Source: Pseudomonadota bacterium (GTDB lineage Bacteria > Pseudomonadota > Alphaproteobacteria > UBA2136 > JAPKEQ01). Taken from it: DNA of 64,000 nucleotides. Within the stretch, counting starts at the first letter, position 1, and every line of letters begins with the position of its first letter. The notes below the pieces were generated by a model. It saw nothing but the letters and a program-made list of their open reading frames with translations. It had not been told where the DNA came from and did no database searches. The stretch is from positions 166,598-230,597 of the forward strand of contig JAYZXF010000003.1 of assembly GCA_036141575.1 (NCBI GenBank), in the 5' to 3' direction. Shown here in pieces: positions 1 to 64,000 of the stretch. A program made the position numbers and the translations under genes.

Positions 1-290
1 TTAAATTGGCGGTCTAGAACAACGTGTACAGCAATAGAGGCATGGTCTGTGCCTGGTTGGTACAGCGCATCAAAGCCTTTCATACGTGCACGACGTACAA
101 GCATATCTGGAAGTGTATTATCGAGAGCGTGCCCGACGTGAAGTGTCCCTGTGACGTTTGGAGGTGGCATCATAATCGCGTAAGGGTTCTTGTCGCCTGA
201 GACTTCTGGTTCAAAACAGTTGTCAGATTCCCAGTTTGCATAGAGCTTTTGCTCTACGCTAGACGCTTCATAATGTTTATCGAGTGCCAC
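1..290 (-). CDS. valS: valyl-tRNA synthetase, N-terminal fragment (runs off the window start)
   Basis: Minus-strand translation gives (M)ALDKHYEASSVEQKLYANWE...PYAIMMPPPNVTGTLHVGHALDNTLPDMLVRRARMKGFDALYQPGTDHASIAV, which contains the class I HIGH motif in a ValRS-like context. The likely start is GTG at 288-290 preceded by aggaag. Confidence 0.75.
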   Translation of the reverse strand, partial: MALDKHYEASSVEQKLYANWESDNCFEPEVSGDKNPYAIMMPPPNVTGTLHVGHALDNTLPDMLVRRARMKGFDALYQPGTDHASIAVHVVLDRQF

Positions 291-469
291 TTTTCCACTT
301 CCTTGTCATTAAATAGGTTTAAAACACGAAAAGAATAGCCGATTTATCAGAAAAAATCAGGCTTTTTTTACTGTATTTTCAGGGATTTTATTAAAAAGCA
401 ATATACTTAAATTTCGCTGAATCTTGCCGAAAGCTCATTTTGAAAAATAAGAAGAAGCATAAAGATAAA

Positions 470-592
470 AATTCGCTGATAGGTTAGCGAAAATTCTTCT
501 GTAGGAAGAGTGCAGGACGATGTGTATAAAATATACATGAGGACGAACCCTGCACTACAGAAGAATTTGCAGCACCTAGCAGTAGAGTTTTA
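470..592. repeat. ~122-nt structured intergenic element, copy A; two hairpins and a conserved tail that ends in the popZ stop codon
   Basis: Shares ttcgct..agcgaaaat, gatgtgtatNNNatacatga, tttgcag and agtaga(a/g)tttta with the copies at 18135-18256 and 55511-55632. The terminal tta is the TAA stop of the upstream minus-strand gene. Confidence 0.6.
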
Positions 593-1477
593 TTTGTCAG
601 CGAGCTTTTCTAGCTCTTCCTTTACAAGACGCTCTACAATTTCTGGAAGGTTGTTCTGAATCCAACCTTTTACGAGAGGACGCAGTGCTTCAGCCAACAC
701 TTCCATTGGAAAACCAACTTGCAGACCTTCTGCACTTGGCAGAGCATTGAGATGCTTATACTGCGCAGCCGCAACTCCCGCACCTGCAGTAGCTCCTTTA
801 AAGGCAGCAAGCACAGCTTCATCAGAAATTTCTTCAGCACCAATATCATCTAGAACCTCAGACATATCTTCTTCAGCTTCTGCCGCCTTGTAAGATTCCT
901 GCGCTTCTTCTACATCACTTGTGTTTGCAGGCTTTGTTTCGCCTGTTTGTTCAAAGTGATCCACATCTACAAAGTCATCATCTGCACTTGATTCTTCAGA
1001 TCCAATCTCATCGACAAGATCAAGAACATCGTCTTCGCTAACACCAGAATCTGCGGAAGCAGCTTCTTCTACAGAAGTTTCGCTCATAAGACCATCCATG
1101 GCATCATCAGCAGGTGCGTCACCAGATGCCGCTGCAGCTACAGCAGCAGCTTCCTCGGCAATAGCATCATCTACGTCTTCATTTTCAGCAACAGGGTGCA
1201 TATCTTCTTCAAATGCAGCAGAAGTATCATCAGATGTACCACCATCAACCTCTGTTGCACTCATAAGACTTTCATCAATATCACCTTCAGGAATAGCAGG
1301 AGATGCATCTTCTTCAGGCGCATCTTCCTCAATTTGCTCAGCAAGCATTTCCTCGGCAAGCGCCTCAGGATCTAGATCATCATCTTCTCTAGTTGTCTCT
1401 TCTTCAACAGTTTCACGAATCGAAGACAGAATGTCCTCAATAGACTCATCCGTAGGTTCAACAGGGTTATTTGTCAT
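590..1477 (-). CDS. popZ: PopZ-like polar organizing protein (DUF2497), 295 aa
   Basis: N-terminal helix EPTDESIEDILSSIRETV resembles the PopZ EPTMEEILASIRRI motif, followed by a long acidic Asp/Glu/Ala linker. The conserved C-terminal block is ...FPMEVLAEALRPLVKGWIQNNLPEIVERLVKEELEKL. Adjacency to valS matches Caulobacter. Confidence 0.7.
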   Translation of the reverse strand: MTNNPVEPTDESIEDILSSIRETVEEETTREDDDLDPEALAEEMLAEQIEEDAPEEDASPAIPEGDIDESLMSATEVDGGTSDDTSAAFEEDMHPVAENEDVDDAIAEEAAAVAAAASGDAPADDAMDGLMSETSVEEAASADSGVSEDDVLDLVDEIGSEESSADDDFVDVDHFEQTGETKPANTSDVEEAQESYKAAEAEEDMSEVLDDIGAEEISDEAVLAAFKGATAGAGVAAAQYKHLNALPSAEGLQVGFPMEVLAEALRPLVKGWIQNNLPEIVERLVKEELEKLADK

Positions 1478-1795
1478 GGGCTTTTATCTAAATTCTTATT
1501 ATTTGGCATTAAAGTATCAAAAACAAAACGCTAATGCCAGTGTTTTTAGCGTGTGGGTTGCCTTACAAGAGAATGATTAGGCTTTGCCTAACTTGTTTGG
1601 AATAAGTTTTTATTTTTTTGACAGGCGCTGAGTAGCTGTAACTACTTGAGTTCTGAAAAAAAACTAAAAAGTTGTCCAAAGCAACTCTCTGTAATGCAAG
1701 CACACAGATTTTCTCCATCTATCATAAAGGATAATGTATAATGAAACAATATAAGAAAATGTAAGAAGATCAACCTATGAAAGGTTAAGAATAAC

Positions 1796-2890
1796 GTGAA
1801 GAAAAACATTCATCATAACAATAACATCGAAGAACTTATCGATGGTAACCAACCCCTTCCAAAGAAAACAGCTGAAGAAGTAGCTAAACTTCTCACAGAT
1901 GGGGACCTAACAGGTTACGACAAAAAATTTATTAGCAACGTCGTATTAGAGCTGGCACATACTGCCAAAGTCTTTGATCCAATCCGTACGAGACCAAAGG
2001 TTTCCATTTTTGGTTCAGCACGTACAAAACCAGACCATCCAGATTACATTCTATGTAAAGAGTTTTCTAAACAGATGGCTGATCTTGACTACATGGTGAT
2101 TACAGGCGCAGGCCCAGGTATTATGGCTGCCGGTAATGAAGGCGCAGGTAAAGACCACGCCATTGGTCTAAACATTGATCTACCATTTGAGCAAAGTGCA
2201 AACGAGTTTATTCAAGATAGCCCGTACCTGATTACGTACCGCTACTTCTTTAACCGTAAGCTTACCTTTGTACGTGAAGCGGATGCGATTATCCTCTTCC
2301 CAGGCGGTGTTGGCACAATGGATGAAGGCTTTGAAGCCCTCACACTTATCCAAACAGGCCGTGCAATGCCTCAGCCGATTGTCCTTATGGATCACGAAGG
2401 CAGCAACTACTGGGAAAAATGGATTGAGTTTGTAAAAGAAGGCCTCCTTGCTAACGGCACAATTAGTCCAGAAGATATGTACCTGTTCCGTCATTTCCAT
2501 GACGTGGCTGATGCGGCGGACTACATTAATAACTTCTACCGTAGATACCACTCTCTGCGCTACTACAAGGATAAGGTAATCATTCGCTTGAACAGCCCAA
2601 TTCCGAAGGCGCTTCTGGATGATATCCGTGAAGAGTACAAGGACTTCCTTGGTGAATATGGTCTACAAGAAAGTGAAGCACTGGACGTTGAAAAGAACGA
2701 GCCAGATATCGCTCACCTTCCTCGCCTTATTATGCAAGCGCAGCGTGATAAGCCGGTAGACCTATACCGCCTCATCCGATCTCTCAACCGTGAAAACATT
2801 GAGAGTTCAACACGTAGGCAAGATCGCGATGAGCTGACACCACCACCTCCACGCCCTAAGCGTAACAAAGTTGGTGAAAACCGTAAGTAG
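1796..2890 (+). CDS. LOG-family (TIGR00730) nucleotide-binding protein / cytokinin riboside 5'-monophosphate phosphoribohydrolase-like, with a charged C-terminal extension
   Basis: Carries the PGGVGTMDE motif, an upstream GSAR.. motif and a Rossmann-like core. Total length 364 aa. Confidence 0.75.
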   Translation: MKKNIHHNNNIEELIDGNQPLPKKTAEEVAKLLTDGDLTGYDKKFISNVVLELAHTAKVFDPIRTRPKVSIFGSARTKPDHPDYILCKEFSKQMADLDYMVITGAGPGIMAAGNEGAGKDHAIGLNIDLPFEQSANEFIQDSPYLITYRYFFNRKLTFVREADAIILFPGGVGTMDEGFEALTLIQTGRAMPQPIVLMDHEGSNYWEKWIEFVKEGLLANGTISPEDMYLFRHFHDVADAADYINNFYRRYHSLRYYKDKVIIRLNSPIPKALLDDIREEYKDFLGEYGLQESEALDVEKNEPDIAHLPRLIMQAQRDKPVDLYRLIRSLNRENIESSTRRQDRDELTPPPPRPKRNKVGENRK

Positions 2891-2904
2891 GTTACAAAAC
2901 AGCA

Positions 2905-2932
2905 AAAAGCCCGCATGTGCGGGCTTTTTTAT
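2905..2932. terminator. Bidirectional rho-independent terminator
   Basis: aaagcccgcaTGTGcgggcttttttat sits between the convergent LOG (+) gene and the small membrane protein (-) gene. Confidence 0.7.
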
Positions 2933-2937
2933 ATCGA

Positions 2938-3261
2938 TTAATCTTTTGGTTTGCTCTGGGCTGCAATTTCATCAAGTGTTTGACGTACTTTTTTTGCAGC
3001 AGCTTCCATCTCTGCTTCAGTCGGGTTATACCCCTGCTCTCTCATCCGCACCTCCATACGTTTATGAGATTCTTCAAAACGTTTGGAAGAAGCATTTATA
3101 CGCATCCGCAGGCGAATTCCGATAATAGACATCACAAACAAAAAGAGAGTCATAGGAATACCAATGACCAAAGCAATGATCGGCGCCCCAACCATAAAGT
3201 TATACGCAGTCATTACGCCTATCAGGAATGAGCCAAGCAACATAAAAATATAGATACCCAT
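2938..3261 (-). CDS. Small membrane protein, 2 TM helices, charged C-terminus
   Basis: ORF of 107 aa with hydrophobic N-terminal segments. No recognisable family. Confidence 0.45.
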   Translation of the reverse strand: MGIYIFMLLGSFLIGVMTAYNFMVGAPIIALVIGIPMTLFLFVMSIIGIRLRMRINASSKRFEESHKRMEVRMREQGYNPTEAEMEAAAKKVRQTLDEIAAQSKPKD

Positions 3262-3345
3262 AACAGGCCTCCAAAAAACAGAAAAAGGATAGATGAAGTT
3301 TCCCTCAATCTATCCTTTCAATTCATTGCATACAAGGAAAAAAGC

Positions 3346-4698
3346 TTATCCCTGAATTTGCTCCGTCAGCTGACCAAGCTTCCCATCCACAAGCGCCATG
3401 TCCTCTGCTTCCACCATCACACGAACAAGCGGCTCAGTCCCAGACTTACGCACAAGCACACGACCTTTACCTGCAAGCTCCTTTTCAGCAGCTTCCACAG
3501 CTGTGCGTGTCTTATCGCTGTTCATCAGTTCAGCAGCAGCATCAAAGTTTGCAAGGCGAATATTATTCATCTTCTGCGGGAATGCTTTAAATGTTGAACC
3601 AAGTACAGAGGCTCTTGCGCCTTCTGTCTTCATTACTTCTAGGAATTTAAGCGCAGCCAGAAGGCCATCACCTGTTGTAGCATAATCAGAAAGGATCAGG
3701 TGACCACTTGCTTCACCACCAAAGTTGTAACCATCACGACGCATCGCTTCCATAACGTAGCGGTCACCCACTTGTGTACGAACCAGCTCAAGGCCGTTAT
3801 CATTCAAATGCTTCTCAAGTCCCATGTTACTCATTTGCGTCGCAACAACACCGCCCCCTTTGAGCAGGCCATGCTTATGCATATACGACCCTACAGCAGC
3901 CATAATTTGGTCGCCATCAATTACCTGACCTTTTTCATCACAAATAATGAGACGGTCTCCATCACCATCAAGAGCAATACCAATATCTGCACCATGAGCT
4001 TTAATATGAGACGCCATATTCTCAGGGTGCAGCGCACCACATTCACGGTTAATGTTGAACCCATCTGGCTCAGTACCCAGGCGAATCACCTGCGCACCAA
4101 GTTCCCAGAAGAGTTTGCTCGCAACTTTGTAAGTGGCACCATTGGCGGCGTCCACAACAATGCGCATACCTGTCAGATCAAGATTGCCATCTACACTATT
4201 CTTACAGAACTCCATGTAACGGCCTGTCGCATCATCAATACGTACCGCTTTACCAATTTGGTCAGGGGCCGCAAGCACGGGCGGCATATCATCAATCAAG
4301 GCTTCTAGCTCAGTTTCATTTGCATCACTCAGCTTAAACCCATCAGGGCCAAACAGCTTAATCCCATTATCTTGGAACGGATTGTGTGAAGCAGAAATCA
4401 TCACACCAAGGTCAGCGCGCATACTACGCGTCAGGTAAGCCACTGCTGGCGTTGGCATGGGGCCAACAAGCAAACAGTTAAACCCAACACTGGTAAAGCC
4501 TGCCACAAGCGCATACTCAAACATATAACCGCTTAGGCGCACATCCTTACCAATCAGTACTGTTGGCTTCGGGTGATGGCTTTTACGTTTAAAATAATGA
4601 CCAGCCGCCTGCCCGACACGTAGAGCCAAGTCAGGCGTCATAAACCCTTCATTGGCTGTACCGCGGATACCGTCTGTTCCAAAATATTTACGAGACAT
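3346..4698 (-). CDS. glmM: Phosphoglucosamine mutase
   Basis: N-terminal FGTDGIRG motif, SASHNP phosphoserine loop, 450 aa. Its start overlaps the ftsH stop, the usual ftsH-glmM synteny. Confidence 0.9.
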   Translation of the reverse strand: MSRKYFGTDGIRGTANEGFMTPDLALRVGQAAGHYFKRKSHHPKPTVLIGKDVRLSGYMFEYALVAGFTSVGFNCLLVGPMPTPAVAYLTRSMRADLGVMISASHNPFQDNGIKLFGPDGFKLSDANETELEALIDDMPPVLAAPDQIGKAVRIDDATGRYMEFCKNSVDGNLDLTGMRIVVDAANGATYKVASKLFWELGAQVIRLGTEPDGFNINRECGALHPENMASHIKAHGADIGIALDGDGDRLIICDEKGQVIDGDQIMAAVGSYMHKHGLLKGGGVVATQMSNMGLEKHLNDNGLELVRTQVGDRYVMEAMRRDGYNFGGEASGHLILSDYATTGDGLLAALKFLEVMKTEGARASVLGSTFKAFPQKMNNIRLANFDAAAELMNSDKTRTAVEAAEKELAGKGRVLVRKSGTEPLVRVMVEAEDMALVDGKLGQLTEQIQG

Positions 4699-6647
4699 TA
4701 TTTGTCCTCACTCTCTTTCTTTGCAGCAGGCTTTTTAGCAGGTGCTTTTTTAGCTGCTGTTTTCTTCGGAGCCGCTTTCTTTGCTGGAGCTTTCTTCTCG
4801 CCTTCAGCCGTGTCAGCTGTTTTCTTCTTGCGTGTGCTTGGCGCCTTCTTAGCGATAATCTTCTTACCAGCAAACAAGTCTTTGACTTGGTCACCATCAA
4901 GCGTCTCATGCTCAAGAAGTGCGTCAGCAAGGTCATGAAGCTTCTTCTCATGTTTCTTAAGAAGTTTCTCAGCAACGTCATACTGTTCATGAATGATTGT
5001 TTCAATCGTCTCATCCACTTCGCTCGCCATACGCTCACTCATGTTTTTACGAGACCCAAGATCACGACCTAGGAATACGTCTGATTCATTCTCACCGTAG
5101 TTAATTGGACCAAGCTTACTCATACCCCAGCTACATACCATCTTACGGGCAAGACCTGTCGCACGCTCAATATCGTTACTTGCGCCCGTTGTAAACTGGC
5201 CAAGAATAATATCTTCCGCAATACGACCACCCATCAGCATCGCAATTTGGTTTTCTAGGTATTTCTTGTCGTATGTCACTTTATCTTCTGAAGGAAGGCT
5301 CATCGTTACACCCAGCGCGCGGCCGCGTGGAATGATTGTCACCTTATGCAGAGGATCTGTTGGGCCTTCAAGGTAAAGGCCAAGAATCGCGTGGCCTGCC
5401 TCGTGGTAAGCCGTTGTCTTCTTCTGATCGTCCGTCATCACCGCACTACGACGCTCAGGCCCCATCATCACTTTATCTTTTGCAGACTCAAAATCATCCA
5501 TATCCACAAGACGCTTGTTACGACGTGCAGCCATCAGCGCTGCTTCATTCACAAGGTTTGCAAGGTCAGCACCACTAAAGCCCGGTGTACCACGTGCAAT
5601 AACCTCAGCATCCACGTCACTTGCCGCAGGAATCTTCTGCATGTGTACGTCAAGGATCATGGTACGGCCCTTAATGTCTGGTAGAGGCACAGTCACTTGA
5701 CGGTCAAAACGACCAGGACGTAGAAGCGCAGGGTCAAGTACGTCTGGGCGGTTTGTTGCCGCAATCAGAATCACGCCCTCGTTTGCACTAAAGCCGTCCA
5801 TCTCAACAAGCATTTGGTTAAGCGTTTGCTCACGCTCATCGTTACCACCACCAAGACCTGCACCACGGTGACGACCAACCGCATCAATCTCATCAATAAA
5901 GATAATGCAAGGTGCGTTCTTTTTACCTTGTTCAAATAGGTCACGTACACGCGCCGCACCGACACCAACAAACATTTCTACAAAGTCTGAACCTGAAATC
6001 GTAAAGAACGGGACACCCGCCTCACCTGCAACAGAACGTGCAAGAAGCGTTTTACCTGTTCCTGGAGGGCCCACAAGAAGCACACCCTTTGGAATCTTAC
6101 CACCAAGTTTTGTGTATTTTGTTGGGTCTTTTAGGAAGTCCACAACTTCAGCAAGTTCTTCTTTGGCCTCATCCACACCAGCCACGTCATCAAATGTCAC
6201 GCGCTGGTCGTTTTGGTTCAGCATTGTGGCACGAGATTTACCAAAGCTCATCGCCTTACCGCCGCCCTGTACTTGCTTCATCAGGAACATGAAAATCACA
6301 ATAAAGATTACAAGTGGAATTGAGTTCACAAGAATCGCCGTAAGAATTGATGGCTGATTCGCACTGTTATCCACCTTAATGTTCACACCATTCTCACGGA
6401 GCTGCTTCACAAGTTCGTTATCTCTTGGCGCTGTTGTTGAAACTTTTTCACCAGATGCAGCTGTACCAATCAGCTTATCACCTTGAATTTCAACACCGCT
6501 CAGAGTGCGAGACTCGACAAGACCAAGAAACTCAGAGTAACTCACCTCATTTTGGTTCATTGCACTGTTTTGTGAAATATTGAAAAGCAATAGAGCTGCA
6601 AGCGCAAAAGCCGCCCAGCCTAGAGCATTTTTACCGAACTGATTCAA
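4698..6647 (-). CDS. ftsH: ATP-dependent zinc metalloprotease FtsH
   Basis: Two N-terminal TM helices, Walker [12 protein letters not shown] motif and HEAGH zinc site. Length 649 aa with a Lys/Ala-rich C-terminal tail. Confidence 0.95.
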
Positions 6648-6867
6648 AGATCAAACTCCTTCGTGTGTAATGTTATTATTATATTTTTCCAATAAATACC
6701 TGAAGGAGGCTATTTATTGAAAACACATCGCTCGCATTGGCGCAAAAGCGCGGTTTTGCTAAATGCTCACGCGTGGCTGTGGCAATACATGCCCCAGCAC
6801 ATTTGGTTTAGTAACCTAATGTGTTCCTTGCATCATAGCCCTGCAGGCCCCTAGATGCAACTATTTG

Positions 6868-7827
6868 TCACCCGTTTTCGCGAGAAATAGTACAGATTCC
6901 GTACTCGTTAGATTCAAAGACAATACCGCCGAGAGTACGCTTTGCTTTTCCAGTAGAAAGCGCCCCTATCAAACGCTGCTTTTTCTCTGTTCTTGGCGGA
7001 TAAGGCTCTCCGCCCCAGTTCACGCACTGATCAATCACGCGGAACTGAATCTCAAGCGGAAGCTCTAAAAACTCATTCATATGGAAGGTGCACTCTGCTT
7101 TCATATGGCTGACTGAAGCCTTCCAAAACTGCTCCGCCCACTGCTCTAATGCATTGTTTGCGCGCGCAACTGAGTGGGCACTCGCCACAAGAGAATCAGA
7201 ATTTAAAACATTATTTTCAGAATCTTGAAGAAATTTTCTCATCTTAATTCTTAAGAAAGACTCATCCTCATTACTTGGATCTTCACACCATTTATATGGC
7301 CCAGACGATAAATACTCACGCAGTTCATTGCGGCTTACATCTAACAATGGGCGAGTAAAACTTAAACCGTAACGCTCAAAGCTTTCAGCCATGGCACTTA
7401 GGCCCTTAACCCCTGCCCCTTTATTCAGACGCATCAGGAATGTTTCAGCCACATCATCTTTGGTATGCGCCAACCATACATGCTGCACAGAGGCGTCCTC
7501 TGCCATTTCCCTGAAAGATTCATAACGAGAGACCCTGCCATGTGCTTGCAGATTTGTTTGATCCTTAGAGAGATGAGAAAGCTCTCTTTTATAAAAGGAG
7601 ACATTATGCTCTGCACAGAGACTTTCTACAAATTTCGCCTCATCAATTGCCTCACTCCTAAGGCCATGGTTCACATGAAAAACAACAAGCTTTTCTACGG
7701 GAAGAACTTCCAAAGCCAAATGGAGCATGGCCACAGAATCCCCGCCACCAGAAACAGCAAGCGCCACCTTCTGTTCAGGTGGCGCAAACTGAATAAGCTT
7801 ATCTGTGAGAGACTTAAAGGGCATCAA
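6868..7827 (-). CDS. tilS: tRNA(Ile)-lysidine synthetase
   Basis: PP-loop SGGGDS near the N-terminus. Position between cpoB and ftsH. Confidence 0.8.
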   Translation of the reverse strand: MMPFKSLTDKLIQFAPPEQKVALAVSGGGDSVAMLHLALEVLPVEKLVVFHVNHGLRSEAIDEAKFVESLCAEHNVSFYKRELSHLSKDQTNLQAHGRVSRYESFREMAEDASVQHVWLAHTKDDVAETFLMRLNKGAGVKGLSAMAESFERYGLSFTRPLLDVSRNELREYLSSGPYKWCEDPSNEDESFLRIKMRKFLQDSENNVLNSDSLVASAHSVARANNALEQWAEQFWKASVSHMKAECTFHMNEFLELPLEIQFRVIDQCVNWGGEPYPPRTEKKQRLIGALSTGKAKRTLGGIVFESNEYGICTISRENG

Positions 7828-8632
7828 GCTCCTGTCTCGCCTCGTCAGCTTCCTCGCTGTTTGGATAATCTTCTACAAGTTTCTGCCATGACCCGCGCGC
7901 CATGTCAGCTTGCTCAAGTTGCTTGAAAGCGTAGCCCATCTTCAGGAGATTTGAAGAGGCCTTCTCACCACTTGGTGCTTTTGTTAGACCTGTAGAAAAA
8001 GCAACAGCCGCCTTCTCTGGGTTATCTTGTACCAAGTACACTTCACCAAGCCAGTAGAACGCTTCCCCTGCCATTTCATCGTCAGGATAAACTTCTGTAA
8101 ATTCCTTAAATGAAGTCAAAGCATCCGCGTATGATGCACGTGTAATCGCGTCATAACCTTTATCAAAAAGCTCTTTTGCTGAAAGCTTAGATGTCTTCTT
8201 CATTTCAGGTTCTGCATCAATGTTAGCATTTAGAAGCTCAGAGATTTCATCACTCGTGCCACCATGCTTACTTTCCATGGTTTTCTTCAACATCATTTTT
8301 CCCGCAATTGCGTTCTCAATATCCTGAAGGCGTAAATCATTATCTTCAGCAAGCTTTTCTAGCTTTTCCGCAAGACCTTTAACCGTATTACCAAGCTCTT
8401 CTACTGCACCGTAAACCTGGCGAGATTCTTCTTCTAGAATTTGTAGACGTGCCTCAAAATCAGCAAGTAGCGAACCACTTGGCGCAGCGTCACCAGTAGA
8501 ATTTGTGTTTGAAAAGAGTTTTTGCTCTAGCACCATAAGACGCTGTTCCAAACGTTCCGTGTTAGCATCTTGTCCGTAAGCTGCTGTAGTAGCAAGCAAA
8601 CCAAGTGAAATAGCTAGAATCTTATTTTTCAT
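7814..8632 (-). CDS. cpoB: Tol-Pal system protein YbgF/CpoB
   Basis: Signal peptide, coiled-coil N-domain, C-terminal TPR-like repeats. Lies immediately downstream of pal. Confidence 0.75.
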   Translation of the reverse strand: MKNKILAISLGLLATTAAYGQDANTERLEQRLMVLEQKLFSNTNSTGDAAPSGSLLADFEARLQILEEESRQVYGAVEELGNTVKGLAEKLEKLAEDNDLRLQDIENAIAGKMMLKKTMESKHGGTSDEISELLNANIDAEPEMKKTSKLSAKELFDKGYDAITRASYADALTSFKEFTEVYPDDEMAGEAFYWLGEVYLVQDNPEKAAVAFSTGLTKAPSGEKASSNLLKMGYAFKQLEQADMARGSWQKLVEDYPNSEEADEARQELDAL

Positions 8633-8724
8633 TATTTTTTATCCTTGTATCAGCAGATGTAAGATGACGATACAAAAAAGGGCTTGTTATGACAAGCCCT
8701 TTTCTAAATGCGTTGTGCTACAAA

Positions 8725-9231
8725 TTATTTTGTAACAAGCATAGCACGGCGGTTTTTCGCCCAAGCTGCAGCGTTGTGAGCAGTGTCCATTGGACGCTCT
8801 TTACCAAAGCTTACTGTGCTAATCATCTTAGAATCCATACCAAGACCTACAAGGTAACGCTTCACGCTGTTTGCACGACGCTCACCTAGAGCAAGGTTGT
8901 ATTCACGAGTACCGCGCTCATCACAGTGGCCTTCAACAACAACGTTCTTGATGCCAGCTTTTTTAGCGTGGCTAGCGAACATGTTTAGGTTCTTGCGAGC
9001 TTCTGAGCTTAGAGTTGAAGAGTCGTAACCGAAGTTAACCATTTTGTAGTTAGCAGCCATCTTCATGTCACGGTTCGTGTCTACAACCATAGTATCAGCG
9101 TAGTCACCATCGTGAACAGTTGGAAGGTTAGTTGCGCTAGCACCTACTGGCTCATCTTCAACGTTTGAGCACGCTGAGCAACCTGAAAGTACAACAACTG
9201 CACCAGCCATAAGTACGAAATTTTTAAGCAT
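8725..9231 (-). CDS. pal: Peptidoglycan-associated lipoprotein Pal (OmpA-like)
   Basis: Lipoprotein signal MLKNFVLMAGAVVVLSGCS and an OmpA_C peptidoglycan-binding domain (NLALGERRANSV...). The start is taken at the internal Met preceding the lipobox. Confidence 0.85.
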   Translation of the reverse strand: MLKNFVLMAGAVVVLSGCSACSNVEDEPVGASATNLPTVHDGDYADTMVVDTNRDMKMAANYKMVNFGYDSSTLSSEARKNLNMFASHAKKAGIKNVVVEGHCDERGTREYNLALGERRANSVKRYLVGLGMDSKMISTVSFGKERPMDTAHNAAAWAKNRRAMLVTK

Positions 9232-9341
9232 TTTTATATCTTTCTTTACCGTTATCACCATATTTGCGAAACCATTAGGTGCCACATTAACATAAGCCTA
9301 TGCATATGCAAGCCTTTTTAGAAAAGGTATGCAAAGGGATT

Positions 9342-10781
9342 CTATTCCCCTTGCAGCACACTAAAACCATCTTCATCATCAAAAGTATAGAGATTCTCTA
9401 CCTTTACCCACTCTAGTCCGTTGTTTTCTAACTCACTTAGTAGTGCATTGATGTCCGAGCTTTTCGCCTTACCCCCTGTGGCACGAAAACGGCAGCGCCA
9501 TAAATCGCTCACAAGTTCAGTCTCGCATGGACCAGGGTAAACTTTTACACCGCGGCTTGACATTGCAGAGAATTTAAGTGCATCAGTTGAAGCACTTTCA
9601 ACCTTACCACCAATTTCACATGCATCTTGTCCGCGCCAATCGAGGTACACATCCACACCTACAAGCTCTTTATGACGCTTAGAGATTGTGCGCTGTGCGT
9701 GCGTTGGCATGTTGAAGTTACGCTCCATCTGCTCAACACATTTCAGTTCTTTGGGTTCTTTACCAAAACGCTCAATCACAGCATCTGCAAATTGCTCAGT
9801 TGTGAGTGCCTTAGATTTATCTTTTGCAATATCGCCAGTGTGTGCACCGTCTTCTAGGGCACATAGCCATGCATTTTCAACTTTAGTTGCAATATCGCTC
9901 TGACCAATATGGTGCAGCATCAAAATTGCACTGTTTAGAAGACCAGACGGGTTTGCAATGCCTTTACCAGCAATGTCTGGTGCACTTCCGTGTACCGCTT
10001 CAAACATCGCGCACTTTTGACCCATGTTAAATGAACCAGCAAGACCAACAGAGCCTGCAATTTGGCTTGCAATATCACTTACGATATCACCGTAAAGGTT
10101 CAGCGTTACAAGAACATCAAAATCTTCAGGGCGGTCAGCCACAAGTGCCATACCGATATCTACAATAATTGCGTTTGCTTCAATTTCTGGGTACTCAGCT
10201 GCAATCAGCTTAAACACTTTGTGGAAAAGACCATCAGAGATTTTCATGATGTTATCTTTAATCAGGCAAGTTACCTTTTTACGGCCATGCGCACGTGCGT
10301 ACTCAAATGCGTAACGAATAATAAGCTCACTACCAGAACGAGACAGAAGTTTCACACTGTGGCACGTGTCACGTGTTTGACGGTACTCAACACCAGAGTA
10401 TAGATCCTCTTCGTTTTCACGCACAATCACCATATCGATATCTTCGTGCTTACTGCCAACATATGGCTGGTACGTTTTTACCGGACGTACGTTTGCAAAT
10501 AAGCCAAGTGATTTACGGAGCGTTACGTTTACACTTTTGTAACCACCACCTTGTGGCGTTGTAATTGGCGCTTTAAGGAAAACTTTTGTACGTGCGATAG
10601 ATTCCCACGTCTCTTCACCAATACCGTTGTTAAAGCCAGAAAGAAACTTCTTCTCACCAATCGTTACATACTCAGGATCAATACGCGCACCCGCAGCTTC
10701 AATAATTTTCATTGTTGCTGCCATAATTTCTGGGCCGATACCGTCCCCTTCTGCAACTGTAATTGGTACTAGATTTGACAC
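9342..10781 (-). CDS. icd: Isocitrate dehydrogenase (NADP-type, isocitrate/isopropylmalate DH family) with a C-terminal extension
   Basis: ITVAEGDGIGPEI N-terminal motif and ...NLYGDIVSD... metal/substrate motif. Length 479 aa. Confidence 0.75.
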   Translation of the reverse strand: MSNLVPITVAEGDGIGPEIMAATMKIIEAAGARIDPEYVTIGEKKFLSGFNNGIGEETWESIARTKVFLKAPITTPQGGGYKSVNVTLRKSLGLFANVRPVKTYQPYVGSKHEDIDMVIVRENEEDLYSGVEYRQTRDTCHSVKLLSRSGSELIIRYAFEYARAHGRKKVTCLIKDNIMKISDGLFHKVFKLIAAEYPEIEANAIIVDIGMALVADRPEDFDVLVTLNLYGDIVSDIASQIAGSVGLAGSFNMGQKCAMFEAVHGSAPDIAGKGIANPSGLLNSAILMLHHIGQSDIATKVENAWLCALEDGAHTGDIAKDKSKALTTEQFADAVIERFGKEPKELKCVEQMERNFNMPTHAQRTISKRHKELVGVDVYLDWRGQDACEIGGKVESASTDALKFSAMSSRGVKVYPGPCETELVSDLWRCRFRATGGKAKSSDINALLSELENNGLEWVKVENLYTFDDEDGFSVLQGE

Positions 10782-12065
10782 TTATAGTCCCCCTTCATCT
10801 GACATGTTAAATTCCATAATCTCTAAACCTTCACGAATCCCCTTTAGGTCATCCCAACCATTACCTGTAGATTTTGAATCCTCATACTGCCCTTTCATTT
10901 GGCGGTACACTTCGTCCTCAATATCTTTTAGGTAAGCTTCTTCATCGTAAATGTAGTTTACAGGCTTTTTCGTCTTTTCAGCTTCTGCCGCTTTTTCTGT
11001 GCTATCAGCAGCTTGCAGAAGAATGTTTCTTAAACGATCTTCACGGCTTCCTGTTTCAACTGGTGTATTTTCGCGCACAGGATGCTGCTGCACAGCTGGT
11101 GCAATTTGCACATCTTCTGTACGTACAACAGTTTCACGCTGAATTGGTTTTTCCACCATGATAGGCTTACCAATCGGCTGACGCTCCAAGGCTTGGTCAT
11201 GATGCGCCCCTTCTCTCACCTGCATAATTTGCTCGGCAACGCTTTCAGTATGCGCTTCTACACCGCGTGCAAGATCACGAGATTCTGTAATTTCTACAGG
11301 CTGTACAGGGCGACGAATTTTATTAATAGCCTCTGCCGTATCTGGTGCTGCCGCCGGCGTTGTTGGTTGAAGCGCAGGACCAGGAATATCTGTCGCGTAC
11401 GGATCATGCTTTTCATTCAAATGTGTGTAATGCGTCAGTTCCATCTGCTTTTGTGGCACAGATTTAACAAGCTGACGGTAATGCCCTGGGTAATGGTACA
11501 CTGGACGTTGCTTTACACCATGGAAGCCAGCATAAGCTGGACGTTGACCAATAGGCCTTGTGTCTGTAATCACCATACGGTGTAGCCACTCACCACGGTC
11601 TTGCTCCTCTGTTGTGAGCACAACATTAAGCGGTCCGTATTGAATCTGTTTGTTTATGCGCTTAAAGAATGTTTGCTGAATACTTCCTGCAGCCTCTGGC
11701 GTTGCATAAAGGAGTGCTGAAAGAAGAAACTCATTTGCGATACGAATATCATCTTTAATGGTTGGACTGTCAGGACGTTCACGCCAAAGTACACGAACCT
11801 GATCCACTTCTTGCTGCGTTTGATTAACAAGCAACGTTGACGTATTCCAAGGGCCACCATGACACCCATAATCATACTGAACACGTGTTCCCACCTGCCC
11901 GCGGCTTTCCCACTTACATGGGGCATACTTACGCGTATGCTCTACATAAGATCTAAAATCACCAAGTGAGATCAGATCATTATAGTCAGGGTACATGTAA
12001 TGTGAGCCACAGCCAGATAGCGCTGCGCCCATAAGTCCAAGATATAAAGTATGTTTACGTATCAA
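10782..12065 (-). CDS. Hypothetical lipoprotein, 427 aa
   Basis: Lipobox LSGCGS and a Pro/Gln-rich central region. No recognisable family. Confidence 0.5.
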   Translation of the reverse strand: MIRKHTLYLGLMGAALSGCGSHYMYPDYNDLISLGDFRSYVEHTRKYAPCKWESRGQVGTRVQYDYGCHGGPWNTSTLLVNQTQQEVDQVRVLWRERPDSPTIKDDIRIANEFLLSALLYATPEAAGSIQQTFFKRINKQIQYGPLNVVLTTEEQDRGEWLHRMVITDTRPIGQRPAYAGFHGVKQRPVYHYPGHYRQLVKSVPQKQMELTHYTHLNEKHDPYATDIPGPALQPTTPAAAPDTAEAINKIRRPVQPVEITESRDLARGVEAHTESVAEQIMQVREGAHHDQALERQPIGKPIMVEKPIQRETVVRTEDVQIAPAVQQHPVRENTPVETGSREDRLRNILLQAADSTEKAAEAEKTKKPVNYIYDEEAYLKDIEDEVYRQMKGQYEDSKSTGNGWDDLKGIREGLEIMEFNMSDEGGL

Positions 12066-12132
12066 AAGAGCTCTATTCTTTTATTGTTATCGCCCAAAAG
12101 CATAAGCGAGGCCGAAGCCTCGCTCAAGTGTT

Positions 12133-14769
12133 TTATTGTGCTAGACAATCTCTCGCTGCATGAATTGCGGCTGTGAGATCACCGGATTTACCGCCAGCCA
12201 TCGCCATATCTGGGCGACCGCCACCTTTACCACCAACCGTTGCAGCAGCAGCATTTACCAGATCTCCTGCTTTTACTTTTTGAGTCAAGTCTTGTGTGAC
12301 ACCTGCAACAAATGTGGACTTGCCATCATTTTCAGTCGCAAGAACGACCACACCACTCCCAATACGGTTTTTAAGGTCATCAACCATTTCACGTAGAAGC
12401 GCCGGCTCAATAGAATCAAGCACAGAACTCACAAACTTCATGCCGCCAATATCTTCAGCAGATGATGTTAGGTCAGCGCCAGCATTACCGCCACCTTTCT
12501 TCGCTTCCTTAAGATCGGCTTCTAGCTTCTTTTTATCAGCTTGCAGTGCTGCAATACGCTCAGGCAGTTCACCTACAGATGTTTTGAGTGAGTCAGCCAT
12601 CTTCTTCATGTTTTGCTCGTAACCACGCAGAAGGTTAAATGCGCCCTCACCTGTTACAGCTTCTACGCGGCGTACACCTGCACTAATTGCACTTTCAGAT
12701 GTGAGCTTAAACAGACCAATATCACCTGTGCGCTTCACGTGAGTACCACCACACAGCTCAACAGATTCCATAACAGCCTCATCGCCCATAAACACAACAC
12801 GGACATCGTCGTCGTACTTTTCACCGAAGAGTGCCATAGCGCCCATTTCAACCGCTTTATCTTTATCCATCACACGTGTTTCTACCGGCAGGTTCGCACG
12901 AATCATACCGTTTACACGGTCTTCAATTTTTGTGATTTCCTCAGCTGTCATCGCTTTTGGTTGCGAGAAGTCAAAACGCAGACGGTCTTCACTTACAACA
13001 GAACCTTTCTGGAACACGTGATCACCAAGCGTCTCTTGTAGAGCTTTGTGCATCAAGTGCGTTGCAGAGTGGTTTGATACAATTGCTTTACGGCGTTCTG
13101 CATCAACGTTCATCAAAAGGTCAGTGCCTACAGAAAGAGAACCAGACTCAACAGTAATGCTATGGATGAACATACCGTCTAACACTTTCTGTGTATCTGT
13201 CACTTTCACAGAGCCGCCTTCAAATGTCACGACACCTGTGTCACCAACTTGACCACCAGACTCAGCGTAGAAAGGCGTTTGACCCACAACAAGGAAACCT
13301 TTATCGCCAGCATTCATTGTCTCTACTGATGCGTCATCCTTAACAAGTGCAACCACTTGAGACTCAGCTTCTGTCCCTGTGTAACCAAGGAACTCAGTCG
13401 CTTCAACCTTGTCTTTTAGCTCGTACCAAACATCAGCAAGGGCCGTTTGACCAGTTCCACCCATGCCAGCACTACGCGCACGCTCTTTTTGAGCCTGCAT
13501 AGAGTTTGCAAAACCTTCTTCATCAACCGTTACACCGCGAGATTTAAGCACATCCGCAGTTAGGTCCATTGGGAAGCCGTATGTATCATAAAGCTTAAAG
13601 GCTACTTCACCAGCAAGCGTGTCACCTTCTTTCAGGCCGTTACTTTCTTCATCAAGAATCTTTAGACCTTGAGACAGAGTTTTACTAAAACGATTCTCTT
13701 CAAGTTCAATTACATCCTTCGCCATTGGCGCCGCACGAGTCAGTTCAGGATAAGCCTCACCCATCACATCAACAAGTGTCGGTACAAGTTTGTTAATAAA
13801 TGGCTTATTTACACCAAGAAGATGACCATGACGCATAGCACGACGCATAATACGACGCAGTACGTAACCGCGGCCTTCGTTACTTGGCATCACACCATCC
13901 ACAAGCAGGAATGTCATGGCACGCAGGTGGTCTGCGAGCACACGCAGGCTTACATCGCTCTCTGTGTCCCGCCCATATGTGACACCTGAAAGCTGACCAG
14001 CTTTTTGGATGATAGATTGGAAAATATCAGTGTCGTAGTTACTCTTTACGCCCTGTGCCACACACATCAGACGCTCAAGACCGGCACCAGTATCAATGTT
14101 CTTCATCGCAAGTGGAAGCTTGTCACCATTCGGCTGAAGATCAAACTGTGTGAAAACAAGGTTCCAGATTTCCATAAAACGGTCGCCGTCTTCATCTGGC
14201 GTACCCGGGCGGTCTCCTGGTACATCTGCGCCAAGGTCGTAAAACACCTCGGTACATGGGCCACACGGTCCTGTATCCCCCATTGTCCAGAAGTTATCTG
14301 ATGTAGCAATGCGAATAATATCTTTATCAGCCACACCAATCTTCTTGTTCCAAATGTCAAACGCTTCATCATCATCGTGATAAATCGTTACGCACATTTT
14401 AGATGGATCTAGGTTCAGGCGCTCTGTAAGAAGCTGCCATGCCCAAGTGATAGACTCTTCTTTAAAGTAGTCTCCAAATGAGAAGTTACCTAGCATTTCA
14501 AAGAATGTGTGGTGACGGGCTGTATGCCCTACGTTTTCTAGGTCATTGTGCTTACCACCGGCACGCACACAACGTTGAGAGCTGGCGGCTCGTGTGTATC
14601 CGCGTTTTTCGACACCAGTAAACATGTTTTTAAACTGAACCATTCCTGAGTTTGTGAACATCAGGGTTGGGTCGTTACTGGGTACAAGTGAACTACTTGG
14701 AACAATTTCATGTCCCTGCTCTTCAAAGAATTTCAAGAATTCTCTACGGATATCTGCACCTGTCTGCAT
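12133..14769 (-). CDS. alaS: Alanyl-tRNA synthetase
   Basis: Length 878 aa, class II core, editing-domain HxxxH...CGGTH motif and a C-terminal DHHA1-like region. Confidence 0.95.
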   Translation of the reverse strand: MQTGADIRREFLKFFEEQGHEIVPSSSLVPSNDPTLMFTNSGMVQFKNMFTGVEKRGYTRAASSQRCVRAGGKHNDLENVGHTARHHTFFEMLGNFSFGDYFKEESITWAWQLLTERLNLDPSKMCVTIYHDDDEAFDIWNKKIGVADKDIIRIATSDNFWTMGDTGPCGPCTEVFYDLGADVPGDRPGTPDEDGDRFMEIWNLVFTQFDLQPNGDKLPLAMKNIDTGAGLERLMCVAQGVKSNYDTDIFQSIIQKAGQLSGVTYGRDTESDVSLRVLADHLRAMTFLLVDGVMPSNEGRGYVLRRIMRRAMRHGHLLGVNKPFINKLVPTLVDVMGEAYPELTRAAPMAKDVIELEENRFSKTLSQGLKILDEESNGLKEGDTLAGEVAFKLYDTYGFPMDLTADVLKSRGVTVDEEGFANSMQAQKERARSAGMGGTGQTALADVWYELKDKVEATEFLGYTGTEAESQVVALVKDDASVETMNAGDKGFLVVGQTPFYAESGGQVGDTGVVTFEGGSVKVTDTQKVLDGMFIHSITVESGSLSVGTDLLMNVDAERRKAIVSNHSATHLMHKALQETLGDHVFQKGSVVSEDRLRFDFSQPKAMTAEEITKIEDRVNGMIRANLPVETRVMDKDKAVEMGAMALFGEKYDDDVRVVFMGDEAVMESVELCGGTHVKRTGDIGLFKLTSESAISAGVRRVEAVTGEGAFNLLRGYEQNMKKMADSLKTSVGELPERIAALQADKKKLEADLKEAKKGGGNAGADLTSSAEDIGGMKFVSSVLDSIEPALLREMVDDLKNRIGSGVVVLATENDGKSTFVAGVTQDLTQKVKAGDLVNAAAATVGGKGGGRPDMAMAGGKSGDLTAAIHAARDCLAQ

Positions 14770-14836
14770 GACCTATACTCTTTTCATTTATGATTTTAGT
14801 TAATCACTGTACAAGGGAATTGAAACAGATAAACAC

Positions 14837-17209
14837 CTATCTCGGCGCGCCAAGCCAGCAAATGTTTTCAGCGCCATCCGTTCCGATAGGTGTTTGTGGA
14901 AGACAAAGTGTAAACGTTGTCCCTTCCCCAACAGTAGAGGAAACTTTAACATAGCCGCCCATATTCGCAACTGCTTTCTGCACAAATGCAAGGCCCATCC
15001 CACTTCCTTCGCCAAATTCACTATCACGAGACTGCAAGCGCTTAAAGGGCTGAAAGGCTGTTTCAATATGTTCTTCTGGAATCCCTACACCGTTATCAGA
15101 AACAGTAATTAAATGCACGCCCACCTCTTCTTTATGCTTAACAACAACTTCAGGTGTTTCATTTAGGTTATATTTCAAACCATTCGTAATAAGGTTGCGC
15201 AGTACCAAATCCATTAGAACCGCATAAGAAGTAATCTCTTTTTGACCTTCAAATTTAATTGAAGCGTTGTTCTCAATCATAGAGCGTTGATTATCAAGAC
15301 GGATATTCCAAACAACCTCTTCAAGGTCTAAGAGTTTAATAGAGTCTTCCATACGCCCGATTTTTGCGTAATCAAACAAACCAGAAAGAATGCCCTCCAT
15401 ACGCTTTGTCATCTTCATGATTGAATCTAAGCGGTCCATACCTGCATCATCAAGCTCGTCTTCATAGTCCTCTTTCATAAATTGAGAGAAGTTATAAATG
15501 CCTCGAAGCGGCTCTCGAAGGTCATGAGAAGCGACACGAGCAAAGTTCTCAAGCTCTTCATTTGAGCGTTTCAATTCAAGATTATAGCGCTCTAAGTTTT
15601 TCTCGTACTCAATGCGAAGGCTTACATCCCGAAGAATCGCGGAATACAAAGCATTGTCTTGTCCACGATTATAAATCTCACTCAAAGTGACTTCCATTGG
15701 CACATGTGTTCCATTCTTGCTCAACCCCGTTACATCTCGCGCAGTGCCAATCATTTCCTTTTCACCCGTTTCAAAATATGCCTGAATGCGCTCTGCCATG
15801 TATTTTGCATCTTTCGGCGTCAACATTGTCATCACGCTTTCACCAATCGCCTCAACGGCCTTAAAGCCAAACATGCGCTCAGCAGCTCTGTTGAATGACT
15901 TAATATTCCCAAACCCATCAACGGTAATAATACCGTCTTCTGCAGTATCAAGAATGGCGTGAAGTTGCGCGCTCATTTCAATCATTTGAGTTTCATATTG
16001 ATGACGTGCATTAATATCTTGAATCTGTGAAATAAAGAACATTGGGTTTCCAGTATCATCTCGCACAATGGCAACAGATAAATGTCCCCAAATCACTTCA
16101 CCACCTTTTCTAATGTAGCGCTTTTCCATGCTGTATTTATCACGTTTACCTGTAATGCAATCATTCACAAGTTTCAGATCAAGCTCAAGATCCTCAGAGT
16201 AAGTGAGCTGCTGGAAATCCATATCCATGAACTCTTTTTCATCATAGTCAAACATCTGACAAAGAGACTTGTTCACTTTAAGCCATCGACCATTCAAATC
16301 TACTATGGCCATACCATGAGCAGCACCCTCAAGGGCTTGCTGAAACATCTCTTGAGATTTTTGAAGTTCCTTCTCTCTTTCCATTTCTTGAATATAAAAA
16401 GAAATTCTCTCTCTTAAGAGTTTAATAAATTTGATTTCGTGATCAGAGAAATCCTTCTTTCTTTTATTATCAGAAGAAAAGCCAAGCGTACCATAAAGTT
16501 TTTCGCCATTATAAATAGGAATACCGATATAGCATGCAAGCCCTACCTTGCAACCATCAATAAACACAGTCCCTTCTGTATCGTGTTCATGCACAAGGCG
16601 TTCACGTTTCAGAACTGTTCCACAAAATGTATCGCCATGAGGGAAAATAGCACCTGGAGCTACCCCATCACTATGTGCAAAGCGCACTTCACACTCATCA
16701 TTTTCTGTCTTTGTCACAAAAGCATGCATGGTTCCAAAATATGTATTCCCAATTTCTAAAAGCTTATTCATTTTCTCATGCATTGGCTTGTTGGCTGAAG
16801 TAATGGCCGCCACATCATCCATGGCAAGGGCATACTTTTTCGCTTCCGTAATATCTCGACCAACACATAACAGATAAATATTACCCTCAAACTCAAAACG
16901 TGTTTTTTGAACGCTGTAATAAAGAAGCTCTCCTGTCTTTGGACTGTGCAGCCCTACATCCGAACGCTCATGACCTGCAATAAATGAAGCTTCGTCTTTT
17001 GCAATAAACCGCTCTTGCTCTTCTTCGGAGTAAGCGTCAAATGTTGTCTGACCAATAACAGACTTTGCTCCGCCTTCATGCAATGCGAAGAAAGCTTCAT
17101 TCGCATCGACAATAATACTGTTTTTATCCTTAATAAAGATCAGATCTTCTGTTGCATCTAGAACAGCACGCCAGTACGGATGTTCACGGAGAGGAGAATT
17201 TTTCGGCAT
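14837..17209 (-). CDS. Multi-sensor hybrid-type histidine kinase (PAS-GAF-PAS/PAC-HisKA-HATPase_c)
   Basis: H-box ARVASHDLREPLRGI plus N, G1 and G2 boxes (DNGVGIPEE, GSGMGLA). PAS/PAC and GAF segments are present. Length 790 aa. Confidence 0.85.
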   Translation of the reverse strand: MPKNSPLREHPYWRAVLDATEDLIFIKDKNSIIVDANEAFFALHEGGAKSVIGQTTFDAYSEEEQERFIAKDEASFIAGHERSDVGLHSPKTGELLYYSVQKTRFEFEGNIYLLCVGRDITEAKKYALAMDDVAAITSANKPMHEKMNKLLEIGNTYFGTMHAFVTKTENDECEVRFAHSDGVAPGAIFPHGDTFCGTVLKRERLVHEHDTEGTVFIDGCKVGLACYIGIPIYNGEKLYGTLGFSSDNKRKKDFSDHEIKFIKLLRERISFYIQEMEREKELQKSQEMFQQALEGAAHGMAIVDLNGRWLKVNKSLCQMFDYDEKEFMDMDFQQLTYSEDLELDLKLVNDCITGKRDKYSMEKRYIRKGGEVIWGHLSVAIVRDDTGNPMFFISQIQDINARHQYETQMIEMSAQLHAILDTAEDGIITVDGFGNIKSFNRAAERMFGFKAVEAIGESVMTMLTPKDAKYMAERIQAYFETGEKEMIGTARDVTGLSKNGTHVPMEVTLSEIYNRGQDNALYSAILRDVSLRIEYEKNLERYNLELKRSNEELENFARVASHDLREPLRGIYNFSQFMKEDYEDELDDAGMDRLDSIMKMTKRMEGILSGLFDYAKIGRMEDSIKLLDLEEVVWNIRLDNQRSMIENNASIKFEGQKEITSYAVLMDLVLRNLITNGLKYNLNETPEVVVKHKEEVGVHLITVSDNGVGIPEEHIETAFQPFKRLQSRDSEFGEGSGMGLAFVQKAVANMGGYVKVSSTVGEGTTFTLCLPQTPIGTDGAENICWLGAPR

Positions 17210-17261
17210 TATTTTTATAGTCTAATTTTATTTTCTACTGCTGGTAGTCTATACTATTTCC

Positions 17262-17654
17262 ATGATGACACAAAATCACTGGAACAATAGACAATACGTT
17301 TTGATGCATGATGACCATGCATGCGCTGCCAATTGGTCACAACAGACATCTCTAGAACATCTGATATTCCCTCTCTCAGGGCCAGATTTAACTCTTTTAA
17401 CAGCTGATGCGATTCTTATTCTCGTTGAGCCTAGCAAAGATCAGGTTGAAAGTATTATAAAAAAATGCCCTCACAACCCTTTGTTTGTGATAGGCGAAAA
17501 TGCACAGTATGCCTCTCACCGTATTTGGGCCAAATTGCCTAAAGCATTTTTAGACGGTGATGAGTACCTTAATAAAACCTTCCTCCCATTATGGAGAGAC
17601 GGCGTTCTTATGCCATCAGACGATGTAGGAGCATTCAAAAGTGCCAAGTTTTAA
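17262..17654 (+). CDS. Hypothetical protein, 130 aa, overlapping the response regulator start
   Basis: ORF diverges from the kinase gene and overlaps the next gene by 14 nt. No recognisable family. Confidence 0.4.
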   Translation: MMTQNHWNNRQYVLMHDDHACAANWSQQTSLEHLIFPLSGPDLTLLTADAILILVEPSKDQVESIIKKCPHNPLFVIGENAQYASHRIWAKLPKAFLDGDEYLNKTFLPLWRDGVLMPSDDVGAFKSAKF

Positions 17655-18042
17655 CGTATGGATTGTTGATGATAACCCAGACGACATTGAGCGTATTACA
17701 AGGTCTTGCCGCAAGACTGATTGCCAACCTGAATTCACAGTATTTGAAGATGCTCATGAATTTTATGAAGGCCTTAAGAATATTAAAGAGCGCCCAGACC
17801 TGCTTCTGCTTGACTACGATATGCCGGGAGATAACGGCGACCAAGTTCTTATGAAACTGAATGAACTTGGTGAAACATCTTTCCCAGTCACAATGATGAC
17901 AGGCCGTCTAGTAGATACAACACATACAGAGTGCTACAAGCTTGGTGCGCGCGGCTTTATGTTTAAATCATTTGACTATGACGTCTTCAAAAAGGACGTG
18001 ATTGCCCTCTTCACATTTTGGTATTCCACACTAGAGGCATAA
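17641..18042 (+). CDS. Single-domain response regulator (REC only)
   Basis: VWIVDDNPDD ... LLLLDYDMPGDNG ... conserved Lys region. Length 133 aa. Confidence 0.75.
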   Translation: MPSFNVWIVDDNPDDIERITRSCRKTDCQPEFTVFEDAHEFYEGLKNIKERPDLLLLDYDMPGDNGDQVLMKLNELGETSFPVTMMTGRLVDTTHTECYKLGARGFMFKSFDYDVFKKDVIALFTFWYSTLEA

Positions 18043-18052
18043 ATTTAAAGCA

Positions 18053-18083
18053 TTAAAAAAGCCCGCTATAGCGGGCTTTTTAT
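18053..18083 (+). terminator. Rho-independent terminator
   Basis: aaaaaagcccgcTATAgcgggcttttta. Confidence 0.7.
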
Positions 18084-18134
18084 ACATAATGAAATCTTTA
18101 AAGAATGTTTTTGCCACTTACCACTTCTTATCAA

Positions 18135-18256
18135 ATTCGCTGTGAGTCAGCGAAAATAACTTTTGAGCGAAGCGTACAAGCTGATGTGTATTGATAATAC
18201 ATGAAGCTAAGCACTGGAGTTCAAAATTATTTGCAGCCACTCACAGTAGAATTTTA
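18135..18256. repeat. ~122-nt structured element, copy B; ends in the lpdA TAA stop
   Basis: ttcgctgTGAGTcagcgaaaat hairpin, core gatgtgtattgataatacatga hairpin, tttgcag, agtagaatttta. Confidence 0.6.
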
Positions 18257-19657
18257 AGCGTTTAAAGCGCGTCCCATACTATCAAGTACAGATTCACCAA
18301 GCATCTCACTGAGAGTTGGGTGCGGCAAGCAAGCTGCCACAAACTCTTCTTCAGTCGTTTCAAGATGGCGACCAATCACAAATGTACTAATCATCTCTGT
18401 TGCTTCGGCACCAATAATGTGGGCCCCAAGAAGTTCACCTGTCTCCTCATCAAAGACAGTTTTTACAAGGCCTTCGCTCTCACCAATGGCAAGTGCTTTA
18501 CCATTTGCTTGGTAATTATAGCGGCCAACTTTAACCTTGTAGCCTTCTTCTTTGGCTTTTTCTTCTGTAAAGCCAACGCTACCAATTTGCGGTGTGCAAT
18601 ATGTACAGCCCGGAATGTTTGTGTAGTCCATTGTATGCACATGGTTCAAACCTGAAATATGTTCAGCAGCAATGACACCTTCATGAGATGCAACGTGCGC
18701 AAGCCAAGGCGCGCCAACAACATCACCAATTGCATAAATGCCGTTTTGCGTTGTGCGGTAGAATTCATCAACTGTAATGTCACCACGCTCATTCATACCC
18801 ACGCCAACATCCTCAAGGCCAAGGCCTTCACTGTTTGCCTGAACACCAATCGCAAGCAGGACTTTTTCAAATTTTTGTTTTTTAACACTACCCCTAATCT
18901 CTAGGGCAGCCTCTGCATCTTTCTTTGAAACCTTCAGAGATTTTGTCATTGTTTCAGTCAGAATTTCAATGCCCTGCTTCTTCAGAGATTTTTCTAGGCT
19001 CTTAGAAATTTCAGCATCTTCAGCTGGCGTAATGCGGTTTTGCGCTTCAACAATTGTTACCTTTGTACCAAACGCATTGTAGAAACTTGCAAACTCAACA
19101 CCAATGGCACCAGCACCAATCACAAGCAGGCTCTTTGGCAGCTTCTCAGGAACCATTGCCTCTTTCGCTGTCCAAACAGTATTGCCATCTGCCTCTAGCA
19201 CACCCGGAATCTGACGCGCACGCGCACCTGTTGCTACAATTGCGTTTGTGAAGGTCACGCTTGAAGTTTTGCCTTTTTTATCAGTCACATCCAGTGTGTT
19301 TTTAGATGAGAACTTAGCCGTTCCTTCAATCACTTCAATCTTATTTTTCTTCATCAGGAAACCAACACCACCAGATAGGCCACCTGCTACGTCACGGCTA
19401 CGGCTAATCAGTTTCTTCACATCTACATCAACACCTTTAACTTTAAAGCCAAAGTCACTTGCGTGAGACATTGCTGTGTAAAGCTCAGATGCTTTAAGAA
19501 GTGCTTTTGTTGGAATGCAACCCCAGTTTAGGCATACGCCACCAAGGTGCTCTTTTTCAACCACAGCTACACGTTTTCCAAGTTGCGACGCACGAATCGC
19601 AGCTGTGTAACCACCAGGGCCACCACCAACTACAACAACATCAAATTCTTTAGACAT
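18254..19657 (-). CDS. lpdA: Dihydrolipoyl dehydrogenase (E3)
   Basis: GGGPGGY FAD motif, redox-active CLNWGCIPTK, second Rossmann fold and interface domain HPTLSE. Length 467 aa. Confidence 0.9.
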   Translation of the reverse strand: MSKEFDVVVVGGGPGGYTAAIRASQLGKRVAVVEKEHLGGVCLNWGCIPTKALLKASELYTAMSHASDFGFKVKGVDVDVKKLISRSRDVAGGLSGGVGFLMKKNKIEVIEGTAKFSSKNTLDVTDKKGKTSSVTFTNAIVATGARARQIPGVLEADGNTVWTAKEAMVPEKLPKSLLVIGAGAIGVEFASFYNAFGTKVTIVEAQNRITPAEDAEISKSLEKSLKKQGIEILTETMTKSLKVSKKDAEAALEIRGSVKKQKFEKVLLAIGVQANSEGLGLEDVGVGMNERGDITVDEFYRTTQNGIYAIGDVVGAPWLAHVASHEGVIAAEHISGLNHVHTMDYTNIPGCTYCTPQIGSVGFTEEKAKEEGYKVKVGRYNYQANGKALAIGESEGLVKTVFDEETGELLGAHIIGAEATEMISTFVIGRHLETTEEEFVAACLPHPTLSEMLGESVLDSMGRALNA

Positions 19658-19662
19658 GGTAT

Positions 19663-20151
19663 TTATCCTTTATTTTTATTTTGCTGATAGACAGCATATG
19701 AATCTCTAAAACCACGCATCACAACAAACGGGGTTTTTTCCATTAAAAAATCAACTTCATCTTCACTGAGCTTAAAGATACGCTCAACTTCTTCAGCGTT
19801 TGGCTGTGGAAGTACACCATCATAAACTGCGCGGAATACGGCACATTGCCCATAATCGCCCCAGTAATCAAAAGCAAACTCAACAGGCATATCAAGATTG
19901 AGCTCTTCCTGAAGCTCGCGGTGCGCCGCTTCATCAAAGCTTTCACCAGCTGCCACTTGGCCACCAACCGCACATTCAATTAAGTTTGGTCGAAAGCTTT
20001 TATGACGTGAACGCTGCTGCAAGATCCAATTACCGCTTGAATCAAATAAGTACACATGAATCCAGCGTGTGAAATGTCCTTTAGCTTCACTGCGAAGGCA
20101 AGTCCGTATCACCTGCCCCGTTTCATCAATCACATCAACCTTTTCGCTCAC
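19663..20151 (-). CDS. NUDIX hydrolase
   Basis: Nudix box GGQVAAGESFDEAAHRELQEELNL. Length 162 aa. Confidence 0.75.
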   Translation of the reverse strand: MSEKVDVIDETGQVIRTCLRSEAKGHFTRWIHVYLFDSSGNWILQQRSRHKSFRPNLIECAVGGQVAAGESFDEAAHRELQEELNLDMPVEFAFDYWGDYGQCAVFRAVYDGVLPQPNAEEVERIFKLSEDEVDFLMEKTPFVVMRGFRDSYAVYQQNKNKG

Positions 20152-20157
20152 AAAAAC

Positions 20158-20265
20158 TTACTTCTTGTAATGCTCGCCATGTTCCATTTTATGGCACTTA
20201 TTACAGTTATGTACGCAGCCAGTTAGGCTAACCACTGCAAGTGTAAGAACAAGTACTTTCATCAT
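20158..20265 (-). CDS. Unannotated 35-aa Cys/His-rich lipoprotein (MMKVLVLTLAVVSLTGCVHNCNKCHKMEHGEHYKK)
   Basis: Read by hand, since it is below the 60-aa track cutoff. aaggag RBS, lipobox LTGC, mature peptide CVHNCNKCHKMEHGEH. Sits between pdhC and the NUDIX gene. Confidence 0.45.
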   Translation of the reverse strand: MMKVLVLTLAVVSLTGCVHNCNKCHKMEHGEHYKK

Positions 20266-20279
20266 CAGATGCTATCTCC

Positions 20280-21581
20280 TTAAGCAAACATTGTTACTGG
20301 GTTTTCAAGGTAGAACTTAATCTTACCAATCAGCTCTGCACCAAGCGCACCATCAACCACACGGTGATCCACAGACATTGTCATTGTCATCACGCTTGCC
20401 ACATCAATAGCACCGTCTTTTACAACAGGGCGCTCTTCAGCAGCACCACACGCAAGAATACAGCTTTGCGGTGGGTTAATAATGGCATCAAAGTGCTTAA
20501 TACCAAACATACCCAAGTTAGACACACTAAACGTACCGCCTTGGTATTGTTCAGGCGCAAGTTTTCCAGAACGCGCAAGTCCTGCAAGCTCTTTCATTTC
20601 GCCAGAAAGGGCAACAATCCCCTTCTCGTCTGCACTTGCTAGAATTGGTGTAATCAAACCACCTTCAATAGAAACAGCAACACTTACATCTACACTTCCG
20701 TGGCGCACAAGGCCTTCATCACTCCAACTTGCATTGGCTTCTGGGTGCGCACGCAGTGCAAGAGCACTTGCTTTGATAATAAAGTCATTGACCGAAATTT
20801 TGTATGACGGCTTACCGTTCTCATCTTTTGTCGCCATGTTATTTAGCTGTGCACGTGCTTCATTTAATGCGTCCATCTGCACATCTACCGTAAGGTAAAA
20901 GTGTGGAACATCCTGCTTTGCTGCAACCAAGCGGTTTGCAATTGTTTTACGCATCATTGAATGTGGCTCAACACCAGCATTTAGAGGCTCAGCAGTTTGT
21001 AGTGCCATTGGCATAGAGCCGCCAGATTTGAGCACAACAGCACCATCTACATCTGATTTCACAATACGTCCACCAGGGCCACTACCCTGTACAGCTGAAA
21101 GATCAATACCGCGCTGCTCAGCAATTTTACGCGCGACAGGGCTTGCCTTCACACGGCCTGAGTTTGATGGTGCTGAAACAGTTGCCACTTTAGGCATAGC
21201 AGGCGCAACTGGGGCTGCAGCCTTTTTAGGTGCAGGTGCAGCTTTTACCTCTTCAGCCTTCGGTGCTTCTTCAGCAGGCTTCTCTTCTACGGCTGGCGCA
21301 GCAGCTTGAGATGTTGGCGTGTAATCTTTTGCCACTTTTTCTCCGTCTTCTTTAAGCACAGCAATTGGCGTACCCACAAGAATTTCAACTCCAGCTTTAC
21401 CGATAATGCTATGCACAATACCGTCATCTGTCGCCTCAACTTCCATTGTTGCTTTATCTGTTTCCACTTCAGCAATGACGTCACCAGCGCTAACGCTGTC
21501 GCCTTCTTTCACCATCCAGTTTGCCAAACGACCTTCTGTCATTGTTGGCGAAAGTTGCGGCATCAATACATCAATCGGCAT
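20280..21581 (-). CDS. pdhC: Pyruvate dehydrogenase E2 dihydrolipoamide acetyltransferase
   Basis: N-terminal lipoyl domain (ETDKATMEVEA), Ala/Pro linker, E3-binding domain and a catalytic domain with DHRVVDGA. Confidence 0.9.
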   Translation of the reverse strand: MPIDVLMPQLSPTMTEGRLANWMVKEGDSVSAGDVIAEVETDKATMEVEATDDGIVHSIIGKAGVEILVGTPIAVLKEDGEKVAKDYTPTSQAAAPAVEEKPAEEAPKAEEVKAAPAPKKAAAPVAPAMPKVATVSAPSNSGRVKASPVARKIAEQRGIDLSAVQGSGPGGRIVKSDVDGAVVLKSGGSMPMALQTAEPLNAGVEPHSMMRKTIANRLVAAKQDVPHFYLTVDVQMDALNEARAQLNNMATKDENGKPSYKISVNDFIIKASALALRAHPEANASWSDEGLVRHGSVDVSVAVSIEGGLITPILASADEKGIVALSGEMKELAGLARSGKLAPEQYQGGTFSVSNLGMFGIKHFDAIINPPQSCILACGAAEERPVVKDGAIDVASVMTMTMSVDHRVVDGALGAELIGKIKFYLENPVTMFA

Positions 21582-21586
21582 GAGGT

Positions 21587-22891
21587 TTATTCTCCAGCTT
21601 TCTGTTGTTCTTCTCTGTTATAAATATATTGCATAAATTTGCGGTAAGCGAGATCCATTTTTGCAATCGCATGGTGCGTCACCGGCATAAGCTTGAGCTG
21701 TTCAATACGTGAGAACTGCTCAAATGCATCCATATCTCCAAGCGCAGCTTCAGCAAGCGTTTTACCAGCCAGATACATGCTCACCTGACCATGACCAGTA
21801 AGGCCATGTGCAATAAATACGTCTTCGTGTTTTTTCTCAAACACAGGCATAAAGTTCATCGCTACACCAGAGTAGTGGTTCCAAATGTAATCCACTTCTA
21901 AGTTATGGAGCTGAGGAAAGACTTTTAGCCATTTCTTTTGAATAATATTGGTAAGTTTTTCACCTTTCGCAGCAAACATACGGCCAGAGCCAATCATCAT
22001 CAGGCGGTTACCCATAATCGAGAGACTATCCCCAAGAGGGCCAAACTCTTTGACAGAGTCCTTAAGTGGCATCAAGCTCTGTAGAACTTTCTCGTCCATT
22101 GGCTTACTGACAATTTGGTACACAGGCTTTGCAACTGTACGCGCTTTATTTGGCAGCTGAACATTATTCATGTAAGCGGTACCACAGACAATCACTTTAC
22201 CAGCCTTAACATGCTTACCATTTTCAAGGGTAATACTTGTCACCTGCCCTGTGTTAATGCTCTTCACTGGTGAGTATTCATAAATACGTACACCTTTATC
22301 AACAGCAGCCTTTGCAAGGCCGTACAGGTATTTTGTTGGATGGAACGACGCAGATTTTGCGTAATACACAACCTTATCGTAGTACTGAGAACCAAGGTGC
22401 ATGGCAGCCTTTTTCTCATCAAGCATTTCAATTGGATCTTCACTTACCCAAAGGCTGAGCTGGCTCACTGCCTTCTCAAGCATTTTAATAAACTTGTTAT
22501 GCTTTGCAGTAACCAGAATCCCTCTTGAGATATCACAGTCAATCTCAAGTGTATCGGCAAGTTCAATCATCTCTTCACGTGCAGCAATAGAACGCTGCCA
22601 CATATCAATCGCGCTACCGCGGCCTACAATATCAACAAGATCATCAAAGAAGCAGTTAAAGCCTGCTGTTAGCTGACCGCCCATACGCCCTGTCGAGCCA
22701 TAAGCAATGGTAGAAGATTCAAGAATAATACAGCTCTGGCCTTTTTCAGCAGCAGCATAAGCCGCTGAAACAGCAGTAATACCACCGCCAATAATCACCA
22801 CATCAGCAGCAGCATCTACCTCTAAAGATTCATAAGAAACTTTATTTTCTGTGGTCAGTTCAAACCAAGTCTGTATTGCTTGCTGAGCCAT
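21587..22891 (-). CDS. FAD-dependent oxidoreductase (DAO/amine-oxidase-like) embedded in the pdh operon
   Basis: VVIIGGGITAVSAAYAAAEKG dinucleotide-binding fold. Length 434 aa. Confidence 0.7.
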   Translation of the reverse strand: MAQQAIQTWFELTTENKVSYESLEVDAAADVVIIGGGITAVSAAYAAAEKGQSCIILESSTIAYGSTGRMGGQLTAGFNCFFDDLVDIVGRGSAIDMWQRSIAAREEMIELADTLEIDCDISRGILVTAKHNKFIKMLEKAVSQLSLWVSEDPIEMLDEKKAAMHLGSQYYDKVVYYAKSASFHPTKYLYGLAKAAVDKGVRIYEYSPVKSINTGQVTSITLENGKHVKAGKVIVCGTAYMNNVQLPNKARTVAKPVYQIVSKPMDEKVLQSLMPLKDSVKEFGPLGDSLSIMGNRLMMIGSGRMFAAKGEKLTNIIQKKWLKVFPQLHNLEVDYIWNHYSGVAMNFMPVFEKKHEDVFIAHGLTGHGQVSMYLAGKTLAEAALGDMDAFEQFSRIEQLKLMPVTHHAIAKMDLAYRKFMQYIYNREEQQKAGE

Positions 22892-23865
22892 TAGCCAAGC
22901 ATCTCCTTCACAGCGTCTTTAATTGTTTCCACTTGAGGAAGCGCCATATCTTCTAGGTTCTTCGCGTAAGCAAGCGGAACATCAGCAGCACTTAGGCGTT
23001 TAACTGGAGCGTCCAAGTCATCAAATGCATTGTCATTAATTGTTGCAATAATTTCACTCGCTACACCATAAGCAGGCCAACTCTCTTCCACAATAATGGC
23101 GCGGTTTGTTTTACGCACACTGTTAATAATTGTGCCTTGATCAAGTGGACGGATCGTACGCAGGTCAATCACCTCAGCGCTAATACCTTCTTTCTCAAGT
23201 TCTTTTGCAGCTTCAAGTGCTTTAATCGCCATAATTGAGTAACCAATTAGAGTCACATCTGTGCCCTCTTTCATCACGTTGGCTTTACCAATTGGTGTCA
23301 CGTGGTCACCTTCTGGCACGTCCCACTCACTTCCGTAGAGAAGCTCATTTTCAAGAACAACAACTGGGCTCTCATCACGAATCGCCGCTTTAATCAGGCC
23401 CTTTGCATCTGCTGCATTAGAGGGGCAAACCACCTTAAGGCCAGGAATATGACCGTACCAGCTTGCATAGTCTTGGCTGTGCTGCGCGCCTACACGTGAC
23501 GCCGCGCCGTTAGGACCACGGAATACGATTGGGCATTTCACCATACCACCACTCATGTAGAGCGTTTTAGCAGCACTGTTAATAATGTGGTCACAAGCAA
23601 GCATGGCAAAGTTCCATGTCATAAACTCAACAACAGGGCGAAGGCCTGCCATTGCAGCACCCGTAGCAATACCCGCAAAACCAAGCTCACTAATTGGCGT
23701 ATCAATCACGCGCTTATCACCAAACTCTTCTAGAAGACCTTGTGAACATTTGTAAGCACCCTGGTACTCAGCAACTTCTTCACCCATCAGAAATACGTCT
23801 TTATCTGTGCGCATTTCTTCTGCCATACCATCTCTTAGAGCATCACGATATGTTTGCATAACCAT
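22891..23865 (-). CDS. pdhB: Pyruvate dehydrogenase E1 beta subunit (no N-terminal lipoyl domain)
   Basis: Transketolase-like pyrimidine-binding and C-terminal domains. The start is taken at the internal Met that overlaps the pdhA stop. Confidence 0.85.
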
Positions 23866-24932
23866 TAGTCTTGCCCTCCGTTTTCTGGTAGCACATCTGT
23901 CCACATTTCATGTTGCTGAGGCTCTGATGCATTAATTGCGTTTTCTGTCGCAGTATTCACTGTTTCTTTAGAGGCTTTATCAAGTGCCTTAAGGTCAGCT
24001 TCTTTCACGCTGTACTCACTCATCAGCACTTCACCAAGCGCTTCAATAGGGTCGCGATCCTTCTTCACGCAATCTACTTCTTCACGTGTACGGTACTTTG
24101 CAGGGTCACTCATAGAGTGGCCACGGTAGCGGTACGTATCCATTTCAAGAAGGTACGGCCCTTTACCTGAACGTACATGCTTTACAGCTTCTGTTGTTGC
24201 AGCATGCACTTCAAAGAAGTCCATACCATCTACGCGCTTACCAGGAATCCCAAATGGCTCACCACGCTTGTAAAATTCACCTGCAGCACCACGCTTTGTT
24301 GACGTTCCCATTGCGTATTGGTTGTTCTCAACCACAAAAATCACAGGAAGATCCCACAGCGCTGCCATGTTCATTGTTTCGTAAACTTGTCCGCCGTTCA
24401 TCGCGCCGTCACCAATGTAAGCAAAAGATACACGGTCTTCACCGCGGTACTTGGCAGCAAACGCCAGACCAGCACCTAGAGGCACTTGAGCCGATACAAT
24501 ACCGTGCCCACCCCAGAAGTGTTTTTCAGGGTCAAACATGTGCATGCTACCGCCCTTACCTTTAGAGATACCTGTCTCTTTACCCATAAGCTCAGCCATC
24601 ACAGCTTCAGGCTCAACACCACATGCAATTGCATGAGCATGGCAGCGGTAAGATGTAATCTGATCATCGTCTGGGTTGCTGGCAGCCTTAATACCTGTAA
24701 TCACAGCCTCTTGACCGATGTACAGGTGGCAGAATCCACCAATTTTACCTTGCTGGTACATTGTTGCGGCTTTTTCCTCAAAACGACGCAGCAGCGACAT
24801 TTGGCTATAAACATCAAGAAGTTGATCTTTTGTGAATGGTTTTTTATTCACAAGTTTTACAGACTTCGTTGAGGTTTTCTTTGCAAGCTTTGCAGGCATG
24901 TATGTCTTATCCTTCTTTTGCAAGTTTCTCAA
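23865..24932 (-). CDS. pdhA: Pyruvate dehydrogenase E1 alpha subunit
   Basis: TPP-binding GDGA..NGG motif and [11 protein letters not shown] phosphorylation-loop-like motif. Length 355 aa; the start could instead be the second Met at 24899. Confidence 0.9.
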
Positions 24933-26532
24933 TCATCTCAAGAATACGTTCATCAAACTTTTCTTGCTCTTCACGCATCAGTTCAACAGCATCATGTGTT
25001 GAAAGCTCTTCACGGTAAGCGCGTGGTTTTGTAAGTGCACAGAACACATCACAAGCACCAAGCACACGTGAGAGCATGTTAATTTCAGCTTCTTCAGCAC
25101 CGTATGGGTAGCCAGAACCATCCATACGCTCGTACATTTGTTGAATCACAGGTGCAACAGGGAAATCAAAGTGGATATCCTCAAGCACGCGCATGGCATG
25201 CGGGATGTGCTGTTGAAGTTTGCCAAGCTCAGTCTTTGTGAGCTTACCTTTCTTTGTGAGTACCTCTTGAGGTACAAAGATCTTACCAACACCTGAAAGC
25301 AGCGCACTGTAAAAGAGTGTTGAACGCTCAGGAATGCTCATACCCATGGCGTTAGAAACACGCAGCGCCATGCGCGCCACACGCTCATGGTGACCTGATA
25401 GGTATGGGTCACGAATTTCAACAGCTTTCACAAGTGCCATCATAGCTTGCTCTTGAATACGGACACGCTGACGGTTACGCGTTGCCAGCAGGTGACCAAT
25501 CATCACAAACAGGAAAGCACTCACAAGAATCACAATCATGGTTGTCAGAAGGTAAATGGTACGCTTAAAGCCTGCCAGTGGAGCAAGTGCAATGTCAGAT
25601 AGGTTTTCATAGCCCAGTACAAACGGTGCATTTTCAACAGGTGTAAATGATGCAAACACAGGCTTGTTATCATTCAAGCTTGGCACAGGTCTAAATGTAG
25701 AAAGCTTCGCAACACCAACCATGTGATCAGATACTATTTTATCAGAAACAGGCTTTGCATCGCTCAGGTTATCAACGCTTACAAGCTCAAGACCTTCAGT
25801 ACCAACTTGGTAGAACCCCATACGCTCCCCCTCAGAAGAGAGCTTACCAAGGTCTAGAAGTTCCTTCAGATCATCCCCTACAATAAACTCACTCAGCAGA
25901 AGTGCTGTTACACTTTGACCGCTAGCAGCATCATCCAATGACAGGATTGGCTTCGTCACCGCAACAACAAGGCCAAAATCATTATCTTGTAGTGTTGAGT
26001 ACTGAACTTCAGCCTTTTCAAAGCTGTTCGCAATAATCTCTTTATACTGTGCCCCGACGGTACCTGCTTCGCGGCTACCCATCAGCACGCGACCATCACT
26101 TGCTACAACAAACGCACCGTTCAGACCGTTTTGTTCTGCATAGTCTGTCATGGCTTGTTGCATGTAAGGCAATTGTTGCAAGAGAGACTGCTCAACTGAA
26201 TCATTATTATCAGACAGGATCGCTTCTGAAGCGTAAAGTTGGATCAAGTCAGATGAAACAATATGATCCCCCACACGAGACAAACCTTCAAGCCATGCTT
26301 CCATCACTTCAGCTTTGGCTTCTACTTGAAGTTCAGCGCGTGTCATCACTTCTTTACGAACAACAAACTCACGCTCACCAATAATCATCATAGCGGCCCA
26401 TACACCAATAGAAATAAGAACCAGCATAACAAGCATACCCCAACGCATCAGTGCAGCCATTGGCATGTAAAACGCGTTTTTCTTTGGCATGCCTTTAAGT
26501 GTGATATCAACTTGTGATGATACCTGTGACAT
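24907..26532 (-). CDS. Two-TM membrane protein with a large periplasmic sensor region and a C-terminal degenerate HD-GYP domain
   Basis: TM1 near aa 30-50, ~290-aa periplasmic region, TM2 near aa 325-350, then HD-GYP-like ...GHHERVAR...ALLSGVGKIF...HIPHA...YERMDGSGYPYG...DVFCALT. Lies immediately downstream of the LapG-like protease gene in the same operon. Confidence 0.8.
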   Translation of the reverse strand: MSQVSSQVDITLKGMPKKNAFYMPMAALMRWGMLVMLVLISIGVWAAMMIIGEREFVVRKEVMTRAELQVEAKAEVMEAWLEGLSRVGDHIVSSDLIQLYASEAILSDNNDSVEQSLLQQLPYMQQAMTDYAEQNGLNGAFVVASDGRVLMGSREAGTVGAQYKEIIANSFEKAEVQYSTLQDNDFGLVVAVTKPILSLDDAASGQSVTALLLSEFIVGDDLKELLDLGKLSSEGERMGFYQVGTEGLELVSVDNLSDAKPVSDKIVSDHMVGVAKLSTFRPVPSLNDNKPVFASFTPVENAPFVLGYENLSDIALAPLAGFKRTIYLLTTMIVILVSAFLFVMIGHLLATRNRQRVRIQEQAMMALVKAVEIRDPYLSGHHERVARMALRVSNAMGMSIPERSTLFYSALLSGVGKIFVPQEVLTKKGKLTKTELGKLQQHIPHAMRVLEDIHFDFPVAPVIQQMYERMDGSGYPYGAEEAEINMLSRVLGACDVFCALTKPRAYREELSTHDAVELMREEQEKFDERILEMIEKLAKEG

Positions 26533-26544
26533 AGGGAGTCTCCT

Positions 26545-27201
26545 TTATTTTCGGCCCATTTCTCTTGGCACAATATGCGCCCATCTGGTTGTTTCATTCA
26601 CCGAATAATACGGCAAGTATTGCATAACTTGGCTGTCAGGTAAAACAACATCAAACAAACTATCCATTACATAGAAAGTATCTGCATATTTTACGACAAG
26701 CACTGCGTGCGCAATGTTACGCACAGTATCTTTTACCACAGCAAGGCGCATATCGTCAGGATTAACCCCCAAACGCTTAAGAGTGACATACTTAAAGATG
26801 GCATAATCCTCACAGTCACCAGAATTTGGCATAAACTCTTCAGGCGTTGCCCAGTAATCAGAAATACCGTAATTGGTAATATCCTCAATATAAGGCCACT
26901 GGTTAGCAAACTTATTCACTTCTTGAAGCATAGTTAGCGTATCCTCGCCCTGCAAAGAGCGGATACGACCACGCCATGTGCGCATTTCACCACTTGTACA
27001 TGTGAGAGAATCCTCAAAACACTGGGAAAAATCAGCCTCTTCTTCTTCAAGTTTCTTTAAAACCGTTGTCCATTTTGGGAGAGCGGCAAGGCTCTTAGCT
27101 CTAAACTCAATTGTACCAAATAGGCCATTGCCCGCAAAAGCAGGCAGAGCTCCACACAGGAGCCCTATTGTACATACACCAATCTGAATGGCTTTTCGCA
27201 C
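26545..27201 (-). CDS. lapG: LapG-like periplasmic cysteine protease (BTLCP / DUF920 family)
   Basis: Signal peptide and the GDCEDYAIFKYVTLKRLGV catalytic-Cys block. Downstream His (HAVLVV) and Asp candidates give a Cys-His-Asp triad. Length 218 aa. Confidence 0.8.
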   Translation of the reverse strand: MRKAIQIGVCTIGLLCGALPAFAGNGLFGTIEFRAKSLAALPKWTTVLKKLEEEEADFSQCFEDSLTCTSGEMRTWRGRIRSLQGEDTLTMLQEVNKFANQWPYIEDITNYGISDYWATPEEFMPNSGDCEDYAIFKYVTLKRLGVNPDDMRLAVVKDTVRNIAHAVLVVKYADTFYVMDSLFDVVLPDSQVMQYLPYYSVNETTRWAHIVPREMGRK

Positions 27202-27209
27202 GAATTTAC

Positions 27210-28682
27210 CTATCGTTCACTTAATGCGTTTTGACGCATCTTATTAAATGGTTTCATCATATAATTCCAAACGGTTTTCTTACCCGTTAAAATCTCAACT
27301 GTTGCCACCATACCTGGCATAATTGGGAGCGGCTTATCTTCTGTACCTAGATGGCCCTTATCTGTTCTCACCTGAATTTCATAAAACGGCTCACCTGTCT
27401 TTTCATCCTGCACCGTATCCGCTGCAATTTGAATTAGTTTTGCATCAAGGCTACCGTAAATAGAAGGGTCATATGCTGTAATCTTCACACGCGAATCTTG
27501 GTTCGGACGAAGGAAGGCTACATCCTGCGGACGAATACGCGCCTCAACCACCAAGTTCTCTTCAATCGGAACCACCTCAACAATGTCCACACCAGGCTGA
27601 ATCACCTGCCCTACAGTATTGACAAGCACACGCTTCACCGTACCATGCACAGGAGAGCGCACAGTTGTACGGTCTACCTGATCTTCTACAGCTTTTACGG
27701 CTTCCTGCAAACGAACAAGTTCATCTTTTTTCTCAGTCAGCTCTGTTAGAGACTCTGTACGGTTACGTGCAACCGCCTCTTCCACGCGCTGTTTCGCTTC
27801 TTTAACAGCCGCCTCTCCTCTTGGAACAGCAAGCTTAGCAGCTTCCATTTCACCACGAAGATCGTTCACCTGTCGCTTCAAACGCAGAATATCCACCTTA
27901 GATACAACGCCTTTAGCTTCTAAAGGAATTGTCATTTGCAGTTCTTCATTAGAAATTTGGTATGAACGACGAGACTGGCCTGCTTTTGTCTTTGCTTCAC
28001 GAAGCTCTTGTTCTTTTTGCTCAACCTGACGCGTTAGAATTTCAACAGCAGACTGAATCTCTTCTTTGCGAGAAAGATAAAGCGTATTTTCAGATTCAAT
28101 AATCTGTGGCGCCTCTTCTACAACTTCAGCAGGCCACTTAGGTTTCTCACCTTCAAGCTCAGCATTTAAACGTGCCACAGCCGCCATAAGTGTGTAAATA
28201 CGTGCGCGGCGCTCACCAAGCGTTGACGCAAACCCTGTGTCATCAATACGAATAAGAATATCGCCCTTTTGCACAATATCTCCATTCCCAACAAGAATCT
28301 CTTTAACAATACCACCCTCAAGGTTTTGTACTGTCTGTGTATCACCTGATGGAATCACCTTACCTTGGCCGCGCGTCACTTCATCAAGTTCTGCAAACAT
28401 CGCCCAAGCAATAAAGAAAACAAAAAATGCGACAATTGCCCAGAACAAACGGTTAGCAATGGGGTGCACACCACGCAGTGTCGCTTGACGCACATCATCC
28501 ATAAAGATGCCATCTTCCCAAGCTGCAGGGAAGAACCAGTTCAAGATACCGCGCCATGCCTTTTCAGGACGACCTGCAGGTTTAAGATCTCCGCCCAGCG
28601 TGCTGTTTTTTCTCTCTTTTCGAGAAAGCTTCTTTGGCTTATCGTCCTTCAAAGGTTCATCTGGTATGCGAGATGAGTACAT
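27210..28682 (-). CDS. lapC: Type I secretion membrane fusion protein (HlyD family)
   Basis: N-terminal TM, long coiled coils and a C-terminal beta-barrel/lipoyl-like HlyD domain. Length 490 aa. Confidence 0.9.
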   Translation of the reverse strand: MYSSRIPDEPLKDDKPKKLSRKERKNSTLGGDLKPAGRPEKAWRGILNWFFPAAWEDGIFMDDVRQATLRGVHPIANRLFWAIVAFFVFFIAWAMFAELDEVTRGQGKVIPSGDTQTVQNLEGGIVKEILVGNGDIVQKGDILIRIDDTGFASTLGERRARIYTLMAAVARLNAELEGEKPKWPAEVVEEAPQIIESENTLYLSRKEEIQSAVEILTRQVEQKEQELREAKTKAGQSRRSYQISNEELQMTIPLEAKGVVSKVDILRLKRQVNDLRGEMEAAKLAVPRGEAAVKEAKQRVEEAVARNRTESLTELTEKKDELVRLQEAVKAVEDQVDRTTVRSPVHGTVKRVLVNTVGQVIQPGVDIVEVVPIEENLVVEARIRPQDVAFLRPNQDSRVKITAYDPSIYGSLDAKLIQIAADTVQDEKTGEPFYEIQVRTDKGHLGTEDKPLPIMPGMVATVEILTGKKTVWNYMMKPFNKMRQNALSER

Positions 28683-28695
28683 TTGTTTTCTCTTC

Positions 28696-30897
28696 TTATT
28701 TCTTTAATGTCGTTTTGTTTTTACCAGACAGGCTCTTCAGCACGTCTTCTTTAGGCCCGTCCGCAAGAATACGACCATCTTCCATCACAATGACACGGTC
28801 CACAAGATCAAGCATTGTGTACTTGTGCGTCACAAGAACAACTGTCTTATCCTTAATCGCTTTCTTCAAATGGCCCAGAAGCTTCATTTCTGTACGGTTA
28901 TCCATTTCACTTGTTGGCTCATCAAGCAGAAGAATTGGAGGCTCTTTAAGAATTGCGCGCGCAAGAGAGACCGCCTGACGCTGACCACCAGACAAACTAT
29001 CACCACGTTCGCCCACTGGCATATCAAGGCCCATAGGGTGTTTGCTTGCAAATTCATTCACGCCACTCATTTCTACAGCGGCTTTCAGTTGCTCCTGAGT
29101 TGCATGCGGTGCGCTCAACATAATGTTATGGCGCAGCGTGCCACTAAATAGAATAATGTTTTGTGGCACGTAACCAATATTCTTACGTACTTCCACTGGG
29201 TCTACCTGACGAATCTCAAGATCATCAAACAGAATGCTCCCTTGCGTTGGGTTATAAAGGTTAAGCATCAGACGTAGGAGCGAACTCTTACCAGAACCTG
29301 TACGACCAATCACAGCCACCTTTTCACCCGGCTGAATCTTAAAGCTCATATCCTTCACACTCTCGAGTGGAGAGTTCGGGTAAACAAATGACACATCTTT
29401 AAACTCAACTTGGCCTGTTGCCTCGCCAAGGTAAACAAAGTTTTTACCATCTGGGCGTTCAACTTCCATATCCATAATGCCGTTCAATGTTTCAAGAGAC
29501 TGCATGGCTTGGTTATAGCGCGCATAAAGCGCAACAGCTTGGCTAAGTGGCGCCATTGTACGACCCGCAAGAAGTGTACAAGCCACAAGCGCACCCACAG
29601 ACATGTAACCGCCTTTAATCATAAACACACCAACAACCACAATACCGACTGTCACCATCTGCTGAATAAAGCCAGCAAAGTTTTGACCAATAGACGCAAG
29701 AAGACGCGTACGCTGACCAACACGAGCGACAGCACCAACTGATTGCTCCCAACGAGACTGCATCACACTCTGCATGTTCAGGCTTTTAATCGCTTCAAGG
29801 CCATTAATCGTCTCAACAAGGTGACCATGCTTTGCATCAAGGTCTTGCATCGCCTGTTGAATAATAGCCTTCATAGGAGACTGCACTGTAAAGCTTACAA
29901 ACAGAACAATTGGAATTGCAAATAAAGGAACTAGCGCGACCCAGCCACCAATAATGGCAATCACACCAATAAAGACAAAAATAAACGGTAGATCAATCAG
30001 CGTTGTGAGCGTTGCTGATGTAAAGAAATCTCTAAGAGATTCAAACTCACGCAGCTGGTTTGCAAAGGCACCACTTGATGAACCTTGCTTACCAAGACGA
30101 ATATTAAGAACTTGCTGATACAGTTGACCAGACAGTAAAATATCAGCCCCTCGCCCTGCTGTATCAATAAAGTAACCTCGCAGCACCTTTAATATAAAGT
30201 CAAACACGTAAGCTGTACCAATACCAAGCGCAAGAACAGTTAGTGTTTCCATTGCGTTGTTTGGTACCACGCGGTCATAAACGTTCATCACAAAGAGCGG
30301 TGAGACCACTGCAATTAAGTTAATCACCACAGCAGCAATGGCCACTTGGAAGTAAATCCAACGAAACTGCCAAAGCGTATCTCTAAACCAGCGTTCACCC
30401 GATCTAAATACGTCCGTCACAAAATCATGTACAGCTGTTGGGCGCGCCATAATCATTGTACCAGAGTACACAGGCGCAAAGTCTTCAAGGCTTGCAAAGC
30501 GCTTTTCTTCACCACTTACAGGGTTTACCAGTACAACACTACCGTGATCACCCATTTCTTTAAGCACAAACGCAGGGCCAACCTCGTCACCCTCACCCTT
30601 TAAGATCACAAGAGCTGGAAGCACATGACGTGAAAGCTCTTCAAGCTTTCTATCAATCACACGCGCGTTTAAACCAGCGCGCTTTGCAGCACGTACAAAC
30701 AAGAATGGCGTAAGCTTGTTATTTTGGAGAGGAAGTCCGACCGTGAGAGATTCCGCATTGAAAAGCTTATTATAATGCTTCACAAAATACATAAGTCCTG
30801 CCAGTAGATAATCTGGCGCTTGAACCTTTTCAGCTTCTTCTTGCTTCACATCAATAGAACCCAGAGCTTCTTGTTGCTCTAACGTAGCGTCTGTCAC
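28696..30897 (-). CDS. lapB: Type I secretion ABC transporter ATPase/permease with an N-terminal C39-like (Cys-less) domain
   Basis: The first ~150 aa have a peptidase-C39-like fold but no cysteine. Six-TM ABC domain, Walker A GRTGSGKSS, signature LSGGQRQ, Walker B ILLLDE. Length 733 aa. Confidence 0.9.
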   Translation of the reverse strand: MTDATLEQQEALGSIDVKQEEAEKVQAPDYLLAGLMYFVKHYNKLFNAESLTVGLPLQNNKLTPFLFVRAAKRAGLNARVIDRKLEELSRHVLPALVILKGEGDEVGPAFVLKEMGDHGSVVLVNPVSGEEKRFASLEDFAPVYSGTMIMARPTAVHDFVTDVFRSGERWFRDTLWQFRWIYFQVAIAAVVINLIAVVSPLFVMNVYDRVVPNNAMETLTVLALGIGTAYVFDFILKVLRGYFIDTAGRGADILLSGQLYQQVLNIRLGKQGSSSGAFANQLREFESLRDFFTSATLTTLIDLPFIFVFIGVIAIIGGWVALVPLFAIPIVLFVSFTVQSPMKAIIQQAMQDLDAKHGHLVETINGLEAIKSLNMQSVMQSRWEQSVGAVARVGQRTRLLASIGQNFAGFIQQMVTVGIVVVGVFMIKGGYMSVGALVACTLLAGRTMAPLSQAVALYARYNQAMQSLETLNGIMDMEVERPDGKNFVYLGEATGQVEFKDVSFVYPNSPLESVKDMSFKIQPGEKVAVIGRTGSGKSSLLRLMLNLYNPTQGSILFDDLEIRQVDPVEVRKNIGYVPQNIILFSGTLRHNIMLSAPHATQEQLKAAVEMSGVNEFASKHPMGLDMPVGERGDSLSGGQRQAVSLARAILKEPPILLLDEPTSEMDNRTEMKLLGHLKKAIKDKTVVLVTHKYTMLDLVDRVIVMEDGRILADGPKEDVLKSLSGKNKTTLKK

Positions 30898-31093
30898 GTG
30901 TCACCTAAACTTTTTTATTATTACTGGCTCATTATGACTCAACATATAAAAGAAGACCAGAAATTCATGACAGCTGCCCGTGACATAAGCATAAAACAAA
31001 CATAAAAGACACACTCTTAGATGTTAAGAACTGTATGGAATCTTTAAAAACACTTGTAAAGATTTAAGAGTTCCACTATTTAAGGCACAATAA

Positions 31094-31113
31094 GTTGTAG
31101 GTATTTATACAAC
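31094..31113. promoter_or_regulatory. Inverted repeat GTTGTA-N8-TACAAC upstream of the tolC RBS, in the divergent promoter region
   Basis: Perfect 6-bp arms in the lapB/tolC intergenic region. Confidence 0.25.
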
Positions 31114-31141
31114 TGCTTAAACGAGGTAAGAGAGAAAAAAA

Positions 31142-32467
31142 ATGAAATTTACAGTTAAAGCAATGCTTGCAGGTGCTGGTCTTATGATCATGAGCCCTGC
31201 TGGCTACACTGAAACTCTTGGCCAAGCTGTCCAGCTGGCTCTACAAAACCACCCAGATATTAAAATTGCAAAAAACCAGAAGCACTCTATTGAGCACGAA
31301 TGGCGCATTGCTAAAGCTGGCTACCTGCCAAGCCTAGACGTAGCAGCAGGCTACGGTGTTGAACGCAGCGAGAACAACACAACACGTAACCGTGCAGGCC
31401 GAAACGGTACAAATGGTGATGCACACCGTACACTGAACCGTTACGAGTCAAGCGTAACAGCGAGCCAAATGCTTTTTGATGGTTACGAAACAAGCAGCGA
31501 AATCTGCCAACAGAAAGAACGCTTCAACTCTGCACGTTACAACGTAATGGAAGTTGAAGAGACTGTTTCTCTTGCTGCTGTTGAAGCATACATTGAAGTT
31601 CTTCGTAACATGGAGCTTGTTGCTATCTCTAAAGATAACTACAACACGCACCTACGTTACCTGAAACAAATTAAACAACGCGCTGAAGGTGGCCGCGGTA
31701 ACATGGCAGACGTTCGTCAGGCCGACGGTCGTGTAGCTCTTATCCGTGCAAACCTACAAGCAGCTGAAGGTGACCTTGCTAACGCGAAGGCAAACTACCT
31801 AGAAGTTGTTGGTAAACTACCAGAAGGCGTGAGCCTGCCAACTCCTCCAGTTGAGGTTCTACCATCTACTATTGATGATGCAATCGCTCGCGCTATTGCA
31901 AACAACCCAGCTCTTGGTAGTGCACAGCACGACATTAAAGCAGCTAAAGCAGCGAAACAAACTGCTAAAGCAAGCTTCTACCCTCGTTTTGATGCTGAAC
32001 TAGAAGCATCACACGATCACAACCTAAGCGGCCAAAGCGAAAAAGGGACTGACCGTAACTACCAAGCCATGGTACGTATGCGTTACAACCTTTACAGCGG
32101 TGGTGCTGACCGTGCCCGTGTACGTGAGCGCGCAAGCCGTGTTCAAGAAGCCCGTGAATCTCTAGAAAGAGATCGCCGTCTCGTTGAAGAAGGCATGTAT
32201 GTTGCTTGGAACAACCTAGAAACAGCAAGAACGCGTATCCAACCACTTAGTCAACACGTGATGGCATCTGATGCAACACGTAAGGCTTACAGTGAGCAGT
32301 TTGATATTGGTCAGCGTAGCTTGCTTGACCTTCTCGACTCTGAGATTGAGTTCTACGGTGCACGTAGCGCACTTGTAAACGCTAAATACGCACTTGATTT
32401 TGCAGTGTACAACGTACTTGCACAATCAGGTGAGCTTGCTAACACTGTTGGTGGGCACCGCTCTTAA
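31142..32467 (+). CDS. lapE: TolC-family outer membrane channel of the T1SS
   Basis: Signal peptide, two OEP repeat halves. Length 441 aa. Transcribed divergently from the ABC/MFP operon. Confidence 0.85.
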   Translation: MKFTVKAMLAGAGLMIMSPAGYTETLGQAVQLALQNHPDIKIAKNQKHSIEHEWRIAKAGYLPSLDVAAGYGVERSENNTTRNRAGRNGTNGDAHRTLNRYESSVTASQMLFDGYETSSEICQQKERFNSARYNVMEVEETVSLAAVEAYIEVLRNMELVAISKDNYNTHLRYLKQIKQRAEGGRGNMADVRQADGRVALIRANLQAAEGDLANAKANYLEVVGKLPEGVSLPTPPVEVLPSTIDDAIARAIANNPALGSAQHDIKAAKAAKQTAKASFYPRFDAELEASHDHNLSGQSEKGTDRNYQAMVRMRYNLYSGGADRARVRERASRVQEARESLERDRRLVEEGMYVAWNNLETARTRIQPLSQHVMASDATRKAYSEQFDIGQRSLLDLLDSEIEFYGARSALVNAKYALDFAVYNVLAQSGELANTVGGHRS

Positions 32468-32486
32468 GCAGAGCATCTCTTACCTC

Positions 32487-32514
32487 AAAAAGGGCGGTTT
32501 ATCCGCCCTTTTTT
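32487..32514 (+). terminator. Rho-independent terminator after tolC
   Basis: aaaaagggcggTTTATccgccctttttt. Confidence 0.7.
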
Positions 32515-32749
32515 CTATGCCCTTAAATTGTCTACAATTTTTGTCAGTTAGATTGTCAGAGAAAATTATTTACCCACCCCACAAATATGTAGGGTGTGAT
32601 GAAGACGGTGGATTCACGGAAAAAATTATATTATTCAACGTTTTTATTTGTATACGGGACTTGAAATCTGTACAAATGCGCCTACATCATTTATACCGCC
32701 TTAAAACTTTGGCGGATAATGACAGTATTTTTTTGAGGAGGCCAATACA

Positions 32750-35700
32750 ATGTCAACGACACAAAACCAAGAGAATCAAGCGCTTGAAACAACTGAAACA
32801 GGCACAAAGCTCTTTGCCGGACTACCTGAAGAACAGGCTGCTGCGCAGACGAAAAATGTTCTGACAGTTTCTGCTCCGAAAGGAAACTCTAGCGAAGCAT
32901 ACACTGTTGAACCAGGCGATGTCATTAAACTGACAGGTTTTAATCCATCTGATGCAACTTTCAAAGTTGACGGTAACAACCTGATCATCTCTGTAGAGGG
33001 GCAACCTGATATTTACCTTCTTGATTTTGCAAAGCTTCAAGGCACAGATGCTGGTAACACAACATTTATCGAACTTACTGAAGGCGCAACAGTTGATGCA
33101 AACAGCCTCCTTGCACAGTTGACGCCAGAAGCTACAAACGGCAACGGTACTCAAGTGGCAGCCTCAGATGAAAACATTAACGAGATTGAGCCGGCAGCCG
33201 GTCCAGCCGCTGGTGCTGCTGGTGGTGCAGGTTTCACCCCTCCTCCAGTTGCAAATGATTCTTTCTCTGCCAATACAGTTAACGCCGAAGTGATCGGCGA
33301 TTTCCTCGTTGATAGCGAGTTTGGCCAAGCTGATGAACGCCTACTAGAAACACCTAACCGTGCTCCAGATGCTGTGGATGACAACGGCGGTAACGCTGAA
33401 GGTGATGCACACACAGTTAAAGAAGATGCTGTACCAAACACAGTTTCAGGCAACGTACTTGCCAACGATACAGACCCAGATGGTGATACGCTGAGTGTAG
33501 CAAACCCAGGGACTTACACACTGAACTACGGTACACTTACAATTAACGTAGACGGTACGTACACATACGCCCTAGACAACAGCAACCCAACTGTAAACGC
33601 TCTAGATGATGGTGACACGCTCACAGATTCATTTACATACCGCGCAACAGATGGTCAGCTTCAGTCTCCAGCAAACCTAAACATTCGTATCCTAGGTACA
33701 AATGATGGTCCTGAGCTAAACAATGATGTAGACCCTAACGACAATAGTCTTTCTATTAAAGAAGATGCAGTACCAAACTTCACATCTGGTAACGTACTTG
33801 ATAACGACGTTGACCCAGATGGCGATGTGCTCACGGTTGTAAACCCAGGCACGTACACCCTGAACTACGGTACACTTGTGATTAATGCTGACGGTACATA
33901 CACGTACACACTCGATAACAGCAACCCAACTGTAGACGCCCTAGACAACGGCGATACACTATCAGATAGCTTCACATATGAAGCGACTGATGGCGACCTG
34001 AACGATACAGCGGTTCTAACAATCACAATTCACGGTACAAATGACGCTCCTGCTCTTCAAGATGACGTAAACAGCATTTTTGAAAACGCAACACCTGACA
34101 CAGTAACAGGTAACGTACTTGCGAACGATACAGATGTTGAAGGTGATGCAATCACTGTTTCAAACCCTGGTATCTATGTTCTTAACTACGGTACACTTAC
34201 ACTGAATGGTGACGGCTCATACTCATACCAGCTTGATAACAGCAACCCTACTGTGAACAACATGAAAGCTGGCGATAGCATTCAAGATGCCTTCATTTAC
34301 CGCGCTACTGATGGTAAGGATAGCTCAACAGCGAATCTAACAATCACAATTCACGGCACAAATGACGGCCCAGTTGCAAACGATGATGTTGCAGCAACAG
34401 ACGAAGATACGCCGATTACAATTCCAGCAAGCACAATCCTTGCGAACGACTACGAGCTTGAAGGTGACACATTTAACATTACTGCTGTGAATGTAAGGTT
34501 TGGTGGCGGTACAGCCGTACTGAACGCAGATGGTAGCGTAACATACACACCACTGCATAACTATAACGGCCCTGCTCAGTTGGAATATACAATTACAGAT
34601 ACTGATGGCCTATCGGATACTGCCGTGATTGATATCAATGTGATTTCAATTAACGATGTACCGCTAGCAGAAGATGACAGCGCTGTGACTCATGAAGATG
34701 TGCCTGTACGCATTTCTAACGCTGAAATTCTGCGTAATGACTCTGACCCTGAAGGTGACGCACTCACAATTACAACGGTTCGCGTTGTATCTGGTGGTGG
34801 TAGTGCTATTCTTCAACCCAACGGTGACGTGGTTTACACACCTGCGCTAAACTACAATGGCCCTGCGGTTCTTGAGTACGTAGTAACGGATGGAAACGGC
34901 GACTTTGATAGTGCCTTCATTAACATTGATGTCCTTCCTGTAAACGATGCAATTTCAGCACTTGATGACTACGCTGAAACACCAGAAGACACTCCGATCA
35001 CAATTCCTTCAGATAATATTCTTGCGAACGATTACGATCCTGAAGGTGACCCGCTTACAATTACAGCAGTGAGCGTTGTATCAGGCGGAGGTAGTGTTAC
35101 CCTTAACGCTGACGGCAGTGTAACGTACACGCCAGCGCCAAACTACAGCGGCCCTGCGGTTCTTGAGTACACAGTTGATGACGGCAATGGCAGTACAGAT
35201 ACTGCTTTGATCAACATCACAGTTACACCAGAGAATGATCCAGATGCAGTTGATGACTTCGCAACAACACGAGAAGACACAACAATTGTAATCCCGAATG
35301 CAACAATCCTTGCAAACGATGTGGATGATATGGGTCTTGCTCTTACAATTACAGAAGTACGCCTTGTAAGCGGCGGCGGTAGCGTAACGCTACTCGCAAA
35401 CGGTGATGTATCTTACACACCAGCGCCAAACTACAATGGCCCAGTTGTTCTTGAGTACACAATTCAAGATCCAAACGGTAACGAAGACAGTGCAAACATC
35501 TACATTGCAGTCACACCTGTGAACGACGGCCCTGTTGCTGTTGATGACTTTGCTGTGATGAATGAAGATTCTGTTCTTGTCATTCCAGAAGGCACCCTAC
35601 TGGCCAATGATACTGACCCAGAGGGCGACCCTCTTACAGTAACTCATGTCACTGTTGTAAGCGGTGGCGGCACAGCGACTGTAGATGCTTCAGGTAACGT

Positions 35701-38700
35701 AACATACGTACCAGCCCTCAACTACAACGGCCCTGTTGTTCTTGAATACACAATTAACGACGGCAACGGCGGTACTGATACTGCGCTTGTTAACATTGAC
35801 GTTCTGCCTGTAAACGATGCGCCAGTGGCAAACGATGACGCTGCAGCAACAGATGAAGACACGCCAATCACGATTTCAAACGCTGATATCCTATCAAATG
35901 ACTTTGATGTAGATGGCGATGTGATCACAATTACTGGCGTACGCATGGTAACAGGCCAAGGTACAGCGGTACTCAACGCAGACGGTAGCGTAACTTACAC
36001 GCCTACTGCCAATTACCACGGCCCTGCTGAAATTGAGTACACAATTGAAGATGAGCACGGTGCAACGGATACAGCAATTATCCGCGTAACAGTAAGATCT
36101 GTAAATGATGGTCCACAGGCAAACGATGATGCCTTCACAACGCCAGAAGATACAGCAATTACAATGACATCTGCTCAGATCCTATCAAACGATACGGACC
36201 CTGAAGGCGATCCTCTATCAATCACAAGCGTGATTGTAGTAAGCGGTGGCGGTACAGCGGTACTGAATGCTGATGGTAGCGTAACGTACACACCAGCGGC
36301 TGACTACAACGGCCCTGCGGTTCTTGAGTACGTTATGACTGATGGCACAGCTTCTGATAGTGCCTTCATCAACATTAACGTAACGCCTGTTAATGATGCG
36401 CCTGATGCAAACGATGATAGCTTCACAACTGCTGAAGATACTGCACTGACAATTCCAGCTGCAAACATCCTTGCAAACGACACAGACCCAGATGGTGACA
36501 CACTCACAATTACTGGCGTAAGCGTTCTTTCAGGTGGTGGTACAGCGGTACTAAACGCTGATGGTAGCGTAACTTACACGCCAGCAGCTGATTACCACGG
36601 CCCTGCGGTTCTTGAGTACAGCATCTCTGATGGTAACGGTGGTACAGATACAGCACGTATCAATATCACAGTAACGCCTGAGAACGACCCTGATGCAGTT
36701 GATGACTTCACTAGCACTAATGAAGACACAACTGTAATCATCCCGAACGCAACAATCCTTGCGAACGATGTGGATGACATGGGCATGACACTCACAATTA
36801 CCAATGTACGCGTTGTAAGCGGCGGCGGTACAGTACAGCTCCTAGCAAACGGTGATGTATCTTACACCCCTGCTCAAGGTTACAACGGCTCAGCAACGCT
36901 TGAGTACACAATCACAGACCCGGATGGCAACACTGATAGTGCAAACATCTTTGTGGCAATCAACCCTGTGAACGATGGCCCAACAGCTGTAAACGACGTA
37001 GCAGTCATGAACGAAGACACTGTTCTTGTGATTCCTGAAGGCACACTGCTTGCTAATGACAGTGACCCTGACGGTGACCCACTGAACGTAACAGGTGTAA
37101 CTGTTGTAAGCGGTGGCGGTACAGCAACAATTGATTCTGCAGGTAACGTAACGTACGTACCAGCCCTCAACTACAACGGTCCAGTTGTCCTTGAGTACAG
37201 CATCTCTGATGGTAACGGCGGTACAGATACGGCGCTTGTCAACATTACTGTAAACCCAGTCAATGATGATCCAAACGCTCGTAACGATAACTACACAACT
37301 GCCGAAGACACATCTGTTGGCCTAGACCTTCTAGCGAACGATACAGATGTAGATGGTGACACACTAACAATTACACACATTGCTGGTGTAGCCCTAACAG
37401 GTGGCGCTCAGTCAATTGATGTAGGTAACGGTCGCGTAGAAATTGCTGCAAACGGTTCTATGCGCTTCCACCCTGATGCAAACTGGAACGGTACTGAAAC
37501 ATTCAACTACCAAGTTTCAGATGGTAACGGTGGTACAGACACTGCAACAGTTCGTGTAAACGTAGACGCTCGTAACGATGGCCCTGATGCCCGTAACGAT
37601 AACTACACAACAAACGAAGATACGTCAGTGAACCTGAACCTTCTGGCAAACGATACTGACCCAGATGGCGATACGCTCACAATTACACATATTGATGGTG
37701 TAGCCCTAACAGGTAACGCGCAAACAATTGATGTGGGTAACGGTCGCGTAATCATTGCGTCTAACGGCACAATGCGCTTCCAACCGGATGCCAGCTGGAA
37801 TGGAACTGAGGCCTTCAGCTACCAGATCTCTGATGGCAACGGTGGCAGCGATACTGCAACTGTACGTGTAACAGTGAGAGCTGTAAACGACGGTCCAGAT
37901 GCTCGCAACGATAACTACACAACAGATGAAGATGTCTCAGTGAACCTGAACCTTCTGGCAAATGATACTGACCCTGAAGGCGACACACTCCGCATCACGC
38001 ACATTGATGGCACAGCCCTAACAGGTAATGCACAAACAATTGATGTGGGTAATGGCCGTGTCATTATCTCATCAACAGGTGCTATGCGCTTTGAGCCAGA
38101 TGCTAACTGGAATGGTATTGAAACATTCAACTACACAATTACAGACGGTAATGGTGGCACAGACACTGCCCGCGTAACTGTTGAAGTATGTGCAGTAAAC
38201 GACGGCCCAGATGCTCGCAACGATAACTACACAACAGATGAAGACACTGCGGTGAATATCAATCTGCTTGCGAACGACACAGATATCGATGGCGATACAC
38301 TCCGCATCACACATATTGCTGGCACAGCCCTAACTGGCGGCGCACAAACAATTGATGTGGGTAACGGTCGTGTCATTATCTCGTCAACGGGTGCTATGCG
38401 CTTCCAACCGGATAACGGCTGGTTTGGTACTGAAACATTCAACTACCGCATTACAGATGGTAACGGTGGCTCTGATACAGCAACAGTAAGAGTTGTTGTA
38501 CGCGAAGGCAACAACGGCCCTGATGCGAAGAATGATAGCTACACAACAAACGAAGATACGTCAGTAAACCTGAACCTTCTAGCGAATGATACTGACCCTG
38601 ACGGCGATACGCTTCGTATCACTCATATTGAAGGTGTAAGACTCACAGGCAGTGCACAAACAATTGATGTGGGTAACGGTCGTGTCATCATTACTTCTGC

Positions 38701-40243
38701 TGGTGCTATGCGCTTCCAGCCTGATGCAAACTGGAATGGTACTGAAACATTTAGCTACCGAATCTCTGATGGTAATGGGGGTGTAGACTCTGCACGCGTA
38801 ACTATTAATGTTAAACCAGTAAACGATGGCCCTGATGCGAAGAATGATAGCTTCACAATCAATGAAGACCAAACCCTTTACCTCAACGGTGGATCAAAGC
38901 TTCTTGCGAATGACCGTGATATTGATGGTGATAGTCTAAATATTACGCACATCAACGGTGTAAGACTGACTGGCGGCAACCAAAACATTGATGTAGGACG
39001 CGGTACAGTGGTTGTTGGCAGTGATGGCAGCATGCAGTTCCGTCCAGATCGTAACTGGAACGGCACAGAGACATTCACTTACAGAATCTCTGATGGCAAC
39101 GGCGGCAGTGATACAGCAACTGTAACAGTCAAAGTAAGACCAGTAAATGATGGTCCGAACGCACGTAACGACTCTGTATCTGTAAACGAGAACCAGTCTA
39201 TTGCGATTAGCGTTCTAAACAACGATACAGACCCTGATGGCGATGCATTACACATCACACGTATTGTAAGTGGTCCAAACTTTGGTAGCGCTTACGTATC
39301 AGGCGGACGTATCATTTACACAGCAGGCTCTGTAACATCAGATCGCACGGTTACTTTCAGATATGAAATCTCTGATGGTCACGGTGGTACTGATATTGCA
39401 ACCGTAACAGTAAACGTACGTAACACTTGGAACCCTGGCGGTGACGGCGGCGGTGACGGCGGCGGTGATTGCCCACTTATCATTGACCTAGACGGTGACG
39501 GCCTTGAGCTTATCGCTCTAGAAGACTCAAACGCTATGTTTGATGTTGATGGTGACGGACAAGCAGAGCACACAGCATGGGCTTCATCTGATGATGGTAT
39601 CCTTGCGATGGACTGGAACGGTGACGGCATCATTAATGATGTAACTGAAGTCTTTGGTAACAGCCTACAAGACGGTTTCACTGAGCTTATTGAGCTTGAT
39701 GACAACGGTGATGGCGTCATTAACCAAGATGACAGCCTGTTCTCTAGCCTACAAGTATGGCAGGACTACAACGGTGACGGTATCTCTGATGCTGGTGAGC
39801 TGAGCAGCCTTGCTGACCACGGTATCACGTCACTTGGTGCAGTTGGCAATGAAAACCCAATGGTGATCAACGGCCAAACAATTACGCACACAAGTAGTGT
39901 TGAGTACGCTGATGGAACATCACGTGACATCTACAGTGTATGGTTCCAGAACGAGAACACAAGTTCAAGTGACCATAACTACGATGAGATTGACCTTACA
40001 GGTGACTCTCTAGTTGGCTTCAGCGTATCACTTGACGATGTTCTGAGTACGGCTTCAAACACGCTTGTGATCTCTGGTGATGATGGTGATGCGGTGACAA
40101 CAACTGAGTTCACTGAACGTAACGATAACGTAACGATTGGTGACCAGACATACGCGTCATTCACAGACAGCAACCACACAGGAACAATCCTGATTGAGCT
40201 TGGCCTGACTGTAAACGGCGAGACAATGACAGACGTTGTTTAA
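32750..40243 (+). CDS. lapA: Giant LapA-like type I secreted repeat adhesin, 2497 aa
   Basis: Strong gaggagg RBS. N-terminal beta-rich region followed by the EPAAGPAAGAAGGAG tract. More than 20 tandem ~100-aa VCBS/cadherin-like repeats (..ANDTDPDGD.L....V..G.....DG.V.YTP..NYNGP....Y...DG.G..D.A...I.V.PVND.P). C-terminal Asp/Gly-rich Ca-binding region (GGDGGGDGGGD, DLDGDG, DVDGDG, DDNGDG) and a non-cleaved C-terminal secretion signal. Confidence 0.85.
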   Translation: MSTTQNQENQALETTETGTKLFAGLPEEQAAAQTKNVLTVSAPKGNSSEAYTVEPGDVIKLTGFNPSDATFKVDGNNLIISVEGQPDIYLLDFAKLQGTDAGNTTFIELTEGATVDANSLLAQLTPEATNGNGTQVAASDENINEIEPAAGPAAGAAGGAGFTPPPVANDSFSANTVNAEVIGDFLVDSEFGQADERLLETPNRAPDAVDDNGGNAEGDAHTVKEDAVPNTVSGNVLANDTDPDGDTLSVANPGTYTLNYGTLTINVDGTYTYALDNSNPTVNALDDGDTLTDSFTYRATDGQLQSPANLNIRILGTNDGPELNNDVDPNDNSLSIKEDAVPNFTSGNVLDNDVDPDGDVLTVVNPGTYTLNYGTLVINADGTYTYTLDNSNPTVDALDNGDTLSDSFTYEATDGDLNDTAVLTITIHGTNDAPALQDDVNSIFENATPDTVTGNVLANDTDVEGDAITVSNPGIYVLNYGTLTLNGDGSYSYQLDNSNPTVNNMKAGDSIQDAFIYRATDGKDSSTANLTITIHGTNDGPVANDDVAATDEDTPITIPASTILANDYELEGDTFNITAVNVRFGGGTAVLNADGSVTYTPLHNYNGPAQLEYTITDTDGLSDTAVIDINVISINDVPLAEDDSAVTHEDVPVRISNAEILRNDSDPEGDALTITTVRVVSGGGSAILQPNGDVVYTPALNYNGPAVLEYVVTDGNGDFDSAFINIDVLPVNDAISALDDYAETPEDTPITIPSDNILANDYDPEGDPLTITAVSVVSGGGSVTLNADGSVTYTPAPNYSGPAVLEYTVDDGNGSTDTALINITVTPENDPDAVDDFATTREDTTIVIPNATILANDVDDMGLALTITEVRLVSGGGSVTLLANGDVSYTPAPNYNGPVVLEYTIQDPNGNEDSANIYIAVTPVNDGPVAVDDFAVMNEDSVLVIPEGTLLANDTDPEGDPLTVTHVTVVSGGGTATVDASGNVTYVPALNYNGPVVLEYTINDGNGGTDTALVNIDVLPVNDAPVANDDAAATDEDTPITISNADILSNDFDVDGDVITITGVRMVTGQGTAVLNADGSVTYTPTANYHGPAEIEYTIEDEHGATDTAIIRVTVRSVNDGPQANDDAFTTPEDTAITMTSAQILSNDTDPEGDPLSITSVIVVSGGGTAVLNADGSVTYTPAADYNGPAVLEYVMTDGTASDSAFININVTPVNDAPDANDDSFTTAEDTALTIPAANILANDTDPDGDTLTITGVSVLSGGGTAVLNADGSVTYTPAADYHGPAVLEYSISDGNGGTDTARINITVTPENDPDAVDDFTSTNEDTTVIIPNATILANDVDDMGMTLTITNVRVVSGGGTVQLLANGDVSYTPAQGYNGSATLEYTITDPDGNTDSANIFVAINPVNDGPTAVNDVAVMNEDTVLVIPEGTLLANDSDPDGDPLNVTGVTVVSGGGTATIDSAGNVTYVPALNYNGPVVLEYSISDGNGGTDTALVNITVNPVNDDPNARNDNYTTAEDTSVGLDLLANDTDVDGDTLTITHIAGVALTGGAQSIDVGNGRVEIAANGSMRFHPDANWNGTETFNYQVSDGNGGTDTATVRVNVDARNDGPDARNDNYTTNEDTSVNLNLLANDTDPDGDTLTITHIDGVALTGNAQTIDVGNGRVIIASNGTMRFQPDASWNGTEAFSYQISDGNGGSDTATVRVTVRAVNDGPDARNDNYTTDEDVSVNLNLLANDTDPEGDTLRITHIDGTALTGNAQTIDVGNGRVIISSTGAMRFEPDANWNGIETFNYTITDGNGGTDTARVTVEVCAVNDGPDARNDNYTTDEDTAVNINLLANDTDIDGDTLRITHIAGTALTGGAQTIDVGNGRVIISSTGAMRFQPDNGWFGTETFNYRITDGNGGSDTATVRVVVREGNNGPDAKNDSYTTNEDTSVNLNLLANDTDPDGDTLRITHIEGVRLTGSAQTIDVGNGRVIITSAGAMRFQPDANWNGTETFSYRISDGNGGVDSARVTINVKPVNDGPDAKNDSFTINEDQTLYLNGGSKLLANDRDIDGDSLNITHINGVRLTGGNQNIDVGRGTVVVGSDGSMQFRPDRNWNGTETFTYRISDGNGGSDTATVTVKVRPVNDGPNARNDSVSVNENQSIAISVLNNDTDPDGDALHITRIVSGPNFGSAYVSGGRIIYTAGSVTSDRTVTFRYEISDGHGGTDIATVTVNVRNTWNPGGDGGGDGGGDCPLIIDLDGDGLELIALEDSNAMFDVDGDGQAEHTAWASSDDGILAMDWNGDGIINDVTEVFGNSLQDGFTELIELDDNGDGVINQDDSLFSSLQVWQDYNGDGISDAGELSSLADHGITSLGAVGNENPMVINGQTITHTSSVEYADGTSRDIYSVWFQNENTSSSDHNYDEIDLTGDSLVGFSVSLDDVLSTASNTLVISGDDGDAVTTTEFTERNDNVTIGDQTYASFTDSNHTGTILIELGLTVNGETMTDVV

Positions 40244-40255
40244 AATCAAAAACTT

Positions 40256-40284
40256 AAAGGGCCGCAAGAGCGGCCCTTTTTTTT
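40256..40284 (+). terminator. Rho-independent terminator after lapA
   Basis: aaagggccgcAAGAgcggcccttttttttt. Confidence 0.75.
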
Positions 40285-40316
40285 GTTCTACATCACCCTT
40301 TTCTATCAATCTTTTA

Positions 40317-40345
40317 TTGACATCAGCTCACCCTTTGTATACAAA
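40317..40345 (+). promoter_or_regulatory. Candidate sigma70-type promoter (TTGACA-N17-TACAAA) for the 40400 gene
   Basis: Near-consensus -35 element with a plausible -10 element, ~55 nt upstream of the ATG. Confidence 0.3.
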
Positions 40346-40399
40346 TAGACATCTTGTATCTTTACTCTCTTTTTTGACGTCTACACCTGGAGGATTCCT

Positions 40400-41389
40400 A
40401 TGACGACGCAAATTACCCCCATCCCTCAATGGGTTTTCAATGCAAAAATGCCAGACGGTTACGACCCAAAGGCCAACTTTTCCCAAATGCAAGCCACATG
40501 GGACAGCATCCCTCGTGAAAAAGGTGAGCTGGGTCAGCGTCTGCAAATCTACGTGATTGCGTATTTTATGGGCATCACAAAGATTGAAATCTACAACACA
40601 GACAGCCTGAACTACCTTGCAGACAAAGGCATTCTGGATAGCAAGCGCTATCAGCCAACCCCTGCAACGCAGAACTTTCTGTACCACATGGCCACTGAAC
40701 ATCCGGAAAACATTCCCAACAGTGTCTTTGACCTTGAGTTCTACAAAGAACAAAAGCCCAAAGTCGCGCGCTGGCTGGAAAAGAAAATTCGCCGCCACAA
40801 TGGCGAATACACCTCTTTGGAAAAGCTGGGCCAAGCCCTACTTGCCCTGCCTGGTGCAACGGTTCGCTTTGTGAAGGACCGTGTATCCATCACAGGCCAG
40901 TTTAAACTGCTCAAAAATGAGTCAGGCAAGCTGATTGGTGTGGAACACCCTGAAGTTAAGGTGGCCACACCTGAAATCAACACAAGTGAGAATGGCAAAA
41001 AGTCTCTCTCGTGGCCTACCTTGGATAAAGGTGACAACCTGCTAGCGCCTCCTCCTGAACCCACAGACATTCCCGAACCTGGTCCTGAATTTGGGCTAGA
41101 AGAAAAGAATGAGGGCAAGGAAGAAGCTCCCACTCAGGACCCTGAAGCCACGCCGCACGCTGACGACACCACTCCGGTGAAGGAAGAGCCTGAAGCGGAA
41201 AAGAAGTCTGGCGAAGAAGCTCCTCCGAAAACCAAGCGCAAGCCGCGCAAATCGGCAGCCAGCAAAAAAACTGCTGGGAAAGGCCCTAAACGCGGCCCTG
41301 ATGGACGTTTTCTCAAAAAAGAAGAAACTCCTCCTGAACACCACTTCCGCAGCACTGGAGGCGGCAGTGGCGGCGGAACAGGCTGCTAA
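40400..41389 (+). CDS. Hypothetical protein: ~200-aa globular N-domain plus an acidic-then-Lys/Pro-rich histone-like tail ending GGGSGGGTGC. CTG-rich codon usage is atypical for this window
   Basis: Good RBS ggagga. 329 aa. No signal peptide. Tail ...PPKTKRKPRKSAASKKTAGKGPKRG. Confidence 0.5.
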   Translation: MTTQITPIPQWVFNAKMPDGYDPKANFSQMQATWDSIPREKGELGQRLQIYVIAYFMGITKIEIYNTDSLNYLADKGILDSKRYQPTPATQNFLYHMATEHPENIPNSVFDLEFYKEQKPKVARWLEKKIRRHNGEYTSLEKLGQALLALPGATVRFVKDRVSITGQFKLLKNESGKLIGVEHPEVKVATPEINTSENGKKSLSWPTLDKGDNLLAPPPEPTDIPEPGPEFGLEEKNEGKEEAPTQDPEATPHADDTTPVKEEPEAEKKSGEEAPPKTKRKPRKSAASKKTAGKGPKRGPDGRFLKKEETPPEHHFRSTGGGSGGGTGC

Positions 41390-41407
41390 ACTAATCGACA
41401 AACTGAA

Positions 41408-41435
41408 AGAAGCCCCTTAACGGGGCTTCTTTTGT
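41408..41435 (+). terminator. Rho-independent terminator
   Basis: gaagccccTTAAcggggcttcttttg. Confidence 0.65.
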
Positions 41436-41576
41436 ATTTGTAATAGATTAAACTATAAAGGTTAATCCAGCATTAGCGAAAATGAATAGATTATGAGAAC
41501 CTGAGCGCAGTGTACTTATGGGTACATGAGCACAGGAAGCGCAATAAGCTAACATTTGCAGCAGAGCTGGGTTGAC

Positions 41577-42761
41577 CTACACAAGTTCAACAGCCATAGC
41601 AACAGCTTCACCACCACCAATACATAACGCAGCAATTCCGCGCTTTTTACCAGCAGCTTTTAGAGCATGCACAAGTGTTGTGAGAATACGCGCACCAGAA
41701 GCACCAATTGGGTGCCCAAGGGCCACAGCACCACCGTTGACATTTACCCTGTCATGCGGGATGCCTATTTCCTTCATAGCTGCCATAGTCACAACAGAAA
41801 ACGCCTCATTAATTTCAAACAAATCAAAATCTTTCACAGACATATTAAGGCTGGACATTAACTTCTGCATTGCCTGTACTGGTGCAGTTGTAAACCACTC
41901 AGGTTCATGGGCATGAGAGCTATATCCAAGCACTTTTGCCACTGGCTTCAGGCCATACTTTTCAAGGCCTTCAGAAGCACAAAGAACCGCCACTGCAGCA
42001 CCATCAGAGATTGAGCTGGCGTTTGCAGCGGTCACCGTACCATCTTTGTTAAAAGCAGGTCTCAGGCTTGGTATTTTTTCAGGCATTGCTTTGCTTGGCG
42101 CCTCATCTGTATCAACCACAGTGTCGCCCTTGCGGCCTTTAACTGTAACAGGAGCAATTTCCGCCTTAAATGCGCCGCCTTCAATAGCTTTTTTAGCACG
42201 ACTTAGAGATTCAAGCGCAAATGCATCTTGGTCTTCTCGTGTAAATTGATATTTTTCTGCTGTTTTATCAGCAAAGTGGCCCATAAGCGTACCTTCACTG
42301 TAAGCATCTGTTAGGCCATCAAGCATCATACTATCAATAACCTGTCCATGGCCCATACGCATACCACTACGCGCTTTAGGAAGCAGATACGGTGCATTTG
42401 TCATGCTTTCCATACCACCCGCAACAATTACATCACCGCGGCCAGCTTTGAGCGTGTCACAAGCCGTCATAAGAGCTTGAAGACCACTCCCACACATTTT
42501 ATTAAGCGTTGTACATGGCGTTGCTTGTGCAATACCTGCTCCAAGAGCAGCTTGGCGTGCAGGTGCTTGGCCTTGACCAGCCATAAGAACATTCCCCATA
42601 AACACCTCATCCACAGACTCTGGAGATACACCGCCTTTTTCAAGCGCAGCTTCAATTGCAACCGCACCAAGCTCTGCTGCAGTTACAGTGCTAAATGCGC
42701 CTTGCATACTGCCCATTGGCGTTCTGGCTGTACTTACAATGTAGATATCTGAAGTTGTCAT
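41577..42761 (-). CDS. Acetyl-CoA C-acetyltransferase (thiolase II, PhaA-like)
   Basis: Active-site Cys in LNKMCGSGLQA, C-terminal NVNGGAVALGHPIGASGAR and CIGGGEAVA. Length 394 aa. Confidence 0.9.
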   Translation of the reverse strand: MTTSDIYIVSTARTPMGSMQGAFSTVTAAELGAVAIEAALEKGGVSPESVDEVFMGNVLMAGQGQAPARQAALGAGIAQATPCTTLNKMCGSGLQALMTACDTLKAGRGDVIVAGGMESMTNAPYLLPKARSGMRMGHGQVIDSMMLDGLTDAYSEGTLMGHFADKTAEKYQFTREDQDAFALESLSRAKKAIEGGAFKAEIAPVTVKGRKGDTVVDTDEAPSKAMPEKIPSLRPAFNKDGTVTAANASSISDGAAVAVLCASEGLEKYGLKPVAKVLGYSSHAHEPEWFTTAPVQAMQKLMSSLNMSVKDFDLFEINEAFSVVTMAAMKEIGIPHDRVNVNGGAVALGHPIGASGARILTTLVHALKAAGKKRGIAALCIGGGEAVAMAVELV

Positions 42762-42846
42762 GAAGAACCCTTACATTTTTTAATTTTGCGCTATCCTATC
42801 ACACTTTGATCCCCTACTCTATAGAACCAGTAAAAGGAGAGAAAAG

Positions 42847-43326
42847 ATGTACAAGAAAGAATCCCCTAAACACTGCCTCACAATTGATGATTTAGAGATC
42901 GGACAAACCACCCGCCGTCCTTACACCATCACTTATGAAATGGTGGAAGCTTTTAGTAAGATTTGTGGAGACTGGAACCCTGTTCATCATGACCCCGAGT
43001 ACGCTGCGGAAACGATCTTTAAAGCACAGATTGCGCACGGGATGATTTCTGTCTCTCAATTCAGTGCTATTTTCGGCATGGAAAGCCCAGGCCTTGGAAC
43101 AGTCTATCTCTCTCAAAATATTGAATTTTTAAGGCCTGTCTATCTTGACAGCTCTTACACTGCAGTGGCCGAAGTGTCAGCTATATGTCAAGAATCAAAA
43201 ACTGTCACTTACCTGACGTGGTGTGAGGATTCTGAAGGAAACAAAATTATTGACGGTTCAGCGACAGTCAAGGCTATCCCGCAGAAAATAAAGCATAATT
43301 TAAATTTAGATAAATATTTAGGATAG
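42847..43326 (+). CDS. MaoC-like hotdog-fold dehydratase, (R)-specific enoyl-CoA hydratase (PhaJ)-like
   Basis: 159 aa with a hotdog/MaoC signature around ...HHDPEYA... Confidence 0.7.
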   Translation: MYKKESPKHCLTIDDLEIGQTTRRPYTITYEMVEAFSKICGDWNPVHHDPEYAAETIFKAQIAHGMISVSQFSAIFGMESPGLGTVYLSQNIEFLRPVYLDSSYTAVAEVSAICQESKTVTYLTWCEDSEGNKIIDGSATVKAIPQKIKHNLNLDKYLG

Positions 43327-43421
43327 TTTTGTCAGTTTGATGGCTTGAAAAGTCATGCTAAACTGCATAAAACCTAGGGTAGGTATAACGATTAAATAAG
43401 CATGATGTAAGGGAACCCGTT

Positions 43422-46400
43422 ATGGTCACAAAGACGCCAGACGATATTGTAATTGAGAGTAATGAGATCACGACAGAAGGCGAGACTGTCAATGTATCCT
43501 CTCAATCAGAATCTCCAAAGCAAGAAGAGAACGAAGAGATTGCAGCTCTAGAAGATGGAGCCCCTACTGAAGACATTGCAACGTTTGATGCATCTGAAAT
43601 CCAAGAAACTGCCTCCCTTAATGACGCCCTCCCTGGCGTTAACTTCATGCGTAAACTATACGGTACAGACTATACAAGTGACCCTACAGGTGCTCGTAGC
43701 TATTATTACGACTTTGCAAATGAAAGTGCTGGCGTTGGTGAAAGCCAGTTTTATCTATCGTTCTACAGTACATTTGATACATCATACTTTGGATTTACCG
43801 GCACATCTGGCGATGATGTGATTAACCGTATTACCGATGATCCACAATTTAGTGATATCCCTTACATCCTAAACGGTCTTGAAGGTAACGATAACATTAC
43901 CGGTTCTAACGCTGATAATATGCTGATTGGTGGCGCAGACGATGATATCCTGAACGGTAACGGTGGTGATGATGTCTTCTACTATGAAGGACATAACAAC
44001 GGTATTGATAACATTAATGGTGGTGTAGGTGAAGATGCCATCCTTGGTAGCTCTGGTGATGATACCATTGGTGTACAAACTCTTAATGATTCACGATCTA
44101 TTGAAGTTATTGATGGTGGTGACGGCATTGATACGATCCGTGGCGGCGATACAGGCACAGATAACTTTGACCTCCGTAATATAGAAGTTCGTAACATTGA
44201 GTTTTACGATCTAGGTGATGGCGGCACAGATACATTCTACGGTACATCTGACGCAGATACGATTCTCACTGGTTCTGGTACAAAACGTATTTTTGGTGAA
44301 GATGGTGACGATACTATTATTCTCAAGACCTCTCACACAAGTGGTGAAAGTAATGAGTATGATGGTGGCGCAGGCTTTGACCAAATCATTACACAAGACC
44401 CTACACAAAACTTTACTCTCCGCATGCGCGAGCTTCGCCCTGAAGATAGTATTGAAAGCATTGACCTTGGTTCTGGTACAAATGTTATTGAAGGCACGTC
44501 AGGCGGTAACCGTCTAGATTTCTCTACAACGGCTCTTAATGGTGTCAGCCTTATTGATGGCCTTGGCGGTTCGGATACGATTATTGGTACATCTGGCAAT
44601 GATGTAATTCGCGGTGGCGAAGGCTCGGATACTATGTCTGGTGGGGATGGTGATGATATCTTCCTTGTAGAAGGTATTGACCCAAGCACATCTGCACGTG
44701 ATGACTTTGATGGAGGTGCAGGTTTTGACCAAATTATTGGTACTGCGGGTAATGAACTTGTTCGTGTCCGCTTCCTAAATGCTGCGGATAGCATTGAAGT
44801 TCTTGATCTGGGTGCAGGTTATGACGTTCTAGAAACACGTGGTAGCAGTAATATTGACTTATCAGGTATGACAGTACTTGGCCTAGACTTTATTAATGGT
44901 GGTTCAAGCTCTGATAATATTACAGCCACGCAAGGCGATGACTTTATTCAAGGTAATGGTGGTAATGATACACTGAATGGTGCTGGCGGTGTCAACACGG
45001 CTGTCTTTAATGGTGTATTCACAGACTATGAAATCACAGATAACGGTGATGGTACATTTACTGTACTTGATCTCAACACAGCTGATGGTAATGATGGCCG
45101 CGATACACTGATTAACATTAACTACGCACAGTTCTCTAACTACACAGAGACACTGATCGCCCCTAACCTGCCTCCAGTAGCCGTAGATGACAACATCACG
45201 CTAGATGAAGACACTGAAGTTACGTTTAACCCAACGGGTAACGATACAGACCCGGGTGATACAATTACCCTTGTTGCAATTGATACACCTGTCAACGGTA
45301 ACCTGATTGACAATGGTGATGGTACATTCACATATGAGCCATTTAATAACTTCAACGGCTCAGAGTCGATTTCATACACAATTGAAGATGCTGCGGGCCA
45401 ACAAGCGACAGGTACGATTAACTTTAACGTCACACCTGTAAATGATGCCCCTGATGCACGCAACAACGGCACAACGATTAATGAAGATGAAACGGCTACG
45501 ATTGACGTTCTAGGTAACGATAGAGATGTAGATGGTGACACGCTTTCTATTGTGAGCTTTGACCAGCCTGCAAATGGTAGTGTTGTTCTAAACCCAGACG
45601 GTACATTTACATACACGCCAAGTGGTAACTATTTTGGTGTAGATAGCTTTGACTACACAATTACAGACGGAGAGTTCCAAGATACTGCCACTGTAAACAT
45701 TACAATTAATGCCGCCAATGATGCCCCAGATACAGTAGAAGATAACATTACTGTAGAAGAAGACAGTTTCATTACATTTGATGTACTGGCTAATGACAGC
45801 GATGTTGATGGCGATACGATTACACTTGAAAGCTTCACGCTTCCAACTGAGGGTACACTGGTACAAAACCCAGATGGTACATTTACGTACACCCCTGCCC
45901 CAGACTTTAACGGTACCGATAGTTTTACGTACACAGTAACGGATGGCACGGCCTCTCGCGTAGAAAATGTAAATATTACGGTTGATCCAGAAAACGATAC
46001 GCCAATTACACTGTCTGACTCTGCAACAACACAAGAAGATAACAGTGTTGTTATTGATGTTCTTGCCAATGACAGTGACCCTGACGGCGACGCGCTCACA
46101 GTTTCATCTGTGACAGATGGTGCCAACGGTACAGTTGCCATCAACCCAGAAGGTACGGTGACATACACACCAAATGCTGACTTCCACGGTAACGATAGCT
46201 TCACATACATTGCCAATGACGGTAATGGCGGTACAGTAACTGAAACAGTTACTGTACAAGTAAACCCAGAAAATGACGCGCCAGTCACTGTTGTTGATGA
46301 TATCAGCGTGAATGAAGATGAAAGCATCAATATCCAGGTTCTTCTGAACGATACAGATGTAGACGGAGACACGCTTTCAATTGATAGCTTTACGCAGCCT

Positions 46401-49400
46401 GCAAACGGCGCTGTGACACTAAACCCAGACGGTTCATTCACATACACACCAACTGCAAACTACAACGGTGCAGATACATTTACGTATACTGTAACGGACG
46501 GTCAGCTAACGCGTACAGAAACAGTAAACATTACAGTTGACCCTGTAAATGATGACCCAACTGTAGATACTGCCATTAACCTGAACACAGATGAAGATAC
46601 AGACATCACTGTAGATGTACTGGCTCTTGCAACAGACGTAGATGGCGACACGCTGTCTATCTCAGTTCACCCAGATTCAGCTCAAGGTGGTTCTGTACAA
46701 GTTGTGAATGGTGAAGTGGTTTACTCACCTGCAAACAACTTCAACGGTGCAGATAGCTTCACATACACAATTACAGACGGTAACGGTGGTTCATTCACAG
46801 GTACTGTAAACATTGATGTTGCCCCTATTAATGATGCGCCTAACGCCATCATTAACAACTACGAAACAGATGAAGAAGCTGCTATTACATTTGATGTTCT
46901 AAGCAACGATAATGATATTGATGGCGATGCAATTAGCCTAGATAGCTTCACGCAACCTGCAAACGGTTCTCTCGTACAGAACCCAGATGGTACGCTAAGC
47001 TACACGCCAGACGACGGCTTTAATGGCATTGATACATTCACATACACAATTACAGACCCAGACGGTCTAACAGATACAGCCACTGTAAACATTACAGTAA
47101 ACGCTGTGAACGATGCGCCTGAGACTCAAGCTGATAACATTGTACTGGATGAAGATACGTCTGCAACGTTTGATGTTCTTGCAAACGATAGTGACCCTGA
47201 TGGTGATGCGCTTTCTGTTGCAACATTCACAAACCCTGCAAACGGTAGCCTGACACAAAACACTGATGGGACATTCACATATAATCCAAATGGAAACTTT
47301 AACGGCTCTGATAGCTTTACATACACTGTAACGGACGGCATTGAAACACGTACGGAAACTGTAAACATTACAGTAAACCCTATTAACGATGCGCCTGTTG
47401 CCTCTCATGATGATGTGGTTCTAGATGAAGATACATCAGCAACATTTGATGTTCTTGCAAACGATAGCGACGTTGATGGTGACGCCCTCTCTGTTGAAAG
47501 CTTTGTACAACCTGCTAACGGCAGCGTAGTGCAAAACCCAGACGGTACATTCAGCTACACACCAGCTGCAGGCTTCAATGGTTCTGATAGTTTCACATAC
47601 ACAGTCACTGATGGCTCTCTTACACACACAACCACAGTTAATATTATTGTAAACGCTATTAATGACGCGCCAGTAACACAAGCTGATAACGTTGTGCTGG
47701 ATGAAGATACAGCTGCAACGTTTGACGTGCTTGCCAATGATAGCGACCCTGATGGTGACGCTCTATCTGTTGAAAGCTTCACACAGCCTGCAAACGGCTC
47801 AGTGGTTCAAAACCCAGACGGTACGTTCACATACAACCCGGCTGCAAACTACAACGGTAACGATAGCTTTACGTACACAGTAACAGATGGCAATGGAGCA
47901 TCAGTTACTGAAACTGTGAACATTGTTGTAAACCCAATTAATGATGCACCAAACACAACACTTGATGACATCACTCTTGATGAAGATACAACAGCAACAT
48001 TTGATGTTCTTGCAAACGATGGTGACGTTGATGGTGATGTACTTTCTGTAGAAAGCTTTACACAGCCTGCAAATGGTGTCATTGCACAAAACCCAGATGG
48101 CACACTTACATTCACACCAAATGATAACTTCAATGGAACAGACAGCTTCACTTACACTGTGACTGACGGCATTGAGTCTCGCACAGAAACAGTAAACATT
48201 GTTGTGAACCCAGTGAATGACCTGAGCGATGCAGACGAAAGCATCACAGTTTCTGAGAATGACGACTTCATGGTCAATGTTCTTGATAACACTGACAACC
48301 CAGACGGCCCAATTGACGCAACTGTTATTGGTACGGGTGATATTCGTGTCATTAACAATGGTAACGATATTACAGCAGACTTCCAACTAGAGCCTGTATC
48401 TCTTGGTGCTTCTGCGGCTTACCGTATTACGCATACACCAACAGGTAACACAGGTATCCTGAGCATTAATGCCGGGGGTGAGTTCGCCCTTGATAACGAA
48501 ACAAACAACCTGTTTGATTTCCTAGACGAAGGCGACAATGCTGAGATCACACTTGATTACACACTAACAGACGGCATCGATACAGCTGCCTCTACTGCAA
48601 CAATCAACGTGATTGGTTCTCTAGATGCGCCAATTACAGTTGCGGATGTTGTGACACTGGATGAAGATACAACAGCAACATTTGATGTACTTGCAAATGA
48701 TTACGACGTTGATGGCGACACAATCAGCCTAGAAAGCTTTACTCAGCCAGCAAATGGTAACGTAGTACAAAATCCAGACGGTACGTTCACGTTCACGCCA
48801 AATGCTGACTTCAACGGCAACGATAGCTTCACTTACACAGTGACAGATGGCACAAGCTCTGTGACTGAGACAGTCTCTATCATTGTAAATGAGGTGAATG
48901 ACGCCCCTATTACAGCGCCTGATGATGTTGTACTTGATGAAGATACGTCTGCAACATTTGATGTTCTTGCCAATGATAGCGACCTTGATGGTGACGTACT
49001 TTCTGTAGATAGCTTCACACAGCCTGCTAACGGCTCAGTGGTGCAAAACCCAGATGGCACATTCACATACACGCCAGCTGCAGACTACAACGGTAACGAT
49101 ACATTCACATACACAGTATCTGACGGCTCAAGTCTGGTCACAGAAACAGTAAACATTGTCGTTAACCCAATTAACGATGCACCTGTTGCTGGCCCAGATA
49201 CAATCACTCTAGATGAAGATACAGTTGCAACATTTGATGTACTGGCCAATGACAGCGATGTTGATGGTGATGCTCTATCTGTTGAAAGCTTCACACAACC
49301 TGCTAACGGTACAGTGGTGCAAAACCCAGATAGCACATTTAGCTTCACGCCAAATGCAGACTTTAACGGTAACGATAGCTTCACATACACAGTAACAGAC

Positions 49401-52400
49401 GGCGCTATTGCAGTTACACAAACAGTTGACCTGATTGTGAACCCTGTAAACGATGGCCCACAAACTGTAGAAGACGGTGTTGTGCTTGATGAAGATACAT
49501 CAGCAACATTTGATGTCCTTGCAAACGATAGCGACCCTGATGGTGACGCCCTATCTGTAACAGCCTTCACGCAAGGTGCAAACGGTACAGTGGTGCAAAA
49601 CCCAGACGGTACATTCAGCTACACACCAAATGCTGACTTCAACGGCTCAGATACATTTATCTACACAGTATCTGATGGCACTGAAGAGCGTATGGAAGTG
49701 GTGAACATTACTGTTAACCCAGTGAATGACGTTCCTGTAACGCAATCAGATGATGTTGTTCTAGATGAAGATACGTCTGCAACATTTGATGTACTTGCAA
49801 ACGATAGCGACATTGATGGCGACGCTCTCTCAGTAGAAAGCTTCACACAGCCTACTAACGGCGTTGTCGTGCAAAACCCAGATGGTACATTCACATACAC
49901 ACCATCTGCCGATTACAACGGTAATGACACATTTACGTACACAGTCACAGACGGCACTGAGTCAGTGACTGAAACTGTGAACATTGTTGTGAACCCAGTT
50001 GATGATCCAGTGGGCGACATTGTCCCTCTTCCAACAGATGAGCACACAATTGACATTACATTCATAGATGAAAGTGCTGGATTCAAAAACAGCTTCGGTT
50101 ATATCTTTGTAGATGCTGAAGGCACAATCCATGAAACAGGCCTTGTGTGGGAGAACTCATCTAAAGTTGGTAGCGGTGGAGATCTTGTTCCAGGTCAAAG
50201 CGTTGAAACAATCACTGTGCCTGAAGGCCTCTACGCAGAGTTCTTCATTATTGCAAATGGTGAGCGTGTTAACCAAAGCTATGACAACCATATTGATCTA
50301 GACACAGGTACAATTGCCTTTGTTGATGAAAATGGTGAAAAAGCCAACATTAACGATGCAACAGACCCTATCCTTGTTTATACCGACGCAAATGGAAATG
50401 AGATTGATGTTCGCGGACATGTATTCCTTACACCTGAGAACAACCTTCTTAACCCTGATGACATTGACCATGTGAAACTCACAAACGGTGACGATGGTGC
50501 TATCCGCGTTGGTTTTGAAGACCTAATGCAAGGTGGGGACAAAGACTTTGATGACCTTATTCTAGATATTAAAGTCAATGACCTTGAAAACCTTGATACT
50601 GGTGATCTAGACCCACGCTTCTACAACACGGCAAGTAACGGCCTTCCAGACGCACCAGCTATTGATGCTCTTCCAATTCCAGAGCACGATGTTGAGATTG
50701 TCTTCCAAGGCGAAACTGCAGCTTATAAAAATACATTTGGTTACTACACAGTTGACGGCTCAGGTAACATTCACAATGTTGGTATTGTGTTTGATAATGC
50801 CTCTCGTGCAGGTAGTGGTGGTAACCTTGTTACGGGTGTAAGCTCAGAAACAATCACTATTCCTGAAGGTCAGTATGTAGAGTTCTTCATTATTGCAAAC
50901 GGCTTCCGTGAAAATGACAGCTTCGATAGTATCGATCTTGAAAATGGTCAGCTTAACTTCCTGAATGCTGCTGGCGATGCCTTTGCTAACGTAAATGATG
51001 GCACACCTCCTCAGCTGGTGTTCACAGATGACAACGGTAATACATTTGCCCTAGACGGTAACGTATACCACTCTGCGAATTCAGCTCTAAATGGTGACGG
51101 TATTAACCACGTGATGCTTGAATCACAAGGCATTAACGATACACGCCTCAGCTTTGAAGACCTACGCGGCGGCGGTGATAGCGACTTCAATGATGTGATC
51201 GTAGACATTAACATGTCACGCATCCATATCCGCGGTGACGCTGATGCCAACACAATTGACATGCGTAACATGGACTTCAACTTCTACAATGAGTTCATCT
51301 ACCCTGCAGGTGCTGGTGATGACATCGTTATGGGTAGCGCAGTACGTGATGTACTTCGCGGCCATGCTGGTAACGATCAAATCTTTGGCCTAGACGGCAA
51401 CGATATTCTGATTGGTGGCCAAGGCGCAGATATCCTAGATGGCGGAAACGGCGATGATAAACTTCGCTACAAGGCTGATGGTGTTTGGTCTGCAATGTAC
51501 GGCGCGAAAAACGTAACAACAGGCGACTTTGTAACACTAGACGGCCTGACTCGCACAAACGACATCTTTAAAGGCGGCGCAGGCGAAGATAGACTTCTAG
51601 CAACATCTCAAAGTGATGCCCTCTTCCTACATGGTCAGTACGATGTCCCAATGATTGAAGGCGTCGAGCGCTTCTACATGGGTAAAGGTGATGATCTGCT
51701 TGATATGTCTAGCGACGTATACACTTATGGCGACATCTTTGCTGCGGGTGGATCTGGTAATGATATTATCTGGTCTAATGCTGGTAATGATGATCTACGC
51801 GCAGGCTCTGGTAATGACTGGATTCATGGCGGCGAAGGTAACGATGTGATTAGACTTGGCCACGGTGCCGACCTTGCACAAGGTGGCGAAGGCGACGATA
51901 AGATCTATGCTCAACTTGGTAATGATGAAGTCTATGGTGATGCCGGTAATGACCTCCTATACGGTGGTAGCGGCGAAGACCAAATCTTTGGCGGTGAAGG
52001 CAATGACCAGATCTACGGCCAAAATGATGATGACTTCATTTCAGGTGGCCAAGGCAATGACATGCTAAACGGTGGCCGTGGTAACGATATCCTAGAAGGT
52101 GATGCAGGTAACGATACTCTGTATGGCCACAATGATGACGACACTCTATTTGGTGGCGAAGGCAGCGATATCCTTTACGGTGGTAACGGCGCTGACCTTC
52201 TTGTTGCTTCTGTCGGCTTTGACCATCTTCATGGTGGTCGTGGTGATGACACCTTCCAGCTTGATGACCTAAACGCAGCTGAAAACACAATTGTACGCTT
52301 CAAAGCGGGTGAAGACAGCATTGATCTGAGCGAAATCATTGACGACCTAGGCGTGAGTGAAAGTGAGTTCCTAGATAATCTATCTCTAGATTACTCTGCG

Positions 52401-52514
52401 CGTAACACGGCTGAGCTGAACTACAACGATGGTACAACTGAGATCACATTCTTCCACTTCGAGCATGTTGCTCGTAACCTAGAAGCTGATGATCTCGACA
52501 TCATTACAACGTAA
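43422..52514 (+). CDS. Giant RTX / cadherin-like repeat protein, 3030 aa: N-terminal RTX-like GG.G.D block, ~25 tandem ~100-aa cadherin/VCBS-like repeats, two DUF4114-like modules, C-terminal RTX nonapeptide beta-roll and T1SS signal
   Basis: Repeats ..VLANDSDPDGD.LSV.SFTQPANGSVVQNPDGTF.YTP...FNG.DSFTYTVTDG......V.I.VNP.NDAP. Two modules with FGYY.VD..G....G........GG.L..G.S.ETI..PEG.Y.EFF.IANG ... FED..GGGD.DFND.I.DI. C-terminal GGxGxDxUx nonapeptides x ~15, ending DDLDIITT. Confidence 0.85.
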   Translation: MVTKTPDDIVIESNEITTEGETVNVSSQSESPKQEENEEIAALEDGAPTEDIATFDASEIQETASLNDALPGVNFMRKLYGTDYTSDPTGARSYYYDFANESAGVGESQFYLSFYSTFDTSYFGFTGTSGDDVINRITDDPQFSDIPYILNGLEGNDNITGSNADNMLIGGADDDILNGNGGDDVFYYEGHNNGIDNINGGVGEDAILGSSGDDTIGVQTLNDSRSIEVIDGGDGIDTIRGGDTGTDNFDLRNIEVRNIEFYDLGDGGTDTFYGTSDADTILTGSGTKRIFGEDGDDTIILKTSHTSGESNEYDGGAGFDQIITQDPTQNFTLRMRELRPEDSIESIDLGSGTNVIEGTSGGNRLDFSTTALNGVSLIDGLGGSDTIIGTSGNDVIRGGEGSDTMSGGDGDDIFLVEGIDPSTSARDDFDGGAGFDQIIGTAGNELVRVRFLNAADSIEVLDLGAGYDVLETRGSSNIDLSGMTVLGLDFINGGSSSDNITATQGDDFIQGNGGNDTLNGAGGVNTAVFNGVFTDYEITDNGDGTFTVLDLNTADGNDGRDTLININYAQFSNYTETLIAPNLPPVAVDDNITLDEDTEVTFNPTGNDTDPGDTITLVAIDTPVNGNLIDNGDGTFTYEPFNNFNGSESISYTIEDAAGQQATGTINFNVTPVNDAPDARNNGTTINEDETATIDVLGNDRDVDGDTLSIVSFDQPANGSVVLNPDGTFTYTPSGNYFGVDSFDYTITDGEFQDTATVNITINAANDAPDTVEDNITVEEDSFITFDVLANDSDVDGDTITLESFTLPTEGTLVQNPDGTFTYTPAPDFNGTDSFTYTVTDGTASRVENVNITVDPENDTPITLSDSATTQEDNSVVIDVLANDSDPDGDALTVSSVTDGANGTVAINPEGTVTYTPNADFHGNDSFTYIANDGNGGTVTETVTVQVNPENDAPVTVVDDISVNEDESINIQVLLNDTDVDGDTLSIDSFTQPANGAVTLNPDGSFTYTPTANYNGADTFTYTVTDGQLTRTETVNITVDPVNDDPTVDTAINLNTDEDTDITVDVLALATDVDGDTLSISVHPDSAQGGSVQVVNGEVVYSPANNFNGADSFTYTITDGNGGSFTGTVNIDVAPINDAPNAIINNYETDEEAAITFDVLSNDNDIDGDAISLDSFTQPANGSLVQNPDGTLSYTPDDGFNGIDTFTYTITDPDGLTDTATVNITVNAVNDAPETQADNIVLDEDTSATFDVLANDSDPDGDALSVATFTNPANGSLTQNTDGTFTYNPNGNFNGSDSFTYTVTDGIETRTETVNITVNPINDAPVASHDDVVLDEDTSATFDVLANDSDVDGDALSVESFVQPANGSVVQNPDGTFSYTPAAGFNGSDSFTYTVTDGSLTHTTTVNIIVNAINDAPVTQADNVVLDEDTAATFDVLANDSDPDGDALSVESFTQPANGSVVQNPDGTFTYNPAANYNGNDSFTYTVTDGNGASVTETVNIVVNPINDAPNTTLDDITLDEDTTATFDVLANDGDVDGDVLSVESFTQPANGVIAQNPDGTLTFTPNDNFNGTDSFTYTVTDGIESRTETVNIVVNPVNDLSDADESITVSENDDFMVNVLDNTDNPDGPIDATVIGTGDIRVINNGNDITADFQLEPVSLGASAAYRITHTPTGNTGILSINAGGEFALDNETNNLFDFLDEGDNAEITLDYTLTDGIDTAASTATINVIGSLDAPITVADVVTLDEDTTATFDVLANDYDVDGDTISLESFTQPANGNVVQNPDGTFTFTPNADFNGNDSFTYTVTDGTSSVTETVSIIVNEVNDAPITAPDDVVLDEDTSATFDVLANDSDLDGDVLSVDSFTQPANGSVVQNPDGTFTYTPAADYNGNDTFTYTVSDGSSLVTETVNIVVNPINDAPVAGPDTITLDEDTVATFDVLANDSDVDGDALSVESFTQPANGTVVQNPDSTFSFTPNADFNGNDSFTYTVTDGAIAVTQTVDLIVNPVNDGPQTVEDGVVLDEDTSATFDVLANDSDPDGDALSVTAFTQGANGTVVQNPDGTFSYTPNADFNGSDTFIYTVSDGTEERMEVVNITVNPVNDVPVTQSDDVVLDEDTSATFDVLANDSDIDGDALSVESFTQPTNGVVVQNPDGTFTYTPSADYNGNDTFTYTVTDGTESVTETVNIVVNPVDDPVGDIVPLPTDEHTIDITFIDESAGFKNSFGYIFVDAEGTIHETGLVWENSSKVGSGGDLVPGQSVETITVPEGLYAEFFIIANGERVNQSYDNHIDLDTGTIAFVDENGEKANINDATDPILVYTDANGNEIDVRGHVFLTPENNLLNPDDIDHVKLTNGDDGAIRVGFEDLMQGGDKDFDDLILDIKVNDLENLDTGDLDPRFYNTASNGLPDAPAIDALPIPEHDVEIVFQGETAAYKNTFGYYTVDGSGNIHNVGIVFDNASRAGSGGNLVTGVSSETITIPEGQYVEFFIIANGFRENDSFDSIDLENGQLNFLNAAGDAFANVNDGTPPQLVFTDDNGNTFALDGNVYHSANSALNGDGINHVMLESQGINDTRLSFEDLRGGGDSDFNDVIVDINMSRIHIRGDADANTIDMRNMDFNFYNEFIYPAGAGDDIVMGSAVRDVLRGHAGNDQIFGLDGNDILIGGQGADILDGGNGDDKLRYKADGVWSAMYGAKNVTTGDFVTLDGLTRTNDIFKGGAGEDRLLATSQSDALFLHGQYDVPMIEGVERFYMGKGDDLLDMSSDVYTYGDIFAAGGSGNDIIWSNAGNDDLRAGSGNDWIHGGEGNDVIRLGHGADLAQGGEGDDKIYAQLGNDEVYGDAGNDLLYGGSGEDQIFGGEGNDQIYGQNDDDFISGGQGNDMLNGGRGNDILEGDAGNDTLYGHNDDDTLFGGEGSDILYGGNGADLLVASVGFDHLHGGRGDDTFQLDDLNAAENTIVRFKAGEDSIDLSEIIDDLGVSESEFLDNLSLDYSARNTAELNYNDGTTEITFFHFEHVARNLEADDLDIITT

Positions 52515-52530
52515 CCTTATACAAACAAAT

Positions 52531-52558
52531 CGAAACCGCTTCTGTTGAAGCGGTTTCG
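52531..52558 (+). terminator. Stem-loop downstream of the 3030-aa gene (weak terminator, poor U-tract)
   Basis: cgaaaccgcttcTGTTgaagcggtttcg. Confidence 0.4.
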
Positions 52559-52598
52559 TGGTATTATGGGCTAATAATAAAAAAATAGGTGACCCAAT

Positions 52599-53768
52599 AT
52601 GCCAGCTCTTAACCCACAAGACCCCCTTCTGATTGATACACTTCTTACGGAAGATGAACGTCTGCTACGTGATGCAACACGTGATTTTGTTAGGGCTGAG
52701 CTTGAGCCTGTGGTCACTGAAGCTGCACGTAAAGGTGTATTCCCAATGGATCTGGCTCCTAAAATGGGTGAAATGGGTCTCTTCGGTATTCCTCTTGAAG
52801 GCTATGGTTGCCTGGGTCTTGGCTACGTATCTTACGGACTTGTAAACTTTGAGGTTGAGTACTGCGATAGCGCTTTCCGCTCTTTCCTCTCTGTACAAAG
52901 CTCACTGGTGATGCATCCAATTTACACATTTGGTACAGAAGAGCAGAAACAAAAGTATCTGCCAAAGCTTGCCAGCGGTGAATTCATCGGATGTTTTGGC
53001 CTCACTGAACCAGACGCAGGTTCTGATCCTGCATCAATGCGCTCAAACGCGAAAAAGGTTGATGGCGGCTACATTCTAAATGGTGAGAAAACTTGGATTA
53101 CAAATAGCCCAGTAGCTGACGTATTTGTTGTTTGGGCCAAAGATGAAGCGGGCGATATCCGCGGTTTCGTTCTTGAAAAAGGCATGAAAGGCCTCAGCGC
53201 ACCACACATGGAAGGCAAGCTAAGCCTCCTTGCAAGTGAAACAGGCATGATTGTTATGGAAGATGTATTTGTTCCTGAAGAAAACAAGTTCCCTGAAATC
53301 AAAGGGCTGAAAGGTCCATTCTCTTGCCTGAATAGCGCACGTTACGGCATTAGCTGGGGTTCAATGGGTGCAGCGCAAGCCTGCTTTGATGCAGCACGTG
53401 ACTACAGCCTTGAACGTCAACAGTTTGGCAAACCTCTCGCAAGCAAACAGCTTATCCAGTTTAAACTCGCAAATATGAGTACAGAAATTACGCTTGGTCG
53501 CCTACTCGCGCTTCAGCTTGGCCGTCTTAAAGATGAAGGTAAAGATGATCACAACATGACAAGCTACGCAAAGCGTAACAATGTCGGTAAAGCACTCGAA
53601 ATTTCTCGCATTGCCCGTGATATGCATGGCGGTAATGGTGTAAGTGACGAATACAAAGTCATGCGTCACCTTATGAACCTTGAAGCTGTAAATACCTATG
53701 AAGGCACATCAGACATTCACGCTCTTATCATTGGACGTGCCCTCACAGATATCCAAGCCTTTATGTAG
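52599..53768 (+). CDS. Acyl-CoA dehydrogenase (glutaryl-CoA dehydrogenase-like)
   Basis: Three-domain ACAD fold and the ...YEGTSDIH... C-terminal motif. Length 389 aa. Located near the ETF genes. Confidence 0.85.
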
Positions 53769-53779
53769 GATGTAAGCTT

Positions 53780-54421
53780 ATGAAACCAGTTCACCCAACC
53801 ACAAAAATGTTTCTGCACATTGCAGGCTCTCTCTTTGGATTTCTTATTTTTATGGGTGCGTGGACTTGGTTTGGTTATTTTTCAAGCAGTGTTGAACTGA
53901 ATGAACTATGGGTTACAAAACCCGTACTTATTATTGGACCTGTTGCCGTACTGGGGGCAGTTATGGCCTCTCTCTATTTCAATATCTTTGCGTTTATCTC
54001 TTGTACAATTATTGCGATGGCCTCTTTCCTAACTGTTTTCCATTACGATGTGCACTGGGAAACAGCACTTAAAAAGCAAGAGCTCTACGGTTACCAAAAG
54101 CAAGAGCTCGCTCGCGCAAAAAGTGAAGCTGATCACCTGTTCTACTGTGGTGAAGATGGCTACATCGCTCTCACAGATGGCAACACATACTTTTCTCCTC
54201 AGCTGCATGACTTTAAAGATAAGCGCTACTACATTGAGTACTTCCCTAAAATTGGTGACCACAAAGGACGTGTTTACCATCTAGGCCTATACCCTGGCGG
54301 CTTTGAGAATAAAACACTCGCTAAGTTTATTAAAAACCCTATGGAGAACTGCACAAAGGGCGGCTGGACACCTTATCAGTACCTCAACCAGTTAAAACCT
54401 TTAAAATCTGCAAACTTCTAA
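53780..54421 (+). CDS. Hypothetical membrane protein, 213 aa
   Basis: Three or four N-terminal TM helices and a soluble C-terminal domain. No family recognised. Confidence 0.45.
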   Translation: MKPVHPTTKMFLHIAGSLFGFLIFMGAWTWFGYFSSSVELNELWVTKPVLIIGPVAVLGAVMASLYFNIFAFISCTIIAMASFLTVFHYDVHWETALKKQELYGYQKQELARAKSEADHLFYCGEDGYIALTDGNTYFSPQLHDFKDKRYYIEYFPKIGDHKGRVYHLGLYPGGFENKTLAKFIKNPMENCTKGGWTPYQYLNQLKPLKSANF

Positions 54422-54506
54422 AAACTATTGACCCCAAACATTCTACAGGTATACAATTTCCACATACTCCTCTTCATTCCTTTTCCTTAGACGGAGTTTT
54501 GCTCCT

Positions 54507-55001
54507 ATGTTTACCCTACCTACTCCCGTGGTTGCTAAAAAAGGCATCAGAGATACATACCTGAAAGCTTTGCGTGACCTACAAAAAAAGAGCGATGATC
54601 CTGACACACAAATGACTGCCATCATTCTTTCAAAAGACCTGAAAACAAAAGTCTCTAAGGCAAATGCAATGCCCCTTGGTATCCTTAAAGATGCTGAGCG
54701 TCTTGTCCGTCCTGAGAAATATCACTGGATTGAGCATGCTGAGCGTAATGCAATTTATGACTCGGCTAAATATGGGCTCGCCCTTAATGGCGCAACCATG
54801 TTTGCTTTGTGTATGCCTTGTATTGATTGTGCACGTGGTATTGCTTGCTCAGGTATCAAGCGTTTGTACATTGATTACGACTTCACCGAGTTCTACATTG
54901 ACGGCAACGCCGCCAAATGGGAAGAAGGTTTCAAACGCGTCTTTGCTCTTCTTGATGAGGCTGGCGTTGAAGTGACCTTCCTCACCAGTCGCGACATTTA
55001 A
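54507..55001 (+). CDS. Cytidine/deoxycytidylate deaminase-family zinc enzyme (dCMP deaminase-like)
   Basis: HAERNAI...PCIDCA zinc-binding motifs. Length 164 aa. Confidence 0.65.
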   Translation: MFTLPTPVVAKKGIRDTYLKALRDLQKKSDDPDTQMTAIILSKDLKTKVSKANAMPLGILKDAERLVRPEKYHWIEHAERNAIYDSAKYGLALNGATMFALCMPCIDCARGIACSGIKRLYIDYDFTEFYIDGNAAKWEEGFKRVFALLDEAGVEVTFLTSRDI

Positions 55002-55035
55002 AAAATCCCCCGCATTTGCGGGGGATTTTTTCGTT
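55001..55035. terminator. Bidirectional rho-independent terminator
   Basis: aaaaaatcccccgcaTTTGcgggggattttttcg, between convergent genes. Confidence 0.7.
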
Positions 55036-55290
55036 TTACATCTCGCTGAGAACATCTTTAAAAGAATCGTTAGCACGAATCTCCTGAAGAGTCTGAGGCG
55101 CATTGCCATAATAACGGCGCGGATTTCCACACATCCAGCAGCTGCAGATGGTGGCATTATTGGCCAGAATTGCAATATCACGATCCGTCAACTCACGACG
55201 AGCTTCAGGGTGAACAGCATTCTCACGGCGAAGCGCCTTAGCTTTATATTTAGCCGTATTATGGCGACGTTCAGCACGAGTACGGGGCAT
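55036..55290 (-). CDS. Hypothetical small basic protein, 84 aa, with a CSCWMC motif
   Basis: ORF only. No family recognised. Confidence 0.35.
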   Translation of the reverse strand: MPRTRAERRHNTAKYKAKALRRENAVHPEARRELTDRDIAILANNATICSCWMCGNPRRYYGNAPQTLQEIRANDSFKDVLSEM

Positions 55291-55510
55291 AGCATTATCC
55301 TTTCAGATAAACGCTAGCAGGCATAAGGGCTATCCCCTATGCCCTAGCGTTGGCTATGCCAACGGGCTTTATGCTTAGGCATAAGCTCTCCTTTTGAAGA
55401 TTGAAGAAACAGTAAGATAGAATTGAATACAGTTTTATAGCAAGAATAGCTTAATCAGGCAAGAGAACCATTAAACTTGCTCAGCTATCTTGGAAAAATT
55501 TAAGTATAAA

Positions 55511-55632
55511 GTTCGCTCTACAGCCATCGAAAATGTGTTGGCATAAAGTGCGCAGAGCGATGTGTATTAAAGATACATGAGCACGAGCACTGCCATGCAA
55601 ATACATTTGCAGATCTGTAGAGTAGAATTTTA
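55511..55632. repeat. ~122-nt structured element, copy C; ends in the ETF-QO TAA stop
   Basis: ttcgct..tcgaaaat, core gatgtgtattaaagatacatga, tttgcag, agtagaatttta. Confidence 0.6.
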
Positions 55633-57264
55633 CATTTCACCGTAGTTAGGGCCACCTGCACCTTCCGGCGTTGTCCAGTTGATGTTCTGCTTAGGATCTT
55701 TAATATCGCAAGCTTTACAATGGATGCAGTTCTGCGCATTAATTTGCAGCTTAGGGCCACCCTCGCCCTCTTCTAGAATTTCATAAACGCCTGCAGGGCA
55801 ATACTTTGTCTCAGGTGAGCCAAACTCTTTATAGTTCACATCAATCGCAACCTTCTCATCTTTGAGTTTCAAGTGAGCAGGCTGATTTTCTTCATGAAAT
55901 GTTCCCGCAAGGAACACTGAAGACAGACGATCAAAGCTAAGCTTATTATCTGGCTTTGGATACTCAATAGGTTCAACAGCACTCAATGGCTTTGTCGCAC
56001 CATGGTCAGCATGATGAGAGAGCGTTTTTTTACTACCTGAAAGATACGTTTCTTTTGCAGCGTTAATAAGACCAGCAAAAAGACCTTTTTTAAAGCCTGG
56101 GCGAATGTTACGTACACCGTGAAGTTCACGATATACCCATGAATCTTTATATTTATCTGTGTAAGACGTTGCCTCGTTTCCAGCTTCTTCAGATGCAAGT
56201 AGCTCAACCACAGCTTCGGCTGCAAGCATACCGCTCTTCATCGCTGTATGGTTACCCTTAATCTTAGCGACATTTAGGAAACCTGCACTATCCCCAACAA
56301 GCACACCGCCCGGAAATGTAAGCTTAGGTAAACTTTGGAAGCCGCCTTCAACAAGCGTTCTTGCACCATAGCTAATACGGCGCCCACCTTCTAAAACTTT
56401 AGCAATTTTAGGGTGATGCTTAAAACGTTGCATTTCCTCAAATGGAGAAAGCGTTGGGTTTTCATAATCAAGCCCCACAACAAAACCAACAGAAACCTTG
56501 TTATCACCCATATGATAAAGCCAACTACCACCATAAGTTTTTGTATCTAGCGGCCAACCAATTGTATGAATTGCATGGCCTTCATTATGATTTTCAGGCT
56601 TCACTTCCCAAATCTCTTTCACACCAAGGCCGTAAGTTTGCGGCTCACTGTCTTTATCTAGCTCAAATTTAGAGATAATCTCTTTAGAACAAGAACCACG
56701 GCACCCTTCAGCAAAGATTGTTTGCCGTGCATGGATTTCCATACCAGCAGCGTAGTTCTCTGTCTTCTCGCCGTCTTTACCAATACCCATGTCCCCTGTC
56801 GCAATACCTGCAACAGAGCCATCTTCATTGTAAAGCACTTCAGCAGCAGCAAACCCTGGGAAGATCTCTACGCCAAGCTGCTCAGCTTGCAGAGCCAACC
56901 AGCGCGCAAAAATGCCAAGAGAGATAATATAGTTATTATGGTTCTTCATTTGTGGAGGCGTTGGAAGCCTCACAGAAAGCTTCTTCGTCATAAAGTAAAA
57001 CGCATCACTTGTCACAGGAACTTTAAGCGGCGCTTCCTTCTCTTTCCAATCAGGAATCAGCTCATTTAGAGCACGCGGTTCAAATACAGCGCCAGACAGA
57101 AGGTGCGAACCGACCTCGCTCCCCTTCTCTAAAACACATACATTAAGTTCTGAGTTTAATTGTTTGATTTTTATGGCAGCAGACAATCCTGAAGGCCCTG
57201 CTCCAACAATCACCACATCATATGGCATAAACTCTCTATCGCTGCGGAAGGCCATCTCTCTCAT
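55630..57264 (-). CDS. Electron-transfer flavoprotein:ubiquinone oxidoreductase (ETF-QO)
   Basis: FAD fold VVIVGAGPSG and a C-terminal 4Fe-4S ferredoxin-like Cys cluster (CIHCKACD...). Length 544 aa. Confidence 0.9.
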   Translation of the reverse strand: MREMAFRSDREFMPYDVVIVGAGPSGLSAAIKIKQLNSELNVCVLEKGSEVGSHLLSGAVFEPRALNELIPDWKEKEAPLKVPVTSDAFYFMTKKLSVRLPTPPQMKNHNNYIISLGIFARWLALQAEQLGVEIFPGFAAAEVLYNEDGSVAGIATGDMGIGKDGEKTENYAAGMEIHARQTIFAEGCRGSCSKEIISKFELDKDSEPQTYGLGVKEIWEVKPENHNEGHAIHTIGWPLDTKTYGGSWLYHMGDNKVSVGFVVGLDYENPTLSPFEEMQRFKHHPKIAKVLEGGRRISYGARTLVEGGFQSLPKLTFPGGVLVGDSAGFLNVAKIKGNHTAMKSGMLAAEAVVELLASEEAGNEATSYTDKYKDSWVYRELHGVRNIRPGFKKGLFAGLINAAKETYLSGSKKTLSHHADHGATKPLSAVEPIEYPKPDNKLSFDRLSSVFLAGTFHEENQPAHLKLKDEKVAIDVNYKEFGSPETKYCPAGVYEILEEGEGGPKLQINAQNCIHCKACDIKDPKQNINWTTPEGAGGPNYGEM

Positions 57265-57268
57265 GGGA

Positions 57269-58201
57269 TTACGATAGCTCCTTAATCAGCTCAGGAATGG
57301 CATCAAATAGATCTGCCACCAAACCATATGTCGCAATATCAAAGATTGGTGCATTCTCATCTTTGTTGATCGCAACAATTACTTTTGAATCCTTCATACC
57401 TGCAAGGTGCTGAATCGCACCTGAAATACCCACGGCAAAGTAGATATCAGGTGCAACCACCTTACCTGTTTGGCCAACTTGATAGTCATTTGGCACCCAG
57501 CCAAGGTCTACCGCTGCGCGTGTTGCTCCAACAGCACCCCCACCAAGCTTGCTTGCAAGCTCTTCTAGCATACCAAAGTTATCTGCTTCTTTAAGACCAC
57601 GACCACCAGAGACAACCACTTTTGCACTACCCAGTTGAGGTCTTGAGCTATCAGAAAGCTCTGCCTTCATAAAGCTACTTAGGCCGACAGGCGCCTGCGC
57701 GCCAATAACTGTGACAGTTGCTTCTTTCCCGCTTTCACCAACAGATTCAAACGCTGTTGGGCGAATCGTCGCCAGTACTTTTGTTTCTGCAGTTTGTACA
57801 GTCGCAATTGCGTTACCTGCATATGTAGGACGCTTAAAGGTTTTATCATCAATAATTTCCATCACATCAGAAACCGCTGAAATTTCCATCATACCCGCAA
57901 CACGGCCCATAAGGTTTTTACCAAATGTTGTCGCAGGGAACAACACATGCTCAAACTTGTCTGCAAGCTCAACCACTTGAGGAGCAAGCTCTTCTGCAAG
58001 AAGGTTTTCAAGATGCGGTGCTTCCATCAGCATCACTTCAGCAACATGTTCTAGCTTTGAGGCTTCCTCAGCTGCACCTACAGCTTCACCGCCCATAACA
58101 AGTACAGAAACTGCACCGAGCATGCTGGCAGCTTCAATTGTTGCATGTGTTGATGTTTTAAGAGAACCGCCAGTGTGTTCCGCAATAACAAGTACAGCCA
58201 T
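57269..58201 (-). CDS. etfA: Electron transfer flavoprotein alpha subunit
   Basis: Length 310 aa with the C-terminal FAD-binding region ...AVGISGAIQHLAGM... Confidence 0.9.
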   Translation of the reverse strand: MAVLVIAEHTGGSLKTSTHATIEAASMLGAVSVLVMGGEAVGAAEEASKLEHVAEVMLMEAPHLENLLAEELAPQVVELADKFEHVLFPATTFGKNLMGRVAGMMEISAVSDVMEIIDDKTFKRPTYAGNAIATVQTAETKVLATIRPTAFESVGESGKEATVTVIGAQAPVGLSSFMKAELSDSSRPQLGSAKVVVSGGRGLKEADNFGMLEELASKLGGGAVGATRAAVDLGWVPNDYQVGQTGKVVAPDIYFAVGISGAIQHLAGMKDSKVIVAINKDENAPIFDIATYGLVADLFDAIPELIKELS

Positions 58202-58950
58202 TAGATCACCCTCGCTTCATCTTTAAGTTTTTGAACCAGCTCTGCAACGCTTGTGACCTTCACACCACCTTCACGTGGTTTTGGCTCTTCTACAGTCAGT
58301 ACAGAGATTTTTGATTTTGTATCAATGTTAAGATCAGCAAGAGGCATCTCTTCAATTGGCTTTTGCTTCGCCTTCATTAGGTTTGGAAGGGTCACGTTAC
58401 GTGGCTCATTCAAACGAAGGTCAGTTGAAATTACAGTTGGAAGGTTTACTGAAAGCGTTTCAAGACCACCATCTACTTCACGTGTGACTTCGGCTTTACC
58501 GTCTGTAATATCCACTTTTGAAGCAAACATAGCCTGTGACCAGCCCATCATACCTGAAAGCATTTGAGAGGCTTGGTTGTTATCGCCATCAATCGCTTGC
58601 TTACCCATAAGCACAACATCTGTGCCTTCTTTCTCAACAAGTACGCGGAGTACGCGCGCAACAGCGAGGGGATGCATATCATCGTCTGTGAGCACATGAA
58701 TACCGCGGTCAGCACCCATACCAAGGGCTTTACGCAGGCTTTCTGTTACGTTTGCCTTACCAATAGAAACCACAATAATTTCATCAATCTTACCAGCTTC
58801 TTTAAGGCGTACCGCCTCTTCCACAGCAATTTCATCAAATGGGTTCATAGACATTTTAACCGTAGACAGGTCAACACCAGAGCCGTCATTCTTGACGGTC
58901 GGTTTTACGTAAGCGTTAATAGTGTGCTTAATCGCAACGAGGGCTTTCAC
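58201..58950 (-). CDS. etfB: Electron transfer flavoprotein beta subunit
   Basis: VKALVAIKHTINAYVKP matches the ETF-beta N-terminus. The start is taken as GTG at 58948-58950 with an aaaagggga RBS, not the upstream ATG of the raw ORF. Overlaps etfA by 1 nt. Confidence 0.85.
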   Translation of the reverse strand: MKALVAIKHTINAYVKPTVKNDGSGVDLSTVKMSMNPFDEIAVEEAVRLKEAGKIDEIIVVSIGKANVTESLRKALGMGADRGIHVLTDDDMHPLAVARVLRVLVEKEGTDVVLMGKQAIDGDNNQASQMLSGMMGWSQAMFASKVDITDGKAEVTREVDGGLETLSVNLPTVISTDLRLNEPRNVTLPNLMKAKQKPIEEMPLADLNIDTKSKISVLTVEEPKPREGGVKVTSVAELVQKLKDEARVI

Positions 58951-59035
58951 GAGAACGATTCCCCTTTTCTTATTTAAATTTACGCGCGTATCATACCATA
59001 TTTTGAGGAAAAGTCCTGTCGTTTTTACAAACACC

Positions 59036-59071
59036 AGGCAAAAAGAAACAGCCCCCGTTAAGGGGCTGTTC
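59036..59071 (-). terminator. Rho-independent terminator of the AI-2E gene (minus strand)
   Basis: Minus-strand reading aacagccccTTAACggggctgtttctttttg. Confidence 0.65.
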
Positions 59072-59084
59072 CAATTTTCGAGTA

Positions 59085-60368
59085 TTATGCTTTAGCAGGA
59101 GAGGTTTGCTTCTCTTCTGCCGCTTGCTGTTGGTTTTGCCACATTTTGCGCTTCAGCACACGATGGGCGTCATGGTGACGGTCAATCAGCGGCTTGAAGA
59201 AGTCGCTGCCACGCTTGTGGCCATGCTTGCGCTTATAGAAGTAAATCTGCAAGATCCCTTCAACTGCAAACGCCTTGATGACAGCCAGCATGGGCAGAGC
59301 GGCAACAAAGCCAATACCACCAAACAGTTTACCGCCAGCAATAACAGCCAGGATCACACCAATTTTCCAAACACGCAGGCTATCGCCCACATATTTCGGA
59401 GTCAGGATTTTAGATTCCAGAACAAAGTTCACAGCACCAACCCCAACCAGTACAACGATGTACGGGTACAAGGATTCGTTCAAGAACGTTGCAAAGGTCA
59501 CAACAAGGCTCACAGACAGAGCAATCCAAGACCCGATAAATGGCACGACCGACAAAAAGCCTGCAACCAAGCCAAGGAAGATTGCCATCGTTACACTGAA
59601 GCCTGCAATCAACAGTACCACCATAATGATGGCTGCCAAAGTCAGGCCAATTTTAGCCCAACCCACAAGCAGGTTTTTCAAGGAATTATCAATGCTCGCA
59701 AAGGTGCGATCCACAGGTCCTTCCCAGCTGTCAGGTGTCACCAGATGCACAAACTCCACAATGAAGGGAGAAACATCTTTTTCCCATTCAGTCGTGGCAA
59801 TCCACAGCATGATCAGGAAAACGCCCCAGTGCACAACGGTTGGTGCAATGCCAAGCACGTTTTTCAAGTTGCCGACCAGCATATCACCAATCCAAGCCGG
59901 AACATTTACCAGCCAGTTGGTGACACCATTGATGTCAATGCGCTCCAGAGGAGTGCCTTTGACATACTCCTGAACACTGAGCATCCAGCCATTGATGAGA
60001 GGCCGAAGGGTGTCTTCAGAAAACCCACCCAGCCCTGCAAACAAGCTTTCCAGCTTGCCAACAACAGTGACCAGATACGCACCCAGCCCGACCATCAAGA
60101 GCAAAGGCATCAAGATGGTCAACAGCGGAATGGAGAGTTTCTTGGACATGCGCAGCTGAAATAGCCGAGGCACTTTGACATTTGCCACAGGGACAGTAAA
60201 GCCCCCAATGGGAATGCCACTGCAAAGCCCGCGCACGATTGGCGTCACAAGATACGCCAAGAATGACAGGAAAATGATATCAACCAGAATGGTTGGCATC
60301 TTGTAGGCAGTCACTGCCAAAACACCGAGGGCAATAAGTCCTGCCCACTGATATGGTGAAGGTTTCAT
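59085..60368 (-). CDS. AI-2E family (PerM/TqsA-like) membrane transporter; CTG-rich codon usage atypical for this window
   Basis: Eight predicted TM helices and AI-2E-like topology. Length 427 aa. Confidence 0.75.
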   Translation of the reverse strand: MKPSPYQWAGLIALGVLAVTAYKMPTILVDIIFLSFLAYLVTPIVRGLCSGIPIGGFTVPVANVKVPRLFQLRMSKKLSIPLLTILMPLLLMVGLGAYLVTVVGKLESLFAGLGGFSEDTLRPLINGWMLSVQEYVKGTPLERIDINGVTNWLVNVPAWIGDMLVGNLKNVLGIAPTVVHWGVFLIMLWIATTEWEKDVSPFIVEFVHLVTPDSWEGPVDRTFASIDNSLKNLLVGWAKIGLTLAAIIMVVLLIAGFSVTMAIFLGLVAGFLSVVPFIGSWIALSVSLVVTFATFLNESLYPYIVVLVGVGAVNFVLESKILTPKYVGDSLRVWKIGVILAVIAGGKLFGGIGFVAALPMLAVIKAFAVEGILQIYFYKRKHGHKRGSDFFKPLIDRHHDAHRVLKRKMWQNQQQAAEEKQTSPAKA

Positions 60369-60519
60369 TGATATATCCTCCTCAAGGATAAGAGAGAAAA
60401 GAGAAGCCCTAATTTAGGGAAGTTTACGTAGTGTATTTTATATGGGGAGAAAGAAGATGATTTACAAGGGTTAAATACAAAAAAGCTCCCAATTCTGGGA
60501 GCTTTTTCTGAGATCTCTA

Positions 60520-62505
60520 CTACTCTTCAGTTTCAGAGTAAGATTTCATTGATCTTGCGCGTGATGGGTGGCGCAGTTTCTTAAGCGCTTTCGCCTCAAT
60601 CTGACGAATACGCTCACGTGTTACGTTAAACTGCTGACCAACTTCCTCAAGTGTGTGATCTGTTGACATACCAATACCGAAACGCATACGTAGCACACGC
60701 TCCTCACGAGGCGTCAGTGTTGCAAGAATCTGCGTAGTTGAGTCACGTAGGTTCTTTTGTACTGCTGCATCGATTGGCAGAACCGCATTTGTATCTTCAA
60801 TGAAGTCCCCAAGTGTTGAGTCATCCTCATCACCTACTGGCGTTTCAAGAGAAATCGGCTCTTTCGCGATCTTCTGTACTTTACGTACCTTCTCCACCGG
60901 CATCTGCATTTTCACAGATAGCTCTTCTGGCGTTGGCTCACGGCCAAGTTCAGTCATCATTTCACGTTGTGTACGGCTGAGCTTGTTAATTGTCTCAATC
61001 ATGTGCACAGGAATACGAATTGTGCGGGCTTGGTCAGCGATAGAACGTGTAATCGCCTGACGAATCCACCATGTTGCGTATGTCGAGAACTTGTATCCTC
61101 GGCGGTATTCAAACTTATCGACCGCTTTCATAAGACCAATGTTCCCTTCCTGAATCAAATCAAGGAACTGTAGACCACGGTTCACGTATTTCTTCGCGAT
61201 AGAAATTACAAGACGAAGGTTTGCTTCAATCATTTCTTTCTTCGCAACACGTGCTTCACGCTCACCTTTACGTACACGAGCAACAAGTTGCTTAAATTCG
61301 TCTACTTTCAGGCCAAGGCCATGTGCTGCTTTAAGAACTTCTTGGCGTTCAGCTTCAGCGTGTTCACCGTGCTCAGCAAAGAACTCTTTGTACTCTTTTT
61401 CAAGAGCTGCAAACGGGTTGTTCTCTTCGTTACCGATGTAAGAACGTAGGAATGTTGTACGGTCTACGCCTCTAGCAGAAGCAAACTTCACAAGCGTACC
61501 TTCTGTGCGCGTGATTTTACGAGATGTATCGTAAAGCATCGCCGTTAGGTCTTCCACTTTACCAATTGTCAGTGGAACTTCCTTCATTAGTTCTTTCATC
61601 TCAGTGATGTGTGTGATCAGCTGACCTGTAAGGACCTTAAACTGCTTGTCTGATTCAGGCAGTTCAAGACGCTTAGCATTCAGTGTCTGAATTTCTGAGT
61701 AGTGCTTAGCAACTTCTGTGAAAATCTCTGTCATGCGTGGCATGAGAGTTTCTTCCATTGCACTGAGAGACATGATCTCTGCATCTTCCTCATCTTCTTC
61801 CGACTCTTCGCCGTCTTCATCAGAATCTTTTGCTTCAACATCGTCTTCTTTACCTTTAGACGCGTCTTTTAGATCTTTCACTTCACCAGCTTCTTCATCG
61901 CCGTTTTCAACAGAGTCTAGATCTGCATCATCATCTTCGCTCGACCCCATTGCTGCGTTCAGATCAACGACATCACGCAGGAAACGGTCGCCCATCTGTA
62001 CTTCATTCATTAGGTCTAGGAGGTAGCCGTATGCTGCTGGGCATGTAAATAGACCATCTTCCATTTCCATTTTTCCAGCTTCAATACGCTTCGCAAGCTC
62101 AATCTCACCTTCGCGTGTCAGAAGGTCTACGTTACCCATCTCACGTAGGTACATACGCACAGGGTCATCTGTACGGCCGTAGTCTTCACTGCTGCTGCTG
62201 CCGCTTGATACGTTACGGCTGCTTGATTTAGCAATGGCAGTTGTCGCACCAAAGAATCCTGGGTGTGCGTCAAATGTTGAGATATCGCTCTCATCATCCA
62301 TAGATGCGCGCTTTGAAGGGCTGCCTGTGTCTACAACACCAGATACGTCTTCGTACTCATCATCATCTTCAACAACAACGTCATCATTGTCCGCTTCCAT
62401 TTCAAAACGGTTCGAACCACGCTTCGCTTCAGTACCGCCAGTATTTTCTGGGGCGCCTGCCGCTGCTTTTGTTGTCTCTTCTACCGATGTCATCTCTTTG
62501 TCCAT
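60520..62505 (-). CDS. rpoD: RNA polymerase primary sigma factor RpoD (sigma-70) with an acidic non-conserved insert
   Basis: Regions 1.2-4.2 are present (e.g. ...[27 protein letters not shown]..., region 4 ...[19 protein letters not shown]). Length 661 aa. Confidence 0.95.
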
Positions 62506-62564
62506 TCGGTTTCCTCCTGCGTTTAGGTTTTTATCGTTATCAATAAACTTTTTAAGTTGCCTAT

Positions 62565-64000
62565 TTATTCAGCATTTTTCTGCTTTTGAGCCAGAAGCTT
62601 TTGCTTCATTTCCTCCCAAGCTGACATATCTGTCTCCTCCGAGACAATGTGAGCTATTGAGCTCTGCGGCATAGCTTTCTCCTGCTTTGCCTTCTTCTCA
62701 TCTGAGAGACGGCGCCAATATGCAATACGCGCGCCAGAATCCATCTGAGAAATGATATCGGACTTCAACAGACCATGAAGTTGATCGTATGCTCCGATAG
62801 AAGTGAGGTAAGAATCAAATGAAGGCTTGTCAAGGGTGCCCTTGCCTAAAAATTGAAGCCCGTACCCAACCAACTGATTAAACGCCTGATTTTTAAATTT
62901 AAGATCGGCAATTTCATCAGAAAATTTTTCAAAAAATATTGGCTCATGGAACATCAGTGAACACATCGCAGCGTCCACATCACGGATATGTGCATGAGCA
63001 TTTTTAATCGCATCTGGTGCTTTGAGCTTTCCACCATGCAGCGCCTTACCACGAACCGCGTCCCAAAGCTTACTCTTAAGAGCACTTGTGTAATGCTTCT
63101 TCACTGTTTCATCTACGATAGAACCGCACGTTGTCGCAATTTCCTGCTCAATACGTGCGCGTGTATCAGGTGCGCTAAAGTCTGCTGAAGCTGTCATGGA
63201 GCGCCAAATAATATCATCCAGTGTGCTAGAAGCCTGTACCAATTTCTTAAAGGCATGCGCCCCCTGCTCTGCCACAAAACTATCAGGGTCATGGCCCTCA
63301 GGCATTGTAATAAACTTAAGTGATTTACCTGGTTTTAGGTGTGGTAGAACCATCATCGCACTTCTATATGCTGCGCGCTGACCTGCTTCATCACCATCTA
63401 GGCAAATAAACGGCGTATCTGTATAGCGCCATAGCAGGTGTACTTGATCTTCTGTCAGCGCTGTCCCCATTGGGGCAACAGCTGTTTTAATACCTGCTTG
63501 CCATAATGCAATGGCATCCATATATCCTTCAACTACCAGCATATAACCTTGCTGACGCACATGCTCACGAGCACGGTTAAGGTTGTAGAGCATTTTACTC
63601 TTATGGAAGAAATCTGTTTCTGGTGAATTGAGATACTTGGCTGCGTTATCATTCTTTTCAAGAATACGACCACCAAAACCAACCACCTGACCACGTTCGT
63701 TTTCAATTGGGAACATCAATCTCCCGCGGAAACGATCATAATGCTTCCCGCTATCAGACTGCCCAATGAGCCCTGTATCTAAAAGCGATGGAATATCCAC
63801 TGTATCTGAGATAAGCTCATTCATGGTTGCGTCCCAACCATCTTTGGCAAAACCCACACCAAATTCTTGAACAGTCTCAGCTGTAAGGCCACGACCGTCA
63901 CAATATTCAAGTGACTTACCATTCAGCTGGCTTACAAAAAGTTTCTTAGCCTTATCGAGAGCTGCATAGCCCTTCTCATATTTATCTCGCACCGCTGGCG
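62565..64000 (-). CDS. dnaG: DNA primase DnaG (N-terminal zinc-finger region lies beyond the window end)
   Basis: TOPRIM domain (...[14 protein letters not shown]...[11 protein letters not shown]...). dnaG-rpoD synteny. Confidence 0.9.

Follow-up and report, generated by a model that had tools for sequence, protein, structure and literature searches.

The 64-kb stretch of DNA analysed here, which we call the window, carries a structured repeat whose copies stand directly at the stop codons of unrelated genes. The question raised by the first of these copies is what kind of element occupies such a position, an RNA that acts in the host or an element that moves. The earlier note on this DNA, which described three copies of about 122 nt, had proposed a functional RNA such as a 3'UTR small RNA or stability element, or alternatively a target-specific MITE.

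The coordinates given for those three copies proved to be right, and the sequence blocks that they share are real. A covariance-model search was run with a five-copy model, and a fourth copy was detected by it, so that the window contains copies at 466-592, 18130-18256 and 55506-55632 and a divergent one at 41460-41578. These copies, and the genes and terminators beside them, are as follows.

466 to 592, + strand: copy A, a full-length hairpin; covariance-model score 134 bits.
590 to 1477, minus strand: open reading frame of DUF2497/PopZ type (Pfam DUF2497 is the PopZ C-terminal family), with copy A at its stop.
18056 to 18081, bidirectional: intrinsic terminator downstream of lpdA.
18130 to 18256, + strand: copy B, inserted between the lpdA stop and that terminator; 117 bits.
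18254 to 19657, minus strand: open reading frame of LpdA type, that is, a dihydrolipoyl dehydrogenase-type flavoprotein, with copy B at its stop.
41404 to 41434, bidirectional: intrinsic terminator, with copy F between it and the thiolase stop codon.
41460 to 41578 (model match 41460 to 41576), + strand: copy F, of a divergent subfamily; 38.8 bits with model R1 and 77 bits with model R2.
41577 to 42761, minus strand: thiolase gene with a TAG stop, where copy F lies.
55506 to 55632, + strand: copy C, 3' of the ETF-QO stop, with an orthologue in the ANT-120 lineage and an empty site in a third lineage.
55630 to 57264, minus strand: ETF-QO open reading frame, with copy C at its stop.

Exactly three occurrences of the motif GATGTGTAT-N5-ATACATGA were counted over the window, where 0.31 would be expected. 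When one genome per species was scanned for the exact motif, two extra copies were found, both in alphaproteobacterial MAGs. One of them, copy D (L003, isolate ANT-120), has its 3' end on the TAA of a convergent ornithine aminotransferase gene. The other, copy E (L004, GFS_8951), lies in sense orientation between the co-directional genes hslO and queH and has no contact with a stop codon. A seventh, divergent locus, G (L050, 5096-5198, minus strand; 33.7 bits with model R2), adjoins the TAA of trxA in another MAG, between this stop and the terminator. Related copies are carried by three further metagenome lineages of Alphaproteobacteria. In length the elements measure 100-127 nt, and they have no coding capacity; a 6-codon mini-ORF (MCIxxT) in the apical hairpin was rejected as a coincidence, because it lacks a consistent ribosome-binding site and is missing from copy F.

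The wider searches were negative within their scope. The exact two-block motif gave 24 matches in JGI metagenomes, all by chance, and none of them had the other blocks. A motif independent of the apical hairpin gave two chance matches in IMG/VR, neither with a covariance-model score, and a plasmid BLAST search using copy A gave zero matches. Both large collection scans required exact motifs, and the ANT-120 copy of C would have escaped them. From the lineages concerned, about 0.3 Mb of sequence was searched, and 1.7 kb of DNA past the window edge was gained through PopZ. At the gathering threshold, Rfam 15 yielded no family matches over the whole window; around copy A, by E-value, it yielded sub-threshold noise only. 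There are precedents in kind among the REP and REPIN elements, which are considered below.

RNA folding indicated that each copy is a single long hairpin in which the 5' end is paired with the 3' end, not a string of small hairpins. The minimum free energies on the + strand were -48.4, -41.3 and -48.8 kcal/mol for copies A, B and C, respectively, with z-scores of -4.9 to -7.1. The conserved parts of the hairpin, in the coordinates of copy A, are as follows.

472 to 477, + strand: 5' block TTCGCT, whose pairing partner is AGTAGA at 581-586, with a bulged A and an invariant G.U in the stem.
487 to 494, + strand: GCGAAAAT block, forming an asymmetric internal loop with ATTTGCAG at 565-572.
519 to 540, + strand: apical hairpin GATGTGTAT-N5-ATACATGA, with a conserved tandem U.G/G.U.
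565 to 586, + strand: conserved 3' blocks ATTTGCAG-N8-AGTAGA.

The helices between these motifs vary strongly in sequence from copy to copy, and the pairing is kept. RNAalifold on five copies gave 46 pairs, 23 of them with compensatory changes. In nine sequences from six loci, 90.9% of the cells were paired and both sides had changed in 27 of the 46 pairs; this was reached in 0 of 500 shuffles, and slid controls were 30-50% paired. The covariation reported earlier is thus real and strong. The structure assigned to it has to be revised in part. The local 5' hairpin proposed before shows zero compensatory change and every variation disrupts it. TTCGCT pairs instead with AGTAGA, and the pairs between these two blocks (9/124 to 12/120) show no variation. 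The core hairpin is real and conserved, but it is the tip of the one long hairpin and not a separate structure.

The internal loop, whose conserved strands are GCGAAAAU / AUUUGCAG, is invariant in six loci including F and is missing at the divergent locus G, and the tip GGTAC(A/T)TGAGCA is common to G and F. Copies A-E and a 40-nt mini-element (described below) have the ends AAATTCGCT... and ...AGT(A)GAATTT in common, the family ends being also written as AAATTCGCT.../...AGTAGAATTT. The termini of F and G are unrelated to these. Copy F has a different terminal stem, GGTTAATCCAGC/GCTGGGTTGACC, of 12 bp with two U.G pairs; it retains the GCGAAAAT / ATTTGCAG loop, and its apical hairpin, GTGTAC/GTACA, covaries.

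The two strands do not fold equally well. In the consensus pairs, G.U combinations outnumber A.C by 33 to 3, which marks the + strand of the family as the constrained one. The + and - strands gave -48.4 and -39.5 kcal/mol for copy A, -41.3 and -35.0 for B, -48.8 and -34.6 for C, and -44.4 and -33.7 for F. That is, the energy of the + strand was lower at all loci, by 6-15 kcal/mol in seven intact copies and by 1.5 kcal/mol in C', the decayed orthologue of C. A mutational strand bias was rejected as the cause of the G.U excess: deamination of the sense or leading strand would, judging from GC skew, produce the opposite asymmetry. The asymmetry therefore reflects a constraint on the + strand. At the six stop-codon loci this folded strand is antisense to the adjoining gene, so that the mRNA carries the weaker complement.

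We then consider the position of the hairpin. At six of the seven full-length loci (A, B, C, D, F and G) a convergent gene has its stop codon in contact with the hairpin base or overlapped by it, and the orientation is identical at all six. The genes at these loci are unrelated, encoding PopZ-type, LpdA, ETF-QO, thiolase, ornithine aminotransferase and thioredoxin proteins. It had been claimed that the terminal TTA is a minus-strand stop codon next to the popZ-type, lpdA and ETF-QO genes, and this is right for all three copies. In copy A pairing ends with base 591, and the DUF2497/PopZ-type gene has its TAA stop in the TTA at 590-592. The end TTA of copy B, at 18254-18256, is the TAA stop of lpdA, and TTA at 55630-55632 in copy C is that of ETF-QO. 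In copy F the hairpin base overlaps CTA at 41577-41579, the TAG stop of thiolase. The count of copies that abut stops, which had been suggested as a check, thus came to four of four in the window and six of seven full-length loci overall. Under uniform intergenic placement, 1.75% per copy would adjoin a convergent stop, and four of four would occur with a probability of about 1e-7.

Matches to Pfam domains, and for LpdA the C-terminal sequence as well, extend to a few residues from the protein ends, which indicates that the abutting proteins are not truncated. All seven loci lie outside ORFs, and rocD alone was changed, by one or two residues, its C-terminus having passed from ..AA-stop to ..V-stop.

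Syntenic loci of related lineages were fetched via homologues of ETF-QO, isocitrate dehydrogenase and the aminotransferase. In a third lineage (Logan SRR275409xx; 82-87% protein identity), the sites after ETF-QO, lpdA, popZ and rocD are empty. The gene order and the stop are intact there, and the DNA that matches the far flank of the element follows directly after the stop. At the empty lpdA site of this sister lineage, the stop codon and the terminator are 16 nt apart. The trxA site is filled in L050 only and empty in L048 and L040. Thus a dispersed set of seven loci and one mini-element is accompanied by empty sites at ETF-QO, lpdA, popZ, rocD and trxA. The ANT-120 lineage (ETF-QO identity 85%) carries an orthologous copy of C, and orthologous copies of D occur in relatives of ANT-120.

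At the C locus, the empty site reads ..cttaaatTA/catttc and the occupied site ..tttaagtaTA/AAGTTCG...GAATTT/TA/catttc, so that what stands beside the stop in the former agrees with the 5' flank of the latter. From this comparison it follows that insertion took place at the TA of the stop codon and that the stop was rebuilt from the A/T-rich end of the element. TA is found at both sides of A (466-467 and 591-592) and of C (55507-55508 and 55631-55632). Counting C together with its orthologue C', TA flanks on both sides are present in three to four of eight insertions, namely A, C, the mini-element and, roughly, F. The flanks of B are TC/TA and those of D are CA/TA, and E and G have no TA duplication. 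A 3-bp repeat of TAA/TAG alternatively fits B, D' (L040/L044), the mini-element and perhaps F, and E and G show neither. The 5' flanks of the folded strand vary (ATA, ATC, ATA, CTA, TCA/TAG, GTG and GAA); the sole constant is the 3' junction, (T/C)TA.

The mini-element, a 40-nt hairpin (L003, 2330-2374, minus strand), has the family ends (AAATTCGCT.../...AGTGAATTT), is flanked by TA at either side, stands 25 nt before the start codon of an MFS transporter and is missing in L048 and L050. It looks like an internal-deletion derivative that was still able to move.

The divergence of the copies informs us about the purpose of the constraint. Paralogues are 42-72% identical and differ by 8-15 compensated pairs, with one or two broken pairs among the window copies A-C and five to nine in more divergent comparisons. 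Orthologues are 88-92% identical and have zero compensated pairs. The covariation lies between paralogues and not between orthologues, which argues for a constraint on propagation rather than on a function in the host, and judged from sequence this contrast is the signature that a mobile element would leave if its spread needed the hairpin. In the comparison of C with C' (L031, 11633-11758, minus strand; the ANT-120 orthologue), four of the six stem substitutions break pairs, which is about the neutral ratio; the terminal stem of C' is degraded, and its energy is -32.7 kcal/mol versus -48.8 kcal/mol for C. The change rate between the two was 6.5% in paired columns versus 23% in unpaired columns, and the lower rate in stems could reflect some purifying selection in place. 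The divergence among A, B and C is far greater than could have built up after the split from the empty-site lineage, so the copies came from source lineages that were already divergent and had kept the fold. Near-identical pairs of copies at different loci were not seen within about 0.3 Mb.

Taken comprehensively, these results make it reasonably probable that the family, which occurs in one clade of uncultured Alphaproteobacteria, is a mobile palindromic element, non-autonomous and of the MITE/REPIN type. The suggestion of a target-specific MITE is supported: four loci have clean empty counterparts, a short derivative has retained the termini and the TA flanks, and orthologous copies decay in place. 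We propose that each new copy enters at the TA of a TAA or TAG stop, as a rule within the short spacer that separates the stop from the intrinsic terminator of the gene, and that the A/T-rich terminus of the element would rebuild the stop codon, so that the protein stays unchanged or is altered by one or two residues. The hairpin may be the substrate of the mobilising enzyme. Given that the constraint acts on a single strand and that the orientation does not vary, propagation probably passes through a single-stranded intermediate, as in IS200/IS605 or REP-RAYT, and not through classical double-strand cut-and-paste. The flanks of A, C and the mini-element would agree with a TA duplication of the IS630/Correia/RUP type. 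Neither the window nor the flanking sequence that was fetched (about 0.3 Mb) contains a transposase, a RAYT or an integrase. The unrelated termini of F and G speak against the mobile-element reading, being odd if terminal inverted repeats are recognised.

Among known elements, REPs are reported to be located mostly 3' of genes, to contain many G-T pairs and to have termini that can provide an adjacent ORF with its stop codon (PMC3733652). In REPIN hairpins compensatory changes are common, and two imperfectly inverted halves carry conserved blocks with a variable, compensating stem between them (PMC3116915). Like them, the family consists of non-coding hairpins, about 100 nt in length, that are mostly situated 3' of genes where the neighbouring ORFs are co-directional or convergent, and the REPIN feature of two inverted units forming a long hairpin with compensatory changes is present in it. 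Each REP unit ends with a tetranucleotide tag, GTAG or CGTC. In the family, GTAG is invariant within AGTAGA in the 3' arm of A-E; it is, however, subterminal and confined to one arm, the 5' arm having TTCGCT (complement AGCGAA) instead, and F and G have no GTAG. The family differs further from REPINs in that it conserves internal loops together with an apical hairpin where REPINs have two identical 16-mers; its copies, at 42-72% identity, form no tight sequence cloud within a genome; and no RAYT gene was seen for it in the window or in about 0.3 Mb. Its zero-distance, one-orientation association with stop codons is also much tighter than reported for REPs.

Bacterial MITEs with a TA target, such as Correia/NEMIS, RUP and ERIC or those of the IS630 type, are 100-160 bp long, with terminal inverted repeats and TA junctions; they are intergenic and co-transcribed, and have shorter deletion variants (PMC2229807). 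The size, the whole-element 5'/3' hairpin, the TA junctions, the intergenic position, the co-transcription with neighbours and the internal-deletion variant of the present family agree with this description. Its length is also well within the 300 bp by which bacterial MITEs are defined. In contrast, its one-strand folding constraint and its fixed orientation (6/6) are predicted by no double-strand cut-and-paste, and its termini are not the best conserved part, as F and G differ there. A cognate autonomous IS with the same ends, which a MITE should have, was not seen in about 0.3 Mb of fetched sequence. We know of no IS630-type parent element for the family.

The Rickettsia palindromic elements (RPE) insert in frame inside ORFs and are translated. 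The family is like them in being alphaproteobacterial, 100-150 nt long, palindromic, old and divergent, but it lies outside ORFs and starts with a stop codon on the gene strand. Elements of the IS200/IS605 type (PATE-like) insert 3' of a fixed tetra- or pentanucleotide abutting the left end, without duplication. Such a fixed 5' target was rejected for the family, since its 5' flanks differ among loci and only the 3' junction is constant. The likeness that does exist, a hairpin constrained on one strand only, shows a strand constraint and not an enzyme. The stop-codon precision and the fixed orientation of the family are tighter than in any element that we found described.

Fixed orientation, one-strand constraint and the conservation of internal motifs are jointly predicted by neither the known MITE models nor the known REP models. 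All of this would be explained, including the conservation of internal motifs over termini, by a hairpin of single-stranded DNA or RNA that homes to stop codons, in one orientation and exactly at TAA or TAG, through an enzyme or a guide mechanism of a sort so far undescribed among bacterial repeats, or else by an expressed antisense RNA module on the + strand whose conserved loops are read by a host protein. We regard this as unlikely.

The proposal of a host cis-acting element in the 3'UTR is close to what had first been suggested. According to it, the hairpin after the stop, transcribed as a part of the mRNA, would shield this mRNA against 3' exonucleases, or else would adjust expression by stalling ribosomes at termination, in the manner of REP sequences that lie within 15 nt of a stop codon. 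Five of the seven loci (A, B, D, F and G) stand between the stop codon and the intrinsic terminator of the gene and are certainly co-transcribed, and the minus-strand complement folds at -34 to -39 kcal/mol. According to work quoted in PMC12306157, translation is down-regulated by REPs that lie less than 16 nt from a stop codon. The stems also changed less than the loops between C and C'. Nevertheless, the strand that bears the G.U pairs and has the lower energy is not the one in the mRNA, and this antisense position argues against an RNA function in the 3'UTR. The abutted genes have no common pathway, all four genes that could be compared are without the element in the sister lineage, the loss of pairs in resident copies is close to the neutral ratio, and copy E adjoins no stop codon. 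The claim of a functional 3'UTR small RNA or stability element is thus not supported as it stands, given the antisense position of the constrained strand and the lack of sigma-70-type promoters before the window copies on that strand, and we consider a 3'UTR element quite unlikely.

Two related candidates were rejected. The idea that a weaker mRNA hairpin spares the terminating ribosome and so determines the orientation fits copy A, but in B and C the pairing begins at the stop codon itself. The copies were also considered as intrinsic terminators; D, E, F and G have no U tract, and canonical separate terminators follow B, D, F and G. On the minus strand, a terminator-like local hairpin with a tail occurs in copy A only, and the + strand matches at A and B face no gene.

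An independently transcribed structured small RNA on the + strand, convergent with the 3' end of the gene and perhaps binding a common protein via its conserved loops, would agree with the strand that is constrained and with the invariance of some G.U pairs. With DNA parameters the strand asymmetry is smaller, and the fold is clearer under RNA parameters: for copy E the z-score was -3.05 as RNA, -0.5 as DNA (not significant) and -0.44 for the RNA of the complement, meaning that this copy has an RNA fold on the family strand only. Copy E is, moreover, in sense orientation between co-directional genes. Against this proposal, the scan for sigma-70-type promoters gave none immediately before any of the copies in the window, and its single match, about 85 nt upstream of copy C, is no more than shuffles give; a promoter within the element (TTGCAG, TAGAAT) was rejected for its wrong spacing. 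Copy F lies only about 25 nt from the terminator of the upstream gene, a terminator-like 3' end is missing in D, E and F, no Rfam family matches, and the copies show presence/absence polymorphism and decay in place. Such small RNAs are therefore, in our opinion, improbable.

A single-strand recombination site for a tyrosine recombinase, like the attC of integrons, is very improbable: the family does resemble attC in its 100-127 nt, in a strand-specific folded imperfect palindrome whose structure is kept while the stems vary, in a conserved extrahelical base, and in a folded strand that is antisense to the ORF and overlaps the stop codon, as is frequent in attC, but the gene-strand ends (TAAAA(C/T)TCTACT... 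and ...CAGCGAATTT) have the R''/R' core sites (RYYYAAC / GTTRRRY) on neither strand, and the copies are single, in no arrays, with no integrase in the window, and stand beside syntenic housekeeping genes that are in place when the element is absent and are not cassettes.

With the mobile palindromic element that we favour, a clade of uncultured Alphaproteobacteria about which little is known contributes a repeat family that is well defined and under structural constraint. If its landing precision reflects the insertion mechanism and not selection, the family would be a tractable system for the study of target choice by single-strand hairpins. When closely related MAG lineages are compared, its copies mark recent changes of the genome well. 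The family also gives annotators a warning, that is, a repeated hairpin may covary strongly without being a host RNA gene.

Some other features of the window are recorded here. A search for other long hairpins directly past stop codons in the window found nothing beyond terminators of the ordinary kind and one 5'UTR with several hairpins. At 300-400, between copy A and the start of the truncated valS gene, there is a hairpin GCCGATT...AATCAGGC-TTTTTTT, which is conserved in the lineage without copy A and is probably the original popZ terminator. A hairpin-rich leader at 55290-55400 (minus strand) lies upstream of the ORF at 55036..55290, which encodes a basic, Cys-containing protein of 84 aa; three lineages have this leader conserved, in contrast to the remainder of the spacer, and Rfam gave sub-threshold noise only. 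The 39 large ORFs, in DNA of 45% G+C, end with TAA in 30 cases, TAG in 8 and TGA in 1. TGA is thus nearly unused as a stop, and ORFs are unbroken by in-frame TGA; weak or lost use of RF2 could account for the near-absence of TGA stops. Finally, a type I secretion set, next to two giant cadherin/RTX-repeat proteins, occupies 27210-52514.

27210 to 28682: HlyD, type I secretion set.
28696 to 30897: C39-ABC exporter, type I secretion set.
31142 to 32467: TolC-like OEP, type I secretion set.
32750 to 40243 (2497 aa) and 43422 to 52514 (3030 aa): cadherin/RTX-repeat proteins.

Follow-up and report, generated by a model that had tools for sequence, protein, structure and literature searches.

A probable DvhDG-type adhesin locus with a PAS-less HD-GYP protein in the place of LapD in an uncultured Pseudomonadota bacterium

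Two described systems come closest to the locus studied here. In the Pseudomonas fluorescens LapD/LapG/LapA/LapBCE system and its orthologs (CdgS9, BpfD, Vibrio and Bordetella LapD), whose logic the locus shares, a CLD-type T1SS ABC transporter and a retained giant adhesin go together with a BTLCP that depends on Ca and cleaves its target at a di-alanine, and with an inner-membrane c-di-GMP receptor that has degenerate catalytic domains and is encoded beside the protease gene. The other system is DvhD/DvhG (BfsD/BfsG; DVU1020/DVU1019), with DvhA and its T1SS, of Desulfovibrio (Nitratidesulfovibrio) vulgaris Hildenborough (PMC10990149, PMC13090378). The Kd of DvhD for c-di-GMP is 322 nM, and in a reconstituted system DvhD controlled DvhG in a c-di-GMP-dependent manner (Karbelkar et al., PNAS 2024, PMC10990149). 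Its structures, 9RBZ (HD-GYP domain), 9RC0 and 9RC2 (periplasmic dCache), come from Font et al. (Nat Commun 2026, PMC13090378). According to the same paper, c-di-GMP splays the stalk helices of DvhD, a PAS domain contributes to the dimer interface, and the broken alpha1' helix, which carries DL.RLFA.E, was modelled as the DvhG contact. DvhD hydrolysed no c-di-GMP in vitro with any metal tried, and its E668 hydrogen-bonds the guanine amino group, the proposed basis of base specificity (PMC13090378).

The window analyzed here is a 64,000-nt stretch of a 234,670-bp contig from an uncultured Pseudomonadota MAG, outside the Desulfovibrionales of D. vulgaris. Judging by homology and by analogy with these systems, its adhesin locus is probably a DvhDG-type (Lap-like) display and release system with an inactive HD-GYP c-di-GMP receptor standing for LapD. 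An earlier sequence-only reading took the locus for an undescribed variant. This did not stand, as DvhD/DvhG had already been published with the same arrangement and the best PDB matches of the receptor are DvhD entries. What remains new relative to PMC10990149 and PMC13090378 is the missing cytoplasmic PAS domain and a whole clade with this shorter architecture.

Organization of the locus

All six genes that the sequence-only reading listed were found at the places it gave, within 24907-40243. An ABC-MFP-BTLCP-HD-GYP string on the minus strand, with intergenic gaps of 13, 8 and 12 nt, lies divergent from TolC and a 2,497-aa adhesin on the plus strand (Table 1). A single promoter-like match was found on the minus strand (31027-30999), and the number of matches was not above the shuffled expectation. 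The ABC transporter proved to be of the expected CLD type: besides its TIGR03375 match, its N-terminus is Peptidase_C39-like and has no Cys in the first 180 residues, which makes this domain an inactive, C39-like CLD. The window had also been said to hold no GGDEF/EAL protein, and Pfam scans detected none in 38 of its 39 non-overlapping ORFs with 90 aa or more (a 107-aa ORF at 2938-3261 was left out).

Table 1. Positions of the genes and predicted features in the window.
Feature	Position	Strand	Basis
DvhD-like receptor gene	24907..26532	-	541 aa; Pfam HD_5 E = 2.5e-36, aa 367-529
Stalk helix and degenerate HD-GYP domain	24910..25482	-	aa 351-541; alignment to DvhD 9RBZ
TM2	25483..25539	-	aa 332-350; hydropathy; within a continuous predicted helix
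Periplasmic DvhD-type dCache domain	25540..26379	-	about aa 52-331; 9RC2 profile match and Foldseek
BTLCP/Peptidase_C93 protease, DvhG/LapG-like	26545..27201	-	218 aa; Pfam Peptidase_C93 E = 4e-19
T1SS membrane fusion protein, LapC-like, HlyD-type	27210..28682	-	TIGR01843 388.6 bits (cutoff 208.7); Pfam HlyD_3
T1SS ABC transporter, LapB/LssB type	28696..30897	-	TIGR03375 889.9 bits (cutoff 693.1); Peptidase_C39 E = 7.9e-8
Divergent intergenic region, AT-rich	30898..31141	.	sequence read; presumed promoters of both locus arms
TolC-family outer-membrane channel, LapE-like	31142..32467	+	TIGR01844 334.6 bits (cutoff 225); Pfam OEP E = 4e-57
Giant adhesin	32750..40243	+	2,497 aa; 20 Big_9/cadherin-like repeats (Pfam)
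Putative periplasmic retention domain and targeting helix	32855..33124	+	about aa 36-125; conservation in related adhesins
Predicted BTLCP cleavage site, tandem PAAG (E147-P-A-A-G-P-A-A-G155)	33188..33214	+	motif search and adhesin alignment

The protease is the LapG-like BTLCP that had been recognized from its GDCEDYAI block. This block (aa 128-135) holds the Ca-binding D129/E131, and the catalytic triad C130-H165-D180 is intact by sequence. In the PDB, the protease matched the LapG of P. fluorescens (4U65_E, E = 6e-21) and that of L. pneumophila (4FGO, E = 2.5e-18), and its C, H and D align with theirs. Although homologous to LapG, the protein scored under the NCBIfam LapG equivalog cutoff (97 versus 320 bits) and resembled BTLCPs from DvhD-type loci far more closely than LapG (E = 1e-44 to 1e-119). 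Its N-terminus is signal-peptide-like (AFA|G at aa 21-24), as in most DvhG orthologs, whereas the DvhG of D. vulgaris has a TM anchor and a long linker that are absent here.

The adhesin consists of cadherin/Big_9 repeats without the serralysin-like and vWF domains of DvhA; DxDGDG-type motifs occur in its C-terminal region, and motif counts found no RTX nonapeptides. It shares with DvhA an N-terminal [T/A/P]AAG site, the published LapG/DvhG cleavage consensus (DvhD/DvhG literature). The di-alanine motif noted earlier was confirmed: the whole adhesin has only two such motifs, both N-terminal PAAG (P148 and P152), and (E/Q)PAAG preceded by (D/E/Q)(I/V) takes the same alignment position, after a conserved N-terminal domain, in 15/15 related adhesins. 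The retention-module-like N-terminus that had been proposed was not confirmed in that form, and its support comes from conservation. A beta-rich block (AY.V.PG..I.L...F...G.NL.I...G...LLDF) is conserved in the 15 related adhesins, with a short helix-like LL.AL segment after it. No Pfam or NCBIfam model matched the region and its AF2 model had a pLDDT of 37, so the retention domain is a putative assignment.

Homology of the HD-GYP protein to DvhD

The topology suggested for the 541-aa protein agreed with hydropathy peaks at aa 33-51 and 332-350, about 280 aa apart, and the HD_5 model matched as anticipated. The protein is unrelated to LapD. The LapD_MoxY_N model gave no match even at E <= 10, a GWxQ motif or loop was not found, HAMP and GGDEF-EAL are lacking, and a degenerate HD-GYP domain stands in for the EAL nucleotide site of LapD.

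By contrast, both functional domains matched DvhD. For the HD-GYP domain, the best PDB sequence match was 9RBZ, at E = 8.4e-36 when the single sequence was used and 1.1e-61 when the family profile was used. The periplasmic domain matched 9RC2 (E = 9.8e-7 and 2.5e-27, respectively; profile positions 59-313), and 9RC0 was matched as well. In the PDB sequence search, 9RBZ and 9RC2 scored well above active HD-GYP enzymes and other Cache proteins. The active phosphodiesterases PmGH (4MCW/4MDZ), PA4781 (4R8Z) and V-cGAP3 (5Z7C) and the degenerate Bd1817 (3TM8) share the HD-GYP fold and the GYP motif, but scored far lower (E = 1.7e-23 to 1.4e-4); the receptor differs from them in its four replaced metal ligands and its fusion to a membrane-spanning dCache module. 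Foldseek comparison of the AF2 model (pLDDT 85) gave TM scores of 0.82-0.84 against 9RBZ and 0.84 against 9RC2 (rmsd 3.2 A), while the next-best dCache domain, KinD, reached 0.60. The periplasmic domains of the receptor and of DvhD are members of one specific dCache subfamily and share DL.RLFAAE, QLP.M, PLR..G.LVLD..PIFA and PL..EG.R; the first two read DLIQLYASEA (aa 95-104) and QLPYMQQ (aa 120-126) in the receptor. At 36% for the HD-GYP domain and 21% for the dCache domain, identity to DvhD is low. On sequence and model comparison, the protein is homologous to DvhD in both functional domains, and the two also share two TM helices and a gene position directly downstream of the BTLCP gene in a T1SS and giant-adhesin locus.

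The likeness extends to the nucleotide site. Alignment to DvhD showed S413-G414 in the place of HD and M466-Y467 in that of HH; DvhD has lost the same four metal ligands (SQ and MN). The generic Pfam HD model stayed at 13.3 bits, under its 22-bit threshold, and none of the 78 classifiable proteins worldwide with the DvhD-type periplasmic domain has an intact HD. GYP is kept (G474-Y475-P476), and so are most c-di-GMP contacts: 6 of the 8 canonical residues are identical (DvhD Y523/L577/Y621/R650/Y652/E668, receptor Y377/L431/Y475/R504/Y506/E522). Of the other two, M646 is L500, and K582, which binds the phosphodiester in DvhD, is L436, so that one canonical contact is lost. Since 17 of 26 family members have R at this position, the deviation appears to belong to the receptor's own subgroup. 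Among bridging-site residues, P567 is kept, K520 is R and R569 is E423.

Proposed mechanism and alternatives

These comparisons support the view, and point to the conclusion, that an HD-GYP membrane protein in LapD's place couples c-di-GMP to the LapG-like protease. The functional reading follows from conserved synteny and from the fact that both domains are homologous to those of an experimentally characterized receptor. The sequence-only reading had left "receptor or enzyme" side by side; with the HD and HH ligands replaced as in the catalytically dead DvhD, this narrows to receptor. In the model we propose, the ABC/MFP/TolC type I secretion system would export the adhesin, whose N-terminal domain would plug the outer-membrane channel and thereby keep it on the cell, and the periplasmic BTLCP could release it by cutting at EPA|AGP. 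At high cytoplasmic c-di-GMP, the HD-GYP dimer would bind the ligand and its N-terminal stalk helices would part. Because TM2 continues into the stalk helices and no PAS lies between, this movement would pass directly across the membrane to the dCache domain, which would then restrain the BTLCP, so that the adhesin stays in place. When c-di-GMP drops, the BTLCP would be free and the adhesin shed. From the DvhD and LapD literature we infer c-di-GMP binding, contact between receptor and protease, cleavage at PAAG and the direction in which regulation runs.

Alternative roles of the receptor were weighed against this model. dCache domains are typically ligand sensors, and the fold matches those of chemoreceptors and kinases (Foldseek, E around 1e-6 to 1e-5). 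The receptor might therefore be mainly an outside-in sensor of a small extracellular ligand, with HD-GYP as output or scaffold, e.g., for a diguanylate cyclase, and with mere co-regulation behind the adjacency of the protease gene. The authors of DvhD could not exclude a periplasmic ligand (DvhD literature), and LapD itself is reported to signal both ways (PMC5231407). We consider this role unlikely, as the periplasmic family is rare, fused to a degenerate HD-GYP where classifiable and almost always encoded beside a BTLCP gene, and its most conserved motifs are common to DvhD, with DL.RLFA.E on the modelled DvhG-contact helix alpha1'. Outside-in sensing would also be compatible with the DvhDG-type mechanism as an extra input. 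An active phosphodiesterase, which would lower c-di-GMP locally or hydrolyze another cyclic dinucleotide and affect the adhesin indirectly, is the least probable role. The strong HD_5 match, the retention of GYP and of four putative metal ligands invariant in the family (E372, H381, H442 and D495), and V-cGAP3, a cGAMP phosphodiesterase, as the nearest enzyme by sequence (E = 1.7e-23) would fit it, but both HD and HH are replaced as in the non-hydrolyzing DvhD, the generic HD model stays below threshold and no family member keeps HD.

The partners assumed in the DvhDG-type model could be questioned as well. A canonical LapD elsewhere in the genome might be the true partner of the BTLCP, leaving the HD-GYP gene as an unrelated neighbor: the window covers only part of its contig, a near-identical copy lies on a 1.26-Mb contig, and the BTLCP does align with P. 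fluorescens LapG. This is very unlikely given that the adjacency of the two genes is kept across loci (67/72), that the receptor lacks the GWxQ loop, and that the BTLCP falls far under the LapG cutoff and nearer to those of DvhD-type loci. The 12-nt gap and shared strand further argue for co-transcription of BTLCP and receptor. We find it similarly improbable that the receptor answers another nucleotide, e.g., 3'3'-cGAMP. The loss of K582 implies that phosphate contacts differ; however, E668 is kept as E522, together with both base-clamping residues, and c-di-GMP is reported to be the preferred ligand of DvhD in solution (DvhD literature).

The PAS-less variant and its distribution

The receptor lacks the cytoplasmic PAS domain of DvhD. 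Its TM2 leads straight into the HD-GYP stalk helix, forming a single helix (aa 317-374) in the AF2 model as assigned by DSSP, and the distance from TM2 to RDPYL is 34 aa, versus about 175-183 aa in PAS-containing relatives. As PAS is part of the DvhD dimer interface, dimerization and signal transmission may differ here. Homologs in Kiloniellaceae/Rhodospirillales (Kiloniella, Pelagibius) share the gene order, with TolC divergent from ABC-MFP-BTLCP-receptor, the degenerate HD-GYP and the periplasmic-domain family. However, they retain both the SQ motif of DvhD and a PAS insert of about 140 aa, and a rough NJ tree places them alongside DvhD, not within the PAS-less clade.

The periplasmic domain family is rare (127 representatives among 1.84 billion) and, wherever classifiable, always fused to a degenerate HD-GYP. 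The PAS-less form accounts for 22 of the 78 classifiable representatives, which are near-monophyletic in the rough NJ tree and come from uncultured Pseudomonadota MAGs. Neighborhood profiling bore out the expected pairing of BTLCP and HD-GYP genes: they adjoin each other in 67 of 72 related loci, across both architectural classes and many genera. The BTLCP gene lies directly upstream of the receptor in 21/23 PAS-less and 46/49 PAS-type loci, and ABC, MFP and BTLCP are all upstream in 18/19 and 33/37, respectively.

Identity and ligand site of the HD-GYP membrane protein

The gene next to the LapG-like protease gene encodes a 541-aa membrane protein whose best PDB sequence matches were domains of DvhD, the catalytically dead HD-GYP receptor of Desulfovibrio vulgaris. 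[quoted passage not shown] A profile of 26 family members reached E 1.1e-61 against 9RBZ and E 2.5e-27 against 9RC2, the latter match spanning nearly the whole periplasmic domain. Structural comparison gave the same picture: the AF2 model (pLDDT 85) was aligned by Foldseek to 9RBZ with TM 0.82-0.84 and rmsd 2.3-2.9 A and to 9RC2 with TM 0.84 and rmsd 3.2 A, the dCache runner-up being KinD (TM 0.60). The two proteins also have the periplasmic motifs DL(F/V)RLFAAE, QLP(Y/L)M, PLR..G.LVLD..PIFA and PL..EG.R in common. As judged from sequence and predicted structure, the 541-aa protein is a DvhD homolog. The topology proposed in the sequence-only reading (TM helix, periplasmic domain, TM helix, HD-GYP) was borne out, with hydropathy placing the TM helices at aa 33-51 and 332-350, about 280 residues apart, and HD_5 after them.

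Two other identities were weighed. The gene stands in the place of lapD, but identity with LapD was ruled out. On this protein, Pfam reported nothing beyond HD_5, a weak dCache_1 and a weak HD match, so HAMP, GGDEF and EAL were absent; LapD_MoxY_N did not match even at E<=10; the GW.Q motif, which corresponds to the GWxQ loop (W125) of the LapD periplasmic output domain (PMC4359373), was absent from the sequence; and no LapD output domain was among the 50 best Foldseek matches of the model. The other alternative is an active phosphodiesterase, the enzyme in the "receptor or enzyme" of the sequence-only reading. Residues were mapped with the numbering of the DvhD paper, and 11 of 11 named residues agreed with a count along the aligned sequence. 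The GYP motif is intact (G474-Y475-P476), but the HD dyad of active enzymes is replaced by S413-G414 (SQ in DvhD) and the HH pair by M466-Y467 (MN in DvhD). DvhD, which bears HD/HH substitutions, neither binds metal nor hydrolyzes c-di-GMP (PMC10990149, PMC13090378), and by analogy with these assays the window receptor would be catalytically dead. Because HD and HH are lost family-wide, an active phosphodiesterase is unlikely.

The receptor half of that reading fared better. Six of the eight canonical c-di-GMP contacts are identical to those of DvhD (DvhD/window residue: Y523/Y377, L577/L431, Y621/Y475, R650/R504, Y652/Y506 and E668/E522). The other two are M646, which is L500 here, and K582, which is L436 here and R in 17 of the 26 family members. 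At the bridging c-di-GMP site, P567 is kept as P421, K520 is replaced by R374, and R569 is replaced by E423 at a position that varies across the family. Since HD and HH are replaced and most canonical contacts are kept, the protein is best read as a non-catalytic receptor predicted to bind c-di-GMP.

The PAS-less architecture and its distribution

The window protein lacks the cytoplasmic PAS domain that DvhD carries between TM2 and the HD-GYP stalk. The alignment with 9RC0 starts at chain residue 118, past the PAS, and the RDPYL motif follows the centre of TM2 after only 34 residues. In the AF2 model, one continuous helix (aa 317-374) makes up the dCache end, TM2 and the HD-GYP stalk.

We scanned one genome per species for the receptor family and obtained 80 loci (L001-L080), which fall into two clearly separate groups. 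In L001-L025 the spacing from TM2 to RDPYL is 33-46 aa (measurable by motif search in 20 of 25), and the HD position is SG, SA, AA, AG or SS. In L026-L080 the spacing is 174-183 aa where measurable, which implies that the PAS is present, and the HD position reads SQ in nearly all of them, as in DvhD. The PAS-less hosts are uncultured MAGs labelled Alphaproteobacteria, Magnetococcales or Proteobacteria, and the PAS-type hosts are mostly Kiloniellaceae (Kiloniella and Pelagibius; Alphaproteobacteria). The window comes from a MAG (record MEC9291278.1), and its closest relatives, with 77% identity, are the PAS-less L001 and L002.

When the periplasmic domain by itself was searched exhaustively with HMMER against 1.84 billion representatives, only 127 proteins were recovered; by a crude hydropathy rule 78 of them could be classified, 56 as PAS-type and 22 as PAS-less. 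None of the 78 has an intact HD motif. In a rough NJ tree of the HD-GYP domain, built with no support values, 45 of 48 PAS-less proteins formed one block and DvhD fell among the PAS-type proteins. The PAS-less clade accounts for 22 of the 78 proteins that could be classified and for 25 genomes at species level.

The Lap-type locus, its protease and its substrate

The six Lap-type genes were found by Pfam and NCBIfam at 24907-40243, where the sequence-only reading had placed them. The four minus-strand genes form a string with gaps of 13, 8 and 12 nt, the last lying between the protease (BTLCP) and the receptor. As the first 180 residues of the ABC exporter contain no cysteine, its C39-like domain is a CLD; with this inactive domain, the MFP and TolC, the NCBIfam matches describe a LapBCE-type T1SS. 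GGDEF and EAL were absent, as had been claimed for the window, from the 38 of 39 non-overlapping ORFs of at least 90 aa that were run against Pfam (all except a 107-aa ORF at 2938-3261).

Features of the Lap-type locus and its surroundings
Feature	Coordinates	Strand	Size	Matches and contents
ORF with DUF2497	590-1477	-		DUF2497
Histidine kinase and divergent stand-alone receiver-domain protein	14837-18042	- (kinase)	790 aa; 133 aa	Cytoplasmic PAS-GAF-PAS-PAS kinase
2-oxoacid dehydrogenase gene run	18254-24932	-		E1 alpha, E1 beta, DAO-family FAD oxidoreductase, E2, NUDIX protein, E3
HD-GYP receptor	24907-26532	-	541 aa	HD_5 E 2.5e-36 (aa 367-529); weak dCache_1 E 0.0027
BTLCP/Peptidase_C93 protease	26545-27201	-	218 aa	Peptidase_C93 E 4e-19
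HlyD-type adaptor (MFP)	27210-28682	-		TIGR01843 above cutoff
ABC exporter	28696-30897	-		LssB/LapB-type TIGR03375, 890 bits vs cutoff 693; C39-like N-terminus
TolC	31142-32467	+		TIGR01844 above cutoff
Overlapping sub-threshold Rfam sRNA models	32453-32600			suhB/mmgR E 0.078; sraA, SraG, tpke11 E 0.35-0.58
First adhesin	32750-40243	+	2,497 aa	20 Big_9/cadherin-like repeats
C-terminal part of first adhesin	39341-40243	+	300 aa	Several DxDGDG/DxNGDG calcium-binding-like motifs; weak BapA_N-like match E 0.018
ORF directly after adhesin	40400-41389	+	329 aa	No Pfam/NCBIfam match
Second giant secreted-type protein	43422-52514	+	3,030 aa	16 Big_9/cadherin-like repeats, two DUF4114

The GDCEDYAI block noticed in the protease lies at aa 128-135. 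Alignment to the LapG structures 4U65_E and 4FGO put the C-H-D triad (C130, H165, D180) and the D-x-E calcium site (D129/E131) in register. With 97.1 bits the BTLCP stayed under the 320-bit cutoff of the NCBIfam LapG equivalog model, and it matched the BTLCPs of related loci at E 1e-44 to 1e-119 compared with E 6e-21 for P. fluorescens LapG. By these scores the protease is LapG-like, not a LapG equivalog. Profiling of related loci with enough upstream sequence showed a BTLCP gene directly upstream of the receptor gene in 67 of 72 (21/23 PAS-less and 46/49 PAS-type), and the ABC, MFP and BTLCP genes were all upstream in 18/19 PAS-less and 33/37 PAS-type loci. The genomic link between receptor and protease is therefore very specific. 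Two PAS-less homologs, in L004 (3120-4790) and L024 (9863-11404), have no upstream BTLCP gene despite 3-10 kb of flank, and L069 has a rearranged gene order (TolC, receptor, ABC, MFP, BTLCP).

The adhesin contains [T/A/P]AAG only at P148 and P152 in its 2,497 aa, both N-terminal and in tandem (EPAAGPAAG), in agreement with the di-alanine motif first read there. A giant protein is likewise encoded after TolC in 15 related PAS-less loci. The N-terminus of these 15 proteins has a conserved beta-rich block (AY.V.PG..I.L...F...G.NL.I...G...LLDF), followed by a short LL.AL segment and then (E/Q)PAAG, which is preceded by (D/E/Q)(I/V) in 15/15. The published LapG/DvhG recognition pattern consists of a targeting helix, a DP-like motif and [T/A/P]AAG, with the cut between the alanines; the adhesin N-terminus fits this pattern, and the cleavage site is predicted accordingly at the PAAG repeats. 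The "retention-module-like region" claimed for the N-terminus is at most a putative domain: the beta-rich block is conserved in the 15 related adhesins, but no retention-module model of Pfam or NCBIfam matched it and the PDB sequence search gave a chance match only (E 0.33). An AF2 model of aa 1-200 from a two-sequence alignment had a pLDDT of 37, and a homolog search with the N-terminus returned one protein.

The adhesin has zero canonical RTX GGxGxD repeats and carries DxDGDG and DxNGDG motifs at its C-terminus instead, so its putative T1SS secretion signal is atypical for a Lap-type substrate. The second giant protein, considered as another BTLCP substrate, has an acidic C-terminus and contains 19 GGxGxD RTX nonapeptides. 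It differs from the first adhesin in that RTX-like repeats appear as early as the first 300 aa and an N-terminal [T/A/P]AAG is absent, the sole instance being at aa 1381. We set this candidate aside, since these features make it probably not a BTLCP substrate. No second T1SS was visible within the window.

Several observations concern the expression and surroundings of these genes. Over the window, no Rfam family reached the gathering threshold and no c-di-GMP riboswitch was found upstream of the adhesin or T1SS genes; promoter matches were not above shuffled expectation and so carried no information. The sub-threshold sRNA models just past the TolC stop, within the 282-nt gap before the adhesin, probably mark a hairpin of the terminator type, in which case TolC and the adhesin may have separate transcripts. 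The dehydrogenase run follows the receptor gene directly: its longest E1-alpha ORF (TTG start) overlaps the receptor 3' end by 26 nt, with no convincing terminator between the two. The locus has no other signalling genes nearby than those for the histidine kinase and receiver, and neither product makes or breaks c-di-GMP. The C-terminal half of the 329-aa ORF is long and of low complexity, first proline/glutamate-rich and then lysine-rich.

Proposed switch and relation to DvhD/DvhG

By analogy with DvhD and LapD, a working scheme can be proposed. At high c-di-GMP, the dead HD-GYP dimer would bind the nucleotide and its stalk helices would splay; because these helices are continuous with TM2, as its extensions, the change would pass directly to the dCache domains. 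The dCache domain would then restrain the BTLCP, probably through a conserved alpha1'-like helix at aa 95-109, and the adhesin would stay anchored. At low c-di-GMP, the protease would cut at PAAG and the adhesin would be shed. With slightly less than even confidence, we suggest that the PAS-less clade represents a naturally minimal inside-out c-di-GMP receptor, in which the dead HD-GYP stalk is a direct extension of TM2 with no PAS or HAMP relay. If true, the PAS of DvhD would be dispensable for the switch, and these proteins would offer a compact full-length target for solving outward transmembrane nucleotide signalling.

The mechanism of the sequence-only reading, an HD-GYP receptor coupling c-di-GMP to a LapG-like protease, appears essentially right on the grounds of DvhD homology and synteny. 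Its novelty did not hold. Desulfovibrio already provides a published case of a dead HD-GYP protein that replaces LapD to gate a LapG-like protease: DvhD/DvhG was reconstituted in 2024 (PMC10990149) and structures followed in 2026 (PMC13090378). The DvhD authors chose homologs at 80-85% coverage of DvhD, a selection that would exclude PAS-less proteins. Neither the PAS-less form nor Alphaproteobacteria is named in the text of these two papers; Figure 9b of PMC13090378, a class-level distribution, may already show part of the alphaproteobacterial spread. The locus adds a PAS-less architectural variant of modest interest to the DvhDG-type systems and opens no new category.

Beyond the sulfate reducers, the DvhDG design is common among marine Alphaproteobacteria (Kiloniellaceae) and uncultured Pseudomonadota MAGs. 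The coherent PAS-less clade amounts to a natural experiment on the DvhD parts that transmembrane signalling requires. Moreover, since the periplasmic domain occurs only with a degenerate HD-GYP among the classifiable proteins and almost always beside a BTLCP, it reliably marks adhesin control of this kind in genomes.

Some minor observations bear on the hosts. In the Kiloniellaceae locus L027, a second short HD-GYP-like ORF (11674-12294; 207 aa, E 1e-36) lies about 1 kb downstream of the DvhD-like gene. The MAG records of L004, L017, L023, L068, L071 and L080 are labelled Pseudomonadales, Pseudomonadaceae, Acidimicrobiia, Halopseudomonas or Vicinamibacteria; such odd labels on alphaproteobacterial-type loci suggest mis-binning or mislabelling, with horizontal transfer of the locus as a further possibility. 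DUF2497 is largely restricted to Alphaproteobacteria, and its presence in an ORF of the window would fit an alphaproteobacterial origin of the MAG.

Follow-up and report, generated by a model that had tools for sequence, protein, structure and literature searches.

A short, PAS-less DvhD-family protein with a degenerate HD-GYP domain, probably a c-di-GMP receptor, in an uncultured marine bacterium

One gene in a 64,000-nucleotide stretch of DNA (hereafter the window) from an uncultured marine MAG (45% GC) probably encodes a catalytically dead HD-GYP protein that acts as an inner-membrane c-di-GMP receptor and belongs to the DvhD family as a short form without a PAS domain. DvhD itself (DVU1020 of Desulfovibrio (Nitratidesulfovibrio) vulgaris Hildenborough; PDB 9rbz, 9rc0 and 9rc2) is a receptor that binds c-di-GMP without hydrolysing it and regulates DvhG, a LapG-like protease (PNAS 2024; Nat Commun 2026). 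In a reconstituted system it puts DvhG under the control of c-di-GMP; it determines whether a giant adhesin remains on the cell surface and is a functional analogue of LapD (PMC13090378; PMC10990149). This receptor class is already published; the novelty of our finding is modest and lies in the PAS-less short form. The protein is a 100% match to NCBI MEC9291278.1 from a Pseudomonadota MAG, which is annotated as 'HD domain-containing phosphohydrolase', and close relatives carry the IMG name "c-di-GMP phosphodiesterase class II". Its features, in window coordinates, are as follows.

24907..26532, (-) strand: whole gene, 541-aa inner-membrane protein, TM1 - periplasmic dCache - TM2 - degenerate HD-GYP
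26374..26463, (-) strand: TM1, residues ~24-53 (hydropathy peaks; long helix 25-86 in the AF2 model)
25564..26373, (-) strand: periplasmic domain of the dCache type, residues ~54-323, a homologue of its counterpart in DvhD
25477..25563, (-) strand: TM2, residues ~324-352 (hydropathy and AF2 model)
25411..25476, (-) strand: stalk helix, residues 353-374, continuous with TM2 (AF2 model)
24910..25440, (-) strand: degenerate HD-GYP domain, residues 365-541 (Pfam, phmmer, MAFFT, Foldseek)
25291..25296, (-) strand: S413-G414 at the HD dyad position, PmGH H221-D222 (alignments)
25132..25137, (-) strand: M466-Y467 at the His-His position, PmGH H276-H277, with E468 kept (alignments)
25105..25113, (-) strand: GYP motif kept, G474-Y475-P476; the Tyr corresponds to DvhD Y621, a contact to a c-di-GMP phosphate
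25039..25041, (-) strand: C498 at the second Asp of DxxD, PmGH D308, with the first Asp kept as D495 (alignments)
25012..25023, (-) strand: R504-A-Y506-R507, corresponding to DvhD R650/Y652/R653 of the canonical c-di-GMP site (alignment)

In the AF2 model (mean pLDDT 84.8) residues 317-374 form a single helix from TM2 through the stalk, and neither this model nor a Pfam scan revealed a PAS domain between TM2 and the HD-GYP domain. The protein is the PAS-less short form of the DvhD family, with TM2 running straight into the HD-GYP stalk. This form makes up 26 of the 78 related loci retrieved from GTDB species-representative genomes and about 30 of the 126 representatives of the family. TM2 and the domain are separated by 1-8 aa in the 26 loci of the short form and by 129-145 aa in most long-form loci, and full-length relatives with PAS mostly measure 650-750 aa, compared with 541 aa for the window protein. 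All 26 short-form loci come from uncultured MAGs, whose labels include Alphaproteobacteria, Magnetococcales and Pseudomonadota; the published DvhD survey demanded coverage of all DvhD domains.

The span flagged in the initial annotation, 24907-25440, is the HD-GYP domain (residues 365-541), and the strings quoted there are all present (GHHERVAR at residues 380-387, ALLSGVGKIF at 410-419, MYERMDGSGYPYG at 466-478 and DVFCALTKPRAY at 495-506). As also proposed there, the scaffold is retained along with the GYP signature. Pfam HD_5 (PF13487) matches residues 367-529 with an E value of 2.5e-36 (125 bits versus a cutoff of 27), the classical HD model PF01966 scores 13.3 bits, under its cutoff of 22, and the NCBIfam phosphodiesterase model scores 81 bits versus a cutoff of 400. 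Foldseek matched the AF2 model to the HD-GYP structures 4r8z (TMt 0.77, rmsd 2.6 Å) and 4mcw (E 8e-12, in an alignment that extends past the HD-GYP domain). The fold is thus shared with the active HD-GYP enzymes (PmGH, 4mcw; V-cGAP3, 5z7c; PA4781, 4r8z; RpfG), to which the protein is related by sequence at E values from 4e-26 to 6e-12.

We located the catalytic positions in three ways, namely by pairwise phmmer alignment to solved HD-GYP proteins, by a MAFFT alignment that took in PmGH, V-cGAP3, PA4781 and DvhD, and by the Foldseek match of the AF2 model. All three kinds of alignment agree on the residues that occupy these positions in the window protein. PmGH E185, H189, H221, D222 and H250 correspond to Y377, H381, S413, G414 and H442 and, in the second half of the domain, H276, H277, E278, D305 and D308 correspond to M466, Y467, E468, D495 and C498. 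Of the eight metal ligands of PmGH, five have given way to other residues (E185Y, H221S, D222G, H276M and H277Y). The initial annotation read the HD dyad as SG, the HHE triad as MYE and the second Asp of DxxD as Cys, and alignment to HD-GYP proteins of known structure confirms these readings. Its claim that metal ligands are lost holds for the HD and His-His positions; the second Asp of DxxD (PmGH D308) is a conserved residue but is not known to be a metal ligand; the first Asp (PmGH D305) is a ligand and is kept as D495. The idea that the ligands are merely shifted was rejected: neither the alignments nor the protein sequence has a compensating His or Asp within about six residues of the SG or MY positions, and the ligands are therefore lost. 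At the level of sequence, the alignments show a protein without the ligands for both core metal sites.

Whereas the HD dyad and both second-site His of the active enzymes are replaced, as is the third-metal Glu of trinuclear enzymes such as PmGH, GYP and RxxK/R are kept, and a KxG loop (K427-K428-G429) is found where the enzymes have KPG. Bd1817 of Bdellovibrio (PDB 3tm8) is another non-canonical HD-GYP protein, which the window protein matches weakly (E 2.6e-5). Bd1817 keeps the metal site and lacks the GYP Tyr, a deviation opposite to the one described here.

The HD dyad is absent from all 78 related loci, and Met replaces the first His of the HH pair in all 78 as well. Compared with orthologues of 77% identity, the HD-GYP domain has a dN/dS of ~0.04, with dS near saturation, and the domain is under strong purifying selection. 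Neither chance nor sequencing error nor decay accounts for the ligand loss. A decaying pseudo-enzyme or an assembly artefact without function, for which the loss of catalytic residues is the sole point in favour, has a negligible chance of being correct given the intact reading frame, the conserved synteny, the substitutions common to 78 of 78 loci and dN/dS values of about 0.04-0.13. Decay was rejected on the family-wide conservation and dN/dS.

By both sequence and fold, the top match among solved structures is 9rbz, the DvhD HD-GYP domain with c-di-GMP (phmmer E 8e-37, 35% identity; Foldseek TMt 0.83, rmsd 2.9 Å). Both proteins have the order TM - periplasmic dCache - TM - cytoplasmic degenerate HD-GYP, both of the window protein's domains are detectably homologous to those of DvhD, and in both proteins HD and His-His are replaced while GYP and RxYR are kept. 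In 60 of 60 neighbour-joining bootstraps the degenerate proteins, DvhD included, group together to the exclusion of three active enzymes; monophyly of the short form alone is weakly supported (20 of 60). The two proteins differ at several points. DvhD has SQ for HD and MN for HH where the window protein has SG and MY, the window protein lacks PAS and has TM2 fused straight to the stalk, and its host is an uncultured marine MAG rather than a sulfate reducer.

DvhD binds c-di-GMP with a Kd of 99-322 nM (PMC13090378), and most of its nucleotide-contact residues are kept in the window protein, as the alignments show. At the canonical contacts Y523, L577, K582, Y621, M646, R650, Y652, R653 and E668 of DvhD, the window protein has Y, L, L, Y, L, R, Y, R and E, such that seven of the nine are identical and one is conservative (8/9). 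The position of K582, itself a phosphate contact in DvhD, is Leu. At the bridging site, K520, P567 and R569 correspond to R374 (conservative), P421 (kept) and E423 (changed). The two Arg residues R650 and R653 are invariant among the 73 relatives tabulated (27/27 short forms and 46/46 long forms), and Y523, P567, L577, Y621 and Y652 are largely kept. The initial annotation favoured a binding or sensing role over phosphodiesterase activity, and DvhD, a c-di-GMP binder without hydrolysis that has similar substitutions, supports that view.

The same receptor design might instead serve another nucleotide, for example 3'3'-cGAMP or linear pGpG. [quoted passage not shown] However, the window protein has Glu (E522) at this position, and c-di-GMP is both the best ligand of DvhD and the signal to which the known Lap and Dvh systems react (PMC13090378). 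Therefore, a different physiological ligand is unlikely.

The periplasmic domain matches that of DvhD (9rc2) with a phmmer E of 2.7e-7 and, by Foldseek, with an E of 2.7e-14 and a TMt of 0.84, ahead of every other dCache structure. Its helices with L99/E103 and Q120/Y123 are conserved and may form an interface to the protease. Since ligand sensing is typical of dCache domains, the protein could be mainly an outside-in sensor in which this domain binds a periplasmic small molecule and the dead HD-GYP domain is a dimerisation or docking module without nucleotide. A pure scaffold, however, would need none of the c-di-GMP-contact residues of DvhD, which rank with the best-conserved positions of the family. 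Moreover, the periplasmic domain is common to only 126 cluster representatives in 1.84 billion, whose lengths fall into two classes; its confinement to this DvhD-type family, beside the protease, fits protease docking. We consider such a sensor quite unlikely and continue to favour the c-di-GMP receptor.

Three former metal ligands, H381, H442 and D495, vary little or not at all among short-form proteins, and this conservation is left unexplained by a metal-free receptor model. One explanation is that the protein has remained a phosphodiesterase, possibly a slow 'trigger' enzyme with a remnant one-metal site of H381, H442, D495 and E468. In line with this, all four residues show little or no variation across the short form, which with D495 keeps one ligand more than inactive DvhD, where this first Asp of DxxD is Asn. 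On the other hand, the HD dyad that defines the HD superfamily and both second-site His are gone in every relative, and we know of no HD-GYP enzyme without HD. DvhD, with comparable losses, has no bound metal and hydrolysed no c-di-GMP with any metal tested (PMC13090378). Retained phosphodiesterase activity is thus very unlikely. It is also improbable, if somewhat less so, that the short form is a distinct minimal inside-out receptor in which a single-metal site of these four residues aids nucleotide binding or slow 'trigger' hydrolysis. If it were, it would behave in a way unseen in DvhD, and nucleotide-driven movement of the stalk would act directly on TM2.

The surroundings of the gene, which did not figure in the initial annotation, include a protease, a type I secretion system (T1SS) and an adhesin.

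26545..27201, (-) strand: LapG/DvhG-like BTLCP cysteine protease, 218 aa, with a Sec-type signal peptide (Pfam Peptidase_C93, PF06035, E 4e-19)
27210..28682, (-) strand: T1SS HlyD-family adaptor (TIGR01843, 388.6 bits, over cutoff)
28696..30897, (-) strand: T1SS ABC permease/ATPase with an N-terminal C39-like domain, LssB type (TIGR03375, 889.9 bits, over cutoff)
31142..32467, (+) strand: TolC-family outer-membrane channel of the T1SS (TIGR01844, 334.6 bits, over cutoff)
32750..40243, (+) strand: repeat adhesin, 2497 aa, with 20 Big_9/cadherin-like repeats
33191..33214, (+) strand: tandem PAAG-PAAG, adhesin residues 148-155, within ...NEIEPAAGPAAGAAGG..., which fits the LapG/DvhG [T/A/P]AAG cleavage consensus

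The HD-GYP gene is the last of a string of ABC, HlyD, LapG-like protease and HD-GYP genes with gaps of 13, 8 and 12 nt, and the TolC and adhesin genes are on the opposite strand. Where enough upstream DNA was present, the same order was found in 22 of 24 short-form and 31 of 44 long-form loci, and the protease gene is immediately upstream of the HD-GYP gene in 53 of 68 testable loci. The gene for DvhD, too, follows immediately on those for a LapG-like BTLCP protease and a T1SS, beside a giant adhesin with a [T/A/P]AAG site. Between 23800 and 32800, promoter-like sites were no commoner than in shuffles and terminator-like sites were modestly commoner, and neither kind marked any gene boundary of the operon, such that these sites are uninformative on operon structure. 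Rfam and tRNA scans of the window gave no matches, and no diguanylate cyclase gene was found among the large ORFs scanned in its 64 kb.

The Cys, His and Asp of the protease, in the motifs GDCEDYA (Ca/Cys), AHAVL and MDSL, align with those of the solved BTLCP proteases 4u65_E (phmmer E 6e-21) and 4fgo (E 2.5e-18), presumably the LapG proteins of P. fluorescens and L. pneumophila, respectively. On the NCBIfam LapG equivalog model the protease scores 97 bits, far under the cutoff of 320. Its signal peptide is cleavable, whereas DvhG has a TM anchor; a signal peptide is the more frequent of the two states (PMC13090378). The 2497-aa adhesin is likely the substrate of this protease, and the motif [DE][IV]EPAAG recurs in adhesins beside 10 of 12 other short-form loci. 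For the N-terminus of the adhesin, an NCBIfam search for a retention module gave only repeat-domain matches, and a PDB sequence search for a solved structure gave only a chance match. A second giant protein, an RTX protein at 43422-52514, was rejected as a protease substrate and left out of the release system because it lacks an N-terminal [TAP]AAG motif.

The initial annotation compared the protein with LapD for its loss of metal ligands on a retained fold. Because the gene lies directly downstream of a LapG-like protease and a T1SS, the parallel is literal and goes beyond analogy. LapD of Pseudomonas fluorescens has the architecture LapD_MoxY_N - HAMP - degenerate GGDEF - degenerate EAL. Pfam and NCBIfam scans detected none of LapD_MoxY_N, HAMP, GGDEF or EAL in the window protein, and a canonical LapD was rejected on this ground; its domains are unrelated to those of LapD on both sides of the membrane. 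The predicted role and logic are nevertheless shared: a c-di-GMP receptor in the inner membrane, equipped with a degenerate enzyme domain and signalling from the inside out, would gate a periplasmic BTLCP protease that frees a T1SS adhesin. The Trp-based docking of LapG by LapD is absent in DvhD (PMC13090378).

For the window protein, nucleotide binding and its specificity, the lack of hydrolytic activity, an interaction with the protease and the direction in which it is regulated are our inferences, and we propose the following mechanism. By homology to DvhD, a dimer would bind c-di-GMP in the former active site through Y377, L431, Y475, L500, R504, Y506, R507 and E522, and possibly also at a site near R374 and P421 that bridges the dimer. 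Binding would alter the packing of the stalk helices and, since these are directly continuous with TM2, the change could cross the membrane to the periplasmic dCache domain, which is predicted to restrain the adjacent LapG-like protease. At high c-di-GMP the protease would be restrained and the 2497-aa adhesin, once the neighbouring T1SS has exported it, would remain anchored; at low c-di-GMP the protease would cut the adhesin at its N-terminal PAAG/PAAG site and release it. PAS is part of the dimer axis in DvhD and is missing in the short form, so signal transmission need not match that of DvhD.

Genomes such as this one would be miscounted in HD-GYP censuses of c-di-GMP-degrading enzymes, since the proteins are labelled "phosphohydrolase" or "phosphodiesterase". 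If the window protein is the receptor that we propose, DvhD-type control of adhesins, in which a dead HD-GYP receptor replaces LapD, extends past sulfate reducers and the surveyed cultured Alphaproteobacteria. Without a PAS relay, the short form would also offer a cleaner model for transmembrane signalling from a nucleotide-bound HD-GYP dimer.

The segment 24907-25440 makes up the final (3') third of a minus-strand ORF of 541 codons (24907-26532) and encodes residues 365-541. Pfam places an HD-GYP-type HD_5 domain at residues 367-529 (E 2.5e-36; 125 bits, cutoff 27); the classical HD model scores 13.3 bits, under its cutoff of 22, and the NCBIfam phosphodiesterase family match is far sub-threshold (81 bits vs 400). 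The four peptide strings quoted in the initial annotation lie at residues 380-387, 410-419, 466-478 and 495-506. We aligned the domain pairwise with phmmer, by MAFFT with the active enzymes PmGH, V-cGAP3 and PA4781, the D. vulgaris receptor DvhD and 78 relatives (one genome per GTDB species), and by a Foldseek search with the full-length AF2 model (mean pLDDT 84.8). All three concur that the catalytic residues are replaced. For PmGH, the metal ligands are those reported by Bellini et al. 2014; with the offset applied to its numbering, E185 and K235/G237 match Galperin & Chou.

PmGH positions and their counterparts in the window protein
E185: Y377
H189: H381
H221: S413
D222: G414
H250: H442
H276: M466
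H277: Y467
E278: E468
D305: D495
D308: C498

The initial annotation had read the HD dyad as SG, the HHE triad as MYE and the second Asp of DxxD as Cys within a retained scaffold, and alignment to solved HD-GYP proteins bears out each substitution; G474-Y475-P476 (GYP) is unaltered. The possibility that the ligands are conserved but shifted was rejected, as no His or Asp lies near enough to the SG or MY positions.

The closest solved structures are three entries for DvhD, a non-enzyme. The HD-GYP domain with c-di-GMP (9rbz) matches at E 8e-37 (Foldseek TMt 0.83, rmsd 2.9 A), the PAS/HD-GYP fragment (9rc0) is among the best solved-structure matches, and the periplasmic domain (9rc2) is matched by the periplasmic half (sequence E 2.7e-7; TMt 0.84), for which it outranks all other dCache structures. 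DvhD, reported in 2024 and 2026 (PMC10990149, PMC13090378), carries SQ at HD and MN at HH, shows no bound metal and leaves c-di-GMP unhydrolysed whichever ion is added. Its Kd for c-di-GMP is ~0.1-0.3 uM, with a canonical and a dimer-bridging site; binding splays the stalk helices, and DvhD places the LapG-like protease DvhG under c-di-GMP-dependent control (PMC13090378; PMC10990149). Most residues of the canonical site are identical or conservatively replaced in the window protein.

DvhD c-di-GMP site residues and their counterparts in the window protein
Y523, canonical: Y377
L577, canonical: L431
K582, canonical: L436, not conserved
Y621, canonical: Y475
M646, canonical: L500
R650, canonical: R504
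Y652, canonical: Y506
R653, canonical: R507
E668, canonical: E522
K520, bridging: R374
P567, bridging: P421
R569, bridging: E423, not conserved

The two Arg positions, R650 and R653, do not vary across the 73 short- and long-form relatives tabulated. A nucleotide other than c-di-GMP seems an unlikely ligand, and it is quite unlikely that the protein senses a periplasmic ligand with its HD-GYP domain as a nucleotide-blind scaffold.

A neighbor-joining tree of the HD-GYP domain groups all 78 loci with DvhD and the window protein in a single clade, separate from the three enzymes (60/60 bootstraps). The HD dyad is kept in none of the 78 loci and Met occupies the first His of HH in every one. The HD-GYP part is 86-88% identical to that of two 77%-identical orthologues, with dN/dS of ~0.04 vs ~0.12 for the rest of the protein, rough ratios since dS is near saturation. 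Decay is therefore scarcely credible, and the sequences indicate that the degenerate motifs are a family trait under selection.

Two architectures occur among the relatives, distinguished by the distance between TM2 and the HD-GYP stalk. In all but a few of 52 long loci a PAS domain of 129-145 residues lies between the two, as in DvhD, whereas 26 short loci and the window protein have a gap of 1-8 residues. The window protein lacks the PAS, and in its AF2 model one helix (residues 317-374) runs from TM2 into the stalk. The HD position is S/A then G/S/A in the short form vs S/A-Q in the long form. The short-form clade is weakly supported (20/60). In part of it (L006, L009, L010-L012, L014, L016, L018, L024) the GYP Tyr is His (GHP), as is the DvhD Y652 position; in the alignment, the two nucleotide-contact positions appear to have changed together. 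The MAG RI_95 carries both a short-form gene (L026, WGLU01000002.1) and a long, PAS-containing one (L027, WGLU01000001.1), and a separate LapG-like protease gene precedes each of the two. In the neighbor-joining tree, L027 sits closest to the short-form clade.

Despite loss of the HD and HH ligands, three former metal ligands are near-invariant in the short form.

Former metal ligands retained in the window protein
25390-25392 (-): H381
25207-25209 (-): H442
25048-25050 (-): D495

At the D495 position, where the short form keeps Asp, Asn is found in DvhD and its Desulfovibrio relatives; some long forms have Gln at the H381 position. This remnant is the sole observation left unexplained by a receptor role, and residual or trigger hydrolysis at a remnant metal site appears very improbable.

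The gene is last in a tight minus-strand string (intergenic gaps 13, 8 and 12 nt).

Genes around the HD-GYP gene
28696-30897 (-): LssB-type T1SS ABC transporter
27210-28682 (-): HlyD adaptor
26545-27201 (-): BTLCP protease with signal peptide; GDCEDYA, His and Asp align with 4u65_E and 4fgo
31142-32467 (+): TolC gene, opposite strand
32750-40243 (+): 2497-aa adhesin with Big_9/cadherin repeats, opposite strand

The solved proteases 4u65_E and 4fgo are presumably the LapG of P. fluorescens and L. pneumophila. The adhesin's N-terminal region contains NEIEPAAGPAAGAAGG at residues 148-155, which fits [T/A/P]AAG, the cleavage consensus of LapG and DvhG, and [DE][IV]EPAAG occurs in N-termini of adhesins adjoining 10 of 12 other short-form loci. 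Where upstream DNA suffices, the ABC-HlyD-protease-HD-GYP order is found at 22/24 short-form and 31/44 long-form loci.

Homology to DvhD, the lost catalytic residues, the kept pocket and this context favor the binding or sensing role originally proposed over phosphodiesterase activity, and we consider it probable that the protein is a c-di-GMP receptor controlling the adhesin protease by a shortened DvhD mechanism. The dimer's dead active site would take up c-di-GMP, the stalk would repack and move TM2, and the periplasmic dCache domain would then hold back the protease, retaining the adhesin; at low c-di-GMP the adhesin would be cut at PAAG and released.

A second giant protein (3030 aa, 43422-52514, plus strand) bears RTX nonapeptide repeats at both ends (aa ~200-431 and 2665-2938), 16 Big_9/cadherin repeats and DUF4114. 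Because its N-terminus lacks a [TAP]AAG motif, it is probably a T1SS substrate not released by the LapG-like protease. A 329-aa ORF (40400-41389, plus strand), which separates the adhesin from a thiolase gene, has a Lys/Glu/Pro-rich, very basic C-terminal tail and no Pfam match. Pyruvate-dehydrogenase-type genes follow the HD-GYP gene on the same strand, from 24899-24932 down to ~18254 (E1 alpha, E1 beta, a DAO-family oxidoreductase, E2, a NUDIX protein, E3). With the likely E1 alpha ATG only ~8 nt past the HD-GYP stop codon, transcription of the adhesion operon may continue into these central metabolism genes. At 14837-17209 (minus strand) lies a cytoplasmic histidine kinase of 790 aa with PAS-GAF-PAS-PAS architecture. 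None of the large ORFs in the 64-kb window was recognised as a GGDEF or EAL gene, and the window has neither a tRNA gene nor an Rfam family at the gathering threshold; ORFs of 427 aa (10782-12065, minus strand) and 213 aa (53780-54421, plus strand) match no Pfam family at E <= 0.01. GC content is uniform between gene and window (45%).

All 26 short-form loci come from MAGs, labeled among others Alphaproteobacteria, Magnetococcales, Proteobacteria/Pseudomonadota, Pseudomonadales, Pseudomonadaceae and, once, Blastochloris viridis; the window protein itself is MEC9291278.1 from a Pseudomonadota MAG, and one relative is from a Tara Oceans sample. When 1.84 billion proteins were searched exhaustively with the periplasmic domain by itself, only 126 cluster representatives shared it (70 of ~630-760 aa, 30 of ~495-620 aa, one >760 aa and 25 fragments), so this dCache variant appears specific to the family. 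The published DvhD survey used RefSeq-select and demanded that an entry cover every DvhD domain. The 78 it lists come from cultured Desulfovibrionales, one Desulfuromonas and cultured members of the Alphaproteobacteria (e.g. Kiloniella, Sneathiella, Pelagibius, Fodinicurvata). As far as can be told, the short form lies outside that coverage. The class, a dead HD-GYP domain as c-di-GMP receptor, is already established experimentally; what the window adds is a PAS-less variant from uncultured bacteria.

Follow-up and report, generated by a model that had tools for sequence, protein, structure and literature searches.

A conserved PAAG motif as the likely release site of a giant T1SS adhesin in a Dvh-type locus

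Does a short alanine- and glycine-rich tract near the N terminus of a giant T1SS adhesin mark the place where a neighboring periplasmic cysteine protease would release the adhesin, and, if so, which of its di-alanines would be cut? The question is raised by a stretch of 64,000 nucleotides (here called the window) that encodes both the adhesin and a BTLCP. A system with validated cleavage sites is the Dvh system of D. vulgaris Hildenborough, which consists of the adhesins DvhA (DVU1012) and DVU1545, the protease DvhG, and the receptor DvhD (PMC10990149; PMC13090378). DvhG cuts the DvhA and DVU1545 sites in vitro; cleavage is blocked by EGTA and largely abolished by AA-to-RR substitution (PMC13090378). 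The features of the adhesin gene on which the analysis turns are as follows.

32750..40243, + strand: giant T1SS adhesin of 2497 aa (NCBI MEC9291283.1) with ~20 tandem-95/cadherin-like repeats.
32849..33097, + strand: retention domain, beta-rich core, aa 34-116 (AF2 pLDDT 75-88; hhalign to DvhA/DVU1545).
33098..33121, + strand: predicted targeting helix ANSLLAQL, aa 117-124 (AF2; alignment with DvhA).
33122..33184, + strand: variable, predicted-disordered spacer, aa 125-145, between the helix and the candidate cleavage motif.
33185..33205, + strand: heptad I146-E-P-A-A-G-P152, family conserved and the best kept N-terminal element.
33188..33232, + strand: tract EPAAGPAAGAAGGAG, aa 147-161, made up of the conserved site, a second PAAG, and a GAAG.
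33194..33199, + strand: predicted scissile di-alanine A149/A150, aligned on the validated DvhA A106/A107 and DVU1545 sites.
33203-33214, + strand: second PAAG, aa 152-155, in a variable Gly/Ala linker.
33212-33223, + strand: GAAG, aa 155-158, in the same variable linker.
33200..33364, + strand: predicted disordered segment of ~55 aa (aa 151-205), with pLDDT of <50 over most of 155-196.

The adhesin ATG has an RBS-like GAGGAGG 7 nt 5′ of it, and translation of 32750-40243 reads EPAAGPAAGAAGGAG exactly at 33188-33232, in agreement with the initial annotation, which had placed two PAAG motifs and a GAAG at residues 147 to 161. The deposited name of MEC9291283.1 is "Ig-like domain-containing protein" and nothing more. 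The DNA of the tract shows a weak 9-nt periodicity at 33209-33232. Matches to [T/A/P]AA[G/V] in the entire 2497-residue adhesin are confined to the two PAAG motifs of the tract (aa 148 and aa 152), so that the protein combines a length of >1000 aa with an N-terminal motif, the two properties used as a criterion in 10.1101/198937. Searches of the same 2497 residues found no RTX match (Dx[L/I]x4GxDx[L/I]xGGx3D) and no GGxGxD core, and no RTX nonapeptides, vWF domain, or serralysin-like domain was found.

The motif was compared with the expectation from composition. In shuffles of the whole protein, [T/A/P]AA[G/V] occurred 0.035 times per 100 aa, and the probability of finding at least two in a given 100 aa was 0.0015. 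When the Ala-rich N terminus (aa 1-211) was shuffled, the probability of at least one motif was 0.16 and that of at least two was 0.011. Since composition alone gives at least one motif with a chance of ~15%, its occurrence in one sequence exceeds chance only slightly, and it is conservation that lends the motif real weight.

Homologs of the N-terminal module were assembled by an exhaustive phmmer search, which gave 17 matches among 1.84 billion representatives, and from loci fetched through the DvhD-like protein encoded nearby; word-index homology searches with the N terminus, alone or as a profile, returned 1 and 3 proteins, respectively, with low-complexity words swamping the candidates. 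The heptad [I/V]-[E/Q]-P-A-A-G-P proved to be the best conserved N-terminal element among 19 members (I/V in 19/19, E/Q in 19/19, P in 19/19, A in 19/19, A in 17/19, G in 18/19, and P in 15/19). PAAG is found at the first site in 16 of these 19, and across 11 N termini with 27 to 76% identity, P148 and A149 never vary and A150 and G151 seldom do. In three homologs PAEG or PAAA takes the place of PAAG, and both PAEG loci nonetheless have a BTLCP alongside; either the di-alanine is not strictly required by the family, then, or those adhesins are uncleaved.

The remainder of the tract behaves differently in the same alignment. Within the family, the three closest relatives (the window adhesin, L001, and L002/P0122) alone retain the second PAAG, and more distant members have PAGG, PANG, PTAG, PASG, PERA, or PQSG at this position; the GAAG is not conserved across the family and reads PTSA in L001. 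By sequence comparison, the first PAAG (A149/A150) is the sole motif conserved family-wide, while the second PAAG and the GAAG are part of a variable Gly/Ala linker. Retention of the second PAAG in close relatives and its fit to the [T/A/P]AA[G/V] consensus speak for a reading in which the BTLCP cuts there (A153/A154) or at the GAAG (A156/A157), or uses several di-alanines redundantly, so that the whole tract would be the site. We consider this unlikely, given the degeneracy of the distal motifs, the presence of a hydrophobic/acidic P4-P3 pair ([IV][EQ]; LL in DvhA) only ahead of the first motif, and the fact that the validated DvhA and DVU1545 bond falls on that first motif in hhalign alignments. 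The first PAAG is very probably the cut site of the neighboring periplasmic cysteine protease, and the alignments refine the predicted bond to A149/A150.

The sequence ahead of the motif was then compared with known retention domains. In the AF2 model, aa 34-126 (pLDDT 75-88) fold into a core of eight strands and the helix at 117-124; residues 1-33 and 128-140 are predicted to be disordered, and the motif lies in a flexible region. A claim that the tract follows a ~140-aa beta-rich segment therefore stands as regards a beta-rich N-terminal module, while the length was approximate, the folded part being aa 34-126 in the model. Aligned by hhalign, the family profile matched DvhA with a probability of 96.6% (E value of 5e-10) and DVU1545 with a probability of 96.2% (E value of 2.4e-9), and in both cases PAAGP fell on PAAGP. 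With the motif removed, the E values were 8.7e-8 and 2.5e-7, compared to 0.14 to 0.66 for shuffled and reversed controls, and probabilities across runs with and without the motif were 94 to 97%. On this profile evidence, the beta domain is homologous to the DvhA and DVU1545 retention domains even without the motif. DvhG is contacted by DvhA residues I85, L90, F95, and F99 (PMC13090378), which align with the hydrophobic residues L108, V115, L120, and L124 of the window adhesin. The spacer from helix to site is ~18 aa longer than in DvhA, so the compact DvhA/DvhG docking may not apply here. The N-terminal 230 aa gave no NCBIfam or Pfam match at an E value of ≤1, Pfam/NCBIfam scans of all 12 alignment members returned nothing meaningful, and Foldseek retrieved no solved structure at an E value of ≤1e-3.

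These comparisons also bear on the idea that the tract is a mere flexible Gly/Ala/Pro linker for entry into TolC, with no proteolytic release and with a BTLCP that acts on another substrate or on none. Such a linker would accord with the simple composition and variability of the distal tract, the weak 9-nt periodicity of its DNA (33209-33232), the motif's appearance in ~15% of composition-matched shuffles, and the PAEG and PAAA variants at the site. A mere linker, however, would not preserve P-A without exception and the full I/V-E/Q-P-A-A-G-P almost without exception at 27 to 35% overall identity; moreover, the motif lines up with validated sites, a BTLCP is present wherever the locus reaches far enough, and no other window protein has the module or the motif. 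We regard the linker explanation as quite improbable. The sequence evidence makes it likely that the tract contains the point at which a T1SS-anchored adhesin is released by a switch of the Dvh (Lap-like) type.

The genes next to the adhesin encode the remaining parts of such a switch.

24907..26532, − strand: DvhD-like putative c-di-GMP receptor of 541 aa, composed of TM, periplasmic dCache, TM, and degenerate HD-GYP.
26545..27201, − strand: DvhG-type BTLCP of 218 aa with a signal peptide, Cys130-His165-Asp180, and Ca ligands Asp129/Glu131.
27210..28682, − strand: HlyD-family T1SS adaptor (TIGR models above cutoffs for HlyD/TolC partners).
28696..30897, − strand: LssB-type T1SS ABC transporter with an inactive C39-like domain (TIGR03375).
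31142..32467, + strand: TolC-family outer-membrane channel (family-model match).

The BTLCP matched the BTLCP domain of DvhG with 48% identity (E value of 8e-61), LapG 4U65 with an E value of 6e-21, and Pfam Peptidase_C93 with an E value of 4e-19, and it contains GDCEDY, AHAVL, and VMDSL; against the LapG equivalog model it scored 97 bits, for a cutoff of 320. The ABC transporter scored 890 bits against TIGR03375 (cutoff of 693), and the TIGR01843 and TIGR01844 matches of the HlyD/TolC partners exceed their cutoffs. The gene order adhesin-TolC/ABC-HlyD-BTLCP-DvhD-like was kept in 12/12 distinct loci reaching that far. GTDB matches fetched via the DvhD-like protein had the same order and a module-bearing adhesin in 8/8 cases (7 distinct contigs), and four metagenome loci likewise paired this order with an adhesin carrying the same N-terminal module. 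The expectation that the co-encoded BTLCP is the cognate protease has thus gained support, in terms of sequence, from the identity to DvhG, the triad, the Ca site, and the shared locus in all loci reaching far enough. Gene content, homologies, motif conservation, and the alignment with validated sites are what the analysis establishes directly.

One further possibility, that Gly-Gly/Gly-Ala pairs form a double-glycine leader site for the C39 domain of the ABC transporter, could appeal to a Peptidase_C39 match (E value of 8e-8) and to the GG and GA pairs in the tract, yet it has next to no likelihood, because the GG/GA part is not conserved and adhesin-type T1SS transporters are reported to be without bacteriocin-processing residues (10.1101/198937). 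The first 170 aa of the transporter contain zero Cys, for which reason the C39-like domain is taken to be inactive and double-glycine processing was ruled out.

Best PDB matches of the DvhD-like protein were DvhD 9RBZ/9RC0 (E values of ~1e-35; 8e-36 for 9RBZ). Its aa 61-251 match the DvhD dCache 9RC2 (E value of 1e-6), with a weak Pfam dCache_1 match (E value of 0.003); the dCache region is bounded by two TM segments, and the protein also has an HD_5 match. SG takes the place of HD in the HD-GYP domain, and MY that of HH. By alignment, 6/8 canonical c-di-GMP contacts are identical, with one conservative change and Leu in place of DvhD K582. A cytoplasmic PAS domain between TM2 and HD-GYP is absent: the alignment to 9RC0 begins at chain position 118, and TM2 (~324-352) leads directly into a stalk and the HD-GYP (from aa 367). 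All homologs of this DvhD-like clade are likewise without a PAS domain. Among the flanking genes scanned, none encodes LapD-type domains (LapD_MoxY_N, GGDEF, or EAL).

The window encodes a second giant protein (43422-52514), which was said to have no comparable motif. This was borne out: its one PAAG falls within an extender repeat (aa 1381), none lies close to the N terminus, and the family HMM detected no retention module. The protein carries 6 RTX motifs (Dx[L/I]x4GxDx[L/I]xGGx3D) and 19 GGxGxD cores. As a candidate second BTLCP substrate it was ruled out for want of an N-terminal PAAG and of a retention module.

A release mechanism can be proposed from LapA and DvhA. The adhesin would be exported C terminus first via ABC/HlyD/TolC, and its N-terminal beta domain (aa 34-116), unable to pass the channel, would remain as a periplasmic plug. 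The disordered stretch of ~55 aa after residue 151 (aa 151-205), which is C-terminal to the predicted cut and ahead of the first Ig-like repeat, would span TolC, being long enough for threading; the channel-threading model itself comes from LapA (10.1101/198937) and is extended here to the window adhesin. The secreted periplasmic BTLCP (26545-27201) would dock on helix 117-124 and the retention domain and cut I-E-P-A/A-G-P between A149 and A150 in a Ca-dependent manner, freeing the adhesin from the cell. The dCache/HD-GYP receptor (24907-26532) would bind c-di-GMP through its inactive HD-GYP, such that high c-di-GMP would keep the protease restrained. By analogy, then, we infer that cleavage occurs, which bond is cut, that Ca is needed, and in which direction c-di-GMP acts.

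The window system adds one more case of a biofilm switch already known from Desulfovibrio, the Dvh (Lap-like) system, and leaves the known mechanism unchanged. The Dvh design had been characterized only in Desulfovibrio; uncultured Alphaproteobacteria have it as well, in a form where the receptor is shorter and the adhesin is non-RTX. It is possible, if rather doubtful, that the window represents a distinct, undescribed alphaproteobacterial Dvh branch, with a PAS-less dCache-TM-HD-GYP receptor, a non-RTX cadherin-repeat adhesin, and a retention family outside Pfam/NCBIfam. The gene annotation is sharpened to a specific predicted bond (A149/A150), together with the protease and the c-di-GMP receptor predicted to act on it, and screens for LapG substrates by motif plus RTX would overlook this adhesin class. 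If the PAEG/PAAA variants were uncleavable or needed a co-adapted protease, they would amount to a naturally occurring test of BTLCP P1′ specificity; the PAS-less clade, if true, would be one of how the c-di-GMP signal crosses the membrane without a PAS relay.

Three known arrangements invite comparison. The BapA prefix-like domain (PF22783) is approached by sub-threshold BapA_N matches of the DvhA N terminus (E value of 9e-5) and of an internal repeat unit retrieved with the window N terminus (E value of 1.4e-4), both covering the "G-N-D-L-v-i ... v-l-l-d-F" strands. The window N terminus itself, in contrast, has no BapA_N match at an E value of ≤1, and the best of 12 family members reached 0.22 (1/12). 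We know of no BTLCP site in BapA-type prefixes.

With the Lap system (P. fluorescens LapA/MapA, LapG, and LapD, with relatives in Vibrio cholerae [FrhA and CraA], Bordetella [BrtA], and Legionella [RtxA]), the window shares an N-terminal retention module, a helix, and [T/A/P]AA[G/V] for a Ca-dependent periplasmic BTLCP (predicted in the window), an LssB/LapB-type T1SS with an inactive C39-like domain, and probable c-di-GMP control, as homology suggests. It differs in lacking LapD (no LapD_MoxY_N, GGDEF, or EAL in the locus), in a BTLCP that falls below the LapG equivalog cutoff (97 bits versus 320), in an adhesin without the "DP" element or RTX motifs, and in an N terminus unmatched by NCBIfam/Pfam retention-module models. 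The initial annotation had proposed a LapG-type release site after the retention module; a BTLCP site there is supported, being conserved and aligned on validated PAAGP, while the type, judged from homology, is Dvh and not the classical LapA/LapG/LapD.

The closest likeness is to the Dvh system. Differences from it are a receptor without the cytoplasmic PAS of DvhD and without conservation of DvhD K582 and R569; a BTLCP with a signal peptide, whereas DvhG has a TM helix and a 180-aa linker (the signal-peptide state being the commoner among DvhG orthologs according to the Dvh paper); the ~18-aa insertion between targeting helix and site; an adhesin without RTX repeats, vWF, or serralysin-like domain; and a host that is an uncultured, probably alphaproteobacterial MAG. 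Both systems nevertheless join a T1SS and a BTLCP to a dCache/HD-GYP c-di-GMP receptor standing in for LapD. Their proteases are 48% identical and share the C-H-D triad and the Ca site, and their receptors are homologous in the dCache and the degenerate HD-GYP. The adhesin retention domains are homologous, the "DP" element of classical LapG substrates is missing from the window adhesin and DvhA alike, and in both P-A-A-G-P is followed by a Gly/Ala-rich run (compare DvhA LLPAAGPGAGGGAG).

The initial annotation had placed a candidate LapG-type cleavage tract just after the N-terminal module of a giant adhesin. Translation of the adhesin open reading frame (ORF), whose ATG is preceded by a Shine-Dalgarno-like GAGGAGG, puts EPAAGPAAGAAGGAG exactly there. 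The adhesin (accession MEC9291283.1, annotated as "Ig-like domain-containing protein" in a Pseudomonadota metagenome-assembled genome [MAG]) belongs to a divergent gene cluster, as judged by domain assignments of flanking genes:

24907-26532 (-), HD_5 protein, 541 amino acids (aa), the DvhD-like receptor
26545-27201 (-), Peptidase_C93 BTLCP, 218 aa
27210-28682 (-), HlyD adaptor
28696-30897 (-), LssB-type T1SS ABC transporter with a C39-like domain
31142-32467 (+), TolC-family channel
32750-40243 (+), adhesin ORF, 2,497 aa
33188-33232 (+), tract, aa 147 to 161 of the adhesin

Across all 2,497 aa, [T/A/P]AA[G/V] matched just twice, both times at the PAAG motifs of the tract; in shuffles of the whole adhesin, any given 100 aa rarely contained two (P = 0.0015). 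Because shuffles of the Ala-rich N terminus alone (aa 1 to 211) gave at least one match in 16% of cases (at least two in 1.1%), the motif in one sequence is at most suggestive. The distal tract DNA (33209 to 33232) shows a weak 9-nt periodicity (GCTGGTGCT, 2.7 copies, coding for AGAAGGAG), compatible with local slippage or duplication giving rise to a variable Gly/Ala linker.

Adhesin residues 1 to 230 had no match in either Pfam or NCBIfam, even with the E-value limit relaxed to ≤1, and the N termini of other family members had none either. Searched exhaustively with phmmer, 1.84 billion representatives yielded just 17 proteins (E ≤ 1e-3), and all those with the module at the N terminus have the beta-rich domain, an xAxxLLxxL helix, and then [I/V]-[E/Q]-P-A-A-G-P. 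Related loci were collected via the BTLCP, via the adhesins, and via the DvhD-like protein in GTDB genomes; the last scan gave 8 matches on 7 distinct contigs, all from MAGs, mostly labelled Alphaproteobacteria. In every locus that reaches far enough, the genes run adhesin-TolC | ABC-HlyD-BTLCP-DvhD-like, and the adhesin bears the N-terminal module (hmmsearch E values of 1e-37 to 1e-73). Pyruvate-dehydrogenase-type (pdh) E1 genes (window 22891-24932, minus strand; counterparts in L001, L005, L008 to L012, and L014) adjoin the cluster in 9 of the 11 distinct loci extending past the receptor gene. This neighborhood is shared although receptor identity among the MAGs is just 32 to 35%, which suggests that the cluster has been inherited vertically and has kept its place in the chromosome. 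An 11-sequence alignment (27 to 76% identity) shows no variation at P148 and A149 and almost none at A150 and G151, the strongest conservation of the region. Residue counts for the heptad in 19 members are:

position 1, I or V, 19/19
position 2, E or Q, 19/19
position 3, P, 19/19
position 4, A, 19/19
position 5, A, 17/19 (E in 2)
position 6, G, 18/19 (A in 1)
position 7, P, 15/19

The second PAAG is retained only in the window's three closest relatives (PAGG, PANG, PTAG, PERA, etc., in others), and the GAAG is already PTSA in the related locus L001. Because only the first PAAG is kept family-wide, it is probably the functional element, and the remaining tract would be the beginning of a variable Gly/Ala linker. 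A cut at the second di-alanine or at the third, both of which this adhesin offers and the wider family does not keep, is unlikely. Natural variants occur at the predicted scissile position. Two relatives, L005 (adhesin 10001-14383) and L015 (adhesin ORF 1519-2, minus strand), have PAEG and nevertheless encode an adjoining BTLCP; either Glu at P1′ is acceptable to the protease or these adhesins go unreleased. PAAA occurs in P0124 (L006, 3945-4859), a 304-aa "mini" member that has no extender repeats, being reduced to a retention module, IEPAAAP, and a C-terminal secretion tail, and is encoded beside TolC and ABC transporter genes.

Site regions of BTLCP substrates were drawn from the supplement of PMC13090378:

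DvhA, ...GDAFLTAFNAELLPAAGPGAGGGAGSGG
DVU1545, ...YDFLAAIDAELLPAAGPGAGGGSGAGGG
MapA, ...DDPTKTAEATAAGPGATGG
CraA, ...VDPPTALEAAAAGAGAGG
FrhA, ...ADPTALDDLAPAAGGLQG

The DvhA and DVU1545 sequences are cut by DvhG in a Ca-dependent manner and become resistant when AA is changed to RR (PMC13090378). By hhalign, the window-family profile matched DvhA (probability 96.6%, E = 5e-10, window aa 36 to 165) and DVU1545 (96.2%, E = 2.4e-9), with the window PAAGP aligned onto the PAAGP of both. The retention-domain homology is independent of the low-complexity motif, because sequences cut off before LLPAAG still gave E values of 8.7e-8 and 2.5e-7, compared to 0.14 to 0.66 for six shuffles and one reversal. 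DvhA residues important for DvhG docking, I85 and L90 (retention domain) plus F95 and F99 (targeting helix) (PMC13090378), align with window L108, V115, L120, and L124; compared with DvhA, the window protein has about 18 extra aa between helix and site. That the tract is a mere linker and is never cut, as its Ala-rich composition might allow, is a still less probable reading beside a heptad kept family-wide and aligned onto cleaved sites. Retention-domain-like units (…NVLQLTGYN.S.L….DGNNLILDF..GD.V.L.DFF…FADGT…) also occur as 2 to 9 tandem internal copies between RTX blocks of unrelated proteins from the phmmer search (P0123, 865 aa; P0135, 405 aa; P0133); this unit and the DvhA N terminus both gave subthreshold BapA_N (PF22783) matches (E of ~1e-4).

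AF2 modeling (12-sequence alignment) gave a moderately confident core at aa 34 to 126 (block pLDDT of 75 to 88) with eight strands and a helix at 117 to 124; confidence was low outside it, including 128 to 140 and most of 155 to 196. The model agrees with a folded plug followed by an exposed site and then ~55 linker residues that could be threaded, ahead of the first repeat. Foldseek found no significant match to this model in the PDB, the best being CyaA RTX block V beta-rolls (E of 1e-3 to 1e-2). The adhesin body comprises about 20 tandem-95/cadherin-like repeats, with no RTX nonapeptides (GGxGxD count of 0) and five DxDxDG loops toward the C terminus (aa ~2245 to 2340). The last ~90 aa, ...LVISGDDGDAV...ILIELGLTVNGETMTDVV (also given as ...LVISGDDGDAV...ELGLTVNGETMTDVV), are common to family members and matched no curated T1SS-signal model.

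A second giant protein (43422-52514, plus strand, 3,030 aa) carries RTX blocks close to each end (aa ~200 to 430 and ~2650 to 2940), about 16 tandem-95 repeats, and two DUF4114 domains. As initially annotated, it lacks a comparable motif: its sole PAAG is at aa 1381, within a repeat, and the family HMM found no retention module in it. Its neighbors are fatty-acid metabolism genes (thiolase, MaoC, and acyl-CoA dehydrogenase), with no T1SS of its own. Two ORFs adjoining the giant genes, 40400-41389 (+; 329 aa) and 53780-54421 (+; 213 aa), had no match in Pfam or NCBIfam.

The BTLCP has a signal peptide and the catalytic and Ca-binding residues (GDCEDY, with Cys130 and Ca ligands Asp129 and Glu131; His165; Asp180). 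It scored 97 bits against the NCBIfam LapG equivalog, under the cutoff of 320, and matched Pseudomonas fluorescens LapG (4U65) at an E value of 6e-21 and the BTLCP domain of Desulfovibrio vulgaris DvhG (sequence from the PMC13090378 supplement) at 8e-61 with 48% identity. DvhD is the best solved-structure relative of the receptor, whose HD-GYP domain matches 9RBZ/9RC0 (E of about 1e-35) and whose periplasmic region matches the dCache domain of DvhD (9RC2; E = 1e-6). The HD-GYP domain is degenerate (HD to SG, HH to MY, GYP kept), and 6 of 8 canonical-site c-di-GMP contacts of DvhD are identical by sequence comparison. The receptor has two transmembrane segments (about aa 24 to 53 and 324 to 352). 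In contrast to DvhD, it has no cytoplasmic PAS domain, the second segment running straight into the HD-GYP stalk helix. Every receptor homologue in the clade (window 24907-26532 [-]; L001, 7781-9406; L005, 2042-3808; L007, 2377-4002) likewise lacks PAS and has 541 to 590 aa; the more distant of them have GHP in place of GYP. Because the BTLCP is nearest DvhG, the receptor is nearest DvhD, and a scan of flanking genes turned up no LapD-type domain, the system is assigned to the Dvh type (PMC10990149, PMC13090378). C39 double-glycine processing can be dismissed even with a C39-like domain on the transporter, since no Cys occurs in its first 170 residues and it is therefore unable to act as a processing peptidase.

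The homologies and the conservation, observed at the window locus itself, best support Lap/Dvh "retain and release," with cleavage, bond, Ca dependence, and regulatory direction predicted. The adhesin would be secreted C terminus first and stall on its folded N-terminal domain (10.1101/198937); the periplasmic BTLCP would cut P-A↓A-G and release it, and the c-di-GMP receptor would restrain the protease at high c-di-GMP. Release sites cut by BTLCPs, retention modules, and also the DvhDG variant have been published, and Supplementary Data 1 of PMC13090378 includes alphaproteobacterial DvhD homologues from Kiloniella, Sneathiella, Fodinicurvata, Pelagibius, and Oceanibacterium. Specific to the window system are the PAS-less receptor, a non-RTX adhesin of a kind that the published RTX-plus-motif screen (10.1101/198937) would miss, a retention-module family without a curated model, and, in the family, the natural PAEG and PAAA variants.
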